Counted from the stretch's first letter, positions 1 through 64,000 are shown. The stretch is 64,000 nucleotides of DNA from Candidatus Altimarinota bacterium (GCA_024709505.1 JANJWP010000005.1:25037-89036), one strand, 5' to 3'. The notes: generated by a model not told the origin, from the letters alone. Numbers and translations: made by a program.

Positions 1-3000
1 ATCTACGAATCCCACCGTGTCGTTCCGTATTGTCCGCGCTGCTCGACCCCGCTTTCCAACTTCGAGGTCAACCAGGGGTACGAAGACAAGCAGGACAAGG
101 CCGTCACCGTAAAGTTCAAGGTGAAGGATTCGGCTTCCAAATACGTGCTCGCGTGGACGACCACTCCGTGGACGCTCCCCGCGAACCTCGGCCTCGCCGT
201 CGGGACCGACATCGTCTACGCCGAGATCCGCGACAACGTCTCGGGCGATACCTACGTCCTCGCGAAAGACCGGCTTGGGACCTACTATAAGAATCCCGAA
301 GATTACGTCCTCGTTCGCGAATATCCGGGGTCGTGTTTGGTCGGTCTTGAATACGAACCGCTGTTCAACGAACCCCGGGAAATTTTTGAACTCGGCGAAC
401 TTCCCAAAGGACAAGAACTCGGCCGCAACGCCTACCGCGTCGTCTCCGGCCACCACGTCACCACCGAATCCGGTACGGGCGTCGTCCACATCGCTCCGGC
501 GTACGGCGAGGACGACTTCCAGATCGGCGTAAAGGAAGGCCTCGGATTCTTTTCGCACATCAATGCCACCGGCAACGTCGAAGGCCTCGGGTTCGGGGAA
601 GGGGAGTACGTCTTCGACTTCAACGAAACCGTCATCAAATACCTTAAAGACACGAAAGCGCTCGTCCACATCGGCTCGATCGACCATTCCTATCCGCACT
701 GCTACCGATGCAAGACCCCGCTCATTTACCGCGCGGTTTCGGCCTGGTACGTGAACGTGGAGAAGATCAAGGACGACATGCTGAAGTCCAACGCCAATAT
801 CAATTGGACCCCCGAACACATTAAAGAAGGCCGCTTCGGCAAATGGCTCGAAGGCGCCCGCGACTGGAACATTTCGCGCAACCGTTACTGGGGATCGGCG
901 ATTCCGGTTTGGAAATCGGAAGATGGCGACGCGATAGTCATAGGGTCCGTTGAAGAATTGGCCGAGCTTTCGGGCGGGCAAGTGGTGGAAAAAAACGGCG
1001 ATTTCATCTTTTCCGACACGGGAAAACCCGTCGATCTCCACAAGCATTTCGTTGATCAAATCGTCTTGAAAAAGAACGGGAAGGAATACCGCCGCGTTCC
1101 GGAAGTGCTCGATTGCTGGTTCGAATCGGGTTCGATGCCCTACGCGCAAAAACATTATCCGTTCGAAAACAAAGAACGCTTCGAAAAGGCCTTTCCGGCC
1201 GATTTCATCTGCGAAGGCCTCGACCAGACCCGCGGATGGTTCTACACGCTCGTCGTCCTTTCGGCGGCCCTCTACGGCCACGAACCGTTCAATAACGTCA
1301 TCGTCAACGGCATCATCCTCGCCGAAGACGGAAAGAAGATGTCGAAATCGCTTTCCAACTACCCCGATCCGATGCTTCTTTTAGAAAAGCACGGAGCCGA
1401 CGCGGTGCGGTTTTTCCTCATGAATTCGCCGGCCGTCCGCGCCGAAGAACTCCGCTTTTCGGAAGCGGGCGTGGAAGAAACCGTAAAAAAGGTCATCCTT
1501 CCGCTTTGGAACTCGCTTTCGTTCTTTACGACCTACGCCAACATCGACGGCTACGAGCCCGACGGAACCGAAATCCGTTTCGTCCGCCACGGGCAGACCG
1601 ACGCCAATCTCCATGGCCGGCTTTCGGACGGTTTCGAGAATTCGCCGCTCAATGCCACCGGAAGGGAACAGGCCCTCGCCGCAGGGCGCGAACTCGCCCT
1701 TCAGGGCGCGAAATTCGACCTCATCGTCGCTTCTCCGCTCGAACGCGCTTCGGAAACCGCTTCGATTATCGCCGAAGCGATCGGATATCCGCACGCCGAA
1801 ATCGTCTACGACGACGCTTTGGTCGAACGCAAGAGCGGAAAATATTCCGGAAAATTCCATACCGATATCGTCGAAGAGCATTTCCGGCTTACCGGAGAAC
1901 GTATCGAAGTCCGCCATTCTTCCAAGATTTGGGCGAACGACGAATCGGCCGAAACCATTCCCGACTACGTCGAACGCCACCGCCGGTGGCATGCCGATTT
2001 GGTCGAACGCCACAAGGGGAAAAGGATCCTCGTCGTCGCGCATGGGGGAACCTTCCGCGCTTTCAACCAAGTGCTTCGCGATCTCGATCACGAAGAAGCG
2101 TTCCGCGGAGTCCGTGGACTCCATAACTGCGAAATCGCCGAACTCCCGGTCCGCGTACTCGGCAATCCGCTCGACAAGTTCGTTTTAGGCGAACTCCAGA
2201 CCCTCGTCGCCAAAGTGAACGATTCCTTCGAATCCTACGACCTTCAAAAAGGCGCCCGCGCCATCGTGGAATTTTTGGACGACCTCACTAACTGGTACGT
2301 CCGCCGTTCGCGCCGCCGTTTCTGGGAAAACGGCATGACCGACGACAAAAAGAATGCCTACGATACCCTCCGCCGCGTCCTGATCGACGTTTCCAAAGTT
2401 CTCGCGCCGTTCGCGCCGTTCGTAAGCGAACACGTTTTCCGCGTGCTTACGGGAAAAGAGTCGGTCCACCTCGAACGTTTCCCGACGTTCGACCGAACCG
2501 CGGTTTCGACCGAACTCCTCTCGAACATGAAAAAGGCCAAAGACTTGGTCGCCCTCGGCCTCGCCGCCCGTTCCAAGGCGAAGATCCGCGTGCGCCAACC
2601 GCTTTCCAAGGTCGTCGTTGGCGAAAGCCTGCCCCAGTACTATCTCGATATCGTCCGTGACGAACTGAACGTAAAGGAAGTCGCCGTGGAAGACATGTCG
2701 AAGATCGCGAAAAAGGTCGTCAAACCCAACGCCCGGCTTATCGGTCCGAAATTTGGAAAAGACGTGCAGGCCGTGATTCTCGCGGCGAAATCCGGTGAAT
2801 TCAGCGAGCTCGAAGGAGGAAAAATCGCCGTAGGAGATTTCGTGCTCGAACCCGGAGAATTCGAAGTCGAATACGTTCCGCTTGCCGGTTCCGATTCGGG
2901 GTTCGCGGTCGAAGGCGGATACGGAACCGTCGTCGCCCTCGACGCCGTCGTTACCGACGAACTCCGTATTGAAGGCGTGGCCCGCGACCTCGTGCGCGTC

Positions 3001-3216
3001 ATTCAGGATTCCCGCAAAGAAGCCGGGTATTCGGTATCCGACCGGATTCGGCTTTCGCTCTCGGGCGAAGGCGCCGGATTGGTACTCGAAGCCCATAACG
3101 ACTATTTCGAAATTGAAACGCTCGCCGACTTGGTGGGCGAACTGCCGGATGCCGACATTGAGAAGGTTGCCGATACCGAACTCGGTTCGGTGACGGTGAG
3201 GGTGAAAAAGGCGTAA
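1..3216 (+). CDS. ileS: Isoleucine--tRNA ligase (type 2 IleRS), 5'-truncated by the window, with an inserted histidine-phosphatase domain
   Basis: Frame 1 is open from base 1 (IYESHRVVPYCPRCSTPLSNFEV). Motifs WTTTPWTLP, GTGVVHIAP, DWNISRNRYWG, GLDQTRGWFY and KMSKS; anticodon-binding domain NWYVRRSRRRFW; stop TAA. Confidence 0.97.
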   Translation: MYESHRVVPYCPRCSTPLSNFEVNQGYEDKQDKAVTVKFKVKDSASKYVLAWTTTPWTLPANLGLAVGTDIVYAEIRDNVSGDTYVLAKDRLGTYYKNPEDYVLVREYPGSCLVGLEYEPLFNEPREIFELGELPKGQELGRNAYRVVSGHHVTTESGTGVVHIAPAYGEDDFQIGVKEGLGFFSHINATGNVEGLGFGEGEYVFDFNETVIKYLKDTKALVHIGSIDHSYPHCYRCKTPLIYRAVSAWYVNVEKIKDDMLKSNANINWTPEHIKEGRFGKWLEGARDWNISRNRYWGSAIPVWKSEDGDAIVIGSVEELAELSGGQVVEKNGDFIFSDTGKPVDLHKHFVDQIVLKKNGKEYRRVPEVLDCWFESGSMPYAQKHYPFENKERFEKAFPADFICEGLDQTRGWFYTLVVLSAALYGHEPFNNVIVNGIILAEDGKKMSKSLSNYPDPMLLLEKHGADAVRFFLMNSPAVRAEELRFSEAGVEETVKKVILPLWNSLSFFTTYANIDGYEPDGTEIRFVRHGQTDANLHGRLSDGFENSPLNATGREQALAAGRELALQGAKFDLIVASPLERASETASIIAEAIGYPHAEIVYDDALVERKSGKYSGKFHTDIVEEHFRLTGERIEVRHSSKIWANDESAETIPDYVERHRRWHADLVERHKGKRILVVAHGGTFRAFNQVLRDLDHEEAFRGVRGLHNCEIAELPVRVLGNPLDKFVLGELQTLVAKVNDSFESYDLQKGARAIVEFLDDLTNWYVRRSRRRFWENGMTDDKKNAYDTLRRVLIDVSKVLAPFAPFVSEHVFRVLTGKESVHLERFPTFDRTAVSTELLSNMKKAKDLVALGLAARSKAKIRVRQPLSKVVVGESLPQYYLDIVRDELNVKEVAVEDMSKIAKKVVKPNARLIGPKFGKDVQAVILAAKSGEFSELEGGKIAVGDFVLEPGEFEVEYVPLAGSDSGFAVEGGYGTVVALDAVVTDELRIEGVARDLVRVIQDSRKEAGYSVSDRIRLSLSGEGAGLVLEAHNDYFEIETLADLVGELPDADIEKVADTELGSVTVRVKKA

Positions 3217-3218
3217 TT

Positions 3219-4109
3219 CTATCTTTCGCGTTTTCGGAGTTCCATAAACACCCCGAACCGCGCCTTCGGATCTTTGCGCGAACTAAAATAGCCTTTTTCG
3301 TGCCCTTCGCATACGGTGCAGAGCGAGAGGTCGTTGGTCCGCGCCTCCGAAATTCCCGATTTTTCGAGCGCCGCATGGATGAGCGCCGAAGAGTCGAGGA
3401 AGGTCCGTCCGCCCCGACCGACGATTCCAAAGTTCGGAGGGGTTCGGAGTTTCGACCAGAGCGGACGTATGCCCGTTGGTCCGCCGTTATTCTCGGGAAT
3501 TTTTCCGTTTATGAACGCTTCCCGAAACGTATCGAGTCAGAATTCGTAGCAGCACGACTTGGCAAAAGGGGAGACATAGGCTTCAAGGTCCTTCGAAACC
3601 TCGTTTCCAAAGATCGCCTTTACCGATTCCACTGTTTTTCCAACGATGTTTTTTGCCGTGCCTTTCCAACCGGAATGCACGAGCGCGATGAAATCAACGT
3701 TCGGATCCCGGTGCGAAAGTCCCACGATGGCGCAATCGGCGGGAGCGAAAAAGATTCCGACGTTATGATCGAGAGGTTTTTCCGAAACGAGAATGACCGA
3801 ATCCCGGTGTCCGGAATCGGTTTCGGTGGGTTTTCGGTCGTAAAAACCGATGGAGTTTTCGCGAACTGCCGGAGTCCAACCGCTATCAAGGGGATTCGAT
3901 GTCGATACGATGTCAACCGCATCGGTATGCATCGCCGGGTTCGGCAAAAACACGTCGCCTTCCAAAAACGAGCAATGAATCTGAATGATGTTTCCCACGC
4001 GTTCGCGAATGAGGCGCAGGCGTTCTTCGGGAACGCTTGACGCGGTGCGGGCGGGTTTCGGTACGCACGAGAAGACCGCGCGGCCGTTTTCGGATACGGC
4101 TTTCAGCAT
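3219..4109 (-). CDS. YfiH/PgeF (laccase-domain, purine nucleoside phosphorylase-like) family protein
   Basis: Motifs APADCAIV, VHSGWKGT, CCYEF*(G) and CTVC..YFSSR. One in-frame TGA (3537) joins the halves; stop TAG at 3219. Confidence 0.85.
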
Positions 4110-4202
4110 GGCGTTCAAAAATGCTAAGACGTCTTTTCTATACGGATGGACAGCGTTCTGTCAATCCCCAAGTTCAAAAACCGATTTTCCATTTTAAAAA
4201 TG

Positions 4203-4231
4203 AAAAATCCGCAACCGGAAAGGTTGCGGAT
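4203..4231 (-). terminator. Intrinsic terminator of the small gene 4249-4446
   Basis: Hairpin AATCCGCAACC-TTTCC-GGTTGCGGATT followed by a T-run on the minus strand. Confidence 0.75.
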
Positions 4232-4248
4232 TCGTGTGCCCTTTTGGG

Positions 4249-4446
4249 CTACCCCTGATACAGCGAGATCCCGTGGCGGGCCGCATAGCGGGGGATTTCT
4301 TCCGTCGGGGAACCGATGAAGTCGGCCAGCGTTTTGACGAACTCGTTGTTCGCCGCCACCATGCGCTGATGTTGGCGACGCTGCGAATTGCGTTGTTGCA
4401 AGCGTTTCTTCGCGATTTCTTCCGGCGTTTGTTTTTGTTGTGACAT
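4249..4446 (-). CDS. Small basic hypothetical protein (65 aa)
   Basis: MSQQKQTPEEIAKKRLQQ... is preceded by AAAAGGAGG, has its own TTGACA-16-TACCTT promoter (4501-4528) and a downstream terminator. Confidence 0.65.
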   Translation of the reverse strand: MSQQKQTPEEIAKKRLQQRNSQRRQHQRMVAANNEFVKTLADFIGSPTEEIPRYAARHGISLYQG

Positions 4447-4530
4447 GAGCAAACCTCCTTTTTCGTGTTGCGTTCGACTTCGTCACGATCGAACCCCCCT
4501 AAGGTATTTCGACCGCGAAAAATGTCAAGT

Positions 4531-5397
4531 TTATCATCCTATTGCGTTCCTTATGGGGGTAAGAACTCCGTTTTCGCATCGGCAAAGCGAAACGTAGTCT
4601 TTCGAATCGCGAACGAGAACGTCGTTCCCTTGGGGAATTCCTTCCGGCGATGCCATGGGGATGCCTGCCAAAAGGGTTTTAGCGGCTTCGTCCGATACCC
4701 GCAAAACGGGGAGCGAGGGGATGAGTTCCGATGGATCGACTCGGTTATGGACGCAAGCTTCGACAGGGGAAATCGCCCGGTCCACCGAGATGGGGCCTAT
4801 CGCGGTACGCCGGAGCATCGTCACGACCGCTCAAATTCCAAATTTAGCGCCAATATCCCGGGCGAGCGACCGGACGTAGGTTCCGGCCGAGACTTCGCAC
4901 GAAAAGGTTGCCGAAGGAAAGCTGAAATCTTCCAGTTCGAGCGAAAAAACCTCGACGTCCCGCTCTGGAATTTCGAAGTCGTCGCCCTTCCGAGCCATCC
5001 GGTAGGCGCGTTTTCCGTCGATTCGGAGGGCGCTGTACTTGGGGGGAACTTGCGAAATCCGTCCTCGAAAATCCGACAGTGCGCGCTTTAGTCCGCCTTC
5101 TCACATTTTCATTTTTGCGCCTTCGAGTGCGGACGCATCGATTTTTTGAGTTTCCGTTCCTAAATCGAGCGATTCCGAAACGTGCGAAAAATCCACCGTA
5201 AAACGGTAGCTTTTCCGATCATTTTCGAAGTAGGGAATGAGTTTGGTCGAACCGGCGCTTGCCACGATGAGAAGCCCGCTCGCGAGGGGGTCGAGCGTTC
5301 CCGTATGCCCGGCCTTTTTACATTCGAGCACGCGACGAACCTTGGCAACCGCGGCGAAACTCGAAATTCCTTCGGGCTTGTCGATAAGATGGAACAT
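4531..5397 (-). CDS. truB: tRNA pseudouridine(55) synthase
   Basis: Motifs IDKPEGISS, KAGHTGTLDPLASG, QVPPKYSA and VSAGTYVRSLARD. TGA at 5101, 4831 and 4534 read as Gly; stop TAA at 4531. Confidence 0.95.
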
Positions 5398-5403
5398 GCC
5401 GAT

Positions 5404-6072
5404 TTAGGTTTTTCGTATTTTTCCGATGGCCGTCACGGTGGTTGCCGTTTCGACCGCGGTATTTACCGCCGTCCCTACCGCGCTCTTGGCGGTCTCCAGA
5501 ACTTCTTCGAACGCGCCTTCGGCCGAACGCTCGAGCCGTTCGATTTCCCGACTGATGCGGACGAGGATGTCACGCGTTTCCTCGAACCGTATCCGCGAAT
5601 GGGCGATTGACCGCACTGCCACCGAATGGAGTGCGCCATAGGCGACTTCGGTTACCGCGGCAAGGGCGTCGGCAATCTTCAAAACCGCGAATTCCCGCGT
5701 TTTCGGTACCGATACTTTTCCGAAGCCGAGGGGAAACATATGGGCTTCAATGATGCTTATGGCATGAAGGTTCCGAAGCCCGACCTTCCGAGCGTTCCGG
5801 GCTGATTCGAGGCCGTGCTCGTAGCCTTTTACGCGCGTTTCGTGGAAATCGTGGAGAAGTCCCGCGAGAACGCAGGTTTCTACGTCGGCACGAAAGAGCT
5901 TTGCCAACCGCAAACAAAGCGAGGCCGTATGGATGAGGTGTTCGTGCCGGTTGAAAAAAAGGTGGTGTCGATGTCGGCGAAGCTTCGAGAACCGTTCGTG
6001 GGAAACGTAGGGCGCGATGATCTTCGAGAGTTCGTCACGGTCTTTTCCCCGGAGGAGAAAGAGGGAAAGCAT
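5404..6072 (-). CDS. HD-domain phosphohydrolase family protein
   Basis: H...GLLHDFH...HG...HMFP...AD motif pattern. Confidence 0.75.
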   Translation of the reverse strand: MLSLFLLRGKDRDELSKIIAPYVSHERFSKLRRHRHHLFFNRHEHLIHTASLCLRLAKLFRADVETCVLAGLLHDFHETRVKGYEHGLESARNARKVGLRNLHAISIIEAHMFPLGFGKVSVPKTREFAVLKIADALAAVTEVAYGALHSVAVRSIAHSRIRFEETRDILVRISREIERLERSAEGAFEEVLETAKSAVGTAVNTAVETATTVTAIGKIRKT

Positions 6073-6074
6073 GG

Positions 6075-6845
6075 TTATTTCGATGATTCGAGCTCCGGAT
6101 AATTCCAGGTTCTCGGAGTATCGAGAAGGCGGGGTTTTATTACCCAGCCGACGTCCTTGGCAATCTGGAAATGAAAGGGGACGATGCTGAAGGAATTGAA
6201 GATCTTAAAATACCCCACGTCGAGAAGCACTTTCCCTACGACGTCGGAACGTTTGAGATAGTGTCCGGTCGTTCCCGAGAGGCATGAACGGAAACACGAG
6301 CGTGAATCGGAAGAATTGTTCCGATTGTCGCCCATGGTGAAATAGTGCCCTTCCGGAACTTCGAATTTCGGATCGCGAACGTCGTTCGGAAGGAACGTGC
6401 GACCTTTGTTGAATGCCGAAAGATAGTCTTCGTTCAATTTGGCGGCTTCAAGCATTTCCGGAGTTTTCAGCCACACTTCACCATCCTTGAATTCGATCGT
6501 ATCGCCCGGAATTCCAACGACCCTTTTGATGTAGTATTCCTTGCCGTTCCCTGCATGGGGACGGACGATCACCACGTCGCCGCGCTTCGGATCGCCGACT
6601 TTCACCACGCCGAAATCGGCATAGGAGAACTTGTCTACGAGAATGAATTCCTTGTCGTGGTATGATTCTTCCATCGAATTCCCGCTGATTTGGAACGGGG
6701 AAGCCACGTATTCCCGAACGAACATTACGACGATGAGAATCACCGCAAGATCGCGGAAGAACGCGAGAGCTTCTTTTAGATGAAAGGTCTCGTTTTCGGA
6801 TTCTTTCGGTCGGATTTCGGGATTGTCGGTCGGTTCGGGAATCAT
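6075..6845 (-). CDS. lepB: Signal peptidase I
   Basis: N-terminal TM helix; SGNSM (catalytic Ser), YIKRVVGIPGD (catalytic Lys), MGDNRNNSSDSR. Confidence 0.95.
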   Translation of the reverse strand: MIPEPTDNPEIRPKESENETFHLKEALAFFRDLAVILIVVMFVREYVASPFQISGNSMEESYHDKEFILVDKFSYADFGVVKVGDPKRGDVVIVRPHAGNGKEYYIKRVVGIPGDTIEFKDGEVWLKTPEMLEAAKLNEDYLSAFNKGRTFLPNDVRDPKFEVPEGHYFTMGDNRNNSSDSRSCFRSCLSGTTGHYLKRSDVVGKVLLDVGYFKIFNSFSIVPFHFQIAKDVGWVIKPRLLDTPRTWNYPELESSK

Positions 6846-6892
6846 GTTGGATTTTATTGAAAGACCTTCTTTCGGAGGCGGGTCTCCCCGGA

Positions 6893-9652
6893 TTATTTTC
6901 CGTGGCAGGCTTTATATTTCTTTCCGCTTCCGCACGGACAGGGTTCGTTGCGTCCGACCTTCGGTACCGGAGTCCCGCTTGCTTGAGTCGGAGCCGGCGG
7001 ATTGGAAGCGTTTGCCACGCGCACGACCCGAACGCCCTCGGAGTCTTGGGGTTGGACGTCGAGCGCCGCCTTGAAGACGGCTTCGTCGGAGAGAAGGTTC
7101 ATAAGTCCTTCGGCGTTTCCGCTCGAAAGGCCGTCGAGCGCCCGTTCGAGTTTGGATTCGTCAATTTCCACCGGCTCGATAGGTTGCGATACGGTGGCGG
7201 TAAGGAGTCCCTTGGTAACCTTCCGTCCGATCTCTTCGATGAGCGTGACGAATTTGTCGTAGGCCTTCTCCTTATAGACGACGAGCGGCTGTTTTTGGGC
7301 GTATCCTTCGAAGGCGACTTCTTCCCGGAGATGCGCCATTTCGTCGATGTGACGCATCCAAAGTTCGTCGATCGATTGGAGCATGAGGCGCTTTTCGTAG
7401 TCGGCGAATTCGGCGGGGAATTCCGCCATTTTCGGCTCGAGCGCGCGGAGAAAGGCGTTTTTTATGATTTCCGTGATGACGGCGGAGTCGTCGGAAGTGA
7501 TTTCGTCTTCGGAGAGGACGTTCGTCCCGGCGTATTCCGCACATTCCGAAACGAGTTTTGCGGCGTCGATTTCATCGGCGTCGTTCCGAGAATTTTCCAC
7601 GAGGCGCTCCGAGAGTTCCGCGAAGGCGCGGACGACCTCTTCGTGGACATTTTCCTGCTCGAGAATGCGGTTCCGGCGTCCGTAGATGACGAGCCGGTGG
7701 TGATTGAGAACGTCGTCGTATTCGAGAATGTGCTTGCGGATGTCGAAATTCCGGCCTTCAACCTGCTTTTGAACGCCGGTAATGCGTTTGGTGAGGGTGC
7801 CCGATTCCGCGAGCGGCTCATCGTCGGGAATGCTCGCGAAGAGGGGGGAATTGAAGAGCGAAAAAATCCGGTCGCCGCCGAAAATGCGCATGATGTCGTC
7901 CTGGGGCGAAACCATGAACTGCGAAAGGCCGGGGTCACCCTGGCGCCCCGAACGACCGCGAAGCTGGTTGTCGATGCGACGGGTTTCGTGTTTTTCGGTG
8001 CCGATAACGTAGAGTCCCCCGAGTTCGTAGATTTGTTCGCCGACTTCGACCGTCCCCGATAACGACGCGACTTCTTCCGCGATCTTGATGTCGGTTCCGC
8101 GACCGGCCATGTTGGTCGCGATGGTGACGGCCCCCAATTGTCCGGCACGGGCGACGATTTCGGCTTCGCGCTCGTCTTGCTTGGCATTGAGGACTTCGTG
8201 GGGAATTCCGGCGCTTTGCAAGAGGGAAGAGAGGTATTCCGATTTCGCGACCGAAACCGTTCCCACGAGAATGGGCTGGCCCTTTTCGTGCAAGGCTTTG
8301 ATAAGCTTGACGACGTAGTCGTATTTTCCCTTCTCGTTTTTAAAGAGAAGATCCGATTTGTCCCTTCGGATGAGCGGGCGGTTGGTTGGAACGCAAACGA
8401 CCTCGAGGCCGTAGATCTTGTAGAATTCCTCTTCTTCGGTTTTGGCCGTACCGGTCATTCCGGAGAGCTTCTTATAGAGGCGGAAATAGTTTTGGAACGT
8501 GATTGACGCGAGCGTGCGCGATTCCTGTTGGATCTTGACGTTTTCCTTCGCTTCGATGGCCTGGTGCAGGCCATCGGAATACCGCCGTCCGGAAAGGACG
8601 CGGCCGGTGTGTTCGTCGATGATCATGACGTTTTCTTCGCGCACCAGATAATCGACGTCGCGCTTGTAGACGGCGTTGGCCTTGAGCGCGTTTTCGACGT
8701 GGTGGAGATCGTTGTAGTGCGCCGAAACGTAGATGTTGTCGATGCCGAGCATTTTTTCGATTTCGCCGATTCCAGCTTCGTTCAACGTGGCCGTCTTTTG
8801 TTTTTCGTCCACCTTGTAATGAACGTTTTCCTGAAGCTTTTTCGCGATGGCCGCGAATTTTACGTACTTGCTGGTCGGTTCGGAATCCGGGGCGCTGATG
8901 ATGAGCGGGGTTCGGGCTTCGTCTACGAGGATGGAGTCAACTTCATCGACGATGGCGTAGTACAAAGGCCCCATGACGCGGCGTTCGACGTTCGAGACCA
9001 TGTTGTCGCGAAGGTAGTCGAAACCGAGTTCGTTATTGGTCGCGTAGACGACGTTTGCGCGGTACATTTCGCGCTTTACGTCGGGTTGCTGGTGGTGGAC
9101 GATCACGCCGGTTTTGAGGCCGAGCGCTCCGTAGATGATTCCCATTTCCATCGCGTCGCGGCGGGCAAGGTAGTCGTTAACGGTAACGACGTGAACCGGA
9201 AGCCCGACGAGCGCGTTCAGATAGGCGGCGATGGTCGCGACGAGGGTTTTTCCTTCGCCGGTCTTCATTTCGGCGATGGAGCGGTCGTTCAAGGCCATGG
9301 CGCCGACGATTTGAACGTCGTAAGGAACCATGTTCCACACGACCTTCCGCCCGTCTTCGAGTTCGAATTCGCGGCCGTTTATCAAACGGCAGGCGATGCG
9401 GTGGACGGCAAGGGCTTCGTTTCGGATTTCCGCGAGGATTTCCTTAATCTTCGCGTAATCTTCCGCATTTTTATAATCCAATCCCTCGAACCGCGACAGG
9501 AATTCCCGGGTTTTCGCTTGAACGGCGTCGAGATCGGTCAACTCGCCCGAGAGCCGCGCTTCGTGCTCCTTTACGTCTTCGAGTTCGCGAAAATACTCTT
9601 TGAGACGCTTTTCGGTCGGGTCTCAGAAAAGGGCTTTGAGGAAGGGGTGCAT
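6893..9652 (-). CDS. secA: Preprotein translocase ATPase SecA
   Basis: Motifs [34 protein letters not shown] and C-terminal [23 protein letters not shown]. The N-terminus MHPFLKALF*(G)DP is recovered by reading TGA 9623 as Gly. Confidence 0.97.
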
Positions 9653-9870
9653 CGTTGAAGGATTGGATAAGCGTTCCGGCCTTGGTACGGAGTACGGGAA
9701 CGGGAAGCCGCGGTCGATAGAAAAAACTCCGGTTCTCGCCGGAAACGCGCAAATTATACGGATTTTTCGGGAAAAACAACGTTTTTAAAAGGAATGGATG
9801 TCGGATTTTCCGCGTTGATTTCCATGGATTTTCGTTACGCTTTTAAAAGTTGTCCGTGCCCTTTCGTTCC

Positions 9871-10311
9871 ATGTCCTCCGAAAATTCCAAAGAATCCTTC
9901 GAATTCGAATTGCGCCTCGACCCCAAAATGGAACCCCCGAAATTTTTTTCTTACGTCCGGGGGGTGATCGCCAAGAAGGTCACGAATTTCGAAGACCGCG
10001 TTCAGTCGGACGTTTCGGATATTTCCACGCGCCTCGTTCTTTTGCGGGACGCGCAATCGGCCTGAAAAGCTTTTGAAGTCCGGGTGTCCGAAGCCGAAAA
10101 CGTTGCCGGTTCGAAAAAACAGTCGCGCGAACTTACCGCCGCGATTTTGGAATTCAACGCCGCGATGAAGGAACTCGATTCGCGCCTCAAAGAGGAAATC
10201 CGCTTTCAGGAATCTCGCGGGGGCATATCGGAACCGGCGTTGCCGGAAGAAGACGATTTCCGCCTCCGTTCCGATGAGGCGATTCGCTTCCTTCGGGAAA
10301 ACGATTGGTAA
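9871..10311 (+). CDS. Hypothetical coiled-coil protein (146 aa)
   Basis: Two same-frame ORF pieces joined by TGA 10063; stop TAA followed by a hairpin. Confidence 0.6.
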
Positions 10312-10371
10312 AACCCCTCCACGGAAGGGGGGGGAGGGGTTAAAAAATGCCTTTTGCCTCTTTTGGGCAGG

Positions 10372-11697
10372 TTATTTTAGGAAAATATCCACCACCTTGC
10401 GGTACGCGAGACGGTTCTTCACGTCCTCGTAGTAGGTATCTCCGGGAACGAGCTTGGCCTTGAGGCGTTCGCGTACTTGTTCGGAAGAATAGGACGAAAT
10501 GATCGAATTCACTTCGATCGCGATTTCCTCGTCGGTAGCCTCCACGCCCTTGATTTCCCGAATTTTTTTCAAAATGAGTTCGGCGCTGAGGCGGCGGCGG
10601 GCTTCCGGGACCACGACCTCTTTTTTATAGGTCTCCTCATCTTTTCCGACGTGCGAAAGATAGTCTTTCGCGGTGAATCCCTGCGCCTCCATGTTTCCTT
10701 TCTGTTCGCGCCAGATGGTTTCGGTTTCACGCTCGACAAGCCCCGGACCGAGATCGAGTTCGGTGATCGCGAGAAGCGCTTCGAGGAGCTTCGCTTCATC
10801 CTTCATGCGGGCTTCGCGCTCGCGTTCGGCGAGGATTTCTTTCCGGAGAATGTCCTTCAGTCCCGCGACGTCGGTTTTCACTCCGCGCAACCGTTCGATG
10901 AATTCTTCGGTCCATTCGGGCTTGTGCGGTTTTTCAAGCTTGAAGACGGTGGTTACGAAAAACACCTTCCGACCCTTGAACGCGTCGGCATGGTAATCCT
11001 TGGGGAACGTGATTTCAAATTCGACCACTTCTCCAACCTTGTGTCCGACGAGGTTGTCTTCGAAACCCGGAATGAATTGTCCGGAGCCGATGACGAGCGG
11101 AAAGGCTTTGACCTTGGTTTCCGGAATTTCCGCCCCGCCCCGCTTTTCGAAGCCTTGGGTGTCGAGCGTGACGCGGTCCCCCTTTTCGATGACCATTTTG
11201 CTTGCGTCGAACCCGTCGTCGCCATGGGTTCCGGCATCGTGGTAGTGGGTAAAGCGCTTTTCGATTTCCGAGAAAGCTTTTTCGGCATCCGATTCGGTTG
11301 CGTCAACGACGGTTTTTTCAATCGAAATTTTCGCCATTTTCTTTTCGTCGATTTTCGCTTCGGGAAGCACCTCGAGTTCGAGGACGATTTCAAGGGGTTC
11401 TACCGACTTGATGTTCTTGACGTTTCCCGGAGCCACCGGAACGGCCCCCGTTTTTTCGAGGATTTTGTGGTATTGCCGGTCGAGGTACGAATTTACCGCG
11501 CGTTCGGTAACGCGGACTTCCCCGTATTCCCGAACGACGACTTCTTTGGGGACGTTTCCTTTGCGGAATCCCTTGAACGAAACGTTCTCCGCGATTTCGG
11601 CAATGGCTTCGTCGCGGGCCTTTTCAAAGGCTTTGGCGCTGTCTTTTACGACGACTTCAATCGTATGGGCGTTCTTTTTTTGACTGGTGATTTGCAT
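10372..11697 (-). CDS. tig: Trigger factor
   Basis: Ribosome-binding motif KGFRKGNVP; FKBP domain IGSGQFIPGFE...FPKDYHA. Confidence 0.95.
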   Translation of the reverse strand: MQITSQKKNAHTIEVVVKDSAKAFEKARDEAIAEIAENVSFKGFRKGNVPKEVVVREYGEVRVTERAVNSYLDRQYHKILEKTGAVPVAPGNVKNIKSVEPLEIVLELEVLPEAKIDEKKMAKISIEKTVVDATESDAEKAFSEIEKRFTHYHDAGTHGDDGFDASKMVIEKGDRVTLDTQGFEKRGGAEIPETKVKAFPLVIGSGQFIPGFEDNLVGHKVGEVVEFEITFPKDYHADAFKGRKVFFVTTVFKLEKPHKPEWTEEFIERLRGVKTDVAGLKDILRKEILAEREREARMKDEAKLLEALLAITELDLGPGLVERETETIWREQKGNMEAQGFTAKDYLSHVGKDEETYKKEVVVPEARRRLSAELILKKIREIKGVEATDEEIAIEVNSIISSYSSEQVRERLKAKLVPGDTYYEDVKNRLAYRKVVDIFLK

Positions 11698-11730
11698 GAA
11701 AAACCGAAAAAGGGAAAAATGAGCGCGAAA

Positions 11731-11832
11731 ATTGTATGCAAAAGGGGCGGCTATTCAAATTTTCTTCCCGTCGGAACGCTTTTTGGCAAAGGGTCGAATC
11801 CGATTTGAAACCCTACCGACGAACGGTATAAT
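11731..11832. promoter_or_regulatory. Divergent sigma70-type promoters for tig and ftsA
   Basis: Minus strand TTGAAT-16-TACAAT (11758-11731); plus strand TTGAAA-16-TATAAT (11805-11832). Confidence 0.65.
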
Positions 11833-11934
11833 TATCAGCGAGGAAAAACGAAAGTCCTTCCGGGAACCGCGCGCGCAAGCGGACGGTTCCGATTAAAAAA
11901 TTTATACGAACTCGACTCGTCCAACAACAGTTTT

Positions 11935-13170
11935 ATGGTTCCAGGAGAAACATTTACCGCGATAGACATCGGCAGTTCCAAAATCAAGACGATCATCGGA
12001 ACTTTTACCGAAGACAAGAAGCTCCGGGTCCTCGGAGTGGGGGTGGCGGCGTCCGGCGGCGTCCGGAAGGGCAACATTCTCGACATGGACGAATTTAAAA
12101 AGAACGTTGACGCCTCGCTTCTCGAAGCCGAGAAAATGACGGGTGAAGAAACCCGCAGCGTCTACCTCTGCGTCTCCGGCACCTCCATCGATTCCGTTGT
12201 CGGAACGGGAATCGTCGCCGTTCCCCACGGCGAGGTTTCCGAAGAGGACGTCTCCCGGGCGCTCGACATGTCCCAAAACGGGGTCGATCTCACGAATCGC
12301 GAGGTTCTCAAGGTCATTCCGGAATCCTTCGCCCTCGACAACGAGGCGGGAATCAAGAATCCGGTCGGCATGGCCGCGAAGAAGCTCGAAGTCCGGGCGC
12401 ATATTTTCTCGGTAGGGGAGAACGTCCTTTGAAACATCAAGAAGGGCATCGCCGACGTGGGCGTCGATATTTACGACGTCTATCCCAACGTCATCTCCGC
12501 CCCCGAAGCGGTGCTTACCCGCCGCCAAAAGGAGCTTGGCGTCGTGGTCGTCGATATCGGCGCCTCGACTACCGACGTCGCCGTATACGAAGAGGGGACG
12601 CTCATTTTCGCCACCGTCATCCCGATGGGCGGCGAGCACGTCACTTCCGACGTCGCCATCGGCGCCCGCGTCTCCATCGATTTGGCCGAGAAGCTTAAAA
12701 TCGAATACGGCGACCTCGCCTTTGCCAAGGAGGAAAAGGCCAAGGACGAAGACATTCAGCTTTCCAAGCTTTCCAAGACCGAAACCGCGACCGTTTCGAA
12801 GAAGTATCTCTCCGAAATCGTCCGCGCACGCTATGGCGAAATCTTCTATTTCATCAACGCCGAGTTGAAGAAGATCGGAAAGGATGGCATGCTTCCCGAG
12901 GGGGCGGTCATAACGGGCGGCGGCGCCAAGATGCGCGGCGTCGTCGAGCTCGCCAAGGAAATCTTCCGGCTTCCCGCGGCTGTCGGCATTCCCGAAGACA
13001 GCGATTTGATTTCCGGAACTTCCATCGGCGATCCGGTGTATGCCGGGGTTATCGGCACCCTCCTTCTCTCGCAGCGTTACGGATCCCATCGACACCGATT
13101 GAGGCTCAGCTTCTCGGTCGGAGGGTTCTGGAATTCGCTCAAGAACCTCTTTTCCAAACTCGTACCGTAA
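11935..13170 (+). CDS. ftsA: Cell division protein FtsA
   Basis: Motifs [34 protein letters not shown] and ITGGGAKM; C-terminal amphipathic helix [12 protein letters not shown]; one TGA at 12430. Confidence 0.96.
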
Positions 13171-13196
13171 TTATTTTTCTTTTTTTCCGCTCCCAT

Positions 13197-14405
13197 ATGG
13201 CCGCTCCGAAGAAAACCGACGACAAGTTGAAATCCCTCCTCCGCAACGATATGGGAGGATTTCATTCCCAAGTTGAGGAAATCAACGTCACCGATTACAT
13301 CTCCCCCATCGCCAACATCAAGGTCGTCGGGGTCGGCGGGGGCGGCGTCAATGCCGTTAACCGCATGATCCAGTCGGGTCTTGAGGGCGTCGAATTCCTC
13401 GCCGTCAATACTGACGCTCAGGCGCTCTTTTCGTCCAAGGCGAACGTCCGGATCAATATCGGACGGGCTACCACCCGGGGACTCGGTGCCGGAGCGAATC
13501 CCCAAATCGGACAGAAGGCGGCCGAAGAGTCTTCCGAAGAACTCAAACAGGCCCTTGCCGGAGCGGACATGGTGTTTGTCACCTGTGGTCTCGGCGGAGG
13601 AACCGGAACCGGCGCGGCCCCGGTCATTGCCGAAATCGCCAAGGGACTCGGCGCCCTCGTCATCGGTGTCGTAACCAAGCCGTTCGGATTCGAAGGACAG
13701 CGCCGCAACGTCCAAGCTCTCGACGGATATGACCGCTTGAAGGAAAAGGTCGATACCCTCATTACCATTCCGAACGACAAGATTCTCTCCATCATCGATA
13801 AGAAGACCCCGCTTCTCGAGGCGTTCTCCATCGTTGACGAAGTATTGAATCAGGGCGTACAGGGCGTATCCGACCTCATCACCCTTCCGGGACTCATCAA
13901 CGTGGACTTTGCCGACGTGAGGTCCGTTATGGAAAATGCCGGGTCCGCACTCATGGGCATCGGATACGGTTCCGGAGAAAACCGCGCCATCGAAGCGGCC
14001 CGCGCTGCCATCGATTCTCCGCTTCTCGAGCTTTCCATTGCCGGAGCGAAGGGGCTTCTCTTCAATATCACGGGCGGAACCGATCTCTCCATGTTCGAGG
14101 TTGACGAAGCGGCCCGCATCATTACCGAAGCTTGCGATCCCGAAGCGAACATCATCTTCGGCGCGACCATCAACGAGAACTATACCGGCGAAATTAAGAT
14201 CACCGTCGTCGCTACCGGCTTCAACGAGGAAACCAATCAGCGTTACAGCGAGGCGCCGCGTCAGAGCGCAAGCCCGTTCCGTCCCCATCCGGTCGGACGC
14301 TCGACCGCTCCGCAACAGCAGTCGTTTCAGTCCCCGGCGTCTTCCCCGGCGTCTTCCCAAAGCGATCTCGACGTTCCGGCATTTCTCCGCAATAAGATGA
14401 AATAG
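13197..14405 (+). CDS. ftsZ: Cell division protein FtsZ
   Basis: GGGTGTG tubulin signature, NVDFADV and C-terminal LDVPAFLR. Confidence 0.98.
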
Positions 14406-14467
14406 CCTTCCGGCACTTGAGAAAACCCCTCCGGAAAAGGAGGGGTTTTCCTCTCTTCACGATCGAA

Positions 14468-16336
14468 ATGGACGTTCAATCTTTTCTTTCATTCTTCCGC
14501 CGTCCGCGTACGGACGCTTCCAATAAAGCCTTCCGGAAAGCGTACTTTTTCGCATTTCCGCTTTTTCTCCTCTTTCTTGTCGAAACGGTTTCCCGCTCCG
14601 ATTTTTGGGCGCTTTTCATTTTTGCGGGAGCGAATCCTTTCATTGCCGCATTTTCTTACGTTTGGATATTGGCGGTTCAAACCCTAGCCTTCTTCATTTT
14701 TGGAAGGGCGTCGTTTTTCGTTTCGTCACTCTCCGTTTCGATTCTCGCGGTTGCCCATGCCGAAAAACTTCGGACTCTTGCCGAACCGCTCTACGCTACC
14801 GACGTGCTTGCCCACGCATCGGCCCTTGGAACCCTTGCGGGATTTTCGGGAATCCCCCCGTCCTCCGCCGTTTTCGCTCCGGTACTTTTTGCCCTTTTCG
14901 TCTCATTTGTGGGATGGAGGCGCTTTCCGCCCTTTTCCTTTGCGGATTCCACCTCTTCCGATCGCGCTTTCCGCTTCGGTTGAATCGTAGTTTTTTCCGC
15001 TTTGAATTTCGCGGTTTTTTTCAATGCCTTCGGAACGCTTTCGATGATTCAAAAGGCCGTTTGACTGACTCCGGAAGAATATTCGTGGCGGCAAATCGAA
15101 AACTACGAACGCAACGGGTTTCTCGGAGGGTTTTTTACGAACCTCGGAAATTTCCACGTAAACAAACCGGAGGGGTATTCCGTTGACGCGGTAGAAAAGA
15201 TGTCCGACGAATACCGTCATGCGACCTCGGCCTCAGGAACGAAACGTCCTAACGTGGTTTTCGTATTGAGCGAATCTTTCTGGGATCCGACCGCACTTCC
15301 CGGAGTTTCGTTCGAAAGGGATCCCGTTTCGAATTTTCGGGACATCCGCAAGTCCTTCGGGGGAGGGGAAATCGTTTCGCCCACGTTTTGAGGCAAGACG
15401 GCCTTGGTTGAATTCGAAATTCTTACGGGAAATTCGGTCGCATGGATTCCGAAGGGAAGCATTCCGTACCAGCAATATTTCCGACGCGACGTTCCCTCCA
15501 TCGTTTGGGAATTTCGGAATGCCGGATATTCGACGACGGCAATCCATACCTACCATAAGAACTTTTTTAGCCGGATTCGCGCGTATCCGCTTCTCGGATT
15601 CGAGCGTTTTATCGGACTCGAAGACATGCCCGACGCCCAAACGAAAGGGAAATTCGTCTCCGACGCGACCCTTACCGATTATATTCTCGATGCCGTCGGT
15701 CGCGCCACTCCCGATGCCCCGGCGTTTGTGTTCGCCGTTTCAATGGAAAACCATTTCTCCTATGAAGGCGACAAATTTAACCGCCATGACATCGGAGTTC
15801 TTTCGTCCGCGCTCCCGGAAAACGACCTCCTCACGCTGAAAAACTACGTTCAAGGCGTCCACGATGCCGATACGGAGCTCCGAAGACTCATAACCGAACT
15901 CGAAAAGATTCCGGAACCTACCTACGTCGTATTTTTCGGCGACCATTTAGGAATTTTGGGCGACCGCTACCGGGTTTATGAAAAAACCGGATTCGTCCCG
16001 TCTTCCGACGATGCTCGGTGGAGCGCTTTTGACCGTCTGAAGATGCGGACTCCGCCGTTCGTTGCGTGGAATAACTTTTCGCATCCCGAACCATTTGAAG
16101 CGGACGAACGGATCCGCGCCCCATTTTTTTGAACCCGCTTCCTTCAAGGACTCGGCATTTCCCGGGTTTCGCCCTTTTTCCGTTTTCTCTCGGATGTGGA
16201 ACCCTGTTTTTCGAATCCCGCTCCGGAACTCTCCGACGCCTTCGATCCAAAATCTTTTACGAAGCGGGGGAAGTCCTGCGCCTCCGCGATGCGGGAATGG
16301 GAAGCCTTCCAATACGCCAATCTTTTTGGACGATAG
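14468..16336 (+). CDS. LTA synthase (LtaS/MdoB-like) membrane sulfatase-family protein
   Basis: Multiple N-terminal TM helices; PNVVFVLSESF, SPTF*(G)GKTALVEFEILTG, SMENH and FFGDH; TGA at 14981, 15062, 15389 and 16130; stop TAG. Confidence 0.85.
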
Positions 16337-16411
16337 TTTTTCCTGGAAATTTCCCTTACTCCCATTGGCTTTCGGGAGGCTTCCGGATACAATCGCGTGC
16401 GTTTTACGAGA

Positions 16412-16476
16412 TGGAGGCACGAAGGCGTCCGAGCGATTTCGACTCCATTATGAACGAGGACGCCTTCGTGCCTCCA
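16412..16476. repeat. 19-bp perfect inverted repeat with a CGATTTC-N10-TGA loop motif in the 5' leader of the DnaQ-DinG gene
   Basis: Arms TGGAGGCACGAAGGCGTCC (16412-16430) and GGACGCCTTCGTGCCTCCA (16458-16476); upstream promoter-like TTGGCT-17-TACAAT (16365-16393). Confidence 0.85.
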
Positions 16477-16504
16477 ATTCCATTCCCATACCGATTTTTT
16501 CCGA

Positions 16505-19252
16505 ATGCCTTCCATCGTCGCTTTCGATCTCGAAACCACCGGGCTCGATCCGAAATCCGATGCCATTATCGAGATCGCGATGGTCCGCTTTGACGAAAAC
16601 GGGACGGTCGAAGAGTTTTCGAGCCTCGTCAATCCCGGGGTTTCCATTTCCGAAGAAGTCGAGAACATTACCGGCATTTCCAATGCCGACGTCGCCGACG
16701 CCCCCGGATTTTGAGACATCCGGGAAAAAGTGGCGGCATTTTTTGGAAACGATCCGGTATTGGCCCATAATGCCGATTTCGATACGGCCTTCCTTTCGGC
16801 GTACGGACTCGATTTTTCCAACCGGACGGTCATCGATACGTTCAAGATCGCCCAGCTCGCTTTCCGAAACGAAAAGAGCTTGAACCTTTCCAATCTCGCG
16901 GACGCTTCCGGATACTTTCACGAATGAGCGCACCGCGCCTTGTCCGACGCCCGCGCAACGGTCGCGATCTATCGAGAGGCCTTACGGAGAATCGGGGAAT
17001 CTTCGGGCGTCGAAAACCGCGCCTACCGTTTTTTACGCGACTATTCTTCGCCCCTTTCGTCCTTTCCCGTCACGGTTCGGATGGCGCTCGGAGAAGAAAT
17101 GGAATCGACCGATGCGGCCGCGCTTTTCGCGCACACCGAATCGACTCTTTCGGAATACGCTCCTGATCCAGCGCCCGAGCGTCCTTTCGACGCTCCGGAT
17201 CCGGTAACGATTTTGGAATCCAATTCCGGATTGGAAAAACGTCCCGAACAAGCCCGGATGGCCGGACTCGTGCGCGATGCCATCGCTGCGAAATCCCTTC
17301 TTGCCATCGAAGCCCCCACCGGAATCGGAAAGACTTTCGCGTACATGGTTCCGGCAGTGGCTTCGGCCATGATCGACGGCGCGAGAATCCACGTTTCGAC
17401 CAATACCAAAACCCTCCAGGACCAAATCGCCTATAAGGACGTTCCGAAAATCCGCGACATCCTCGCTCCTTACGGACTTGCTTCGTTTCGTTTCGCCAAA
17501 CTCAAGGGGCGTTCCAACTACGCGAGCCTTTTGAAATTGTCGGAATTTCCCGAGCGCGACGGTTTTTCCGACGAAGCCAAGCTCTTTTTTGCCAAAATAA
17601 ACGTTCTTCTTTCCGAAAGCCGTACCGGCGAACTCGACGAGATTTCGTTTTACGGAAAGGACTACGAATTCCTTTCCGAAGTTCATTCCGGTGATGCCCG
17701 AGTGCTTTGGCCCGATAATCCGCATCGGAAAAAGGAACCGCTTTATGCCGCGAGGGAATCCGCAAAAGTCGCGGAAGTCGTGCTCGTGAACCATTCCCTC
17801 ATGCTTACCGAACTTTCCGATGATGCTTCGGCTTCGTCCGGAAAAGTTTCCCGCATGATCGTTGACGAGGCTCACAATCTCGAATCGGCCGCCACCGACG
17901 CGCTCACCCGAACGATTGTGCTTGCGGACGTTGAAAAAGCGTTCTTCCGCATCGAAGCCCATATTCGAAGGCACAACCGTCAATCATGAGCCGAGAAATT
18001 CCTGTTCCCCGAAATGAAGGAAATTTCCGAATCTTTCGTGCTGTCATTCGGAATGGCGCTTGATTTTGCCGAAAGGTACGCCTTCGTAAAAAGCGGGGAT
18101 TCCGCTTTTTCAAAGGGCGGATATGCCGCCGCACGGGGAACGGACGTGCTCGTTTGCGATGACTTTTTCACTTCCGAAGGAATTTCCGGAATGTCTTCGG
18201 TCGTATCGTCGGTTTTCGAAAAGTTCAAGGACCTTTCCGACCGACTTCGCTGCGCTCCGGAAAAACTTTCGGAAGCTTTTGACGCGCCGCTTTCCGAGCT
18301 TTCCGGATACGCGACGTTTCTCGAAGAATTTTTTTCGAGCTCCAGGCAGGACCTCATCAAGGTCGTTTCTTTCAAATGACCCGGAGAGTGCCGTCTTTCG
18401 ACCGCTCCGCTCGACGTTTCCGGAATCTTAAAGGAGCGTCTTTGGAACAAGCTCGAATCGGTCGTGCTCACGTCGGCTACGCTGGCGGTCGGTGGGGAAT
18501 TCGACTTCCTGAAAAAAACGCTCGGACTTACGGATTTTTCATTCTCCATTCTCGATTCCGACTTCGATTACCACTCGCAAGCGACCGTTTTTCTTCCCGA
18601 CGACCTCTGAGACATCCGAAACGAATATGATCGTCGCCGCATAAACGCCTTCGTCGCGAGGGCCATCGTCGCCATGGGCGGACGGACGCTCTGCCTCTTC
18701 ACGTCATTTTCAAGCATCAAGGAAGCGTACCTACAGATCAATCCGCTCTTAAAGAAAGAGGGGATCCACCTCCTTTCACAGGGGATGTCCGGAGGGAAGC
18801 ATAAGATGATCGAGCAATTCAAGCGCACCGCGGATAGGAGCGTCCTTTTCGGAACTGACAGTTTCTGGGAGGGGGTGGATATTCCGGGAAAGGATCTGGA
18901 AATGCTGTTCATCCATAAGTTTCCTTTTGCGGTTCCGACCGATCCGGTCGTCATGGCGAGATCGAGGCTGTTTCGCGATCCGTTTTCCGAATATTCCGTC
19001 CCGCAAATGCTTTTGAAGCTCCGTCAGGGAATCGGACGCCTCATCCGGACCAAGGAGGACCGCGGGGTCGTCGTCATTCTCGACGGCCGGATAAATTCGT
19101 CTTGGTGAAGGGCCGTCCCCTGAGCGTTTCCTCCCAATATCCGCATCAAAAGGGGGGCGATGGATGCTTTTGCTGAACTACTTGAGAAAAAGCGCGAAAA
19201 TTCGGTTTTACAAGCCTTGGAATCCGAAGGAAAAACCCCCTTCGCAAATTAA
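16505..19252 (+). CDS. dinG: DnaQ-type 3'-5' exonuclease / DinG-family helicase fusion
   Basis: DEDDh motifs FDLETTG, AHNADFD and HRALSDA; helicase motifs EAPTGIGKT, VDEAHNL, TSATL, FWEGVD and QGIGRLIR; seven in-frame TGAs (16712, 16925, 17987, 18377, 18608, 19106, 19121); stop TAA. Confidence 0.9.
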
Positions 19253-19300
19253 TCGTGAACCAAGGCGTTAAAAACGCAAGACGAACCTTCCTCCGCCTTT

Positions 19301-19329
19301 TTGCAATCAAAAAAGGAACGTGCTATACT
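19301..19329 (+). promoter_or_regulatory. Promoter of the type IV pilus operon
   Basis: TTGCAA-17-TATACT with an extended -10 TG. Confidence 0.65.
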
Positions 19330-19363
19330 TGCGTCGGTACTCTTAATTCCGTGCCGAACGCGT

Positions 19364-20272
19364 ATGGCATTTTTCCAAAATAAAAAAGACGGTCCGGAAG
19401 CTTCCGGACTTCCGTCTCCCGCCGCTTCCGGAAAGGACGGCGAAGCGCCGAAGGGCGAAGAAGCGACCCCCCTCGCCATAGGCGACGACATTTTCCAGGG
19501 ACTCGGCGAAAACTTTTTCAAAGACGCCCAAACCGCGACGAACCAGGAATCAAAAAAGAAGGATCCCTACGAAATCGGGGCCAAGACTTTCGATATTGGA
19601 ATGAAACTTGCCATCGTGCTCACGGTGCTTTTTTCCATTGATTCCACGGTCCGGAGCCAGGAAGAACCGGGCTTTTTGGAAAATCTGCCGGTATGCGACT
19701 ATTTGGCCATGGGCATCGACGGCCACGTCAACGACGAATGCAAAACCCTCGTGCAAATCGCCGCGGACAAGGCCGAGGAAAAAAAACAGGTCGAAACGAC
19801 CCTCGTAAACAATCTCCTCGTTCTCGTTCCGAAGCGTCTCGAGGCCGGAGACGCCCTCAACTCGCCCGAAGTCCAGTTCATCAAGGAGCGAACTGGAGAT
19901 GCCCGGGTTTCGTTCGCCGCGGTCGTTGACGAATTTCAGTCCATCGTCTCGAAGTCCGATTACAAGGGCGAAGACATCGAATGTTCGAAGTTCGTCTTCA
20001 ATGAAAGGGGGGAGCTTTCCGTTCGTTGCGAATTCTATGGGGACTCCCTCAATTCTTCGGCCTTCCGCGAATCGAGGTCTTCCCGCATGACGGCGCTTTC
20101 GTTTCTCGCAAGGCTCGAAAACAGCCCCTTCAAGGTGCTCAATTCTCCCAAAACGCTCGACATCCAAAAGTATTCCACCGCCGACGTCGGCATCCGTTCG
20201 ACCTTCTCGACCGTTACAAAATTGCAGTTGAATCTCCGTTACGTACCGACCGTAACCGGTAACCGCCCGTAA
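19364..20272 (+). CDS. Single-TM protein, possible PilN-like pilus alignment subunit
   Basis: One TM helix plus a coiled coil; first gene of the operon with pilB/pilC. Function inferred from position only. Confidence 0.55.
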   Translation: MAFFQNKKDGPEASGLPSPAASGKDGEAPKGEEATPLAIGDDIFQGLGENFFKDAQTATNQESKKKDPYEIGAKTFDIGMKLAIVLTVLFSIDSTVRSQEEPGFLENLPVCDYLAMGIDGHVNDECKTLVQIAADKAEEKKQVETTLVNNLLVLVPKRLEAGDALNSPEVQFIKERTGDARVSFAAVVDEFQSIVSKSDYKGEDIECSKFVFNERGELSVRCEFYGDSLNSSAFRESRSSRMTALSFLARLENSPFKVLNSPKTLDIQKYSTADVGIRSTFSTVTKLQLNLRYVPTVTGNRP

Positions 20273-20273
20273 T

Positions 20274-21545
20274 ATGAACCAGCAAACTCCCGTTATCGAC
20301 GAAGAGAACTTCGCCATCCAAGAAAAGAAGCGGAAGGAACGCCTGACCCGATCCATGGTCCTCAACGGCTTCCTCATCCTTTTAATGACTGCGGTATCCG
20401 CAAGCTACGCGCTCCCGAAATACGAGGAGATTTGGCTTAAACAGGACGAAACGAACGGGCTCATCGCGAAGATCGAGACGCTGAAGAACGATGGAATGAC
20501 TCCGTCGGAATTCGTTTCGGCCCTCGGCCGCGTGGCGGGAAAATCCGCGAAAAATCCCATCTTCGAAGACAAAGAAAAACTCTCCGAGGCCATGGAAAAG
20601 GATCCGCAATATTCCGGAACCTACTACGCTTGGCTCAACCAGGAAGTCGGAAAGGAATCGATGGATCGTTACGATCAGGTCATCGCCCAAAAGCGCGAGA
20701 TACTCGGCAACATCATTCCGACGTTTACCGATTCGCTTCCCGGAGAAAATCTGGGCTTCGATCGCGATCGCATCACGGTGGCGACGTTCATCCGCCATAT
20801 CGAGGAAAACATTTTCAAGCAATTCAAGGTTTCGGCCTTCACTCCGCTTGGAGTTGACCGGGTTTCTTTCGACAATTCCAAAACGTCCATCGTGAACATC
20901 GGCACCTTCAAAACCGATTTTTCCATCGAAGGCCAGAATTCCCAGATTATGAAGCTCGTCGAATACCTTCAGGATTCCGGGAAGGTAAAGGTTGAAAACG
21001 GAAAACTCGTCGCGCTCTATCCGACTTCGAAAAACAAGAAGGATCCGACCCTTTCGGACTTAAACAACCTCCTTATTACCATCGACACTCTGGACGCGGA
21101 GAAATCGTTTGCCAATCCGGAGGCGAAAAACACCGTCAAACTCGGACTTTCATTTTACGTAAAGGGGCGGACGTACGCTTCGCTCGTCGAAATCCGTTCG
21201 ATGGTCGTCGAAAAGATCAAGAAGCTCAAGGAAGACGTGGACAAGCTTTCTAAGACCTGCTCCGGAAAGAAAAATCCCGTTTGTGACACGGATGCCGGAG
21301 TCTCGGCGGTATCGGCGACGAAAAATCTCGTCTCCGAAATCGGTTCCATTGACCAAAAGGCCCAAGAAATGTTGAAAACCGCAACCGTTTCGGATCTTTC
21401 GGCCGAATTCGACAAGGTTTTCGCGATCTACGCTTCGGTTCGAACCGTTGAAACCGGATACCTCAAGCAGAAGGCCATCCTCGAGAAGGCGGTGAAGAAT
21501 TCGGCCGGAACGCCGGATTCCGGATCATCCAAAGCTCAGCAGTAA
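20274..21545 (+). CDS. Single-TM protein, possible PilO-like pilus alignment subunit
   Basis: N-terminal TM helix; PilO-like segment FSIEGQNSQIMKLVEYLQ...LITIDTL; 1 bp from the upstream gene. Confidence 0.55.
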   Translation: MNQQTPVIDEENFAIQEKKRKERLTRSMVLNGFLILLMTAVSASYALPKYEEIWLKQDETNGLIAKIETLKNDGMTPSEFVSALGRVAGKSAKNPIFEDKEKLSEAMEKDPQYSGTYYAWLNQEVGKESMDRYDQVIAQKREILGNIIPTFTDSLPGENLGFDRDRITVATFIRHIEENIFKQFKVSAFTPLGVDRVSFDNSKTSIVNIGTFKTDFSIEGQNSQIMKLVEYLQDSGKVKVENGKLVALYPTSKNKKDPTLSDLNNLLITIDTLDAEKSFANPEAKNTVKLGLSFYVKGRTYASLVEIRSMVVEKIKKLKEDVDKLSKTCSGKKNPVCDTDAGVSAVSATKNLVSEIGSIDQKAQEMLKTATVSDLSAEFDKVFAIYASVRTVETGYLKQKAILEKAVKNSAGTPDSGSSKAQQ

Positions 21546-21557
21546 CCGTTTTTCGAA

Positions 21558-22820
21558 ATGCAAACGAATTCGTACATCGAGCGCCTGAAGGAGGAGATAT
21601 ACAAGGGTGACAACGCCCAGCAAATCTGCAACCTCATCATCAGCGCGGCCGTCTCCGTCCGGTCTTCCGACATCCACATCGAACCGTTGTCGAATTATGT
21701 CCGCATCCGTTACCGCGTGGACGGCGTGCTCGAAGAAATTCTTGAATACCAACAGTTTCTCCATCCTCAAATCGTTGCCCGCTATAAGATTTTGGCCAAC
21801 CTCAAGATCGACGAGTCGCGCATGCCTCAGGACGGGCGCATTTCGGTAACCATCGACGAAAAACCTCTCGATCTTCGCGTTTCGACGCTCCCCACCGTTT
21901 CCGGCGAAAAGATCGTCATGCGCATCGTTGATAAATCCAAGAAGATTCCCGATCTCGACGTCCTTGGTATCGAAGGGCAGAACGGCGAAATCCTGAAACG
22001 CGCCATTTCGCTTCCGAACGGAATCATCCTCACTTCCGGCCCGACCGGCTCCGGTAAGTCCACGACCCTTTATTCGTGCCTTACCCGTCTGAACAAGCCC
22101 GATGTCAATATCATGACGCTCGAAGACCCGGTAGAAAACGTCATCGACGGGGTTAACCAGAGCCAGATGTTTCCGGATATCGGATACAATTTCGCTTCCG
22201 GCCTCCGCACGGCGCTCCGTCAGGATCCGGACATCATCATGGTCGGTGAAATCCGCGACCGGGAAACCATCAATATTGCCATTGAAGCCTCGCTTACGGG
22301 ACACTTGGTACTCTCGACCATCCATACCAACTCGGCTGCCGAAACGATTACCCGCATCCTCAACATGGGCATTCCGGCATTTCTCCTTCCGGCATCGATG
22401 AACGCCATCATCGCCCAACGCCTCATTCGCCGCCTCTGTCCGCATTGCCGCAAGCCCGTGCCGGCCGAATCACTTCAACCACGCATGCAGGAATCGGTGA
22501 AAAGGGCGATTTCGCGGACGAACAAGAAAGAACTTGCCTCCCGCGTTCCCGCTGAAATTCTCCAAAACCCCAAATTCTACGAACCCGTCGGTTGCGAACA
22601 CTGCGGCAATAGTGGATATTCGGGGCGGGCGGGAATCTATGAAATCATGGAAATCGGCCCCGAAATCAAGAAGCTCATTCTCGATAACGCCTCGGGCGTA
22701 CAGATCAACGAAACGGCCATCGATGCCGGGATGATTTCCCTCGAACAGGACGGAATCATGAAGGCCCTCAACGGTCTCACGTCCCTCGACGAAGTTTACG
22801 CCGCCGCCAAGGAAGGTTAA
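21558..22820 (+). CDS. pilB: Type IV pilus / T2SS extension ATPase (PilB/GspE family)
   Basis: Motifs SDIHIEP, PQDGR, GPTGSGKS, LEDPVE, LRQDPDIIMVGEIRD and STIHTN; two CxxC zinc motifs. Confidence 0.92.
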   Translation: MQTNSYIERLKEEIYKGDNAQQICNLIISAAVSVRSSDIHIEPLSNYVRIRYRVDGVLEEILEYQQFLHPQIVARYKILANLKIDESRMPQDGRISVTIDEKPLDLRVSTLPTVSGEKIVMRIVDKSKKIPDLDVLGIEGQNGEILKRAISLPNGIILTSGPTGSGKSTTLYSCLTRLNKPDVNIMTLEDPVENVIDGVNQSQMFPDIGYNFASGLRTALRQDPDIIMVGEIRDRETINIAIEASLTGHLVLSTIHTNSAAETITRILNMGIPAFLLPASMNAIIAQRLIRRLCPHCRKPVPAESLQPRMQESVKRAISRTNKKELASRVPAEILQNPKFYEPVGCEHCGNSGYSGRAGIYEIMEIGPEIKKLILDNASGVQINETAIDAGMISLEQDGIMKALNGLTSLDEVYAAAKEG

Positions 22821-22831
22821 TCCCCCATGCC

Positions 22832-23983
22832 ATGAATGCTCAAATGAACCAGGAAATCATCATCCAAGACGTCAAAAGCGACGGTCCGGACCAATCGGAG
22901 TCGGGCGGGCTTTTGGCGAAGTTCGAAAATTGGATGTTGAACCAGCAGCGGTTCAAGCTCAAACAGAAGGTCGTATTTTTCCGCTTGCTCGCCACGATGG
23001 CGAATGCCGGATTGCCGATCCTCAAATCGCTTTCGATTCTGGAACGCCAAGAAAAAAATCCGGTAGCGAAAACGTATTTCGGTCGCATGATCGCGGGCAT
23101 TAAGTCCGGAAAGAACCTTTCGGCCACGCTTCGCGATTTCGAGGGAAATTTTACCGATGCCGAATGCTCCATCATCGAATCCGGAGAAAAAACCGGTAAG
23201 CTCAACGGGGCGCTGGTACAACTTGCCGACCAAGTCGAAAAGGTCGCCGACATTTCCATGAAATTGAAAGGCGCGCTCATCTATCCGGCGGGAATCATCA
23301 TCGTCATGTTCATTTGTATCGGCGTGCTCATGACGCTCGTCGTACCCAAACTCGTCACGATTTTCGGCGAACGCGAAAAATTGCCGCCGATGACCCAATT
23401 CCTTCTCTCGGTCAGCGACGTGTTCGTGAATTATTGGTGGGCGATGGTCCTCTGTTTCGCCATCGTCGTAGCGTTTTTGAAGATTTGGAAAAACACTCCG
23501 GAAGGCCACTACCGTTTTGACATGGCGCTCCTCTACGTCCCCATCGTCGGTCCCATCGTCCGGAAGGTCGTGCTTTCAAAATTTTCCCGGGTCCTTTCCA
23601 ATCTCCTTTCTTCCGGAATTTCCATCGTCGAATCGTTGCGCATCGTTTCGGAAGTCGTCGATCACGAAGTGTACCGTCAGCGCATCATGCTTCTTCGCGA
23701 AGATATTAAGAAGGGCGTGAAAATCGGCGAGGGGCTCGAGGAAGACGCGCTCTTCCCGGACATGCTCGTGCAGATGATCAAGGTTGGCGAAGAAACGGCC
23801 CGTCTCGATACCATCATCTTGAAGATCGCCGATTTTTACGATGCCGAAGTCGATTCGACCGTCAACGCGATCAATAAGACCATCGAACCGGTCATCATCG
23901 TCATCATGGCGGTCGTTGTCGGATTCATCGCGTTGGGGATTCTCCAACCGATCATGAACCTTTCCGAAATCATGGCGGGGTAG
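22832..23983 (+). CDS. pilC: Type IV pilus platform protein (PilC/GspF family)
   Basis: Duplicated GspF domains (LATMANAGLPI...GEKTGKL; LLSSGISI...GEETARL...IEP) with three TM helices. Confidence 0.92.
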   Translation: MNAQMNQEIIIQDVKSDGPDQSESGGLLAKFENWMLNQQRFKLKQKVVFFRLLATMANAGLPILKSLSILERQEKNPVAKTYFGRMIAGIKSGKNLSATLRDFEGNFTDAECSIIESGEKTGKLNGALVQLADQVEKVADISMKLKGALIYPAGIIIVMFICIGVLMTLVVPKLVTIFGEREKLPPMTQFLLSVSDVFVNYWWAMVLCFAIVVAFLKIWKNTPEGHYRFDMALLYVPIVGPIVRKVVLSKFSRVLSNLLSSGISIVESLRIVSEVVDHEVYRQRIMLLREDIKKGVKIGEGLEEDALFPDMLVQMIKVGEETARLDTIILKIADFYDAEVDSTVNAINKTIEPVIIVIMAVVVGFIALGILQPIMNLSEIMAG

Positions 23984-23986
23984 GGG

Positions 23987-24031
23987 ACGAAACGAAAAAA
24001 GAGGGGGCATGCCCCCTCTTTTTCGTTTCGT
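23987..24031. terminator. Bidirectional terminator between convergent genes
   Basis: Near-perfect palindrome ACGAAACGAAAAAAGAGGGGGC-AT-GCCCCCTCTTTTTCGTTTCGT. Confidence 0.8.
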
Positions 24032-24039
24032 GAGATCGT

Positions 24040-24654
24040 TTAGGCGATCATTTTCAATTCTCCGGCGGCCTTCCGGGCCGATTCGACGGATTCCCGTTCG
24101 GTATTTGCGCTGAGCTTCGCCCGCGCTTCGGCGCCCCGGGCGATTTCAGCGGTGCGACGCTCGGTTTCGAGTTCTTGCGCGGCTTTGAGAACGGCCTTGG
24201 AAAATTCGAGCTTGCGTGCGTGTTCGATATCTTCGGCCGTTTTTTTCTCGTCCTGCTTTCTCCGTTTGTCGTTTTCCGCGTCCCGGCCTTCTTGGGTTCC
24301 GCGGACGCCTTCGAGTTTTTCAACGAGGGAAAGATAGGCTTTTTCGAGGGCCTTCTTCCGATCATCGGCATTTCCGATGGACTTCGCCGCTTCAATCGAT
24401 TTTTCGTATTCGGCCAAGTGGGGAGCGGACCATTCCGCAAATTCGTCCCTTTCGTTTTTTCCTCCGGATCATGCGTCGCTCCGCCGCGTCGAAAGGATTT
24501 CCGCATAGGCGCTCTTTCCGGCTTTCCGCATGAGGTCGAAAGTTCCTTCTTCCGATTCGGTCCGTTCCTTTCGGATGAGGGAATCCGCCTCTTCGATCCT
24601 TTTCTTTTCGAGGCGGAGTTCTTCTTCTCGGGATTCTTGCTTTTCGAGATTCAT
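24040..24654 (-). CDS. Hypothetical charged coiled-coil protein (204 aa)
   Basis: Two same-frame ORF pieces joined at TGA 24469; E/K/R/A-rich helical composition. Confidence 0.65.
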
Positions 24655-24756
24655 AATCGGTGCGGTTAGTTCGGTTCCATCATACCATGAACAGGACGAA
24701 AAGCCAAAAGCCAGGGAATCTTCGGGGGAATTCATCCGCCTCAAAAACCGGTCCGT

Positions 24757-25410
24757 CTAAAATACGACGACGAATTCGCCCTTTCTCGGTCGGGATTTGA
24801 GTTCGGCAACGCATTCCGCGGCAGTTCCGCGGAAGAATTCTTCGAACTTCTTCGTCAGTTCCCGAGCAATCACGACGGGATGGTCTCCGCCGAAGTTTTC
24901 GGCGATTTCCGCCACCGTCCTATCTATTCGGTGAACGCTCTCGTAGATGACAACGGTGTAATCTTTGTTCCGTAGCGATTCGAAGAGCGTCTTCCGCCCT
25001 TTTTTAATCGGAAGAAACCCAAGGAAGCGAAAATCGTGCGTATGCGCTCCGGAACATACGAGGGCTGAAAGTACCGCCGACGCTCCCGGAATGGGGGAGA
25101 CCGGAATTCCTTCCGCAATGGCGGCTTTCACAAGCGCGTATGCCGGATCCGATATTCCCGGCGTTCCCGCATCCGAAATCAGGGCGCAGGTTTTGCCTTC
25201 TTTCAGCGCGTCGAGGATTTTATCGATCTTCGCGACGCCGGAATGCGAATGGAAAGACAACATCGGACGGTCAATGCCGTAGTGCTTGGTGAGGATGCCC
25301 GAAGTGCGGGTATCCTCACAGGCAATGAAATCGGCCTCTTTCAAGACGCGCACGCCGCGGTACGTCATGTCTTCGAGATTGCCGATAGGAGTCGAGACGA
25401 GGTAGAGCAT
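24757..25410 (-). CDS. rsmI: 16S rRNA C1402 2'-O-methyltransferase
   Basis: Motifs LYLVSTPIGNLED, CEDTR, SDAGTPGISDP and RELTKKFEE. Confidence 0.96.
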   Translation of the reverse strand: MLYLVSTPIGNLEDMTYRGVRVLKEADFIACEDTRTSGILTKHYGIDRPMLSFHSHSGVAKIDKILDALKEGKTCALISDAGTPGISDPAYALVKAAIAEGIPVSPIPGASAVLSALVCSGAHTHDFRFLGFLPIKKGRKTLFESLRNKDYTVVIYESVHRIDRTVAEIAENFGGDHPVVIARELTKKFEEFFRGTAAECVAELKSRPRKGEFVVVF

Positions 25411-25415
25411 GCTAT

Positions 25416-26843
25416 TTAGAGTCCGAGTTTGTCACGGATCACATTCATCTCGTAGTAGAGGTTCTGGTCCTTTTTCAAGACCGTCTCGAGCTTGCGGCAC
25501 GAGTAGAGAATGGCTGAATGGTTGCGACCGGAGAAGATGTTCCCGATGCGTTCGTAGGTGAAGTGCATCTTATTTTTCAGGAGGTACATGGCCACCTGGC
25601 GGGGAATCATGTTTTCTTTGCGGCGATCCTCGCCCACGAGGGTCTTTTTTTCGATGCCGAAGTGCCCGGCGACGGCGTCAAGCAGTTCGTCGTAGCTTCG
25701 CGCTACCCGGCGTTGGAGGTTCCGGTTTCCGATGGCATCGTTCGTAACCCCGAGTTTTTGAAAGCGGGAAGAGACGTTCTCAAGCGTCGGCGGCTTGCCA
25801 TGGAGTTCGTATTCGGCGATGATCTGATTGAGAATGCCTTCGATTTCGCGGACGTTGGAACTCGCGTTGTACGCGATGAATTCCGCGACTTCCTGTGGGA
25901 GGATGAATTCGCGCGAGCGGGCTTTTTCCTGAAGAATGGCCAAACGGGTTTCGAAATCCGGCGCCCCGACATCCACGATGATACCCCATTCGAAGCGCGA
26001 CTTGAGGCGCGGTTCGATTTCGGTGAGTTCCTTCGGCGGACGGTCTCCGGAGAGAACGATTTGCCGGCCGGATTCGTGCATCAGGTTGAAGATGTTGTAG
26101 AGCTCTTCCTGAGTACGCTCTTTCTTCGCGAGGAATTGGACGTCGTCAATGACGAGCACGTCGATGTTGCGGTATTTTTCCCGCATCTTATCGACGGTGC
26201 GCTTCTTGATGCTGTTGACGTAGTCGGTAAGGAACCGGTCGGCCGTGGTGTAAATGACCTTCTTGTCCTTGAAACGCGCCTTGATGGTGTTTCCGATGCC
26301 TTGGAGGAGGTGGGTCTTTCCAAGTCCTACGTCGCCGTAGATGTAGAGGGGGTTGTACGCGGAGCCCGGGCGGCGCGAAACGGCGTCGGCAGCAGCATAG
26401 GCGAGCTGGTTGGACGGTCCGACGATGAAGTTTTCGAGACGGTATTTCTCGTTCATCATGCGGACGTTGATTCCGCCCATTTCCTCCTCTTCCTTGGCGA
26501 CGGAAGCCTCTTCCTCCTTTTTCTTGAGGGAGAAAAACTCCTTGTATTCCTTCAAACAGTCGATTACCGCGGCATTGGAGGGATTGTCGATGTCGGAATC
26601 CACCGAGAATTCGACGCTCTCGACCTCGGGGAGTACGCCCGAAACCGCCTCTGCGATCTCGTGCTTGAACTTGTGGGCGAGATTGTCCCGGGCAAAACTT
26701 GAGACGACGCCGAAAACGACTTTTCCATCGGCGTACGAGAGGAGCGACAGCTTCTTGAAGTACGTAAGGAAATCCTGTTTCTTTACATTACCGGCAATCG
26801 CCCGCACGATTTTCCGAAGATGTTCTGCGCTGGGGGGAGTCAT
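25416..26843 (-). CDS. dnaA: Chromosomal replication initiator DnaA
   Basis: YNPLYIYGDVGLGKTHL, IDDVQFL, RLKSRFEWG and domain IV PRQVAMYL...GRNHSAI. Start chosen at ATG 26843. Confidence 0.96.
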   Translation of the reverse strand: MTPPSAEHLRKIVRAIAGNVKKQDFLTYFKKLSLLSYADGKVVFGVVSSFARDNLAHKFKHEIAEAVSGVLPEVESVEFSVDSDIDNPSNAAVIDCLKEYKEFFSLKKKEEEASVAKEEEEMGGINVRMMNEKYRLENFIVGPSNQLAYAAADAVSRRPGSAYNPLYIYGDVGLGKTHLLQGIGNTIKARFKDKKVIYTTADRFLTDYVNSIKKRTVDKMREKYRNIDVLVIDDVQFLAKKERTQEELYNIFNLMHESGRQIVLSGDRPPKELTEIEPRLKSRFEWGIIVDVGAPDFETRLAILQEKARSREFILPQEVAEFIAYNASSNVREIEGILNQIIAEYELHGKPPTLENVSSRFQKLGVTNDAIGNRNLQRRVARSYDELLDAVAGHFGIEKKTLVGEDRRKENMIPRQVAMYLLKNKMHFTYERIGNIFSGRNHSAILYSCRKLETVLKKDQNLYYEMNVIRDKLGL

Positions 26844-27036
26844 TCTGGTTCGAATTCCGATGAAGGGTTCCGTGCCGGGGGTCCCGGCCTTGGAAGATGT
26901 GACATATTTACCCGGAGCCGGTCCGGAGTCAAAAGAAAAAAACGCCTTGACACCTAAAAACGTACACATTTTTTGTACGCTTTTCCGGTGGCTTGGCAAG
27001 GGGGAGCGAAATCCTCGGTTTTTCGTGTTCGGTTGA

Positions 27037-27079
27037 GAAAAGTCCCCTCGCTTTCAAAAGGAAAGCGAGGGGACTTTTT
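27037..27079 (-). terminator. Terminator downstream of rplS
   Basis: Hairpin AAAAGTCCCCTCGCTTTC-AAAAG-GAAAGCGAGGGGACTTTT. Confidence 0.8.
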
Positions 27080-27089
27080 GACAATGAAT

Positions 27090-27446
27090 TTAGGCCTTGA
27101 TTTCTTTGAGGCGAGCCGCCTTTCCGCGGAGGTTGCGGATGAAGGAAATGTACTTGCGGCGAACCTTGAAAGAACGAAGAACCTCGATCTTGGAAACGCC
27201 CGGGGAGTGGATGGCGAAAATCTTTTCGATTCCAATGCCGTCAACGTCCTTGCGAACGGTGATGGTCTTTTCAAGGGGGCTTGCGCCTTTGGTTCGGATG
27301 ACGAGCCCGCGGAATTTTTGAATGCGGGACTTTTCTCCTTCCTTGATGATTTGGTGCACTTCGACTTCCATGCCGGTGCGGACCTGCGGAACGTCGGCCT
27401 TGATGAATTCGGCCTGAATTTCGCGAATGAGGGCTGCGTTCGCCAT
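27090..27446 (-). CDS. rplS: 50S ribosomal protein L19
   Basis: IKEGEKSRIQKFRGLVI, TITVRK, KVRRK...RGKAARLKE; promoter TTGACT-16-TATAGT (27533-27506). Confidence 0.96.
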   Translation of the reverse strand: MANAALIREIQAEFIKADVPQVRTGMEVEVHQIIKEGEKSRIQKFRGLVIRTKGASPLEKTITVRKDVDGIGIEKIFAIHSPGVSKIEVLRSFKVRRKYISFIRNLRGKAARLKEIKA

Positions 27447-27535
27447 TTTCTCACGAGGGTTACGGGATGGATACGGAAAAGCTCGTACCCGAAAAATACC
27501 GGCTTACTATATGGAAAGGCGAGGGGGAGTCAAAT

Positions 27536-27766
27536 TTATTTCGAGATTGCCGAAAGCATTTTCGAAAAGGCTTCCCGATCGATCTCCACTTCCCTTAAGA
27601 GCGCCATTCCAAGCTCGAGGTTGACGAGTTTCGCGAGCTTCGTTTTTTCTTCGGATTCCGGCATCCGTTCATACCTTGCTTCAAAGGATTCGGCATGCTT
27701 CCGAAATTCCGGATACTTTTGGAGGAAGCGCTGCCAATTAGGGGAATCGGTTTCGAGTCGTGACAT
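27536..27766 (-). CDS. Small hypothetical helical protein (76 aa)
   Basis: ATG 27766 to TAA; last gene of a three-gene cluster. Confidence 0.55.
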   Translation of the reverse strand: MSRLETDSPNWQRFLQKYPEFRKHAESFEARYERMPESEEKTKLAKLVNLELGMALLREVEIDREAFSKMLSAISK

Positions 27767-27812
27767 CGTGGCGGGAGTTTTTTGGGTATTTGAGATCGGC
27801 TTTCGGCCTGAA

Positions 27813-28253
27813 CTACAGGAATGCGGACAAGGGATCTTCGAGTTTTCGTGGAATTTCCCCTTCGGGTTTTTCGCAAACCGGCGGACGTCCGGCATTCCGC
27901 ATGACTTCGAGCTTGCGTTTGCGATCGTATTCCTCGGCTCAGGCGAGGTTCGATTGGAATGTTGCTTCTGTTTCCTCGGCCCTGCTCCGCGCTTCTTCGG
28001 CCCGGAGTTCGGCTTCTGAAACGAGCCTCTCTATTCGTTCGAACGCGTTCGCGATGTTGCGTCGCCGTTCTTCGTCGGCATAGTGCTTGATTTCGAGGAG
28101 CTTGTCTAGATATTTCGGCCAATGGTCGAGGATTTCGACCTGCCGTTCCGGAAGGAGCGCCGAAAAAATGCGCTCCAAATTAAAGCGTTCCTGTTCGGTC
28201 AGTCAGGATTCCTTGAGGTAGAGCGAAAACTTGAAATTTCCCGGGGCGGACAT
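27813..28253 (-). CDS. Hypothetical helical protein (146 aa), paralog of 38244-38552
   Basis: Reconstructed through TGA 28203 and 27939; shares ERIF..L..ER...IL..WPK...ANA with 38244-38552. Confidence 0.7.
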
Positions 28254-28262
28254 GATCTTCCG

Positions 28263-28559
28263 TTAGCTGATGGCTCCCGAAAGCAGGAGATCGACGGTCT
28301 TATAAAAATCAACCCCGATTTTCTGGTTGTCGCGCTCGGCTTGAAGGATGACGAGCTCGATTTCTTTGGAAACCGCTTCACGTTCGGCGGAATTTTTCAG
28401 CGCGTCGATCCTCGAACAAAGCGATGTGAGCGCTTCCCTGAAGGCGGGATCGGAGTTTTTTTCTCCGAGCGAAAGGAGTTTCTCCTTGGTTTTCTCGGTT
28501 GCGGAAACGGAAGTTTCGGTTTCGGATTCGACGGGAATCCTTCCTCGTTCGACGTTCAT
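28263..28559 (-). CDS. Small hypothetical protein (98 aa)
   Basis: MNVERGRIP... to TAA; promoter-like TTGGAA-17-TATACT at 28615-28587. Confidence 0.6.
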   Translation of the reverse strand: MNVERGRIPVESETETSVSATEKTKEKLLSLGEKNSDPAFREALTSLCSRIDALKNSAEREAVSKEIELVILQAERDNQKIGVDFYKTVDLLLSGAIS

Positions 28560-28643
28560 GGGCGGGTTCGTAAAAGAATTTCGGACAGTATAGGCCCAAT
28601 CGAAAAGATTTCCAATCCTTGCGCGTTTGCGTATCGTATCGGC

Positions 28644-29858
28644 ATGAAACGCAACTACGTAAAAATCGGCGTTGACGAGGCCGGGCGTTGACCGTGGTTT
28701 TGACCGGTCGTCGCGGCGGCATTGGCTTTCAATCCGAACTCTCCCGTTCCGGAAGGGCTTTTTTCGTCGCTCAAAGACAGCAAGGCCCTTTCGCCGAAGG
28801 TCCGGGAAGGGATATTCCACCAACTCGTCGCCTTGGCTTCTTCGGAAAATCCGTCGGTATTTTTCGGGGTTGGAACATGCGACAATTTCCTCATTGACGA
28901 AATCGGCATTAAAAAGGCCAACCGCGAGGCGATGCGCCGAGCGCTCGAAGAAATCGTTCGGAAACTCCCGGGGGAACTTGAAATCAACGCCGTCGTCATC
29001 GACGGAAACGACGGTTACCAATTCCAGGAAACCGTCGGCCGCGAAGCGGTTTCGGTCGTTCGGGGCGACGCCAAGATCCCCGAAATCTCGGGCGCTTCCA
29101 TCATTGCCAAGACGTTCCGGGACAAACTCGTTGACGCATACGCCCCGCTCTATCCGCACCTCGGCCTTGAAACCCACAAGGGATACGGCGTAAAAAAACA
29201 TGCCGACGCCCTTTGCGATCCATCCAAAGTGACCTGAGCGCACCGAAAAAGCTATGCGCCCGTACAAGCCGCCCTCTCCCGGAAACCCAAACTTCTTTTG
29301 CACGTTTGCTGCGGCCCGGACGCAACGGTTCCCATCATGGATCTCAAGGACCAATACGACCTCCTTTGTTTTTGGTACGACCCCAACATCCAGCCGAAAG
29401 ACGAATACGACCGACGTCTCGAAGCTTTCAAAAAGGTTTGCGAAATCGAAGGCGTTCCATTTATCGAAGGCGACTACGACGTGGCGGAATTCCTTTCGGA
29501 AATCCGAGGGCTCGAACATACGCCCGAAAAAGGCGAAAAATGTTCCAAATGCTATGACATGCGCCTTCGGAAGACCGCCGAACTCGCGGAGTCCCTCGGA
29601 ATCCGACGGTTTTCTTCGACGTTGAACAATTCGCCCCACAAAGACCTTTCGAAAATGTTTTCCTTGGGCGAAAAAAACGCCCTCGAACGGAATCTCGAAT
29701 TCCTGAAGATCGCCTTCCGCAAGAACGGGGGATTCGATCGGAGCGTCCAATACACCAAGAAGCACGGGATATACCGTCAAAATTATTGCGGATGCGTTTT
29801 TTCCGAAACGTTTCCCAAGCCCGGAGCGGAAATTCCGGAAGGGGAGTGGCGGGGATAG
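28644..29858 (+). CDS. rnhB: Ribonuclease HII fused to epoxyqueuosine reductase QueH (DUF208)
   Basis: GVDEAGR*PWF*PVVAAA, DSK, IDG, GDAK...GASIIAK..RD, HKGYG and HRKSY run in frame (TGA 28689, 28701, 29235) into LLLHVCCGPD, PNIQP..EY.RR, CSKCYDMRL and YRQNYCGCVFS; stop TAG. Confidence 0.9.
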
Positions 29859-30062
29859 CCGCCATCGCCCGTTGCCTCGCCCAGTTTCCCCCTTTGGAAT
29901 CTTGACATTGGTATTGTATTGCCTATAAGGCTTTGGAAACGCAGGTGGGATTTTTCCGTTCCAACCCTTGGTAAAGAATCCATACCAAAAACGACTCCCC
30001 CCGCTTGAAACGAGCGGACTTTCCGGCGTTTTCGGTAAATGCCGCGCCTTCCTTTTCCTTCC

Positions 30063-32027
30063 ATGATAAAACACGTTCCCGTTCCATTCGACCGTTATGG
30101 TTCCGATGACTATTTCCGCGTAGCGGAAGGTCTCGCGAACCTATCGGAAAAGCCTTTCCGGGGTTCTTTGGTCGAAAAGGAAATCGAAACCGGAATCCGC
30201 TATTTCGTGAGAAAATACGGCCTCAAAATTTCGGAAATCTTCGATTTCGACACCGTGATCGCACGGGTCGAGGCGCGTTCGGAGGAATCTGAAAACGGCC
30301 TTTCGGATTTGGGGTTCCTTGTTAAATTCCGAGCGCGCTCCCTTTCTCAAGGGTCCGCGTCCATCAAAGACGTCCTCCAAAACGAATTTGAAGCGCTTCT
30401 TCGCGAAGGGCCGCTCGCGTATTTTTCGTGGGCGTGTCCGAGGGAGAAAACGGTTCTCGCCGCAAGCGCCAATGCCGAGCGCGTTTTCGGGCGGGCGCCC
30501 GAATCCTTTTCGGCCGGCAGTACCGAATATTTCGAGCTCATCCATCCTGACGACGTGGAAACGGTGAAAAATGACCTCTCCGAATTTCTCCGTTCCCGGT
30601 CTGGCGAATTCGATCTCCACTACCGCATCGTGCAGCCTTCTTGACAGGTTCGTTTCGTCCGCGACCATACGCGCGTCATTTACGACGAAGACGGCGAGAT
30701 GCTCCAATCCTACGGATTCGTCCTTGACGTGACCGACCGCGAAGAATCCCGTTTCGTCATGGACGAATACGTTCGGGCCATAGACCAAAGCGCCATCGTT
30801 CAAATCGTTGATCGGGAGGGGATGGTCGTGTACGTGAACGACCTGTATCGGAAAGTTTCGGGAGACACCCGGGAAATCGTCGGCAAGCCCGTTCGGATTC
30901 TTGGGGGACGCAAATACCACGACCAAGAATTTTGGGAAAACCTTTGGTCAACCGTTTTGGAAGGAAAGATATGGAGCGGCGTCGTTCAGAACCCGCTTCC
31001 GAGAGACCCTTCGGAAAGCTATTATGCTTACACCACCATCACGCCCGCTTGCAATGCCCGGGGAGAATACGACCGTTTTATCGCCATCAAGTTCGACGTG
31101 ACGCGGTTGAAGGAGGTGGAATCGGCACTCCGTGAAGCCAATGCCCGCTTTGAGAAAATCATCGACTCGACTTCGCAGGGGTTTTGGTCCCTCGATCGGG
31201 ATTTGCGCATTTCGGAGGTGAATTCCTCGCTTTGCCGGATGCTTTGATATTCTCGCGAAGAGCTTTTAGGAAAGGATCTCCGCGAACTTTTCGACGAAAA
31301 GAATCGCGAAATCCTGGAAGCCCAGGCGAAAAACGTCGCGACGACCGATCATCGAAAGTACGATCTCGAGATTCTCCGCAAGGATGGAGCTTCGCTCCCC
31401 ATCATGATCAATGCCACGAGTCTTCGCGCCGAAGACGGAACGTTTTCCGAGGCGGTAGCTTTCGTCACCGATTCGACGGAAGCCAAGGCCTTCCAAACGC
31501 GGCTGTATTTGGCCTCGATTACCGACGAACTCACCCAAACCGGAAATCGGCGACACTTCGACAAGGAACTCGCCCTCGCATTCGACGATTTGGTTCATTG
31601 GCGAATTCCCAATCTTTCCCTCATCGTCCTCGATCTCGACAATTTCAAGCGGATTAACGACAGTTTTGGGCACGATAACGGGGACAAAGTGCTCCGTTTC
31701 ATCGGAAACAAGCTCGGCTCGCTTTCGAATTCGAAGTTTTCGGTCTTCCGCCTCGGAGGCGAGGAGTTCGGAATTCTCGGGAAGGGGATATCGCTCGATT
31801 TAATGCGCGAAGTGGCCGAGAGCCTTCGTAAGGACATCCAGCGTTCGCCGGTAGATATCGGGGCACAACATCCTTTGCGGATCAGCATCAGCGCATGAGT
31901 CGCCTCGCTCGATTCGGCCCAAGCGACTGAACATGCCCCAGTAGACCTCTACCGCTCTGCGGACGCGCTCCTATACCTTGCGAAAAATAGCGGGAGGAAC
32001 AACGTCAAAGCCCAGACGATCATGTAA
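30063..32027 (+). CDS. PAS-domain diguanylate cyclase (GGEEF)
   Basis: Three PAS/PAC-like domains (IHPDD; ML*(G)YSREELLG), then TDELT, DLDNFKRINDSFGH, RLGGEEF, ISA*(G)VA and AKNSGRN; TGA at 30642, 31245 and 31896; promoter TTGACA-16-TATAAG (29902-29929). Confidence 0.9.
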
Positions 32028-32040
32028 CGAAAAAGAGCGC

Positions 32041-32514
32041 TTAGGAGCGCCCTTTTTCGATTTCGGCAAGAAGCTCTTTCGCCATGTCCACGAGACGCTT
32101 TTGGTAGAGCGCTTCCCATTTGGCGACATCTTTCGCTTCTTCGTTGGAAACCGCTTCCAGCGAATCGAGGCTCGCGAAATAGCGGGCGATTTCTTCGTCT
32201 TCTCCCGCGTCGAGAAAAACCGAATGACAGGCCGCGCATTGGTCCACGTGTACCTTGGAAAGGGCGTATTCGGTTTCCGTCATCGTCGCGCCGCATTTTG
32301 GGCATTTGAGGGGTTCGGTACGATCTGGACGATTGTCCCCATAGGAAAACGATTCGAATTTTTCCTTCGCCGGCATCGAGAGTAGCACGGACATTTCATC
32401 GAATTCGAAAAACATTCCGTGGCATTTTTCACAAACGTCGATATGCCGATTGCCGACGGGAATGGCGACGAATTCTCCGTCGCACGAGGGGCAGCGCCTT
32501 TCGTTTAAAGCCAT
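32041..32514 (-). CDS. Double zinc-ribbon (zf-TFIIB-like) protein
   Basis: Two repeats of CPxC...D.CxxCxG.FxD.xE. Confidence 0.75.
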   Translation of the reverse strand: MALNERRCPSCDGEFVAIPVGNRHIDVCEKCHGMFFEFDEMSVLLSMPAKEKFESFSYGDNRPDRTEPLKCPKCGATMTETEYALSKVHVDQCAACHSVFLDAGEDEEIARYFASLDSLEAVSNEEAKDVAKWEALYQKRLVDMAKELLAEIEKGRS

Positions 32515-32660
32515 GTCGGGAAAACGTTGGGTTTAATAAGGGGTTTTGGATCGCAAAGAAGGGGAGTGGTGCGTGGCTGGTTGGGTTCATCATAGCGCAT
32601 CCCGTGCGAAAAAGAAACGATTCCCGTTGAAATTTTTCGCCTTTCCCGTATCCTTTGGGT

Positions 32661-32822
32661 CGTAAGGTCGTTTCGCGTTTCGAAAAACGTCCGGTTTGGC
32701 ACCCGGGACGGAAACGTAAAAAGACCGAGAGAGCCGCACTTCACGCGGAACTCGGGTGGAACCGCTCCGAAACGTCGGAGTCCCGAGGCCCGGACGCCGT
32801 CCGAGGGCCTCTTTCTTTTTTT
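32661..32822 (+). promoter_or_regulatory. Glycine T-box riboswitch (short Stem I, Stem III, antiterminator/terminator)
   Basis: Antiterminator CTCGGG-[TGGAACC]-GCTCCGA-aacg-TCGGAGT-CCCGAG; overlapping terminator GAGGCCC..GGGCCTC-TTTCTTTTTTT; lies upstream of glyS; promoter TTGAAA-16-TATCCT (32627-32654). Confidence 0.85.
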
Positions 32823-32899
32823 CGAGAGGGCGTCCGAGACGGATTCGGGCGGATTTTTTTTCGCGAATTTTTCGCGAATATCCTCTCACCCCTTTTCGT

Positions 32900-34303
32900 A
32901 TGGAAATGAAAGATCTGGTTTCTTTCGCAGTAGCGAAAGGCTTCGTTTACCAGGGTTCCGAGATTTACGGCGGCCTCGCGAACGCTTGGGATTACGGCCC
33001 GAACGGTGCGCTTTTGAAGGAAAACCTTAAAAACCTCTGGATCAAGCATTTCGTCCAGAAGCGCTCCGACATGGTGCTTTTGGATGCGGCGATCCTCATG
33101 AATCCCCAGACCTGGGTGACTTCCGGCCACGTCGGAGGGTTTTCCGATCCGCTCATGGATTGCAAATCCTGTAAGCAGCGCCTTCGCGCCGACAAGCTCG
33201 TCGAAGAATACGTCGAAGCCACCGGAGACGCCGAGATGCCCGCCGAGTGGGCAGGGGAGTCCACTCCCGCCGCCAATCTTACGGCCTACATCGCCAAGAA
33301 GGGGATCAAGTGTCCCAATTGCGGCGGAACCGATTTCAGCGACATCAAGAAGTTCAACCTCATGTTTAAGACGTTCCAGGGCGTTACCGAGGATTCCACC
33401 GCGACGGTGTACCTCCGTCCCGAAACCGCCCAGGGAATTTTCGTAAACTTTTCCAACGTCGTCCGGACTTCGCGCAAAAAGGTTCCTTTCGGTATCGCGC
33501 AGGTAGGAAAAGCGTTCCGCAACGAAATCACTCCCAAGAACTTCATTTTCCGCACCCGCGAGTTCGAACAGATGGAAATCGAATTCTTCTGCGAGCCCGA
33601 ATCGATCGCTCCGGGCAAGCATCTCGAATGGCACGAAGCATGGAAGACCGTCTGCTGGAATTTCCTCACTAAGACGGTCGGGCTTAAAGAAGATCTGATG
33701 CGCTTCCGCAACCACGGACCGGACGAACTGTCGTTCTATTCGGCCGCGACGACCGATATCGAATTCTATTTCCCCTTCGGCTGGGGCGAACTGTGGGGAA
33801 TCGCCGACCGTACCGACTACGACCTTTCGGCCCACATGAAGGAATCCAAAGCCGACCTCGCGTATTTCGATCCGTTTACCAACCAGAAATACGTTCCGTT
33901 CGTCATCGAACCGTCGCTCGGATTGAACCGCCTCATGCTCGTAACGCTCATTTCGGCCTACGACGAAGTCGATTCCGGCGAAGGAAAGCGCGTCGTACTG
34001 CGCTTCAAACCCGAAGTGGCTCCGGTAAAGGTGGCCGTCCTTCCGCTCGTGAAAAAGCTCTCCGAAGAAGCCAAAAAGGTCTACGACCTCCTTTCCGACC
34101 ACTTCGTCTGCGAATACGACGACGCCGGAGCCATCGGCAAGCGGTACTACCGGATGGACGAAATCGGCGTTCCGTTCTCGATCTGCGTCGATTCCGAAAA
34201 CTTCGAAGCCGGCCAGGTGACCGTCCGCGACCGCGACACCGGACTTCAGGAAACGGTGAAAATGGACGATCTCGTCGAATACTTCCGAAAGAAGGGGTGC
34301 TAA
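32900..34303 (+). CDS. glyS: Glycine--tRNA ligase (alpha2, class IIa type)
   Basis: EIYGGLANAWDYGP, YLRPETAQGIF, GKAFRNEITP..FIFRTREFEQMEIE, GELWGIADRTDYDL and the HGTP anticodon domain IGKRYYRMDEIG. Confidence 0.96.
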   Translation: MEMKDLVSFAVAKGFVYQGSEIYGGLANAWDYGPNGALLKENLKNLWIKHFVQKRSDMVLLDAAILMNPQTWVTSGHVGGFSDPLMDCKSCKQRLRADKLVEEYVEATGDAEMPAEWAGESTPAANLTAYIAKKGIKCPNCGGTDFSDIKKFNLMFKTFQGVTEDSTATVYLRPETAQGIFVNFSNVVRTSRKKVPFGIAQVGKAFRNEITPKNFIFRTREFEQMEIEFFCEPESIAPGKHLEWHEAWKTVCWNFLTKTVGLKEDLMRFRNHGPDELSFYSAATTDIEFYFPFGWGELWGIADRTDYDLSAHMKESKADLAYFDPFTNQKYVPFVIEPSLGLNRLMLVTLISAYDEVDSGEGKRVVLRFKPEVAPVKVAVLPLVKKLSEEAKKVYDLLSDHFVCEYDDAGAIGKRYYRMDEIGVPFSICVDSENFEAGQVTVRDRDTGLQETVKMDDLVEYFRKKGC

Positions 34304-34354
34304 TTCGCGCATTTCCCGAAATCCCCCCGCACAAGGCGAGGGGATTTTCAATGA

Positions 34355-34570
34355 CAATGGCTCCCCGAACAGGATTCGTTCCTCTCGTCCTCGGCTCCGC
34401 CTCGGCCGCTCGGAACGCCTTGCCTACGGAGCCAAATCGTTGGCTCCGTACCGAATCGCCGCAAGCGGACGATCCGGAAGGCTGCGGTTTCGAATCCCGT
34501 TCTTCTCGCACCCATGTTGAAAAACGAAAAAGGCCCCGTTCTTGCGAACGAGACCTTTTCTGTTTTTCAA
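34355..34570. mobile_element. Structured ~190-bp element bounded by a 24-bp direct repeat of the tRNA-Asn 3' end
   Basis: CAATGGCTCCCCGAACAGGATTCG occurs at 34355-34378 and 34568-34591; internal palindromes. Mobility is inferred, and no recombinase lies in the window. Confidence 0.55.
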
Positions 34571-34645
34571 TGGCTCCCCGAACAGGATTCGAACCTGTGA
34601 CCCACCGGTTAACAGCCGGTTGCTCTACCGCTGAGCTATCGAGGA
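34571..34645 (-). tRNA. tRNA-Asn(GTT)
   Basis: TCCTCGATAGCTCAGCGGTAGAGCAACCGGCT-GTT-AACCGGTGGGTCACAGGTTCGAATCCTGTTCGGGGAGCCA folds as a cloverleaf with encoded CCA; promoter TTGACT-16-TAGTAT (34701-34674). Confidence 0.97.
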
Positions 34646-35000
34646 ATACGGCATCTTCTTTCGAAGCGGGCGCATACTAAAGAAAATGCCAAGCAAGTCA
34701 AAATTTTTTGCGGGCGTTTTTTCCACGTCTCCGCCCATGCATCCATCTACGACGGGGGAGGGGATTCGATTTTTGAAAAAAATATGTTCAAAAATACCCG
34801 CTTCCGTCCGTATCCGGTGCGAAAAACCCCATAAAACACCCGTTTTTTGAAAAATACCGTTTCCGCATCCCAAAGCCAAAAAATCAGGTAAATATCCGGT
34901 TTTTCCCTTCCTGTTCAGACGAAACCCCATAAAAATCATTTGCGTCCCCTTTTTTCCGCGTATAATCGGTTCGGTTATATCTCTAACCTCATAACCGCAT

Positions 35001-35273
35001 ATGAAGAAGCAGGATTTCATCAAGGAGGTCTCCGCTAAGGCAGGTCTCAGCCAAGACGCCGTTACCAAGTCGCTCAACACCATGATCGACGTTATTACCG
35101 CTCAGCTCAAGAAGGGCGGAGAAGTTAACGTTACTGGTTTCGGTGCGTTCAAGGTTTCCCAGCGCGCTGCTCGCAATGGTGTTAACCCGAAGACTCGCCA
35201 GAAGATCACCATCAAGGCAATGAAGTCCCCGGTTTTCCGCGCGGGCAAAACCCTCAAGGAAGCCGTTCGCTAA
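35001..35273 (+). CDS. hup: DNA-binding protein HU
   Basis: GFGAFKVSQRAARNGVNPKT...FRAGKTLKEAV; downstream GCCCC-GCAA-GGGGC-T hairpin. Confidence 0.96.
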   Translation: MKKQDFIKEVSAKAGLSQDAVTKSLNTMIDVITAQLKKGGEVNVTGFGAFKVSQRAARNGVNPKTRQKITIKAMKSPVFRAGKTLKEAVR

Positions 35274-35378
35274 TTCACGCGATAGGAAGAGGGCCCCGCA
35301 AGGGGCTTTTCTTTTGCTTTTTTGACTTTCCCTTCGCATTGCGATACACTTAGGGCAAGTGTTTCCTTACGCTTCGGA

Positions 35379-35930
35379 ATGGACTCAGGGCTCCAGGTTG
35401 ACATCTCGCAACTCGAATATCAGGATCTCCTCGATTTCGCGAACCGGAACATTCCCAATCCCGGGGAGTTCGACCTTTACCTTACCTTCCAGGCGGATTA
35501 CGGGCAATCCAAGATGATTCGTGATCTCATCCTCTTCCTTTTCGAGCGCAATTCCATCGAGGTTCCCTGGAAAAACCGCTTCGCCCTCATTTCCGACGAA
35601 CTCGTCAACAATTCCATCGAATACGGCAGCATGCCCTTGGATAAGAACGGCTTCTTCATCGGATTCAAAACCGAATGAACCAAACTCAACGTCGTACTTG
35701 AGGTGCGGGATACCGGCCGCGGACTCGAAGCCAAGAGCAGCAAAGAAATGGAAGAACTTCGCAAGCTCAAAGAAATCCAAGGATTCGACGGCTATCTCTG
35801 AAAACGTGGCCGCGGACTCTTTCAAATGATTACCAAACTCGTTGACGAACTCTATTTCCGAGACAACGATGACGGATGACTTACCGTTGGAATACGGAAA
35901 ACCCTCGAAAAACAGTCCGTCTCCGCGTAA
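35379..35930 (+). CDS. RsbW/SpoIIAB-like anti-sigma factor Ser/Thr kinase (HATPase_c)
   Basis: N-box ELVNNSIEYG, G1 VRDTGRG and G2 *(G)KRGRGLF..I.KLVD; TGA at 35676, 35799 and 35877; promoter TTGACT-17-TACACT (35322-35350). Confidence 0.8.
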
Positions 35931-35950
35931 GGCTCTGAAATTATGGAATA

Positions 35951-35979
35951 AGAAAACCCCCGGTCTTCCGGGGGTTTTC

Positions 35980-35980
<1 letters not shown>
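35951..35980. terminator. Bidirectional terminator; stem identical to 37747-37777
   Basis: AGAAAACCCCCGG-TCTT-CCGGGGGTTTTCT. Confidence 0.8.
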
Positions 35981-37380
<1,400 letters not shown>

Positions 37381-37550
37381 TCAAAAAAGAAAGGCGCGTG
37401 AACGGCGCCAAGATACGTCCGAGAGTGTACCCGTTCCCGCACGATTTTCAAATTCGATTTGGCATTCCGGCCTTTTCCGATATATTTCCCCCGTTCTTTT
37501 TGAAAGGAGCCCGGGCTTTCTCCGGCTCCGGTACCTAATTTCAAACCATC

Positions 37551-37727
37551 ATGGCAAAGGGAAAGCGCACCTACATGTCCTGCATCTCGACCGAATCGGG
37601 CATCATGGGATACATCACCACCGTTCAGAAGAAGAATTTCGCGGCCGGCGAAAAACTCGAACTCCGCAAATACGATAAAAAGCTCCGCAAACACGTCGTT
37701 TTCAAGCTTAAGGAAACCAAGCACTAG
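37551..37727 (+). CDS. rpmG: 50S ribosomal protein L33 (non-zinc type)
   Basis: MAKGKR...YITTVQKKN...EKLELRKYDKKLRKHVVFK (58 aa, below the ORF-track cutoff). Confidence 0.9.
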   Translation: MAKGKRTYMSCISTESGIMGYITTVQKKNFAAGEKLELRKYDKKLRKHVVFKLKETKH

Positions 37728-37746
37728 TCGTTCGTTTCAAAGCGGC

Positions 37747-37777
37747 AGAAAACCCCCGGTTCGTCCGGGGGTTTTCT
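37747..37777. terminator. Bidirectional terminator after rpmG
   Basis: AGAAAACCCCCGG-TTCGT-CCGGGGGTTTTCT. Confidence 0.8.
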
Positions 37778-37815
37778 TAAGGCATCTCGAGCTTTTAAAA
37801 GACTGCCGCGAAAAA

Positions 37816-38202
37816 TTATGCCGCGGCTTTGAATTGGGAATCGTTGGCCGGTTCGGTGCCGTCCAAGATGGCGCCGATGTTGCTTGCGGTTTCCGCCTTG
37901 AGGACGACCAATGATTCGCGGTATCGAATTCCGCGATCCTTTACCATGGTTTCGACCCGAAGGGAATCGAGTTGCCCACGGACGGTTCCGTAATTTTCCG
38001 CGAGGGCGAAGGCGATTTCCTTCCGCACTTTCGCATCGCCTTTGACTGCTTCCACGTATTCGGCGGGAAGGTCGTAGTTTGCGGCCACGCGTTCGAAGAA
38101 CGCGTCAACGGAACCCATCTTGTCGAGCTGTTCGGCGGTTTGTGCGCGGAGATCTTCTTGATTGGGGGAGCCGAAGTGGCTTTCGAGAACATTGCTTGCC
38201 AT
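37816..38202 (-). CDS. Hypothetical protein with an ssrA-tag-like C-terminus
   Basis: 128-aa ORF ending ...EPANDSQFKAAA-stop. Confidence 0.75.
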   Translation of the reverse strand: MASNVLESHFGSPNQEDLRAQTAEQLDKMGSVDAFFERVAANYDLPAEYVEAVKGDAKVRKEIAFALAENYGTVRGQLDSLRVETMVKDRGIRYRESLVVLKAETASNIGAILDGTEPANDSQFKAAA

Positions 38203-38243
38203 GGGAAAAATGGGATGGATATTGGTTTTTCTTTTACCCGACG

Positions 38244-38552
38244 TTAGGGGGTTCGGTTTTGGGATTTTTTGAATTCTTCGAGGTCATTCCGGACGTTTCT
38301 CGCGACGATTTCATGATTGTGGGCCGAGAGGTCTTGGGCAAGTCACGATACGGCGTTCGCAAGAAGGAGGCATTTTTGTTCCTCCACGGCTTCACGGTTG
38401 CGCTTGATGCGCTCCGCGATTTTCGGCCAGTCCGCTAGGATGGTTATCCGGCGTTCTTCCGTAAGGCAGGCGAATATCCGCTCCACTTCCGGACGGTCGT
38501 CCTCGTGGATGGCGGAAATTTCCATGAGCCGGATGAGTTCGGTGTTCGGCAT
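38244..38552 (-). CDS. Hypothetical helical protein (102 aa), paralog of 27813-28253
   Basis: MPNTELIRL... read through TGA 38343 to TAA 38244. Confidence 0.7.
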
Positions 38553-38679
38553 CGGGAGGAATTCTTGATACGTGGTTCCGTCGTCGTTTCCGCGACTTTT
38601 CCATACTACCATACCGCCCCAGGCGTTGCCAATATTTTCCCGCATTCTCCCTTGACGGTTTTGCGAAGAAGAGGGGAAG

Positions 38680-39966
38680 TTAACTTCCGAGCACCTGCAG
38701 CACCTCTTCGAGGCTCACTTCCCCCAAAACGGCCTTTAGGAGCGCGTCGTCCCCCATGGTTACCATTCCGTCGCCTATCGCCTGAATTTCGAGCTGGGTC
38801 TTCGATGCCCGGGCAAGCACGAGCTTTTCGAGATTTTCGGTCATTTCAAGGACTTCGAAAAATCCGGTCCGTCCCTTGTGGCCTTTGTGTCCGCATTTTT
38901 CGCATCCGTCTGGATTTGCCCGGTACAACACGAAGTTTTCCTTGTCGCTCATGTATTTTCCAATCCTCGAAACGATCTTTTTCTTGACGACTTCTTCCGG
39001 TTTGTAGGCGATTTTGCAGTGGGGGCAGAGTTTTCGGGCGAGACGCTGAGAGATGATGAGCTTGAGGGAGGAAACAACCAAAAGCGGGTCGATGCCCAAA
39101 TTCGTGAGGCGCTGGAGCGTGTTGGAAGTGGAATTGGCGTGGATGGTCGAAAAGACCAAATGCCCCGTAATCGAGGCTTCGACGGCGAGATGCGCCGTTT
39201 CGGAATCGCGGATTTCCCCGACCATGATGATATCGGGATCTTGGCGCAGAAGAGCCCGAAGACCGTCAGCGAAAGAAAATCCTATTTGCGGATTGATCTG
39301 CGTATGGTTGACTCCGGGAATCCGGTACTCCACCGGATCTTCGAGGGTCGAAATGTTGGCGTCTTCGGGGTCGAACGAAGAAAGCATCGAATAGAGCGTA
39401 GTCGATTTTCCTGATCCGGTCGGTCAGACGACCAGTATGAGGCCGTAGCTCGACTTCAAGTGCCCCTTGATTTTGACCATGTTCATCGGGAGCATCCCGA
39501 TGGAACGGAGATCGAGGCTTTCAGCCTCTTTTTTCAAAAGTCGGACGACGATTTTTTCGCCGTAAATGGTGGGGATGACGCTCACGCGCATGTCCACTTC
39601 CTTTCCATTCGATTCTTCCCGGAAACTCGCTTTCCCGTCTTGGGGGAGGCGGGTTTCGTCGATTTTCAGCCCCGCAAGGATCTTGATTCGCGCGACGATG
39701 GCGGATTTTTGATTTTCTTCGGCCGACGCGAGTTCGCCAAAATGTCCGTCCACGCGGACTCGAACGTGCATGACGTGTTCCCGGGGTTCGAAATGGATGT
39801 CGGAAGCGCCCATGGCCACGGCCCTTGAGAATGCCTCCTCGACGAACCGGACGCCAGAAAAGCCCGAAATGCCGGTTTCGGCCGGCGCTCCGATGGAGGA
39901 CGACGCCATCAGATCGTCGGCGTCGTTTCCTTCCCGTTTGCGTTTGAACGCGTCTGTGAGTCCCAT
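38680..39966 (-). CDS. Second PilB/GspE-family ATPase
   Basis: ASDIHFEP, PQDG, Walker A *(G)PTGSGKST with TGA 39424, LRQDPDIIMVGEIRD and CxxC motifs. Confidence 0.9.
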
Positions 39967-40135
39967 GGTTTTCGGTTACGTTTAAGAAAATCCTACAACA
40001 TCTCGCCCACGGGGGCAAAGAATTCGATTTGCTTTTCGCCCCCGGGCTTTTATAATCCAACGCGAACTTTCCCCGAGTTCGATTTTTTTATATCCTTCTT
40101 ACGGGACCGCCCCGTAAGATGCTAATCCATAGGTT

Positions 40136-40423
40136 ATGCGGAAATACGAACTTATGATGATCGTCGATCCGACCGTTTCGGAAGACGATCGCGCCTCCCT
40201 CCTTTCCGAGGTGAAGGCCGAACTTACCACCCATGGCGCAAGCGCCCTCTCCGAGGACGTTTGGGGCGTCAAGAAGCTCGCCTACAAGATTAACGGATCC
40301 GAAAACGGCTTCTACGTCCTCTATAATTTCGAATCCGACGGACGCGCCTTCAAGACCATCTCTTCCGACTTCAATCTCCGCAAGGGAATCTGGCGTTACA
40401 TGTTCGTCCGCACCGACGAATAA
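40136..40423 (+). CDS. rpsF: 30S ribosomal protein S6
   Basis: MRKYELMMIVDP...WGVKKLAYKI...GFY; promoter TTGCTT-16-TATAAT (40029-40056). Confidence 0.95.
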   Translation: MRKYELMMIVDPTVSEDDRASLLSEVKAELTTHGASALSEDVWGVKKLAYKINGSENGFYVLYNFESDGRAFKTISSDFNLRKGIWRYMFVRTDE

Positions 40424-40444
40424 TTCCGTCCCCAGAAATTTCGC

Positions 40445-40852
40445 ATGCGCACCGTCAATAAGGTCATCCTCGTCGGAAACGTCACGAAGGATCCGTTCGT
40501 AAAGACCACCCAGTGAGGCCGGAAGGTCGTGCTCTTCACCGTGGCGACCAACCGTTCCTTTAAGAACGCCCGCGGGGAAACCCTCTCCGAATCCGAATAT
40601 ACCAACTGCATCTGTTGGGGGACCCTCGCAGACCGTACCGAAACTTTCCTTTCCAAAGGCAAGCTCGTCTACGTCGAAGGGCATCTCAAAACCCGGACGA
40701 TCGAACGCGACGACGGCATACGGCTCTATAAGACCGAAGTCGTCGTAACGAACCTCATCTTTCTCTCCAAGCGCGAAGAATCGACCGAAAACGCCGATTC
40801 CGCGGAAATCCTCTCCGATCTTGAAACCATCGATTTCGACGATCGCTTCTAA
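40445..40852 (+). CDS. ssb: Single-stranded DNA-binding protein
   Basis: VNKVILVGNVTKDP...TTQ*(G)G..FTVATNR...KGKLVYVEG.L.TR with an acidic tail; rpsF-ssb-rpsR synteny. Confidence 0.95.
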
Positions 40853-40873
40853 TTTTTCCTAACGGCACATCCC

Positions 40874-41101
40874 ATGGCTAAAACCGCATGTCCCATCGAC
40901 GAGGCAGGTATCAAGTCTATCGACTATAAGGACACCGAATTCCTCAAGAAGTACGTTACCAAGTTCAACAAGATCGTCCCGCGCCAATACTCCGGCGTTT
41001 CCTTGAAGAACCAGAAGAAAGTCGCCCAGGCAATCAAGCGTGCCCGCTACATGGCGCTTCTTCCGTACGTTCTCGATCTCAAAAAGAAGATTGGGGAATA
41101 G
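40874..41101 (+). CDS. rpsR: 30S ribosomal protein S18
   Basis: IDYKDTEFLKKY...KIVPR...QKKVAQAIKRARYMALLPY. Confidence 0.96.
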   Translation: MAKTACPIDEAGIKSIDYKDTEFLKKYVTKFNKIVPRQYSGVSLKNQKKVAQAIKRARYMALLPYVLDLKKKIGE

Positions 41102-41227
41102 CTTCCGAAAATCCGAGAAAGGGGTGGGGAACCACCCCTTTCTTTGTGTGCCGATGCGATTTTTTTGACTTTGAAACGCCGGGGGGGTATAATTCCGCCG
41201 GAATCTTATCCATCATATCCATACGCC

Positions 41228-41581
41228 ATGAACGTCATGCAAAAAGCCGCCTACGCGTCCGTCGCTTTGGCTGTCGCATCCGCACAGACGGCTTCCGCCG
41301 CCATTAATTTCGGTACCGATCAGGTCCAATCTGGAATCAAGGGTACCGACGCTACGGCCGACTCCGCGGTTCAGCGTCTCGTAGGGAACTTCATGTTTTT
41401 CCTTGGAATTCTCGCGGTTCTCTACTGACTCTACGGCGGCTTCCTCATCCTTTCTTCCGGTGGTGATGAAGAAAAGGTGAAGAAAGGAAAGACCATCCTC
41501 ATCCACGTTGGTCTCGGTCTCCTCGTCATCTTCCTCGCGAACTCCATCGTTCAGTGGATCATCGGAAAAATCCTCGTATAA
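41228..41581 (+). CDS. CPR-type pilin (TrbC/VirB2-like, T4SS pilin family)
   Basis: Signal peptide (ASA), two hydrophobic helices around YGGFLILSSGGDEEKVKKGK; TGA at 41426; near-consensus promoter TTGACT-17-TATAAT (41165-41193). Confidence 0.8.
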
Positions 41582-41750
41582 CCGAAGATTCGCCGATTTT
41601 TCGAACCCCCGGGCTTGGTCTCGGGGGTTTTCCGAATTCCGAGGCCTTTTGGACTCGTTTGGAAAAATGAAAGAAAAATGTTCGAAGCCGCTTGTCTGGA
41701 TGCCGTTTTCGAATATCGTAATGGCCGAATACCCTTTCACGCTTTGCCAA

Positions 41751-41939
41751 ATGTCCTCCATTTTTGACGAAGACGAAGACGTAGAAGAAGGAGTCGCTCC
41801 CGATTCCGACGAGCTCGGCGAACTTTCCCTCGACGAACTTGAAGACCTTCAGGAAGACGACGTTACCGGACATCGGGTGGTAACCACCAACGACGACGGG
41901 GAAGATCCGTTTTCGAGCGGGACGTATTACGACGAATAG
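41751..41939 (+). CDS. Small highly acidic protein (62 aa)
   Basis: MSSIFDEDEDVEEG...YYDE; 24 D/E residues versus one R and no K. Confidence 0.6.
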   Translation: MSSIFDEDEDVEEGVAPDSDELGELSLDELEDLQEDDVTGHRVVTTNDDGEDPFSSGTYYDE

Positions 41940-41959
41940 GTCTTTGCCTCCTTTCGCGA

Positions 41960-42364
41960 CTAAAACCGTTCGTCGTTCGCGCTCCGGAAGGGGATGGTTC
42001 CTTCCGGGGGAGCGGCATTAACGATTTCTGCCACGAGAACGTTCCAGTCAGGAAGGGCGTTTGTCGTTCTTTCGAGTTTTTTGAATCGCAAAAGCAGGCT
42101 CATGCGAACGGTTGCGGCATATCCGGAAACTTCGTAATCGGTCCAACCGTACCGGTCGCGTCTGTCGTTAAGCCGGGTTTTCATGGCCGCTTCGACCGAA
42201 TCCAAATACCGGTGGTCTTCCGCATCAGCTAAGAAAGGGTATCCGTTCGGATACTTTTTTTGGAAGTAGTATTCCATGACGAAGATTTCTTCTTCGACGA
42301 GCGACCGAACGTAAGCGAGTTCTTCTTTTTCGGAGGCGTCGGGCGGAATCGAGGGGGATTTCAT
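41960..42364 (-). CDS. Hypothetical protein ending ANDERF
   Basis: 134-aa ORF coupled (TAATG overlap) to the upstream gene. Confidence 0.65.
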   Translation of the reverse strand: MKSPSIPPDASEKEELAYVRSLVEEEIFVMEYYFQKKYPNGYPFLADAEDHRYLDSVEAAMKTRLNDRRDRYGWTDYEVSGYAATVRMSLLLRFKKLERTTNALPDWNVLVAEIVNAAPPEGTIPFRSANDERF

Positions 42365-42795
42365 TAGCGTTCGGTGGAAAAATCCGCTTCGCTTCCGGAA
42401 AGGGGAATTCCGGTGGCGGTTCGGCTTTCGTGAATTTTTTCGGCGTCCAACTTCGCCTTGTCCTTAATCTCCTTCAGGTCGAATTGCCGGAGTTTCAGCT
42501 GGTTGTCTACGATGCCCTTGAGAACTTCGGAGTCCTTGAAGAAGGTATAGGTCATCCACGAGAGAAATACGAGTCCAAAAACCGTTCCGAATGCGAAAAG
42601 GATTCATAAGAAGATTTGGTTCGCGAAAATCTTCCACTTCGAAGAATGAAATTCGATGAACTCATGCTCTTTGATGAGATTGAGCGTCTGATCGAGGGTC
42701 TTAAGCGATTTTCGAAGCTTTTTCAATTCGCCGACGAGTTCCTTATGAAATTCGCTGGTCGGTTCAGCCGGTTTTTGCGAAGGAGTTTTTTTCAT
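42364..42795 (-). CDS. Membrane protein, DUF5665-like
   Basis: Coiled coil, then NQIFL*(G)ILFAFGTVFGL TM segment; TGA at 42604. Confidence 0.65.
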
Positions 42796-42843
42796 GATTC
42801 CGAGAAGGCTACGTTTTTTATCCTATGGGGATCCATCCACGCC

Positions 42844-43815
42844 CTATTTGATCCATCCACGCACGAAATCCTCAATGACCTTGGCAAGCTTTTTGGGATC
42901 GTGGCGAATGTAGTCCCGTTCGCCGACGAGATCGCGTTCGACGATTCGGCATTCGCGCTTCCGAAGGGATTCCGCGTTCTTGATCCGTACCGGGTGCTTG
43001 TTTTCTTCTCGGGCATATTTTTGCGCCAAATCTTCCCGAACGTCCCCCGAGTGGACCAACACGTAATCTATCCGACCTTCTCATACGTAGCGTTCGATGA
43101 CCGAGACGAAGTCTTCCACCGAATACCCGTCGGTTTCCCCATGCTTGGTCATGACGTTGCAAACGTAGACGATTTTCGCTTCGGTTCGTTCAAGGGCTTC
43201 CCGCATCCCCGGGCAAAGCAGGTTGGGGACGACGCTCGTATACAGGTCGCCTGGGCCGATGATCACGTAATCGGAATTGAGGATCGCTTCTCTGGCTCGG
43301 GGATTGATTTTGCTTTCCCCAATGAGGAACGCCTCGGTAATTGCGAGGTTCGGGTCGTGTTTGGGAACGTCGATGTTGGTTTCGCCGATAATCTTGTCAC
43401 CGTTCTCAAGAACGACCCCCAAATGGACGTCGTCGAGCGTGACGGGAATGACCTTTCCCCGGACGTGGAACATTTCGCAAAGCTCTTCGATTCCGGATTC
43501 GAAATCCCCGGTAATGTCGGCGAGAGCGGTGAGCAAGAGGTTTCCAATAGTGTGCCCGCTCATCCGGTTCCCGCCCTTGAAGCGGTACTCGAAGAGCTTC
43601 CGGACGGTTTCCGCATCTTCGGAAAGCGCGAGTACCGCCCGGCGAATGTCGCCGGGCGGTAGGATTCCGAATTCGTCGCGGAGCTCGCCGGTCGATCCTC
43701 CGGAATCGGCGACCGATACGACGGCGGCAAGGTTGAGCTCGCGGTTCTTCTTCAAACCGGAAAGGACGTTGAAGGTTCCGGTGCCTCCTCAGATGGTGGT
43801 GACGTTGGTGGTCAT
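42844..43815 (-). CDS. yvcK: YvcK/GlmR (CofD-like) UDP-GlcNAc-binding protein
   Basis: TI*(G)GGTG, DSGGSTG.LR..PPGDIR, GHTIGNL, GPGDLYTSVVPNL, GET and RHDP; TGA at 43789 and 43081. Confidence 0.9.
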
Positions 43816-43934
43816 TGGCGTGGGGTTTCCTTGCGATTATACGAACTTGCCCGATATGCGCAATGCCAGTAACCGTCTTGCGCTCCGGCAAACTTCGCTT
43901 ACAATGGCCGTCGTTATTTTTAACTATCCGAAAC

Positions 43935-44804
43935 ATGGACGGACTCATAACGCTTCTCATAGTCGTCGCGATCCTCGTGCCGATGTTCCTTCGTAAAATC
44001 AATCAGGGCGAAGTGGGCCTCGTGGAGATATTGGGGAAATTTTCGCACCAGACCGGTCCGGGCATTACGTTCCTCATTCCAGGGTTCCAAACTCTTCGGA
44101 AGGTCGATATCCGCGAACAGGTCATCAACGTTCCCGAACAACAGATCATCACCAAGGATAACGTCGGAATGGCCGTTGACGGAATTATCTACGTCCAGAT
44201 TACCGACGCACAAAAGGCTCAGTACGAAATCTCGAACGTCTTTCTCGCGGTCGTAAACCTCGCGCAGACCAACCTGCGTAACGTCCTCGGCACGATGTCG
44301 CTCGACGACACCCTTTCCAACCGCGACTCCATTAACGCCCGGCTTCTTGAAGCGCTCGATCGCGAGACCGTGAAATGGGGTATCAAGGTTCTCCGCGTCG
44401 AAATTAAAAAGCTTGAACCTCCGCGCGACATTCAGGATTCCATGAGCAAGCAGATGAAGGCCGAACGCGAAAAACGCGCCCAAATCCTCGAAGCCGAAGG
44501 ATATCGCCAAGCCCTCATAACGAAATCCGAGGGTGACAAGCAATCGCAAATCCTTCAGGCCGAAGGCGAAAAACAGGGGCAGATACTCCGTGCGCAGGGC
44601 GAAGCTCAGGCAAGGATCGCCATTGCCGAAGCCGAAGCTAAGGCCCTCGAACTCGAATCCAACGCCGCCCAAGAATATTTCAAGGGACAAGCCGTTACCA
44701 AGGAGCAGCTCAAGGTCGTTGAAAACGCGCTTTCGAGCAATTCGAAATACATCCTCGATTCCGATATCTTGACGAGCATTTCGAAGACTTTCGGAATCAA
44801 ATAG
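43935..44804 (+). CDS. SPFH/band 7 (stomatin-like) membrane protein
   Basis: ITKDNV, LRNVLGTMSLD..LS.RD.IN, WGIKVLRVEI and QMKAEREKRA.ILEAEG. Confidence 0.93.
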   Translation: MDGLITLLIVVAILVPMFLRKINQGEVGLVEILGKFSHQTGPGITFLIPGFQTLRKVDIREQVINVPEQQIITKDNVGMAVDGIIYVQITDAQKAQYEISNVFLAVVNLAQTNLRNVLGTMSLDDTLSNRDSINARLLEALDRETVKWGIKVLRVEIKKLEPPRDIQDSMSKQMKAEREKRAQILEAEGYRQALITKSEGDKQSQILQAEGEKQGQILRAQGEAQARIAIAEAEAKALELESNAAQEYFKGQAVTKEQLKVVENALSSNSKYILDSDILTSISKTFGIK

Positions 44805-44861
44805 CGGATTTCAAGTCGGAGGATCGGTTACCCGAACCCTGATGCCCATAACCCAATACCC

Positions 44862-45290
44862 ATGTCCGAACTGTTTTACGGCTGGCTCGCCGTCGCGGTC
44901 TTCGCCCTCATTATCGAGATGTTTACCGCCACGCTCTACGGCCTCTCGTTTTCCCTTTCGGCTTTCCTTATCGCCGCCTACGTCGCGATATCCGGAGAAA
45001 CCGAACTCACGCTCGCGCAATCGCTCATATTCGCCGTTTCGGGAGCGGTTTTCTGTTTCGTTTTCCCCACTTGGTTCAATAAAACTTCCGGTCCCGAGTT
45101 TAAGCAGGGGCTCGATGCGGCCGTTGGACATGCGTATCCGCTCAAAAAAGTGGGCGATACCTTTAAGATTACCGTGGACGGAGTCGAATATCCCGTGGAC
45201 GAAGACTCCGTCACTCCGGATTTCGCACCGAAAAAGAAGGCGGTTGTCGTCTCCCATCATGCCGGGGTTATCAAAGCCGTTGTAAAGTAG
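44862..45290 (+). CDS. NfeD-family membrane protein
   Basis: W...LIIEMF TM pattern plus an OB-fold tail; adjacent to the SPFH gene. Confidence 0.8.
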   Translation: MSELFYGWLAVAVFALIIEMFTATLYGLSFSLSAFLIAAYVAISGETELTLAQSLIFAVSGAVFCFVFPTWFNKTSGPEFKQGLDAAVGHAYPLKKVGDTFKITVDGVEYPVDEDSVTPDFAPKKKAVVVSHHAGVIKAVVK

Positions 45291-45317
45291 TTTTCGTTTC
45301 CCTTCACCGTTTCTTTT

Positions 45318-45950
45318 GTGATTTCCGAAGCATTTTCCCGTTTCGGCATCGAAGCGTCGTCCGAAGAGGCGGCGCTTTTCGAACGTTTCGCCGACCTCTT
45401 TTTGGAATATAACGCCCATACCAACCTTTCGGCCATCCGTGACCGAGAAGGGATCGTCGAAAAACATTTCGCCGATTCGCTCGAACTTTTGCGGTTTGAA
45501 GACGTTTCGTGAAGGGTGCTCGACATTTGAACCGGCGGCGGTTTTCCGGGAATTCCCCTGAAGATCCTGCGGAAGAACCTCGAAGTCACGCTCCTTGACT
45601 CGGTATCGAAAAAAACCAAGGCCTGCGACCATTTCATCGCCTATTTGGGCCTTGACGACATTTGGACGGTTTGGGGTCGGGCCGAAGACGCGACGAAACG
45701 TCCGGACATGCGGGCTGGATATGACTGGGTGGTTTCGCGCGCGACCGCCTACATGCCGCAAATTCTCGAATGGGCGGCCCCGTTCGTAAAAAAGTGAGGA
45801 CGGATCGTCTTATATAAGCTTCCGTCGAAAGAAGAAACCCGCGATGGAATGGCGGCAGCGAAGAAATTCGGACTCGATCTGGAACGAGAACACCCGTATT
45901 CGATTTCGGGGCAGGAGAGGAGATTGTTCGTTTTTCGGAAAAGGACGTAA
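45318..45950 (+). CDS. rsmG: 16S rRNA G527 N7-methyltransferase
   Basis: NAHTNLSAI...KHFADSL, LDI*(G)TGGGFPGIPL, LLDS..KK, GRAE and VSRA; TGA at 45510, 45528 and 45795. Confidence 0.93.
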
Positions 45951-46157
45951 CGGCGAAATCATTAAAATCCCGTTGCATCTCAAAAAACCGGTAAAATGTC
46001 CCGCGTACCGCTTGGCCCATAAAATAGCGCCCGCGTACGATCTAAGACACAGCGCGCTTTAGCGCCCCCTTTTTTTCCGTTTCCCAAATCCTCCGCGGGT
46101 CCGCCCGGCGGGGATTTTTTTTTACTCGGCGCCGTTCTTAGCGAAATTTTAAAAACG

Positions 46158-46172
46158 TTTTTTTTTTTTTTT
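46158..46172 (+). repeat. T15 homopolymer in the upstream region of the pilin-adhesin gene
   Basis: Fifteen consecutive T about 50 bp upstream of ATG 46225. Confidence 0.9.
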
Positions 46173-46224
46173 GAAAACTTCCGCCATACTTAACTATGGA
46201 ATTTTAACTTTTATCGTTTCCATC

Positions 46225-48483
46225 ATGCCGATACGCGAAAAGAATCGGGACTCCGTCGGAATTTCCGACTCCGTCTCCTCCCGCGTTTCCCGCGCGCTCC
46301 GCAAGGCGGCTTCCGCAAGGCTCTCCGCCTTCACCCTCGCCGAGCTCATCGTCGTGATAACGATCCTCGCCGTCCTCGCGACGATCGCGTTCCTCGCGCT
46401 TTCGGACTACACCGAGGACGCTCGCGACGCCCGCGCGAAGGCCAACGTCCGCACGGTGCATTCGGCGATTTCCGCCGAATCGGCCCTCACGGGCAACACG
46501 CCCCGTTACTACGTCGCCCACGACGCGGACTACGCCCTCTCCGGGGCCTACCTCTACGTCGATGGAAACCCCGTCGCCCTCACGGGAGGGAACGTCGGCG
46601 AAGCCCCGACGGATTCCAACTACACCGCCGGACAGCCCCGCTGGGACCGGCTCAAGCTCGACGCGGAGAAGTTCAAGGCGTCGTCGGCATTCTTTCCGGA
46701 AGCCTTCGCCGCCTTCGACAAGGCCGCGCTTTCCGCGGGAGCCGTAGACGTTCCGACGGTATCCGGCGCGGGAAAGGTAAGGACCGTCTCGTTCTTCCAG
46801 ATCGCGGGCATCCTCCCCGACACGGGAGCGGTCGCGGTTTCCGGGGATTTTCCGGCGCCTTCGGCCGCCGACGTTTCCGCCGGGGAATCGAACGGCAAGC
46901 CCGTCGCGGCCGGACTCGTCCGCAACCCGGACGCCGGACCGACGGAAGCCCTCGCGGATTCGTCGACGGTTTCGGCTCCGGAAGGGGGCGGAACCCCGGC
47001 TTCTTCTTCTTGCGGAAGCGTTCCCCACGGCGGAACCAAGACCTTCTGGATCGCCGAATCCGTTCCGCACGGACAGGCCTGCCCCGCCGGAGTCGAATTC
47101 TCGTGCGACGGCGGAAGCTGGACCCACGCTTCCGCCGACAAGGCAAGCTACCCTTCGGAAGTCGCGTGCGTCGTCTGAACCCCCGCGGACTGCTCCGCCG
47201 CCACCGTGGACGGATACTCCCTTTCCGCGACGAACCACGGTGACGCTACGACCGGAACCAAGCCCGATACCTCTTTCCAAAACGGAACCAAAAACCTCTC
47301 GCAAAACTTCCTCTGTTCCAACGGCTCGTTCGCGGCCGACAGCGCCGAGACCGGGACGATCGTCTCCTGTAGCGAAGGGTACGAAACCGACGGCACGGCG
47401 TGCGTTCCGAAGTCCTGCGACTTCGGCGGACAAACCGTCGCCCACGGCGCTTCCGTGACGGCCTACCAGACGGCGTCGGTAACGTTGCCGTCCGTTTGCG
47501 CTTCCGAAACCCGGACGTGTTCCCTCGGCGTCCTCTCGGGAACCTACGCGAACGCCTCGTGCGTCCAAAGCTGTCCTACGGGCTTCGTCAAGGTTCCGGG
47601 TTCCGCGACCTTCTCGACCCCGGATTTCTGCCTCGCGAAATACGAGATGAAATTCGCGAGCGTTTCCGGACGGAGCCAGTGCGGAGGATCGCCTTGAATT
47701 TCGTGCGACGGCGAAGCGTCCGGAGACGGTTGGAAAACCTGGCAGTTCGCGACCGGAGTCGCCTACGCCAGCGTTCCGGGAACGACTCCCATCGCCGACC
47801 TTACCCAAAGCCAGGCCATCGCCGCATGCGCCTCCCTTTGAAGCGGCTACCACCTCGTGACCAACGACGAATGGATGACCGTCGCCCGCAACGCCGAATC
47901 GGTCGCGGCGAACTGGTCGGGAGGGGCGGTAGGCAACGGCGGGATGTTCCGGGGAAATACCGGAGTGGACGACGCGCTCGGATGCGACGACGCCGGAACC
48001 GACCACGTCGCCGCGGCTTCCGCGGACAACGCCGCGCTCTCGTCCAGCCGTTCGAGCTGCGCCGACAAACGCCAACTCAAACTCACCAACGGGGAAATCG
48101 TCTGGGATCTCGCCGGAAACGTTTGGGAACACGTCAACGGCGCCAACACCTTGGACGGCTCGAATTACAACACCATGGCCGGAAAAGTTTGCGGATGAAC
48201 CGACAACTGGTACTCGTTTTCCGGAACCGACGGCGCGGCCGGCGGAACCTGTTCCTTCAGCGCCCCGTATTCCTACGCGGGATACGGCCCTGCGACCGCG
48301 AACATGAACGCCTCAAACGGAATGGGACGCATCTATTCGTATCCGACCGGAGGTTCCAACCGCGTACTGCTTCGCGGCAGCTCTGGCAGTGAGGGCGACT
48401 ACGCCGGCTTCTTCACGATGGCCTTGCATTGGGACGCGACGTCTTCGCATCGCCTTGTCGGCTTCCGGTGCGCCCTCCGATAG
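46225..48483 (+). CDS. Type IV prepilin-like adhesin with Cys-rich repeats and a C-terminal FGE-sulfatase/C-type-lectin-fold domain (probable DGR target)
   Basis: SA|FTLAELIVVITILAVLATIAF; Cys/HG repeats; FCLAKYEM, GYHLVTNDEW, DLAGNVWEHV and RVLLRG...VGFRCA; TGA at 47176, 47695, 47839 and 48196; 752 aa. Confidence 0.85.
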
Positions 48484-48515
48484 GGGGCGCCCAAGATATC
48501 CGAATGCTCCCATCT

Positions 48516-48548
48516 TCAAAAAGAGCTCCGACATGCCGGAGCTCTTTT
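48516..48548. terminator. Bidirectional terminator between the adhesin gene and PBP1A
   Basis: AAAAGAGCTCCG-ACATGC-CGGAGCTCTTTT. Confidence 0.7.
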
Positions 48549-48564
48549 ACATTTCCCACTTTCT

Positions 48565-51500
48565 TTATCTCGCCAATACCTCGAGCGCGACGTCCGTTTT
48601 TGATTTTCCTCGGCGGGCATCGGTCGATTCGATCGTCAGCACGTAATTTCCCGGAGCGAAATCCTTCCCTTCGTTCACGGCGACGACGAAGTCGTTCCCT
48701 CCTCAGAGAATCTTCCAAAGTTTTCCGTCCAAAAGAAGGTTGTTCGCCACGATTTCGTGCGCGTCGGCCACGCCAAAACGCAGGTTGAAAAACTGATCGG
48801 CATAGATTTTCACCGATCCGTTTTGCGGATTCGTCACGGTAATGACGGGGTCGTCGTTGCTCCCTTTCGCGAAGCGAACGGTCGTCTGGGTCCGGCCGGT
48901 ATATCCGTATTTATCCACCGCGACAATGGAAAGGGTATGTTCGCCCAAGAACGATTCGTCGAAATCAAATACCGCGCTTCGGTAGGTTCCGGAGGTTTTT
49001 TCCCCCTCTATGGCCACCTCCTTGAAGAGTTCGCCGTTCCGTTCGAATTTGAGTTTCACGACGGGAAATTCCGATTCGTAGGAAACTTCGATGGCGTTCG
49101 GACCGAGAGGCCGAACGTCAACGGCGTCGAGATTCGTCGAAATCGAAATTCTCGAAAGTCCGGAACCGGGACGTTCGCACACCTTGTCCTGATAGTCGGT
49201 AATGATGTTCCCCTTCGCTTCGGAGAAATAGGCTGAACCGGCTTCGGATCTTACCCACGAACGAATCGAAGCGAGCCAATCGGCCTGATAGGAATCGATA
49301 ATGGGATTTACGTTGACCAAGTATCCGCGCTTAATCGAATCCGGCGGAGTCGAACTCGTGACTTTGCCGTTACAAAGCGCGTCAACTTCGATTTCTTCCA
49401 TCGAATTTTCATAGGCCGTCGGCTTGACCGCGAAGATCGAATTGACCCGGAAATGCTCGGGCGTTTTTTCGCTCGCGAGCTTTCCGGAAATCGACGAAAT
49501 GGTCGCCGAATACACGCTGTCGGGTTTCGCGAAAGATTCCTTCGGAAGATTTCGATGGGCAAATTCCATGTACCCCTTCCAAATCGGGGCGGCGCAATTG
49601 AGTCCGTCGCACGTTCCCTTCGTTTCGGTTCCATCAACGTTCCCCGCCCAAACGACGGTCGTGATTTGCGGAGTGTACCCGGCCGTCCATAGGTCGCGTG
49701 GCAGAATTTTTTTCTCCTTCCCGACACTCACGTCCTTGTTGGAAGTTCCGGTTTTTGCGGCAACCGGCCGGTCTTTGAGGGTAAGGACGTTGTTCCAAAA
49801 ATCGCTCGGACGACTTTTGGCATCCGATAAAATGACGGAAAGAAGATAGGAGGCAGCATCCGAAAAAACGTACTTTCCATTGGATTCGACGTAGCGGTCG
49901 ATGACGTTTCCTTTTCGGTCTTCAATCCGGAGAATCGGCACGATTTCCTTTTTCCAACCCCCGCCCGCAAACACGCTGTAAGCCGAAGCGAGTTCCAGGG
50001 GTTTGAGTTCTCCGGTCCCTATCGAAAGCGGCGCTCCATAATCGGCGCCTTCGCGAAGCGAGAGGACCCCGAGACTCCGAGCGAATTTCACGATTTCCGA
50101 CTCACCCCCCGCAACGTAGAACATCTTGATGGCGGGAATGTTGCGCGAATAGTCGAGCGCCGTTCGAACACTCATTTTTCCCAGGAATTTCCGATCGTAG
50201 TTATCGGGTTCCCATTTTCCGAATTTCGTTTCCACGTCGTAGACGGGGGTGTCGGGCGAAACCGCTTCCTTCGACATGGCAAGGGCGTAAACGATGGGCT
50301 TGAAGCTCGATCCGGGTTGGCGCTTCGCGGTAACCATGTTCACGTTTCCTCCGTTCTTCTCGTCAAAATAGTCCGGTCCCCCGACCATCGAGAGAATCTG
50401 TCCGGTCTTATTGTCGATGGCGACGAGAGCGGCGGAACTGGCACCGTATTTTTCCTTGTTTACGGCCACCTGCTGTTTGACGAGCTCTTCGGCCTTGTCC
50501 TGCAAGGTCGGATCGATGGTGGTATAGATCTTCAATCCGCCCTGCGATTCGAAATCCTTTCCGAATTTTTGTTCGAGATAGTCCTTTACGAAAAACACGA
50601 AGTGGGGGTATTTGATGTTTTCGCTGTATTTCCGGAATTGGAAGTGAATGCCTCAAACGATGACCTCCTTGTATTCTTCGGCCGTGATTTTTCCATCTTC
50701 CAAGAGTCGTCCGGCGACGAAATCCTTGCGTCCGGTATTGTATTCGAGGAAGCGTTTCGTCTCGGCACCGCTTCCGGATATGCCGCTTCCGGAGAGCGTC
50801 GCGCCCGAAGCGGACGATATCCGGAAACTGTTCAGGAGCGCGAGGAAATCCTTGTATTGGATGTTGGCGCAACCGTCCGAATCGATGCGGTACGGGTTTT
50901 TCAGGTCGCCTTGGGAAAGGCCGCACACTTCCGCGTCTTCGGGCGATTTCCGGGTTATTTCCAGATTTTGGACGACACTCTTGAAGGCTTCCACGAGGAA
51001 AGCGTATTCGACAAGCTTCTCCGGAGTGTCGAGAAGTACCTTTTCGTTTTCGTCCGATTCCGGATATACGTAAAGGTATCCCATCAGACGGTCCCGGTGC
51101 GAATAGGGCGAATAGTAGGTCGGCCCCTTCGGGAGCGACGCGAGAATCGTCGAACCGAGGATTCCCACGTCTTTAATGCTCTTTCCGAAGTAGGTCTTCG
51201 AAGCTTCTTCGACTCCGAAGGCGTTGTTTCCGAACGAAATCTTATTGAGGTAGAGTTCGAGAATTTTTTCCTTGGAATATTTCGCGTTCATCAAATACGA
51301 AAGGTACGCCTCTTTGATTTTGCGTTCCATCGAACGTTCGTCGTTCAAAAACGTAATCTTGATGAGTTGCTGCGAAATGGTAGACGTTCCTTGGATGCGT
51401 TCGGTTTTTCCAAAGGCGAAATTCAACACCGACCGAACGAGCCCCTTCAAATCGATGCCCGGATTTTCAAAAAACGTTTTGTCCTCGGCGGCGATGATCG

Positions 51501-51846
51501 CTTCCTTCATTCGGTCGGAGATTTCGGAATATCCGACGTAAGTGCGCTTTTCTTCGCGGTAAAGCTTGTAGAGTTCGCCGCCGTTCCGGTCGTAGATGAC
51601 GGTGCTTTCGGGCAGTACGTCCTTTTCGATGGAATCGATAGAAGGAAGTCCGTGCAAAAAGACGAAGTAGGTCGCGATGACCGAAAGGAACGCGAACGAA
51701 GCGAGCGTTATCGCGAGATACAGCGTGACGAAATGTGCCGGGCGTTTTTTGGAAAAAAAGGCCGGCAGGCGTGAACGGAGCGATTTTCGGACCGGACGAA
51801 CGGAAAACGGTTTCCGAGAGTTTCCGTTACGGTGATGGAGGTTCAT
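48565..51846 (-). CDS. Class A penicillin-binding protein (PBP1A, transglycosylase-transpeptidase) with C-terminal Ig-like extensions
   Basis: AEDKTFF, QGTSTISQQL, RKIKE and YLN; QPGSSFKP, SRN and KTGT; TGA at 50653 and 48703. Confidence 0.93.
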
Positions 51847-51860
51847 CGTTCTTCGGGGGA

Positions 51861-53324
51861 TTAACGGAAGAAAAGGGAATGGTCGGGACCGAGGATGATT
51901 TCTATTTTCGGTCCCGGGGTTTTGGAATATTTAGTCTCGGGCACGGCTTCTGGATCGGAAAAAACGAAAAGCGAGAGGGCGGCAAGCGTTGGGGAATCAG
52001 GACCGATTCCGGTTTTGGCGGCTTCATCCCAAGGATGGAGGACCGCCGTTTTGGCATAAGGATCCTTCGTGGAAGAAACGGAGTCTTTTTCGGGTACGTT
52101 GAAGCCGTAGCGCTTGAGGAAGAGCGCCGCGGAATTGGCAATTCCCGACTGCCTTGTGGAATTCACGACGTTGATTTCAATTTTTTCCAAAAACATTTCC
52201 GGATAATTGAAAACGAGGTTGGCAAAACGGTTGACGCTCCGGTATTCGCTGATTTTTCCAGGAGTCGCCCCGTCGGGCAGAAGTACGCTCGCACCGCCGA
52301 AAAGATCTCGGGCGGGGGTATAGAGAAATCCTCCGCGGTCACAGAGGGAAAGCGATTGGAAACACGAATCGTTCAAGTTGAACGAAAGGATGTTTTCCGA
52401 GGGGAGCTCCTTGGCAAAAAGGGCGAGCGCGGCCATTTCTTTCAAACTCAGGTCGGTTTGGACGTTGTTTGACACCGCGGCGTACAGCGCTTGGATTTTT
52501 GCCGGATTGGAAAGGGTTCCGAGCGAAAGGAGTTTGTCCTTAAGCGCCCGAACGAGAAGCTGTTGGCGGATGGACCGGTCAAAATCCGAAGTGGAATGCC
52601 TTGAACGGGCGTACATGAGGGCGGTTTTTCCGTTGAACGTCTGCTGCCCCTTTTTTACCCGGAACGTCATATAACCCCAGTTGTCATCGGGATATTGCGT
52701 ATCCACGAGATCTTCGGGGACGTCCACTTCAAGTCCGCCCAACACGTCAACGAAGCTGACGAACGCGTTGAAATCAACGTTCAGGGTTTTGTCGATGCGT
52801 TCGCCCGTAATTTCGGAAACCTTGCCCGCAAGGGTCAATATGGCCGTTTCATGGTTTTTTTTGGAGGCCGCATAGGCTCTCCGGTAGGTTTCGTTGATCT
52901 TTCCCCTTCCTCCGGTCGGATATTCGACGTACAAGTCACGGGGAATGGAAAGCATGGAAACCGTCTTCGACTTCGCATTGAGGCTCGCGAGAATGATCGT
53001 ATCGGTCAAATCCCCTCCCTCATGGGAAGCACCCCCCATTCCGGTGAGAAGAATGTTGTATTTTCCCGAAGGAAGCCCTCCCGAAGTTTCGTCGGGCCGA
53101 AATACCGAAGGAAGGAGCGAAAAAGACGGCAACGGAATCGAAAGTTTCACGTTGGCAATCTGCGCGAAGGCGGCGCTTCCGATGCCGAGCACCGCGAGCA
53201 CCGCGATTCCTCAAAGGAGATAGGCGGAAAACGTGTTTCGCACGCGGATGGTTTCGTAAGCGTCGCGAACGGAAACGAAACGCCCGCTTTGGACGCCTGA
53301 AATCTTGGTTTTTTTAAAAGACAC
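51861..53324 (-). CDS. LCP (LytR-CpsA-Psr) family cell-wall glycopolymer ligase with a LytR_C domain
   Basis: NILLTG, TDTIIL, SIPRDL, KIN, VDVLGG, YARSRH.SDFDR..RQ and VVNST..SGIA; TGA at 53211; GTG start at 53324 is inferred. Confidence 0.9.
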
Positions 53325-53632
53325 GGTGGATGGTTCGTGGAAGATGGGGGATAAACCCCGAAAACAGGCTCCGGCACACCTTATATATGCCGGACATGCG
53401 CATGATTATAAAAACGGGAGGCAAAATCGCAAGGTTCGGGTCGGAGTTTTTCACATTTGGAAACTCAACGTTTGGAAAATGTGTAAAACTTTTAAAATCC
53501 CAACAATTACTATCATCTATTTGTCAATGGAATCCGAAACAACCGTTTCTCCTTTTAGTTGACAACAAAACGGAAAAGCGTAACTTCCACCGTGACAAAA
53601 ACGAAAACCAAGTTCTTTACGCGTTTCTGACA

Positions 53633-54610
53633 GTGACTACGGAAATACGTACATCCGAATTCGAACATGTACCCGTACTCTTCGATGAAGCCGTTTCTTC
53701 CCTAGGGTTAGAGAAGAACCGGCCGATTACCGTAATAGACGCAACGCTCGGACTCGGGGGCCACGCCTCCGAAATCGTGAAACGCCTCCCCGAAAAAAGC
53801 ACGTTCGTCGGCTTCGACCGAGACCGTACCAATTTGGAACAGGCGAAAAACCGGGTGCTTTGCGAAAACGAAACGGCAATCCGATCGAAGGGCCTCCGGC
53901 TCGAGTTTGTGGAATCCGATTTCCGAAAGCTGAAAGAAAAACTCTCCGATTTGGGAATTTCCCGTATCGATTCGATCCTTTACGACCTCGGGGTATCAAG
54001 CGCTCACTACGACGACGGCGAACGGGGGTTTTCCTTCCGATTCGACGGTCCGCTCGACATGCGCTTCAACCGGACGGACGACTCCCCCACCGCCGCGGAT
54101 TTCCTCGCGCGGGCAAGCGAGCCGGAAATTCTTCGCGTCCTGCGCGATTACGGCGAAGAGCCCAAGGCATTCTTCATCGCGAAAGCGGTGGTCGAAACGC
54201 GCAAGGCCTATTCGCTTAAGACGACCGGGGACTTCCTGAAACTCATCGAAGAAGCCAGCTTCGATCCCAAGTCGAAGACCCGGGCGTTCCAGGCCATCCG
54301 CATCGCCGTAAACGACGAATTCGGCTCCATCGAAGATTCGCTCCGCCAGGCGGTCGAACTTCTCCGTCCCGAAGGCAGGCTGTCGGTCATCACGTTCCAT
54401 TCCCTCGAAGACCGCCTCGTCAAAACGGTGTTCAAAGAGTTCGAACGCGACGTTCCCGACGAGCTCACCGGCATGCCCATCGTCAAAGCGCTCCTCAAAA
54501 AGGCCCATAAGAAACCCATCGAACCAAATCCGGAAGAAGTGAAGAACAATCCCCGATCCCGCAGCGCGAAGCTCCGGGTTTGCGAAAAAATACGTACGAC
54601 CTCCGACTAA
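53633..54610 (+). CDS. rsmH: 16S rRNA C1402 N4-methyltransferase (MraW)
   Basis: HVPVL, DATLGLGGH, DLGVSS, GPLDMR, FQAIRIAVNDE, FHSLEDR and NPRSRSAKLR; GTG start inferred. Confidence 0.96.
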   Translation: MTTEIRTSEFEHVPVLFDEAVSSLGLEKNRPITVIDATLGLGGHASEIVKRLPEKSTFVGFDRDRTNLEQAKNRVLCENETAIRSKGLRLEFVESDFRKLKEKLSDLGISRIDSILYDLGVSSAHYDDGERGFSFRFDGPLDMRFNRTDDSPTAADFLARASEPEILRVLRDYGEEPKAFFIAKAVVETRKAYSLKTTGDFLKLIEEASFDPKSKTRAFQAIRIAVNDEFGSIEDSLRQAVELLRPEGRLSVITFHSLEDRLVKTVFKEFERDVPDELTGMPIVKALLKKAHKKPIEPNPEEVKNNPRSRSAKLRVCEKIRTTSD

Positions 54611-54626
54611 CCCCATTCCGCAAGGT

Positions 54627-54992
54627 ATGAACGCGAACGTCCTCGTCATGAAAAAAGGCAACTTCCCGTTTTTCTCGTCCCGAAAGACGAGTCGGGAAAA
54701 CTTCCGTCTTTCGTTCACCGAAACCTACGTTCTCGCTCTCGGCCTCATCGGAATCCTCGGAATCTATTACGTATTCATGCTCAACGTCAACGCGACCAAG
54801 GGCTACAACGTCCGGAATCTCGAAATTGAACGTAAGAATCTCGTTTTCGAACAGAATCTCCTCAACATCAAGATTGCCGAAGCCGAATCGCTCTCTTCCA
54901 TTTCCGAAAATCCTTCCATCGGAAAAATGGAGCTCATCGATACGCCGCGTTACCTCGTCATGAAGGATTCGCTCCTTACGCTCAAGAAGTAA
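54627..54992 (+). CDS. FtsL-like bitopic membrane protein
   Basis: One TM helix plus a coiled coil, directly after rsmH (the usual ftsL position). Confidence 0.6.
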   Translation: MNANVLVMKKGNFPFFSSRKTSRENFRLSFTETYVLALGLIGILGIYYVFMLNVNATKGYNVRNLEIERKNLVFEQNLLNIKIAEAESLSSISENPSIGKMELIDTPRYLVMKDSLLTLKK

Positions 54993-55002
54993 TTCCGGAA
55001 CG

Positions 55003-55071
55003 AGCGGACGAACGAAACGCTCCCGTCTCAGTCGGTTCCGAAAATCGACGGAATCGATTCGTTCGTCCGCT
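55003..55071. repeat. Hairpin element (14-bp perfect arms) with a CCGTC-TCAG-N10-AAATC-GACGG core, upstream of recR
   Basis: Arms AGCGGACGAACGAA and TTCGTTCGTCCGCT; the core is the reverse-complement counterpart of the core at 55758-55785. Confidence 0.85.
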
Positions 55072-55091
55072 GCCGAAACTCCTCAAGACCG

Positions 55092-55682
55092 ATGCCCGAA
55101 TCGCTCCAAAAGCTCGTCGAGCTCATCTCGTATCTTCCATGAATCGGAGAAAAGACCGCGACCAAACTCGCGTTCTTTTTATTGAAGGCCAACCCTTCGT
55201 TCATTCGCGACCTCTCCGACCGCATATCGCGGGTGCAGTCGGACATCCGGGAATGTCCGGTCTGTTTTTCCCTTACCGACCGTTCCGACCGCCCCTGCGC
55301 GATTTGCGAAGACCATTCGCGCGACGGGCGCTCGCTCTGCGTCGTGGAGGATTATCTTGATCTCGTCTCCATCGAACGCCTTGGAATTTACAAGGGACGC
55401 TACCACGTTTTGGGCGGTTCCGTTTCGCCCATGCATGGACGCATGCCCTCCGACTTGCACATGAAAGAACTTTTCGAGCGCGTAGAAAAAGACGGTTTCG
55501 AAGAACTCATTCTCGCGACCAATCCGAATATCGAAGGAGAGGCTACGTCGCTCTACATTAAAGAAAACGTAAAGACGCCGAGCATTCGCATCACTCGACT
55601 CTCCCGAGGGCTTCCGAACGCCGGATTTATCGAATATGCCGACGACCTCACGCTCATCAACGCGTTCCGCGGCAGAGGATAA
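55092..55682 (+). CDS. recR: Recombination mediator RecR
   Basis: HhH motif LP*(G)IGEKTA (TGA 55140), C4 zinc finger, and TOPRIM motifs CVVE, YHVLGG and ATNPNIEGEAT. Confidence 0.95.
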
Positions 55683-55860
55683 GGGATTCGGGATTCCGAA
55701 AAACCGCTCTCTATCGGCCTTCGAAAATTTTTGGAGGATGGCGAGCCGGAGCTCAGACCGTCGATTTCACGAAGGGCTGAGACGGGATGAACTCCGGCTC
55801 CCCATGCCGAAACCTTTCGATCGGCCTCAAAGGTCGCGGATTTCCGGAATTCCGAATCCC
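55683..55860. ncRNA. 178-nt rod-like structured element (6S-RNA-like candidate or repeat element)
   Basis: Terminal arms GGGATTCGGGATTCCG..CCGC and GCGG..CGGAATTCCGAATCCC, a central bubble, and an apical stem ATGGCGAGCCGGAGCTCA / TGAACTCCGGCTCCCCAT. Confidence 0.45.
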
Positions 55861-55874
55861 ATAACTCCCATACC

Positions 55875-56537
55875 ATGGCCGTAAAAATCGATCCCTCCTG
55901 GCACAAGGCGCTCGCGGCGGAATTCGAATCGTCCTATTTCGAAGAACTTTCCGCTTTCGTTAAAAGCGAGTATGTTTCAGGCGAATGTTTTCCGGCTCCA
56001 AAAAATATTTTTCGAGCCTTCGACCTCACTCCTTTTGAAAAAACGAAGGTCGTCATTCTCGGACAAGACCCCTACCATACCCCTGGTGCGGCCATGGGAC
56101 TCTCATTCTCCGTTCCTGACGGATCGAAAGCGCAGCCGAGCCTGCAGAACATTTTTAAAGAATTGAAGTCGGACCTTGGAATCGAACGCACAAAAACTGA
56201 CCTTACCGATTGGGCAGAGCAAGGCGTATTGCTTTTAAACAGCGTTCTGACCGTACGGAACGGCCAACCCGCATCCCATCGGAACAAAGGCTGGGAAGCG
56301 TTTACCGACGCCGCCATAAAAGCCCTTTCCACTGGTCGCGAACACCTCGTCTTCATCCTGTGGGGAAATTTCGCGATAGGAAAACTTCCGCTCATCGATG
56401 CTTCGAAACACGTTGTCATCAAGTCCCCGCACCCAAGCCCGTTCTCGGCCCATTCGGGATTCTTTGGATCGAAACCGTTCTCCAAAACGAATGCCGCGCT
56501 CGAAAAATGGCACGAAGTTCCGGTGCGTTGGGCATAA
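55875..56537 (+). CDS. ung: Uracil-DNA glycosylase (family 1)
   Basis: GQDPYH, GLSFS, GVLLLN and HPSP motifs. Confidence 0.96.
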   Translation: MAVKIDPSWHKALAAEFESSYFEELSAFVKSEYVSGECFPAPKNIFRAFDLTPFEKTKVVILGQDPYHTPGAAMGLSFSVPDGSKAQPSLQNIFKELKSDLGIERTKTDLTDWAEQGVLLLNSVLTVRNGQPASHRNKGWEAFTDAAIKALSTGREHLVFILWGNFAIGKLPLIDASKHVVIKSPHPSPFSAHSGFFGSKPFSKTNAALEKWHEVPVRWA

Positions 56538-56580
56538 AAAATCCCCCGATTCGGGGGATTTTTTAGAGCGGGAACGGCGG

Positions 56581-57264
56581 CTATGCTTCAATGCGGATTC
56601 CCGGACCCATCGCGTTGCAAACGTAAACGGTGTTGACATAGTTTCCCCCCTTCACGCCGGCCGGCTTGACGTCTTTAATGGTCTTAATGAAGAACTCGAG
56701 GTTTTCTTTGAGCTTGGCGGGACCGAAAGAAAGCTTTCCGATGACGGAGTGAACGTTTCCCTGCTTGTCGTTCTTGAATTCGAACTTACCGGCCATGAGT
56801 TCCTTAACGATGGCTACGAGGTCTTCTCCGACGGTTCCGGCCTTCGGATTCGGCATGAGCCCCTTCGGACCAAGAACCTTCGCGACCTTACCCATCTTCT
56901 TCATCATTCCGGGAGTAGCCACGGCGACGGAGAAGTCGATCTTTCCCTGGAGGACTTGGTCGATAAGGTCATCACCTCCGGCGACTGCGGCACCAAGGGC
57001 AAGGAGTTCCTTTTCGTTCCCTACGTCGGTAAAGGCACCGATTTTCGGAGCCTTACCCGTTCCGTTCGGAAGGGTAACGGTGGAGCGAACCATCTGATCG
57101 GCGTACTTCGGATCGATGGCGAGATTGAAGTGGATTTCCACCGTCGGATCGAATTTGACGGTGTTGGTGCGTTCAAGAAGCTCGACGGCTTCTTCAACGG
57201 TATAAACGCGGCCGGCTTCGATAAGGGCGGCGGCCTGCCGGTACTTCTTGCCGTATTTTTTCAT
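56581..57264 (-). CDS. rplA: 50S ribosomal protein L1
   Basis: KFDPTVE..L.IDP..ADQMVR..LPNGTG, LGPKGLMPNPKAGTV and MGPG. Confidence 0.97.
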   Translation of the reverse strand: MKKYGKKYRQAAALIEAGRVYTVEEAVELLERTNTVKFDPTVEIHFNLAIDPKYADQMVRSTVTLPNGTGKAPKIGAFTDVGNEKELLALGAAVAGGDDLIDQVLQGKIDFSVAVATPGMMKKMGKVAKVLGPKGLMPNPKAGTVGEDLVAIVKELMAGKFEFKNDKQGNVHSVIGKLSFGPAKLKENLEFFIKTIKDVKPAGVKGGNYVNTVYVCNAMGPGIRIEA

Positions 57265-57280
57265 AAGAAATGAAAGTAAC

Positions 57281-57312
57281 GTGGTAATAGCGCCCTTTTT
57301 CGGGGCTCCCAT
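57281..57312 (-). promoter_or_regulatory. L1-binding autoregulatory leader
   Basis: ATGG-GAG-CCC-CGAAAAA-GGG-CGCTATTA-CCAC matches the GGGAG...ACCAC L1-binding helix; promoter TTGCCC-16-TATACT (57354-57327). Confidence 0.7.
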
Positions 57313-57377
57313 GTTTGGGTGCGCGAAGTATATGGGAAAAGCTTTTTCGGGCAAATCGAAATGGCGATTTTCCAACG

Positions 57378-58319
57378 TTAGGGATTGTGTCCGGCGTTTC
57401 CGGAAAGTTCACGCATCATGTTCCGGGTTTTCGCCGAAGTATCGGCGGAGATTCCAAGAAACGACTTGCGAAAAGATTCCTTTGTCCGAAGGCTTTCCAA
57501 AGCCATTTTGGCGTCTTTGGAAGAAATCCCCCCCGATTCCACGAGTCATCGGATGGCGTTTTCGTCAATTCCGGAGGAGACCGGAAAAACGGTTCATTCG
57601 ATTCCTTCCTTGGAACGGATTTTGAGCGGACGGTCGAATTTGGGATCTTGGGCCTGTTTCGAATATGCCGAAGCGAGCGTCTTGGCGTGCTTCCGGTAGT
57701 CGGCATCCGAAACGCCCCCGAGCCGTTTCAATTCTAAAAATTCGGCAATCGTCACCGCTCCGGAGCCAACGTATTCCGAAATGGCCGCGGATGAGAACGG
57801 AAAGTGCTTCCTATCACCCATTTTAGCAGTCCGAAGCCGGCGGAGAAAGTCCATTCGGTTCTCGAAGAACCGGACTTCGTTCCAAAGTTCGAACGCTTCG
57901 GTTCCGAAGGATTCGAGGCGTTCCTCCGTTCCGTCCGAATTGAGGCGGAACCACGCATTTTTTCCGTTTTCCTTTTTTTCGGAAATTCCGGCCATGCGCA
58001 TCGACGAAACCGCGATGAACCGGGATTCGTCGGATTCGGCATCAAAGGCGATGAGTCCCGATATCGAAGCGATCATTTCGCCCTTTTCGTCAAAATACGC
58101 GTCCGGAACGTCTCCGCGAACCGAAAACGCATAGGCTTCGCGGTACGGAAGTCCCGATATCGCCGGATGGGAAAGCCGGATGGGAGAAACGTTCAGCGAT
58201 TCCGGAAGCGTGGAAATTCCGGAGTTTTCGCGAAGCGTTTTTGCGATCCGTCTCCGAACTTCCTTTGGAACGGATTCCGGATTTCCGGGCAAATCGGGCA
58301 AGAGAACGTCTTTAGGCAT
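57378..58319 (-). CDS. Hypothetical protein (~313 aa)
   Basis: Open through TGA 57594 and 57546 to TAA 57378; alternative start at 58343. Confidence 0.65.
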
Positions 58320-58330
58320 GGAAAAAAGGA

Positions 58331-61300
58331 TTATCTCGCTCATACGGCACGGTTCCACGCGGGATCGTTTTTCGCCTCGGGAACGATTTTGAATCCTCCG
58401 AAATGACCGAACGGATTGAGATGCGGGCGCAATCCCCTCTCGAATTCTTCGCGAATTGGCCCCACGTAGCTCCGCATGATGGCGGCATACTCGGCCTTGC
58501 TAACGCTCCGACTTCCGTCTTTGGAGTAATTTCGGATGAAGTCGGCAATCCTCTCGCTCGCGTATTGGTCAAACCATTTCATCTTCTCGCCCGCTAAAAT
58601 GGGTTTTCCTCCGGACCGCTCCGCCAGAAAATCCTCAAATTTCTTCGCCCCTTTTCCGAAGAGCGCTTCATCCGCCCGGAAAAAACCTTCTTTCCCGAAT
58701 TTTTTCAATTCCTGAAGCGCGAGCGAGCCGTTCAGTTGGTAGACGTTTTCGCCCTTTTTCGCAACCTTCGAAGCATCGAGGGCGTACATTCCTCCGGCAA
58801 TGGTCGCGGAAAGCGGATCGCTTGCGGCCGAATTGGTAAGTCCGCTTCCAAAAGAATGGTCGGTCCCCTTCCCCCCATTCACTGCCCGAATTCGGGAAAT
58901 GTCGAGTTCGCGGGATATTGAAACGATCTTCGAATAGTCTCCTTCGGAACCGAAATTCACCCCCTGGTACAACCCGTCTCTCGGAGATTGGATGAAATCG
59001 TATTCGGGTTTGACGTACTCTTTCCCGTTCAATCCGATGACGCCGAGACGCGGCCTGCTCGTTCCGTTAACGGTTTTCGTTACCTGGGTTTCAAAGAGTC
59101 CGGTTTTGGCGTCGAGGATTTGAATGGACGAATATGGAGCGTCGGGTCCGGGTTTCACGTAGTATCCGCCCTTTTCCGAGTTCAGTATTCCCCACTGTCC
59201 GTCCGCCGTTTTTACGCGGACGAACCCGTGCGCGGCGTCATCGGAGAAAACGGCATTGAACTGGGGTTCCGCAAACTGTTTGGTACGGACGTTGAAGTAT
59301 CCCTTGAGAACCTTTCCGTCCACTTCCCTCTGGAGGACGTACACGCTGTCAACGGTCGTCGGAAGAACCTTGATTTCATCGCGGCCCGGCACGCCCTTTC
59401 GCAGCAACGTTTCGAAAATGAGGTCTTTATGGCGGTGAAAAGCCGGAAACGTTTTCATCTGTTCGTCCGCGTTGGAGTCCGGAAATTTTTTCATCCGCTC
59501 CTCTATGCGGCGTTCCCGGAATTTTTGAAGGGCCGAGGCCGGATCTTCGGCGGCAATCCGCACCTTTACCCCTTCGAACGGACGCCCGTCACGGCCGATG
59601 ACGACCCATTCCTTTCGTCAATCGGGAAGGGTTTTCGTCATCGCCGCGGCAAATCCCTCGTCGGTAAAATGATCGACGAACTGGTAATTGAGTTTCCTCC
59701 GGGTTTTTTGCGCTCCTCCTTCGCCATCGGAGAGAACGAAACGTTCCGTCGTCCACGTTCCGTCCTTGTTGAATTTTCTCGAAACGCCAATGGCATGGCC
59801 TTCTTGCGGATCGGTGATGAAATCGTGTTGCGATACGACCTTGTACCTTAATCGTCCGTCGCGGCCGACTTTGGCGCCGGAAAGATCGATGACGCGGAAA
59901 ATTCCGTCACGGGATTGGACGACCTTCTTCGCGTCGCTCAAATGCCGGATGGACTGGAATTCCTCCTTGGGACTGAGAATCCATTTTCCCGCCCGGTCCA
60001 AGAGTCCGTAAGCGCCGTTTTCCGCGCGAACGACGGCGCCCCTCGCGGTAAAATGGGAGGCTTCCGGGAATTGGAGGATTTTTCCATCCGGTCCTTTAAG
60101 GAATTTTCCGTCCACATCAACGAAACGAAGGAGTTTTTGACCCGAAGCATCGGAAACCTCATGGAGCGCGAAGCCTCATTCGAAAACCAGTCCCTTGCGG
60201 AGATTTCTCGGCAAAACGTCGGACGCTCCCGAAACTCCGGTCACGCGGTCCATCAAATCGTTCCCCTTCGTTTTTGCGGATTCTTTGGCCGATAGCGCCG
60301 ATTCTTTGGTTTTGGCCAGAACTTCGAGCGTCCGATCCTTCGTGTCTCCAGCAATGCGGAGAATTTCCCCTTTCGACCTTTCGGCTACGGCCGAAGCCTT
60401 GGAAACAGCATCCGCAAGCTCGGGAAATGCCGCCTCGAGCTTAGCAAGCGCCGAAGCCAAACGGGACGGTCCTCCCGAAGAAGGAAACGCCAGTTTTAAA
60501 AGATCGAAGCGGTATTTTACCTCGGCGAGCGCGGCTTTCGTTCCGGAAGCCATTCCGGCCTTGGCATTCTCGGAGAGCCGGGAAAGCGATACGCGCAATG
60601 CCGTAACCATCCGTTCGTCAACGATGTCGTGAATCTTTCTCAAGCTGGAAAATTCGGCCCCGAGGGCATCCACGCGATTGGTAAACGTTTGTCCAAAGAA
60701 TTTTTCCCGGACGAACCGGTTCGCGGCCTTCGCCCGATCAGCCCCAAGATCAACCAAGTTCGTTGAATTGGCACGATCTATTTGACCGCGCCATCCGGTT
60801 TTTTCCGAAACGTATCCGCCGTTTTCAATGATTTCTTTGGCCTTCGACCGAATTCCTCCGGCATGGGGAAGTTTCGAAATGAGCGACGGGTCGTTTCCGG
60901 TGCGGATTGAGGCGACCATTCGGCCGAGTTCCTCGCCGTTCATTCCGTCGCGCATCCGAACGCGGTCGATCGTTCGGACGTACGCTTCAAGGCCATCCCA
61001 ATCACGAACGTCGGCGATGTTTTTTATTGCCCGCTTGGTGACCAAGGTTTCGGCGGCGGCATGGTTTTTCCGAATGCGGAGCGTATTGGACGAAAGCAGG
61101 TCTTTCGACATTCTGACGCCCACCAAAGCCGCAAGGACGGTTCCCGTAAGTTGTCCGATGTAGTTCGCCTGTTCGTTCGGGGGAAGCTTTTTCACCCGCT
61201 CGTATTCCTTGGAAAGGGTCTCCTTGAAGAGTTCGTAGAACTTTTCGGGTTTCGTGGCGTTCTGCTTGCAGAATTCGTATGCCCTCGAGGCTGATTCCGA

Positions 61301-62206
61301 CAAAGCCGCACGAACCTGCTCGTCGGTGGAAAGCTTGTAGGTCAAAATAATCGTTCCGAAAAACGCGTCGAACGCGCCCTGTCCCACGCCCTTGACGAAT
61401 TCGACGGCATTGCGCCCCATGTCCCCTTTGGTTTCCCAAAGAAATTCCGCCACGTCCTGAGTAATCCATTCGGGGCGTTCCAGCTTCGATCACAAAAGCG
61501 CCTCGAAACGGCGTTTTTGCGATTCGAGAACCCGGACTTCGGCGAATTCCGAGGGCGAAAGGTTTTCGGCGTCGATTTTCGGCCGCAAAACCTCCATCCG
61601 TTCGAAATAGATCCGGTTGAAATTTTGAGCGAGAAGCGAGGTTTTTTTTCGCACCGCGTCGATTTTCTCTTCGTATTTCGTGTCGCCCCCTTTTCCGCCG
61701 ATAGCATTGACGAGGGCGTCGGCAATTCGGTAGAGATCGTTGGTGCTTTCGTGGTATTCCCGGTTCACGTCGCGGACTTGCGATTCGAGCGTCGCGAGCT
61801 CGCGGGAAAACGGATCGGAAATGAGCGAGTCGATGCGGTTGAAAGCCTCCAAAACGGCATCGCGGCTCGAAACCGGCCTTCCGTCAACGACGGTGTTCGC
61901 TACCAATACGACGTCCTTTCCGTTCGTAGCGAAATACGCTTTGGATTCGGGTCCGGCATTGGTTCATCCAATTCCTTGCCGACGAAGAATGGCATTCAGT
62001 TGCTCGGCGGTCCGAGGGGCGTCGTTTCCTGCGGAAATCCCGTTTATGGCGCGGAGTTTTTGATTGATCCGGTAAAATTTCGCGAGGTCGGAACGAAGTC
62101 CGACGAGCGCTTCGGCGGACTTGGGATGTTGGTTTTTCGCGGTTTCAGGAGAATTCGCGACGGTTTCTTCGAGAATGAAATTCTTTTCCGGAGACAGTTT
62201 GGACAC
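58331..62206 (-). CDS. Giant protein (~1291 aa): helical N-terminal half plus WG-repeat-like beta repeats
   Basis: Five same-frame ORF pieces joined by TGA at 61964, 61490, 60176, 59618 and 58340; repeats YGLLDRAGKWILSP, WGILNSEKG and LGVIGLNGKEYVKPEYD; GTG start inferred. Confidence 0.8.
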
Positions 62207-62210
62207 GGGC

Positions 62211-62489
62211 TTATACGAAAACGGATTGCATGGAGGCGTCGGACGTTTCAACAAAACGTTCATGGCGTTCGATTTCCCGAAGGAGCCGGACGCTTTCTCG
62301 CGAAACTTCCGGAACGATTGCCAAGGCGGCCTCTTTCTCGGCGTTCAACACCGGCGAAAGGCATTCTTCCAAAAGCGGGAAAAAATCCGGAACGTCGCAC
62401 AAAATCGACAACGCCTCCTTTTCGGCGCTCGTAAAGAGGAAGCTCGCCTCAACGTCTTTTCGGAGGATGTTGGTTCTTTCGTGCGTCAT
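62211..62489 (-). CDS. Small hypothetical helical protein (92 aa)
   Basis: MTHERTNILRKDVEASFLFTSAEKE...; ends 4 bp before the giant ORF; promoter-like TTGCTT-17-TACTCT (62540-62512). Confidence 0.6.
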   Translation of the reverse strand: MTHERTNILRKDVEASFLFTSAEKEALSILCDVPDFFPLLEECLSPVLNAEKEAALAIVPEVSRESVRLLREIERHERFVETSDASMQSVFV

Positions 62490-62624
62490 CGGTTTTGGGT
62501 TTGCACCTTCGAGAGTACCACATAGCGCATTCCGAAGCAAAAAACCGCCCATTTTTTGAGCAGGTTTTTCTTAAAAAGATTTTTCTTATTTTGTCAATTG
62601 CCTCAGCGAACGAATCCGCAGAAA

Positions 62625-63473
62625 TTAGGAAATTCGGAAATACGTCCCGGCAGCGACGAGCGAAGTAACGGCAATCACGAGGAGAAGGTTCTTCTTTTCG
62701 GGACGTTCTCCCAAATAAAACCGACTGAAAATGAGCGTTGCGCCCATCGAGAAAAATCCGAGGAGCGTCGTCGTAACGATACCGAGTTTCGAAACGAGAG
62801 TGAAAGCGATGAGCGCGGAAATCGCGCCCAAAAACGAAGCTCAAAGCCGAGGGGCGAGATATTGGCGGTCGCCTTCGAAAAATTTTCCGTACTGTCGGAA
62901 ATAGAGAATAGGAAGAAACGCGAACGCGCTGATAATCAGAGCCCTGACGGAATAGAACGTCGGGCTCGTGAGCTGGACGAGGGCGTATCCGATCATGAGC
63001 GAACGGCCCGCCGATACGCCGTTGGCGAGAAGGATGAGGGAAAAATTCTTCGGAAATTGCCGGTTTTTAAAATCGAAGGTGGCAAAAAATATGAGCGCGA
63101 TGGTAAAAATCGCGATTGCGAGCGTTGCGACCGGAGTATCTCAAAAGAGGAAAAACGCCGCGATGAGGACAAGGATCGACGCCACGTTTTCAAACGGCAT
63201 GAGCGCCGTGAGCTTTTCTTCCTTATAAATCTTTTGCTGCAGGTATCCGATTTTCGCATTGGCATACGCATCTACCACGGGCAAGAGCAAAAACCATGAT
63301 TCCGGGGGCAGCCTGAAATTCCCGGTCGCGAGAATTCCCACCGACAAAAAGAAGGCTCAAACAACCCCAAGGGCGAAAAAAAGGTTTTCCGGGAGATTGG
63401 AGAGCGTCAGCGATTTTTTCCAAAATATCCCCGCAAGACTGCCGAGAAACGCGTTCAATACGCCCCAAAACAT
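62625..63473 (-). CDS. EamA/DMT-like ~10-TM transporter
   Basis: Hydrophobic duplicated halves ending FFLF*(G)D and FYLGE; TGA at 63357, 63141 and 62841. Confidence 0.7.
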
Positions 63474-63485
63474 ATCGCTTCGGGG

Positions 63486-64000
63486 TTAGAACTGCGAAAG
63501 GAAACGGACGTCGGCGTTTTGAAAGTGCCGCATGTCGGTGATTCCGTATTTGATCATCACTAGGCGGTTGAGGCCGAAACCGAAGGCGAAACCGGAATAC
63601 GCGTCCGGGTCAAGGCCTCCTTCGCGAAGGACGTTCGGGTGGATGAGTCCGGCACCCATGAATTCGATCCATCCGGATTTTTTACAGATTCGACATCCTT
63701 CGCCCGAGCAAAACGGGCAGGAGAAGTCAACTTCGACGCCCGGTTCGACGAACGGAAAGTATCCGGGGCGGAGACGGATGGAAACTTCACGGCCGAAAAG
63801 GTCGGAGAGCATGGTCCGGATGGCGTATTTGAGATTCGCCATCGAAATCCCCTTGTCCACGACGATGCCCTCGACCTGATAGAAGGTATTCTCGTGGGTG
63901 GCGTCGATATCTTCGTTCCGGAACACGCGACCCGGAATGATGACCCGGATCGGCGGGGATTTGGATTTGAGGATGACGTTCTGCATCGAGGACGTTTGGG
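63486..64000 (-). CDS. pheS: Phenylalanine--tRNA ligase alpha subunit (5' part outside the window)
   Basis: GRVFRNEDIDATH..FYQVEG, RPGYFPFVEP, GWIEF.GAG and GFAFGFGLNRL. Confidence 0.96.
   Translation of the reverse strand, partial: QTSSMQNVILKSKSPPIRVIIPGRVFRNEDIDATHENTFYQVEGIVVDKGISMANLKYAIRTMLSDLFGREVSIRLRPGYFPFVEPGVEVDFSCPFCSGEGCRICKKSGWIEFMGAGLIHPNVLREGGLDPDAYSGFAFGFGLNRLVMIKYGITDMRHFQNADVRFLSQF

What the first reader, a model, noticed from the sequence alone, without database searches (positions are those of the whole stretch)
16412..55805. Family of long hairpins with a conserved loop motif, each directly upstream of a DNA-repair gene
Seen: three intergenic hairpins have unrelated stem sequences but share the apical motif CGATTTY-N9/10-TGA(G)ACG. 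(1) 16412-16476 has 19-bp perfect arms and loop CGATTTC-gactccatta-TGAACG, before dnaQ-dinG. (2) 55003-55071 has 14-bp perfect arms and the motif in reverse orientation (CCCGTCTCAG-tcggttccga-AAATCGACGG), before recR. (3) 55738-55805 has 18-bp arms with 2 mismatches and CCGTCGATTTC-acgaagggc-TGAGACGGG, before ung. None is followed by a T-tract. Inference: divergent stems that keep their pairing, a fixed quasi-palindromic loop and orientation independence point to a DNA-level (cruciform or ssDNA) recognition site. It could be an undescribed damage-response operator in a repair regulon, or an attC/REP-like recombination substrate. Copies 2 and 3 also flank recR in inverted orientation, as an invertible or captured cassette would. 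The match in copy 1 is weaker and n=3.
Basis: partly seen in the sequence, partly recalled or inferred. Interest (0 to 1): 0.75.

Follow-up and report, generated by a model that had tools for sequence, protein, structure and literature searches.

The report
Dispersed palindromic hairpin repeats, not operators
The three hairpins are copies of a lineage-specific palindromic repeat that occurs about twenty times in this small genome, sometimes in frame inside genes, so they look like selfish DNA rather than a switch for DNA-repair genes.

Summary
The three hairpins are real and far beyond chance. Copies 2 and 3 share a conserved apex; copy 1 belongs to a related subtype. They are 3 of 20 such hairpins that I counted in this 1.17-Mb, TGA=Gly genome. 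Each has variable, co-varying stems and a conserved apical module (5' C-GA-Y ... R-GA-G 3' around a small mini-hairpin). Many sit inside 140-290-nt nested palindromes with conserved internal junctions. Orientation relative to neighbouring genes is mixed.

In congeneric genomes the same sites are filled, empty, or filled with another subtype in the other orientation: copy 2 is missing in 3 of 4, copy 1 in 4 of 5. Some copies lie in frame inside genes (Mfd at two different positions, CopA, a PriA-like gene, TsaD, UvrC) and encode a shared peptide. This is the behaviour of Rickettsia palindromic elements.

The family was found only in one genus: 0 hits in 38 genomes of 23 sister genera, and 4 MAGs among 185,579 species genomes. 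No HUH, TnpB, IS110, rve or DDE transposase, integron integrase or L7Ae protein was found.

A conserved repair operator and a recR cassette are not supported. A weak excess of repair-gene neighbours (6 of 26 independent sites) is unresolved.

The parts
16412..16476 (+). Copy 1. A 65-nt hairpin of the 'E' subtype, with 19-bp perfect arms and apex GAGCGATTTCGACTCCATTATGAACGAG. It lies in the 5' leader of dnaQ-dinG, downstream of a -10-like TACAAT.
   Evidence: G005 has an ortholog with the same apex and a different stem. The hairpin is absent in G001, G002, G003 and G004.
55003..55071 (-). Copy 2. A 69-nt hairpin of the 'A' subtype with the motif on the minus strand, in the spacer between the small gene after rsmH and recR.
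   Evidence: R2, E 1.4e-11. It is absent in G001, G002 and G004. A minor DNA contig in run X1 skips 54993-55087. RNA-library contigs bridge it.
55738..55805 (+). Copy 3, inner hairpin. 'A' subtype, apex GTCGATTTCACGAAGGGCTGAGAC.
   Evidence: R2, E 2.0e-13. Its apex is identical over 26 nt to the copy at C5:27408-27433. The strain in run X4 has C>G at 55742, which turns the C.C mismatch with 55801 into a pair.
55680..55863 (.). Copy 3, outer imperfect palindrome (184 nt). It encloses the inner hairpin and fills nearly the whole recR-ung spacer.
   Evidence: (63 of 81 aligned positions complementary, 4 blocks) and the fold. G001, G002 and G004 have a type-D element here in either orientation, with a related outermost stem. 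G003 has a 32-nt spacer.

Best explanation
The hairpins are copies of a genus-restricted family of selfish palindromic repeats, comparable in behaviour to Rickettsia palindromic elements.

Anatomy. Each copy is a 65-290-nt imperfect palindrome. It has one or two variable stems, a conserved apical module and, in long copies, a conserved internal junction. The apical module is 5' C-GA-Y ... R-GA-G 3', which reads as tandem G.A pairs, around a small variable mini-hairpin.

Shown:
- There are about 20 copies in this genome, in several subtypes and in either orientation.
- They lie in spacers, in 5' leaders and in frame inside linker-coding parts of genes.
- They were gained within the history of one genus, and are present or absent among congeners.
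- Where orthologous copies persist, the apex and junctions stay fixed while the stems change and remain paired.

Inferred:
- No recent copying has occurred. The closest pair of copies is 89% identical over 112 nt, and no known transposase was found.
- Much of the presence/absence pattern may be recurrent deletion of old insertions.
- Pairing is kept either by selection for a folded single strand or by intra-strand templated correction of quasi-palindromes during replication. The lack of a G.T versus A.C bias fits a DNA-level process.
- The conserved unpaired modules are what some trans-acting factor recognises on the folded strand.
- Their position next to repair genes is incidental, or reflects where insertions are tolerated. 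It is not regulation.
For: Census. The own-genome hairpin scan and folds give 20 copies: 5 type A, 6 type B, 6 type C/D and 3 type E. Model R1 finds 12 copies at E<=1e-10. Model R2 finds 5 type-A copies at E<=2e-9.

Nested palindromes and conserved junctions.

Mixed orientation relative to flanking genes.

Covariation (26 sequences): 88.5% of cells are paired against 68.1% in shuffles (0 of 500 shuffles reach the observed value). 18 of 19 stem pairs show changes on both sides. Slid controls give 25-47% paired. G.T 28 versus A.C 21.

Site polymorphism among congeners. A minor contig in run X1 lacks copy 2.

In-frame intragenic copies:
- Mfd of this genome has a 41-46-aa insert that was absent in G001, G004, G003, G006 and G013.
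- Mfd of G001 and G004 has another insert, near the N-terminus, that was absent in G000, G003, G006 and G013.
- Both inserts encode GTAAT.T.LGARSA.
- Further intragenic copies: the CopA linker between two HMA domains, and a PriA-3'BD protein, TsaD and UvrC in G001/G004.

Distribution:
- R1 hit 4 of 151 genomes of the order: G000, G001, G004 and one weak hit in G054.
- R2 hit 3 of 41 genomes of the family, all of this genus.
- The exact type-D apex occurs in 16 stretches from 4 MAG assemblies in a collection of 185,579 species genomes.

Properties of Rickettsia palindromic elements are taken from passages of the review PMC10969869.
Against: - No mobilising enzyme was identified. Y1_Tnp, TnpB, IS110, rve and DDE_Tnp_1 were not found in a 98%-complete assembly, so mobility is inferred from phylogenetic pattern only.
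- There are no near-identical copies, and no clear target-site duplication. The only candidate is a possible imperfect CCGRAAC at copy 2.
- A strongly conserved apex and junctions, together with stems that keep pairing over species divergence, are what a functional RNA or DNA structure would also show.
- Mini-hairpins with UUCG, GUAA and GAA loops and tandem G.A pairs look RNA-like.
- A possible excess of DNA-repair neighbours is unexplained: 6 of 20 own sites, and 6 of 26 sites outside the discovery set.
- Gene calls are my own codon-model calls, checked with Pfam only for the neighbours.
Confidence: 0.6

Rival explanations
1. The hairpins work as RNA. They are co-transcribed with operons, and the conserved tandem-G.A apex is bound or cut by a protein (processing, stabilisation or translational control). 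The family would be a domesticated cis-element set, possibly of mobile origin.
For: - The apex and junctions are conserved across species while the stems co-vary.
- The mini-hairpins carry UUCG, GUAA and GAA loops typical of RNA.
- Contigs from two RNA libraries run through copy 2: X3 covers 54300-55259 and X5 covers 54970-55120.
- Copy 1 lies in a 5' leader, between a -10-like box and the start codon.
Against: - Orientation relative to the transcribed strand is mixed, and orthologous copies are flipped between congeners.
- The stems show no excess of G.U over A.C mismatches (28 versus 21).
- No L7Ae-family protein was found.
- Copies are dispensable in close relatives.
- Contigs from an RNA library do not prove transcription.
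Confidence: 0.2
2. One reading: a DNA-level operator (cruciform or single-stranded DNA) of an undescribed damage-response regulon controlling repair genes.
For: Repair genes are over-represented among neighbours or hosts in raw counts.
- Own genome: DinG, RecR, UDG, Mfd, RecJ and RuvA, at 6 of 20 sites.
- G001/G004: PriA-like with UvrD beside it, Mfd, RuvA and UvrC, at 4 of 13 sites.
- Outside the discovery set and after merging orthologous sites: 6 of 26 sites. The binomial P ranges from 0.004 to 0.32 for assumed site baselines of 6-18%.
Against: - The sites are not conserved at orthologous promoters.
- Several repair-gene cases are in-frame insertions inside the coding sequence, not in promoters.
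- 14 of 20 own sites have no repair neighbour: ATP synthase, ArgRS, GrpE, L9, CopA and others.
- The baseline is an assumption recalled from general knowledge, not measured.
Confidence: 0.04
3. attC-like recombination sites: recR is a captured or invertible cassette flanked by inverted copies.
For: - The hairpins are conserved in structure and variable in sequence.
- Copies 2 and 3 flank recR in opposite orientation.
- Similar pairs flank a PGM gene in G001 and G004.
Against: - recR lies between the same neighbours in G001, G002 and G004 without copy 2.
- The three tyrosine recombinases are Xer-like. They score 117, 98 and 56 bits against the integron-integrase cut-off of 265.
- The conserved part is the apex, not the base of the stem.
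- Copies are dispersed and in both orientations.
- DNA contigs of X1 and X4 show only the reference arrangement plus the empty-site form.
Confidence: 0.03
4. Factor-dependent transcription terminators or attenuators.
For: They are long, stable hairpins in spacers, often starting right after a stop codon.
Against: - None has a T-tract.
- The genome uses ordinary A-run/stem/T-run terminators elsewhere in the window (I5, I7, I8, I9, I16).
- Some copies lie inside ORFs.
- RNA-library contigs run through copy 2.
Confidence: 0.03

Closest known systems
Rickettsia palindromic elements (RPE), a MITE-like family
   Same: - Short palindromic repeats, present in tens of copies in a small genome of a host-dependent bacterium.
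- Found in spacers and, unusually often, in frame inside unrelated genes, where they add a conserved peptide.
- Restricted to one lineage.
Properties of RPEs come from passages of review PMC10969869.
   Different: - Here only the apex and the internal junctions are conserved, while the stems differ between copies.
- Many copies are nested double palindromes of up to about 290 nt.
- The host reads TGA as Gly, so only TAA and TAG must be avoided.
- Sequence homology to RPE families was not tested, because no RPE sequence was at hand, and it is not expected.
REP / BIME / REPIN repeats mobilised by RAYT (Y1 HUH transposase)
   Same: Dispersed extragenic palindromes in both orientations. They form hairpins, with compensatory changes in the stems.
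   Different: - In REPs the stem sequence and a 5' GTAG-type tetranucleotide are the conserved part (recalled). Here it is the loop.
- No Y1_Tnp gene was found.
- Copies also lie inside genes.
Integron attC sites
   Same: Structure is conserved while sequence varies. Recognition as a folded single strand is a plausible analogy.
   Different: - attC conserves core sites at the base of the stem, and attC sites lie in one orientation in arrays next to intI (recalled).
- Here the apex is conserved and copies are dispersed.
- No integron integrase was found.
Classical MITEs (Correia, ERIC and similar)
   Same: Non-autonomous short repeats that fold into rods, can fuse with ORFs and are polymorphic between relatives (review passages).
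   Different: - No terminal inverted repeats are shared by all copies.
- There is no clear target-site duplication.
- No parent IS or transposase of the five families searched was found.

Membership tests
RPE-like selfish palindromic repeats | Many dispersed copies of a short palindromic element in one small genome | tested here: met
   20 copies in 1.17 Mb.
RPE-like selfish palindromic repeats | Copies inserted in frame in unrelated protein-coding genes, encoding a shared peptide | tested here: met
   Mfd at two positions, a PriA-3'BD protein, CopA, TsaD and UvrC. The shared peptide is GTAAT.T.LGARSA.
RPE-like selfish palindromic repeats | Sequence homology to the described Rickettsia RPE families | not tested
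I claim 'works like', not membership.
REP/REPIN-RAYT | Conserved stem with a 5' GTAG-type tetranucleotide (recalled definition) | tested here: not met
   The stems vary and the apex is the conserved part.
REP/REPIN-RAYT | A RAYT (Y1 HUH transposase) gene in the genome | tested here: not met
   PF01797 gave 0 matches in the own genome at 98% completeness. The control search rings in 6 of 14 genomes.
Integron attC | Integron integrase present, with sites in arrays in one orientation | tested here: not met
   The best integron-integrase score is 117 bits against a cut-off of 265. Copies are dispersed over at least 11 contigs in both orientations.
Integron attC | Conserved core sites RYYYAAC/GTTRRRY at the base of the stem (recalled consensus) | tested here: not met
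   Read from the alignments. The stem bases vary or carry CTCGG..CCTGCG or GCAAAC..GTTTGC, which do not fit the consensus.
MITE | Terminal inverted repeats shared by copies, target-site duplication, and a related IS with a transposase | tested here: inconclusive
   The outer stems differ between copies. There is one possible imperfect 7-bp duplication, at copy 2. Y1_Tnp, TnpB, IS110, rve and DDE_Tnp_1 were not found. Other transposase families were not searched.
Regulon operator (SOS-box-like) | Site conserved at orthologous promoters of the regulated genes in related genomes | tested here: not met
   Copy 1 is present in 1 of 5 congeners, and copy 2 in 0 of 4. The copy-3 site holds another subtype or orientation in 3 congeners and is empty in 1.
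Intrinsic terminator | G+C-rich stem followed by a U-tract | tested here: not met
   No T-run follows any of the three copies.
K-turn / box C/D-type RNA | Tandem G.A pairs next to a 3-nt bulge, bound by an L7Ae-family protein | tested here: not met
   Tandem G.A is possible by reading, but extra U residues on the other strand do not fit the K-turn layout (recalled). PF01248 gave 0 matches.

The most novel reading that the evidence does not exclude
The family is a 'structure-coded' element. The conserved tandem-G.A apex and the junction would be read on a folded single strand by an as yet unknown factor, with no known transposase present. That factor would both spread the element and keep its stems paired. 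The recurrent hits in or beside Mfd, UvrC, PriA-like, RecR, UDG, RecJ, RuvA and DinG would then be real and functional. For example, the hairpins could tune genes that process stalled forks and hairpins, or could exploit them.
Probability: 0.12. Interest if true: 0.8.

Novelty: new variant of a known kind. Interest (0 to 1): 0.5.

Why it matters
It shows that an ultra-small, TGA=Gly genome of the Patescibacteria/Gracilibacteria type carries a dynamic family of palindromic repeats. These repeats remodel spacers, 5' leaders and even protein linkers. Mfd was hit independently at two positions, as happens in Rickettsia.

For annotation, the long hairpins should not be read as regulatory sites or RNA genes. 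They can also break assemblies and inflate ORFs.

The conserved-apex, variable-stem layout with no known transposase is unusual for such repeats. That makes the family a tractable case for two questions: how palindromes are kept paired, and what recognises them.

I found no description of such elements in this group in four literature searches. The library covers open-access papers and preprints only.

Tried and rejected
- Rfam at gathering thresholds over the whole window found only tRNA-Asn.
- The type-B apex pattern in 41 relatives matched only G000 (7 matches, one of them in coding sequence), G002 (1), G003 (1, the same coding match) and G032 (1, not a hairpin). It was too specific, so I replaced it with covariance models.
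- I checked five weak R1 candidates in the own genome (C2:5954, C3:6381, C20:14075, C4:15805, C26:21967). I dropped them because they are not convincing hairpins or lie in ordinary coding sequence.
- I dropped L020 (C23:47573) as a coding match.
- Retron link. The genome has one retron-type RT with a plausible ncRNA upstream, and its msd apex shares 12 nt with the type-C mini-hairpin. However, the RT was found in only G000, G004 and G005, and not in G001, which has 16 elements. Rejected.
- Are the stems inverted copies of the target flank? One arm of the outer stem resembles the sequence at the empty site at Mfd site 1 (G004), at the PriA-like site and at the UvrC site. It does not at copy 2. 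A one-arm remnant left after hairpin deletion explains this equally well. Unresolved.
- No RNA-library contig covered copy 3. A hole in contig cover proves nothing.
- No inversion joint of recR appeared in DNA contigs. Contigs drop rare forms.
- A first shuffle script timed out; it was rerun.
- No protein fold or complex prediction was needed.
Full report
OBSERVATION

The inverted-repeat scan of the window lists them among its four longest pairs (30 pairs found, 25 listed):
- 16412-16476: 19-nt arms, 100% complementary, 27 nt between.
- 55003-55071: 25-nt arms at 88%, 19 nt between.
- 55738-55805: 25-nt arms at 84%, 18 nt between.

Perfect arms of at least 14 nt, 10-60 nt apart, occur 4 times in the window. 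The mean in 40 shuffles is 0.075 and the maximum is 1.

Copy 2 on the minus strand and copy 3 on the plus strand share CCGTCGATTT...CTGAGACGGGA. Copy 1 is only loosely similar.

Pfam confirms the neighbours under table 25: sulfatase | DnaQ-DinG, RsmH - small ORF | RecR | UDG. Rfam gives nothing at these sites.

A LARGER FAMILY

I laid the whole assembly (1.17 Mb, 33 contigs, 53.6% G+C) and scanned it for hairpins. Many more long hairpins appeared, with different stems and recurring apexes. After folding and inspection I count 20 copies.
- Five are type A, with apex GNCGATTT..(C/A)TGAGNC. These include copies 2 and 3. The copy at C5:27385 has an apex identical to copy 3 over 26 nt and an unrelated stem.
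- Six are type B, with apex CGACGAYATCAYGMAGGRC..CGGAGGA.
- Six are type C/D, with apex GCRGCGACTTY-minihairpin-(G/A)GAGC.
- Three are type E, with loops containing CYCCATWA. Copy 1 belongs here.

All types share 5' C-GA-Y ... R-GA-G 3' at the top of the stem. By reading, this can form tandem G.A pairs, and type B has two such units in a row. The core encloses a small variable mini-hairpin with UUCG, GUAA or GAA-type loops. This reading of the structure is an inference.

Many copies sit inside larger imperfect palindromes of 137-289 nt. Conserved junctions lie between the outer and inner stems:
- Type B: CRCAAACGTCCTCGG ... CCTGCGRATTGTTTGCC.
- Type D: CGCTCGCTCCAGTCCTCGG ... CCTGCGGAGTCGCTCGCTTGAAA, or TCCTCGGCTGGTCCTCGG ... 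CCTGCGGAGGCCATCG.

Copy 3 has such an outer palindrome, at 55680-55863. Orientation relative to flanking genes is mixed. The closest pair of copies in the genome is 89% identical over 112 nt, and all other pairs share only the apex.

STRUCTURE IS MAINTAINED

I aligned 26 type C/D copies from G000, G001 and G004 and counted pairs on a structure I specified.
- 88.5% of cells are paired, against 68.1% in shuffles; 0 of 500 shuffles reach the observed value.
- 18 of the 19 pairs of the long stem show changes on both sides.
- Sliding the 3' partner by 1-3 columns drops pairing to 25-47%.
- Among stem mismatches, G.T (28) and A.C (21) are about equal. So there is no sign that only one strand, as RNA, is under selection. 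This is a weak test.

Orthologous copies at the Def|PGM site in G000, G001 and G004 keep the junction and apex. Their stems differ at many positions but stay paired.

COMPARISON WITH CONGENERS

Copy 2. The spacer before recR is about 74-77 nt shorter in G001, G002 and G004, and it has no hairpin. G003 has a spacer of about 330 nt there, with a different large palindrome that carries the type-B junction motif. In DNA run X1 a minor contig (depth 4.8, against about 105 for the main form) skips 54993-55087.

Copy 3. G001 has a type-D element in one orientation, and G002 and G004 have one in the other orientation. Their inner stems differ but the outermost stem is related. G003 has a 32-nt spacer with no element.

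Copy 1. G005 has a hairpin at the same place, with the same apex (CGATTTCAACTCTGTTATGAGAG) and a completely different stem. G001, G002, G003 and G004 have none. The insertion lies between a conserved -10-like TACAAT and the start codon.

None of the three sites is therefore conserved in the way an operator would be.

COPIES INSIDE GENES

Pfam on the neighbours showed elements inside open reading frames that have domains on both sides.

In this genome, a type-D copy lies in mfd between the UvrB-interaction and RID domains. A type-B copy lies in copA between two HMA domains.

Protein alignments give the following:
- G000 Mfd has a 41-46-residue insert (..SAGPRVGRTDGTAATSTLLGARSAGPSDDSAEAIEG..). 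It is absent in G001, G004, G003 and two other genera (G006, G013). G002 has a different insert at that place.
- G001 and G004 Mfd have an insert near the N-terminus (..GTAATLT.LGARSA..). It is absent in G000, G003, G006 and G013. G002 and G005 carry other inserts there.

In G001 and G004, further copies lie in frame in a PriA-3'BD protein, in TsaD, in UvrC and in one unknown ORF. All five intragenic type-D copies use the 9-nt mini-hairpin variant, and all use the one reading frame that avoids its TAA and TAG.

According to the passages I read of review PMC10969869, this behaviour is the hallmark of Rickettsia palindromic elements.

DISTRIBUTION

Model R1 (types B, C and D) hit 4 of 151 genomes sampled from the order: G000 (12), G004 (11), G001 (16) and one weak hit in G054. 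G003 had none at E<=0.001.

Model R2 (type A) hit 3 of 41 genomes sampled from the family: G000 (9, of which 4 are weak cross-hits to type B), G004 (4) and G003 (2). It hit none in 38 genomes of 23 other genera.

The exact type-D apex occurs in 16 stretches, from four MAG assemblies, in the collection of 185,579 species genomes. Their records are titled 'uncultured Candidatus Peribacteria bacterium' or 'Patescibacteria group bacterium'. The own genome may be left out of that scan.

CANDIDATE MACHINERY

The following were not found in the own genome, which is 98% complete: Y1_Tnp, TnpB zinc ribbon, IS110, rve, DDE_Tnp_1 and L7Ae. Other transposase families were not searched.

There are three tyrosine recombinases. 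All are Xer-like and score far below the integron-integrase cut-off.

There is one retron-type RT (St85-like, E 5.5e-59), with a plausible ncRNA upstream. It was found in only G000, G004 and G005, and not in G001, which has the most R1 hits. I do not link it to the family.

RNA DATA

Only contigs were available. Contigs from two RNA libraries bridge copy 2 (X3 covers 54300-55259; X5 covers 54970-55120). None covers copy 3. This fits read-through but does not prove transcription.

A near-identical strain in run X4 has C>G at 55742. This converts the C.C mismatch with 55801 into a pair. It is a single anecdote.

THE REPAIR-GENE ASSOCIATION

In the own genome, 6 of 20 sites have a repair gene as neighbour or host: DinG, RecR twice, UDG sharing a site with RecR, Mfd, RecJ and RuvA. 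The other 14 do not.

In G001 and G004, 4 of 13 distinct sites do: PriA-like with UvrD beside it, Mfd, RuvA and UvrC.

That leaves 6 of 26. The binomial tail is 0.004, 0.025, 0.13 or 0.32 for assumed site-level baselines of 6, 9, 13.5 or 18%.

The baseline is recalled general knowledge about small genomes, not a measurement. The test is also post hoc. I therefore treat the excess as unresolved. Tolerance of insertions in long, weakly expressed multidomain genes is a simple alternative.

MECHANISM

Shown:
- The elements were gained within the genus.
- They are polymorphic among congeners.
- The apex and junctions are conserved.
- Stem pairing is maintained.
- Some copies are in frame in coding sequence.

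Inferred:
- The copies are old, and many absences may be deletions, to which palindromes are prone.
- Pairing is kept by selection for a folded strand, by templated correction within quasi-palindromes during replication, or by both. Templated correction would also explain the lack of wobble bias.
- The unpaired conserved modules are recognition sites for an unknown factor.

At three filled/empty comparisons, one arm of the outer stem resembles the sequence at the empty site. This could mean that stems grow by inverted copying of the flank. It could equally mean that a single arm is left after deletion. I could not decide between these.

LITERATURE

Four searches (listings and abstract starts only) found no description of such repeats in Gracilibacteria or the candidate phyla radiation. 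One search listed the Rickettsia papers. Of these I read only passages of PMC10969869. I consulted no supplements.

VERDICT

The interpretation as a repair operator or a cassette is not supported.

The best reading is a new, lineage-specific variant of RPE/MITE-like selfish palindromic repeats with an unusual conserved-apex, variable-stem, nested design and no known mobilising enzyme.

Noticed in passing
L036 (G000:C32:29-3610), RT ORF 1258-2289 minus strand; upstream about 2290-2560: There is a single retron-type reverse transcriptase (NCBIfam retron St85 family, E 5.5e-59, below the curated cut-off). The leader just upstream of it folds like a retron ncRNA: flanking inverted repeats CCGTTCCTG/CAGGAACGG and a long hairpin. 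A 351-aa ORF of no known family lies upstream and pyrG lies downstream.
   Followed up: partly
window 55140-55142 and throughout: TGA is read as a sense codon. The conserved RecR motif LPGIG has its first G encoded by TGA, and many Pfam-confirmed genes carry in-frame TGA. This fits NCBI table 25.
   Followed up: partly
window 16388-16393: A -10-like TACAAT lies about 120 nt upstream of the dnaQ-dinG start. It is conserved as (G/A)ATA(C/G)AAT in G001, G002, G004 and G005. Copy 1 is inserted between it and the start codon.
   Followed up: partly
window 27038-27078, 35947-35984, 37747-37777, 56535-56565, 23987-24031, 34517-34570: These are ordinary bidirectional terminator-like hairpins (A-run, G+C stem, T-run). 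They are distinct from the family. One lies directly beside tRNA-Asn at 34571-34645.
   Followed up: no
G000:C25 end (20009-20074) and C31 start: The flanks of one G004 element (L063, in or beside tsaD) map to the end of contig C25 and the start of contig C31 of this assembly. The assembly therefore seems to break at or near an element.
   Followed up: no
L085 (G002), L088 (G005), Mfd N-terminal region: G002 and G005 carry other inserts, about 20 and about 70 residues long and of unrecognised origin, at the same two Mfd positions where the type-D inserts lie. These linkers are hot spots for insertion.
   Followed up: partly
L069 1380-1570 (G001, RlmL|PPase spacer): Two family elements lie in tandem in opposite orientation in one spacer. 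The orthologous G000 spacer is about 140 nt shorter and has neither.
   Followed up: partly
window 16511-19252: DnaQ-like exonuclease and DinG-like helicase are fused in one 900-plus-aa ORF (RNase_T, DEAD_2 and Helicase_C_2 domains).
   Followed up: no
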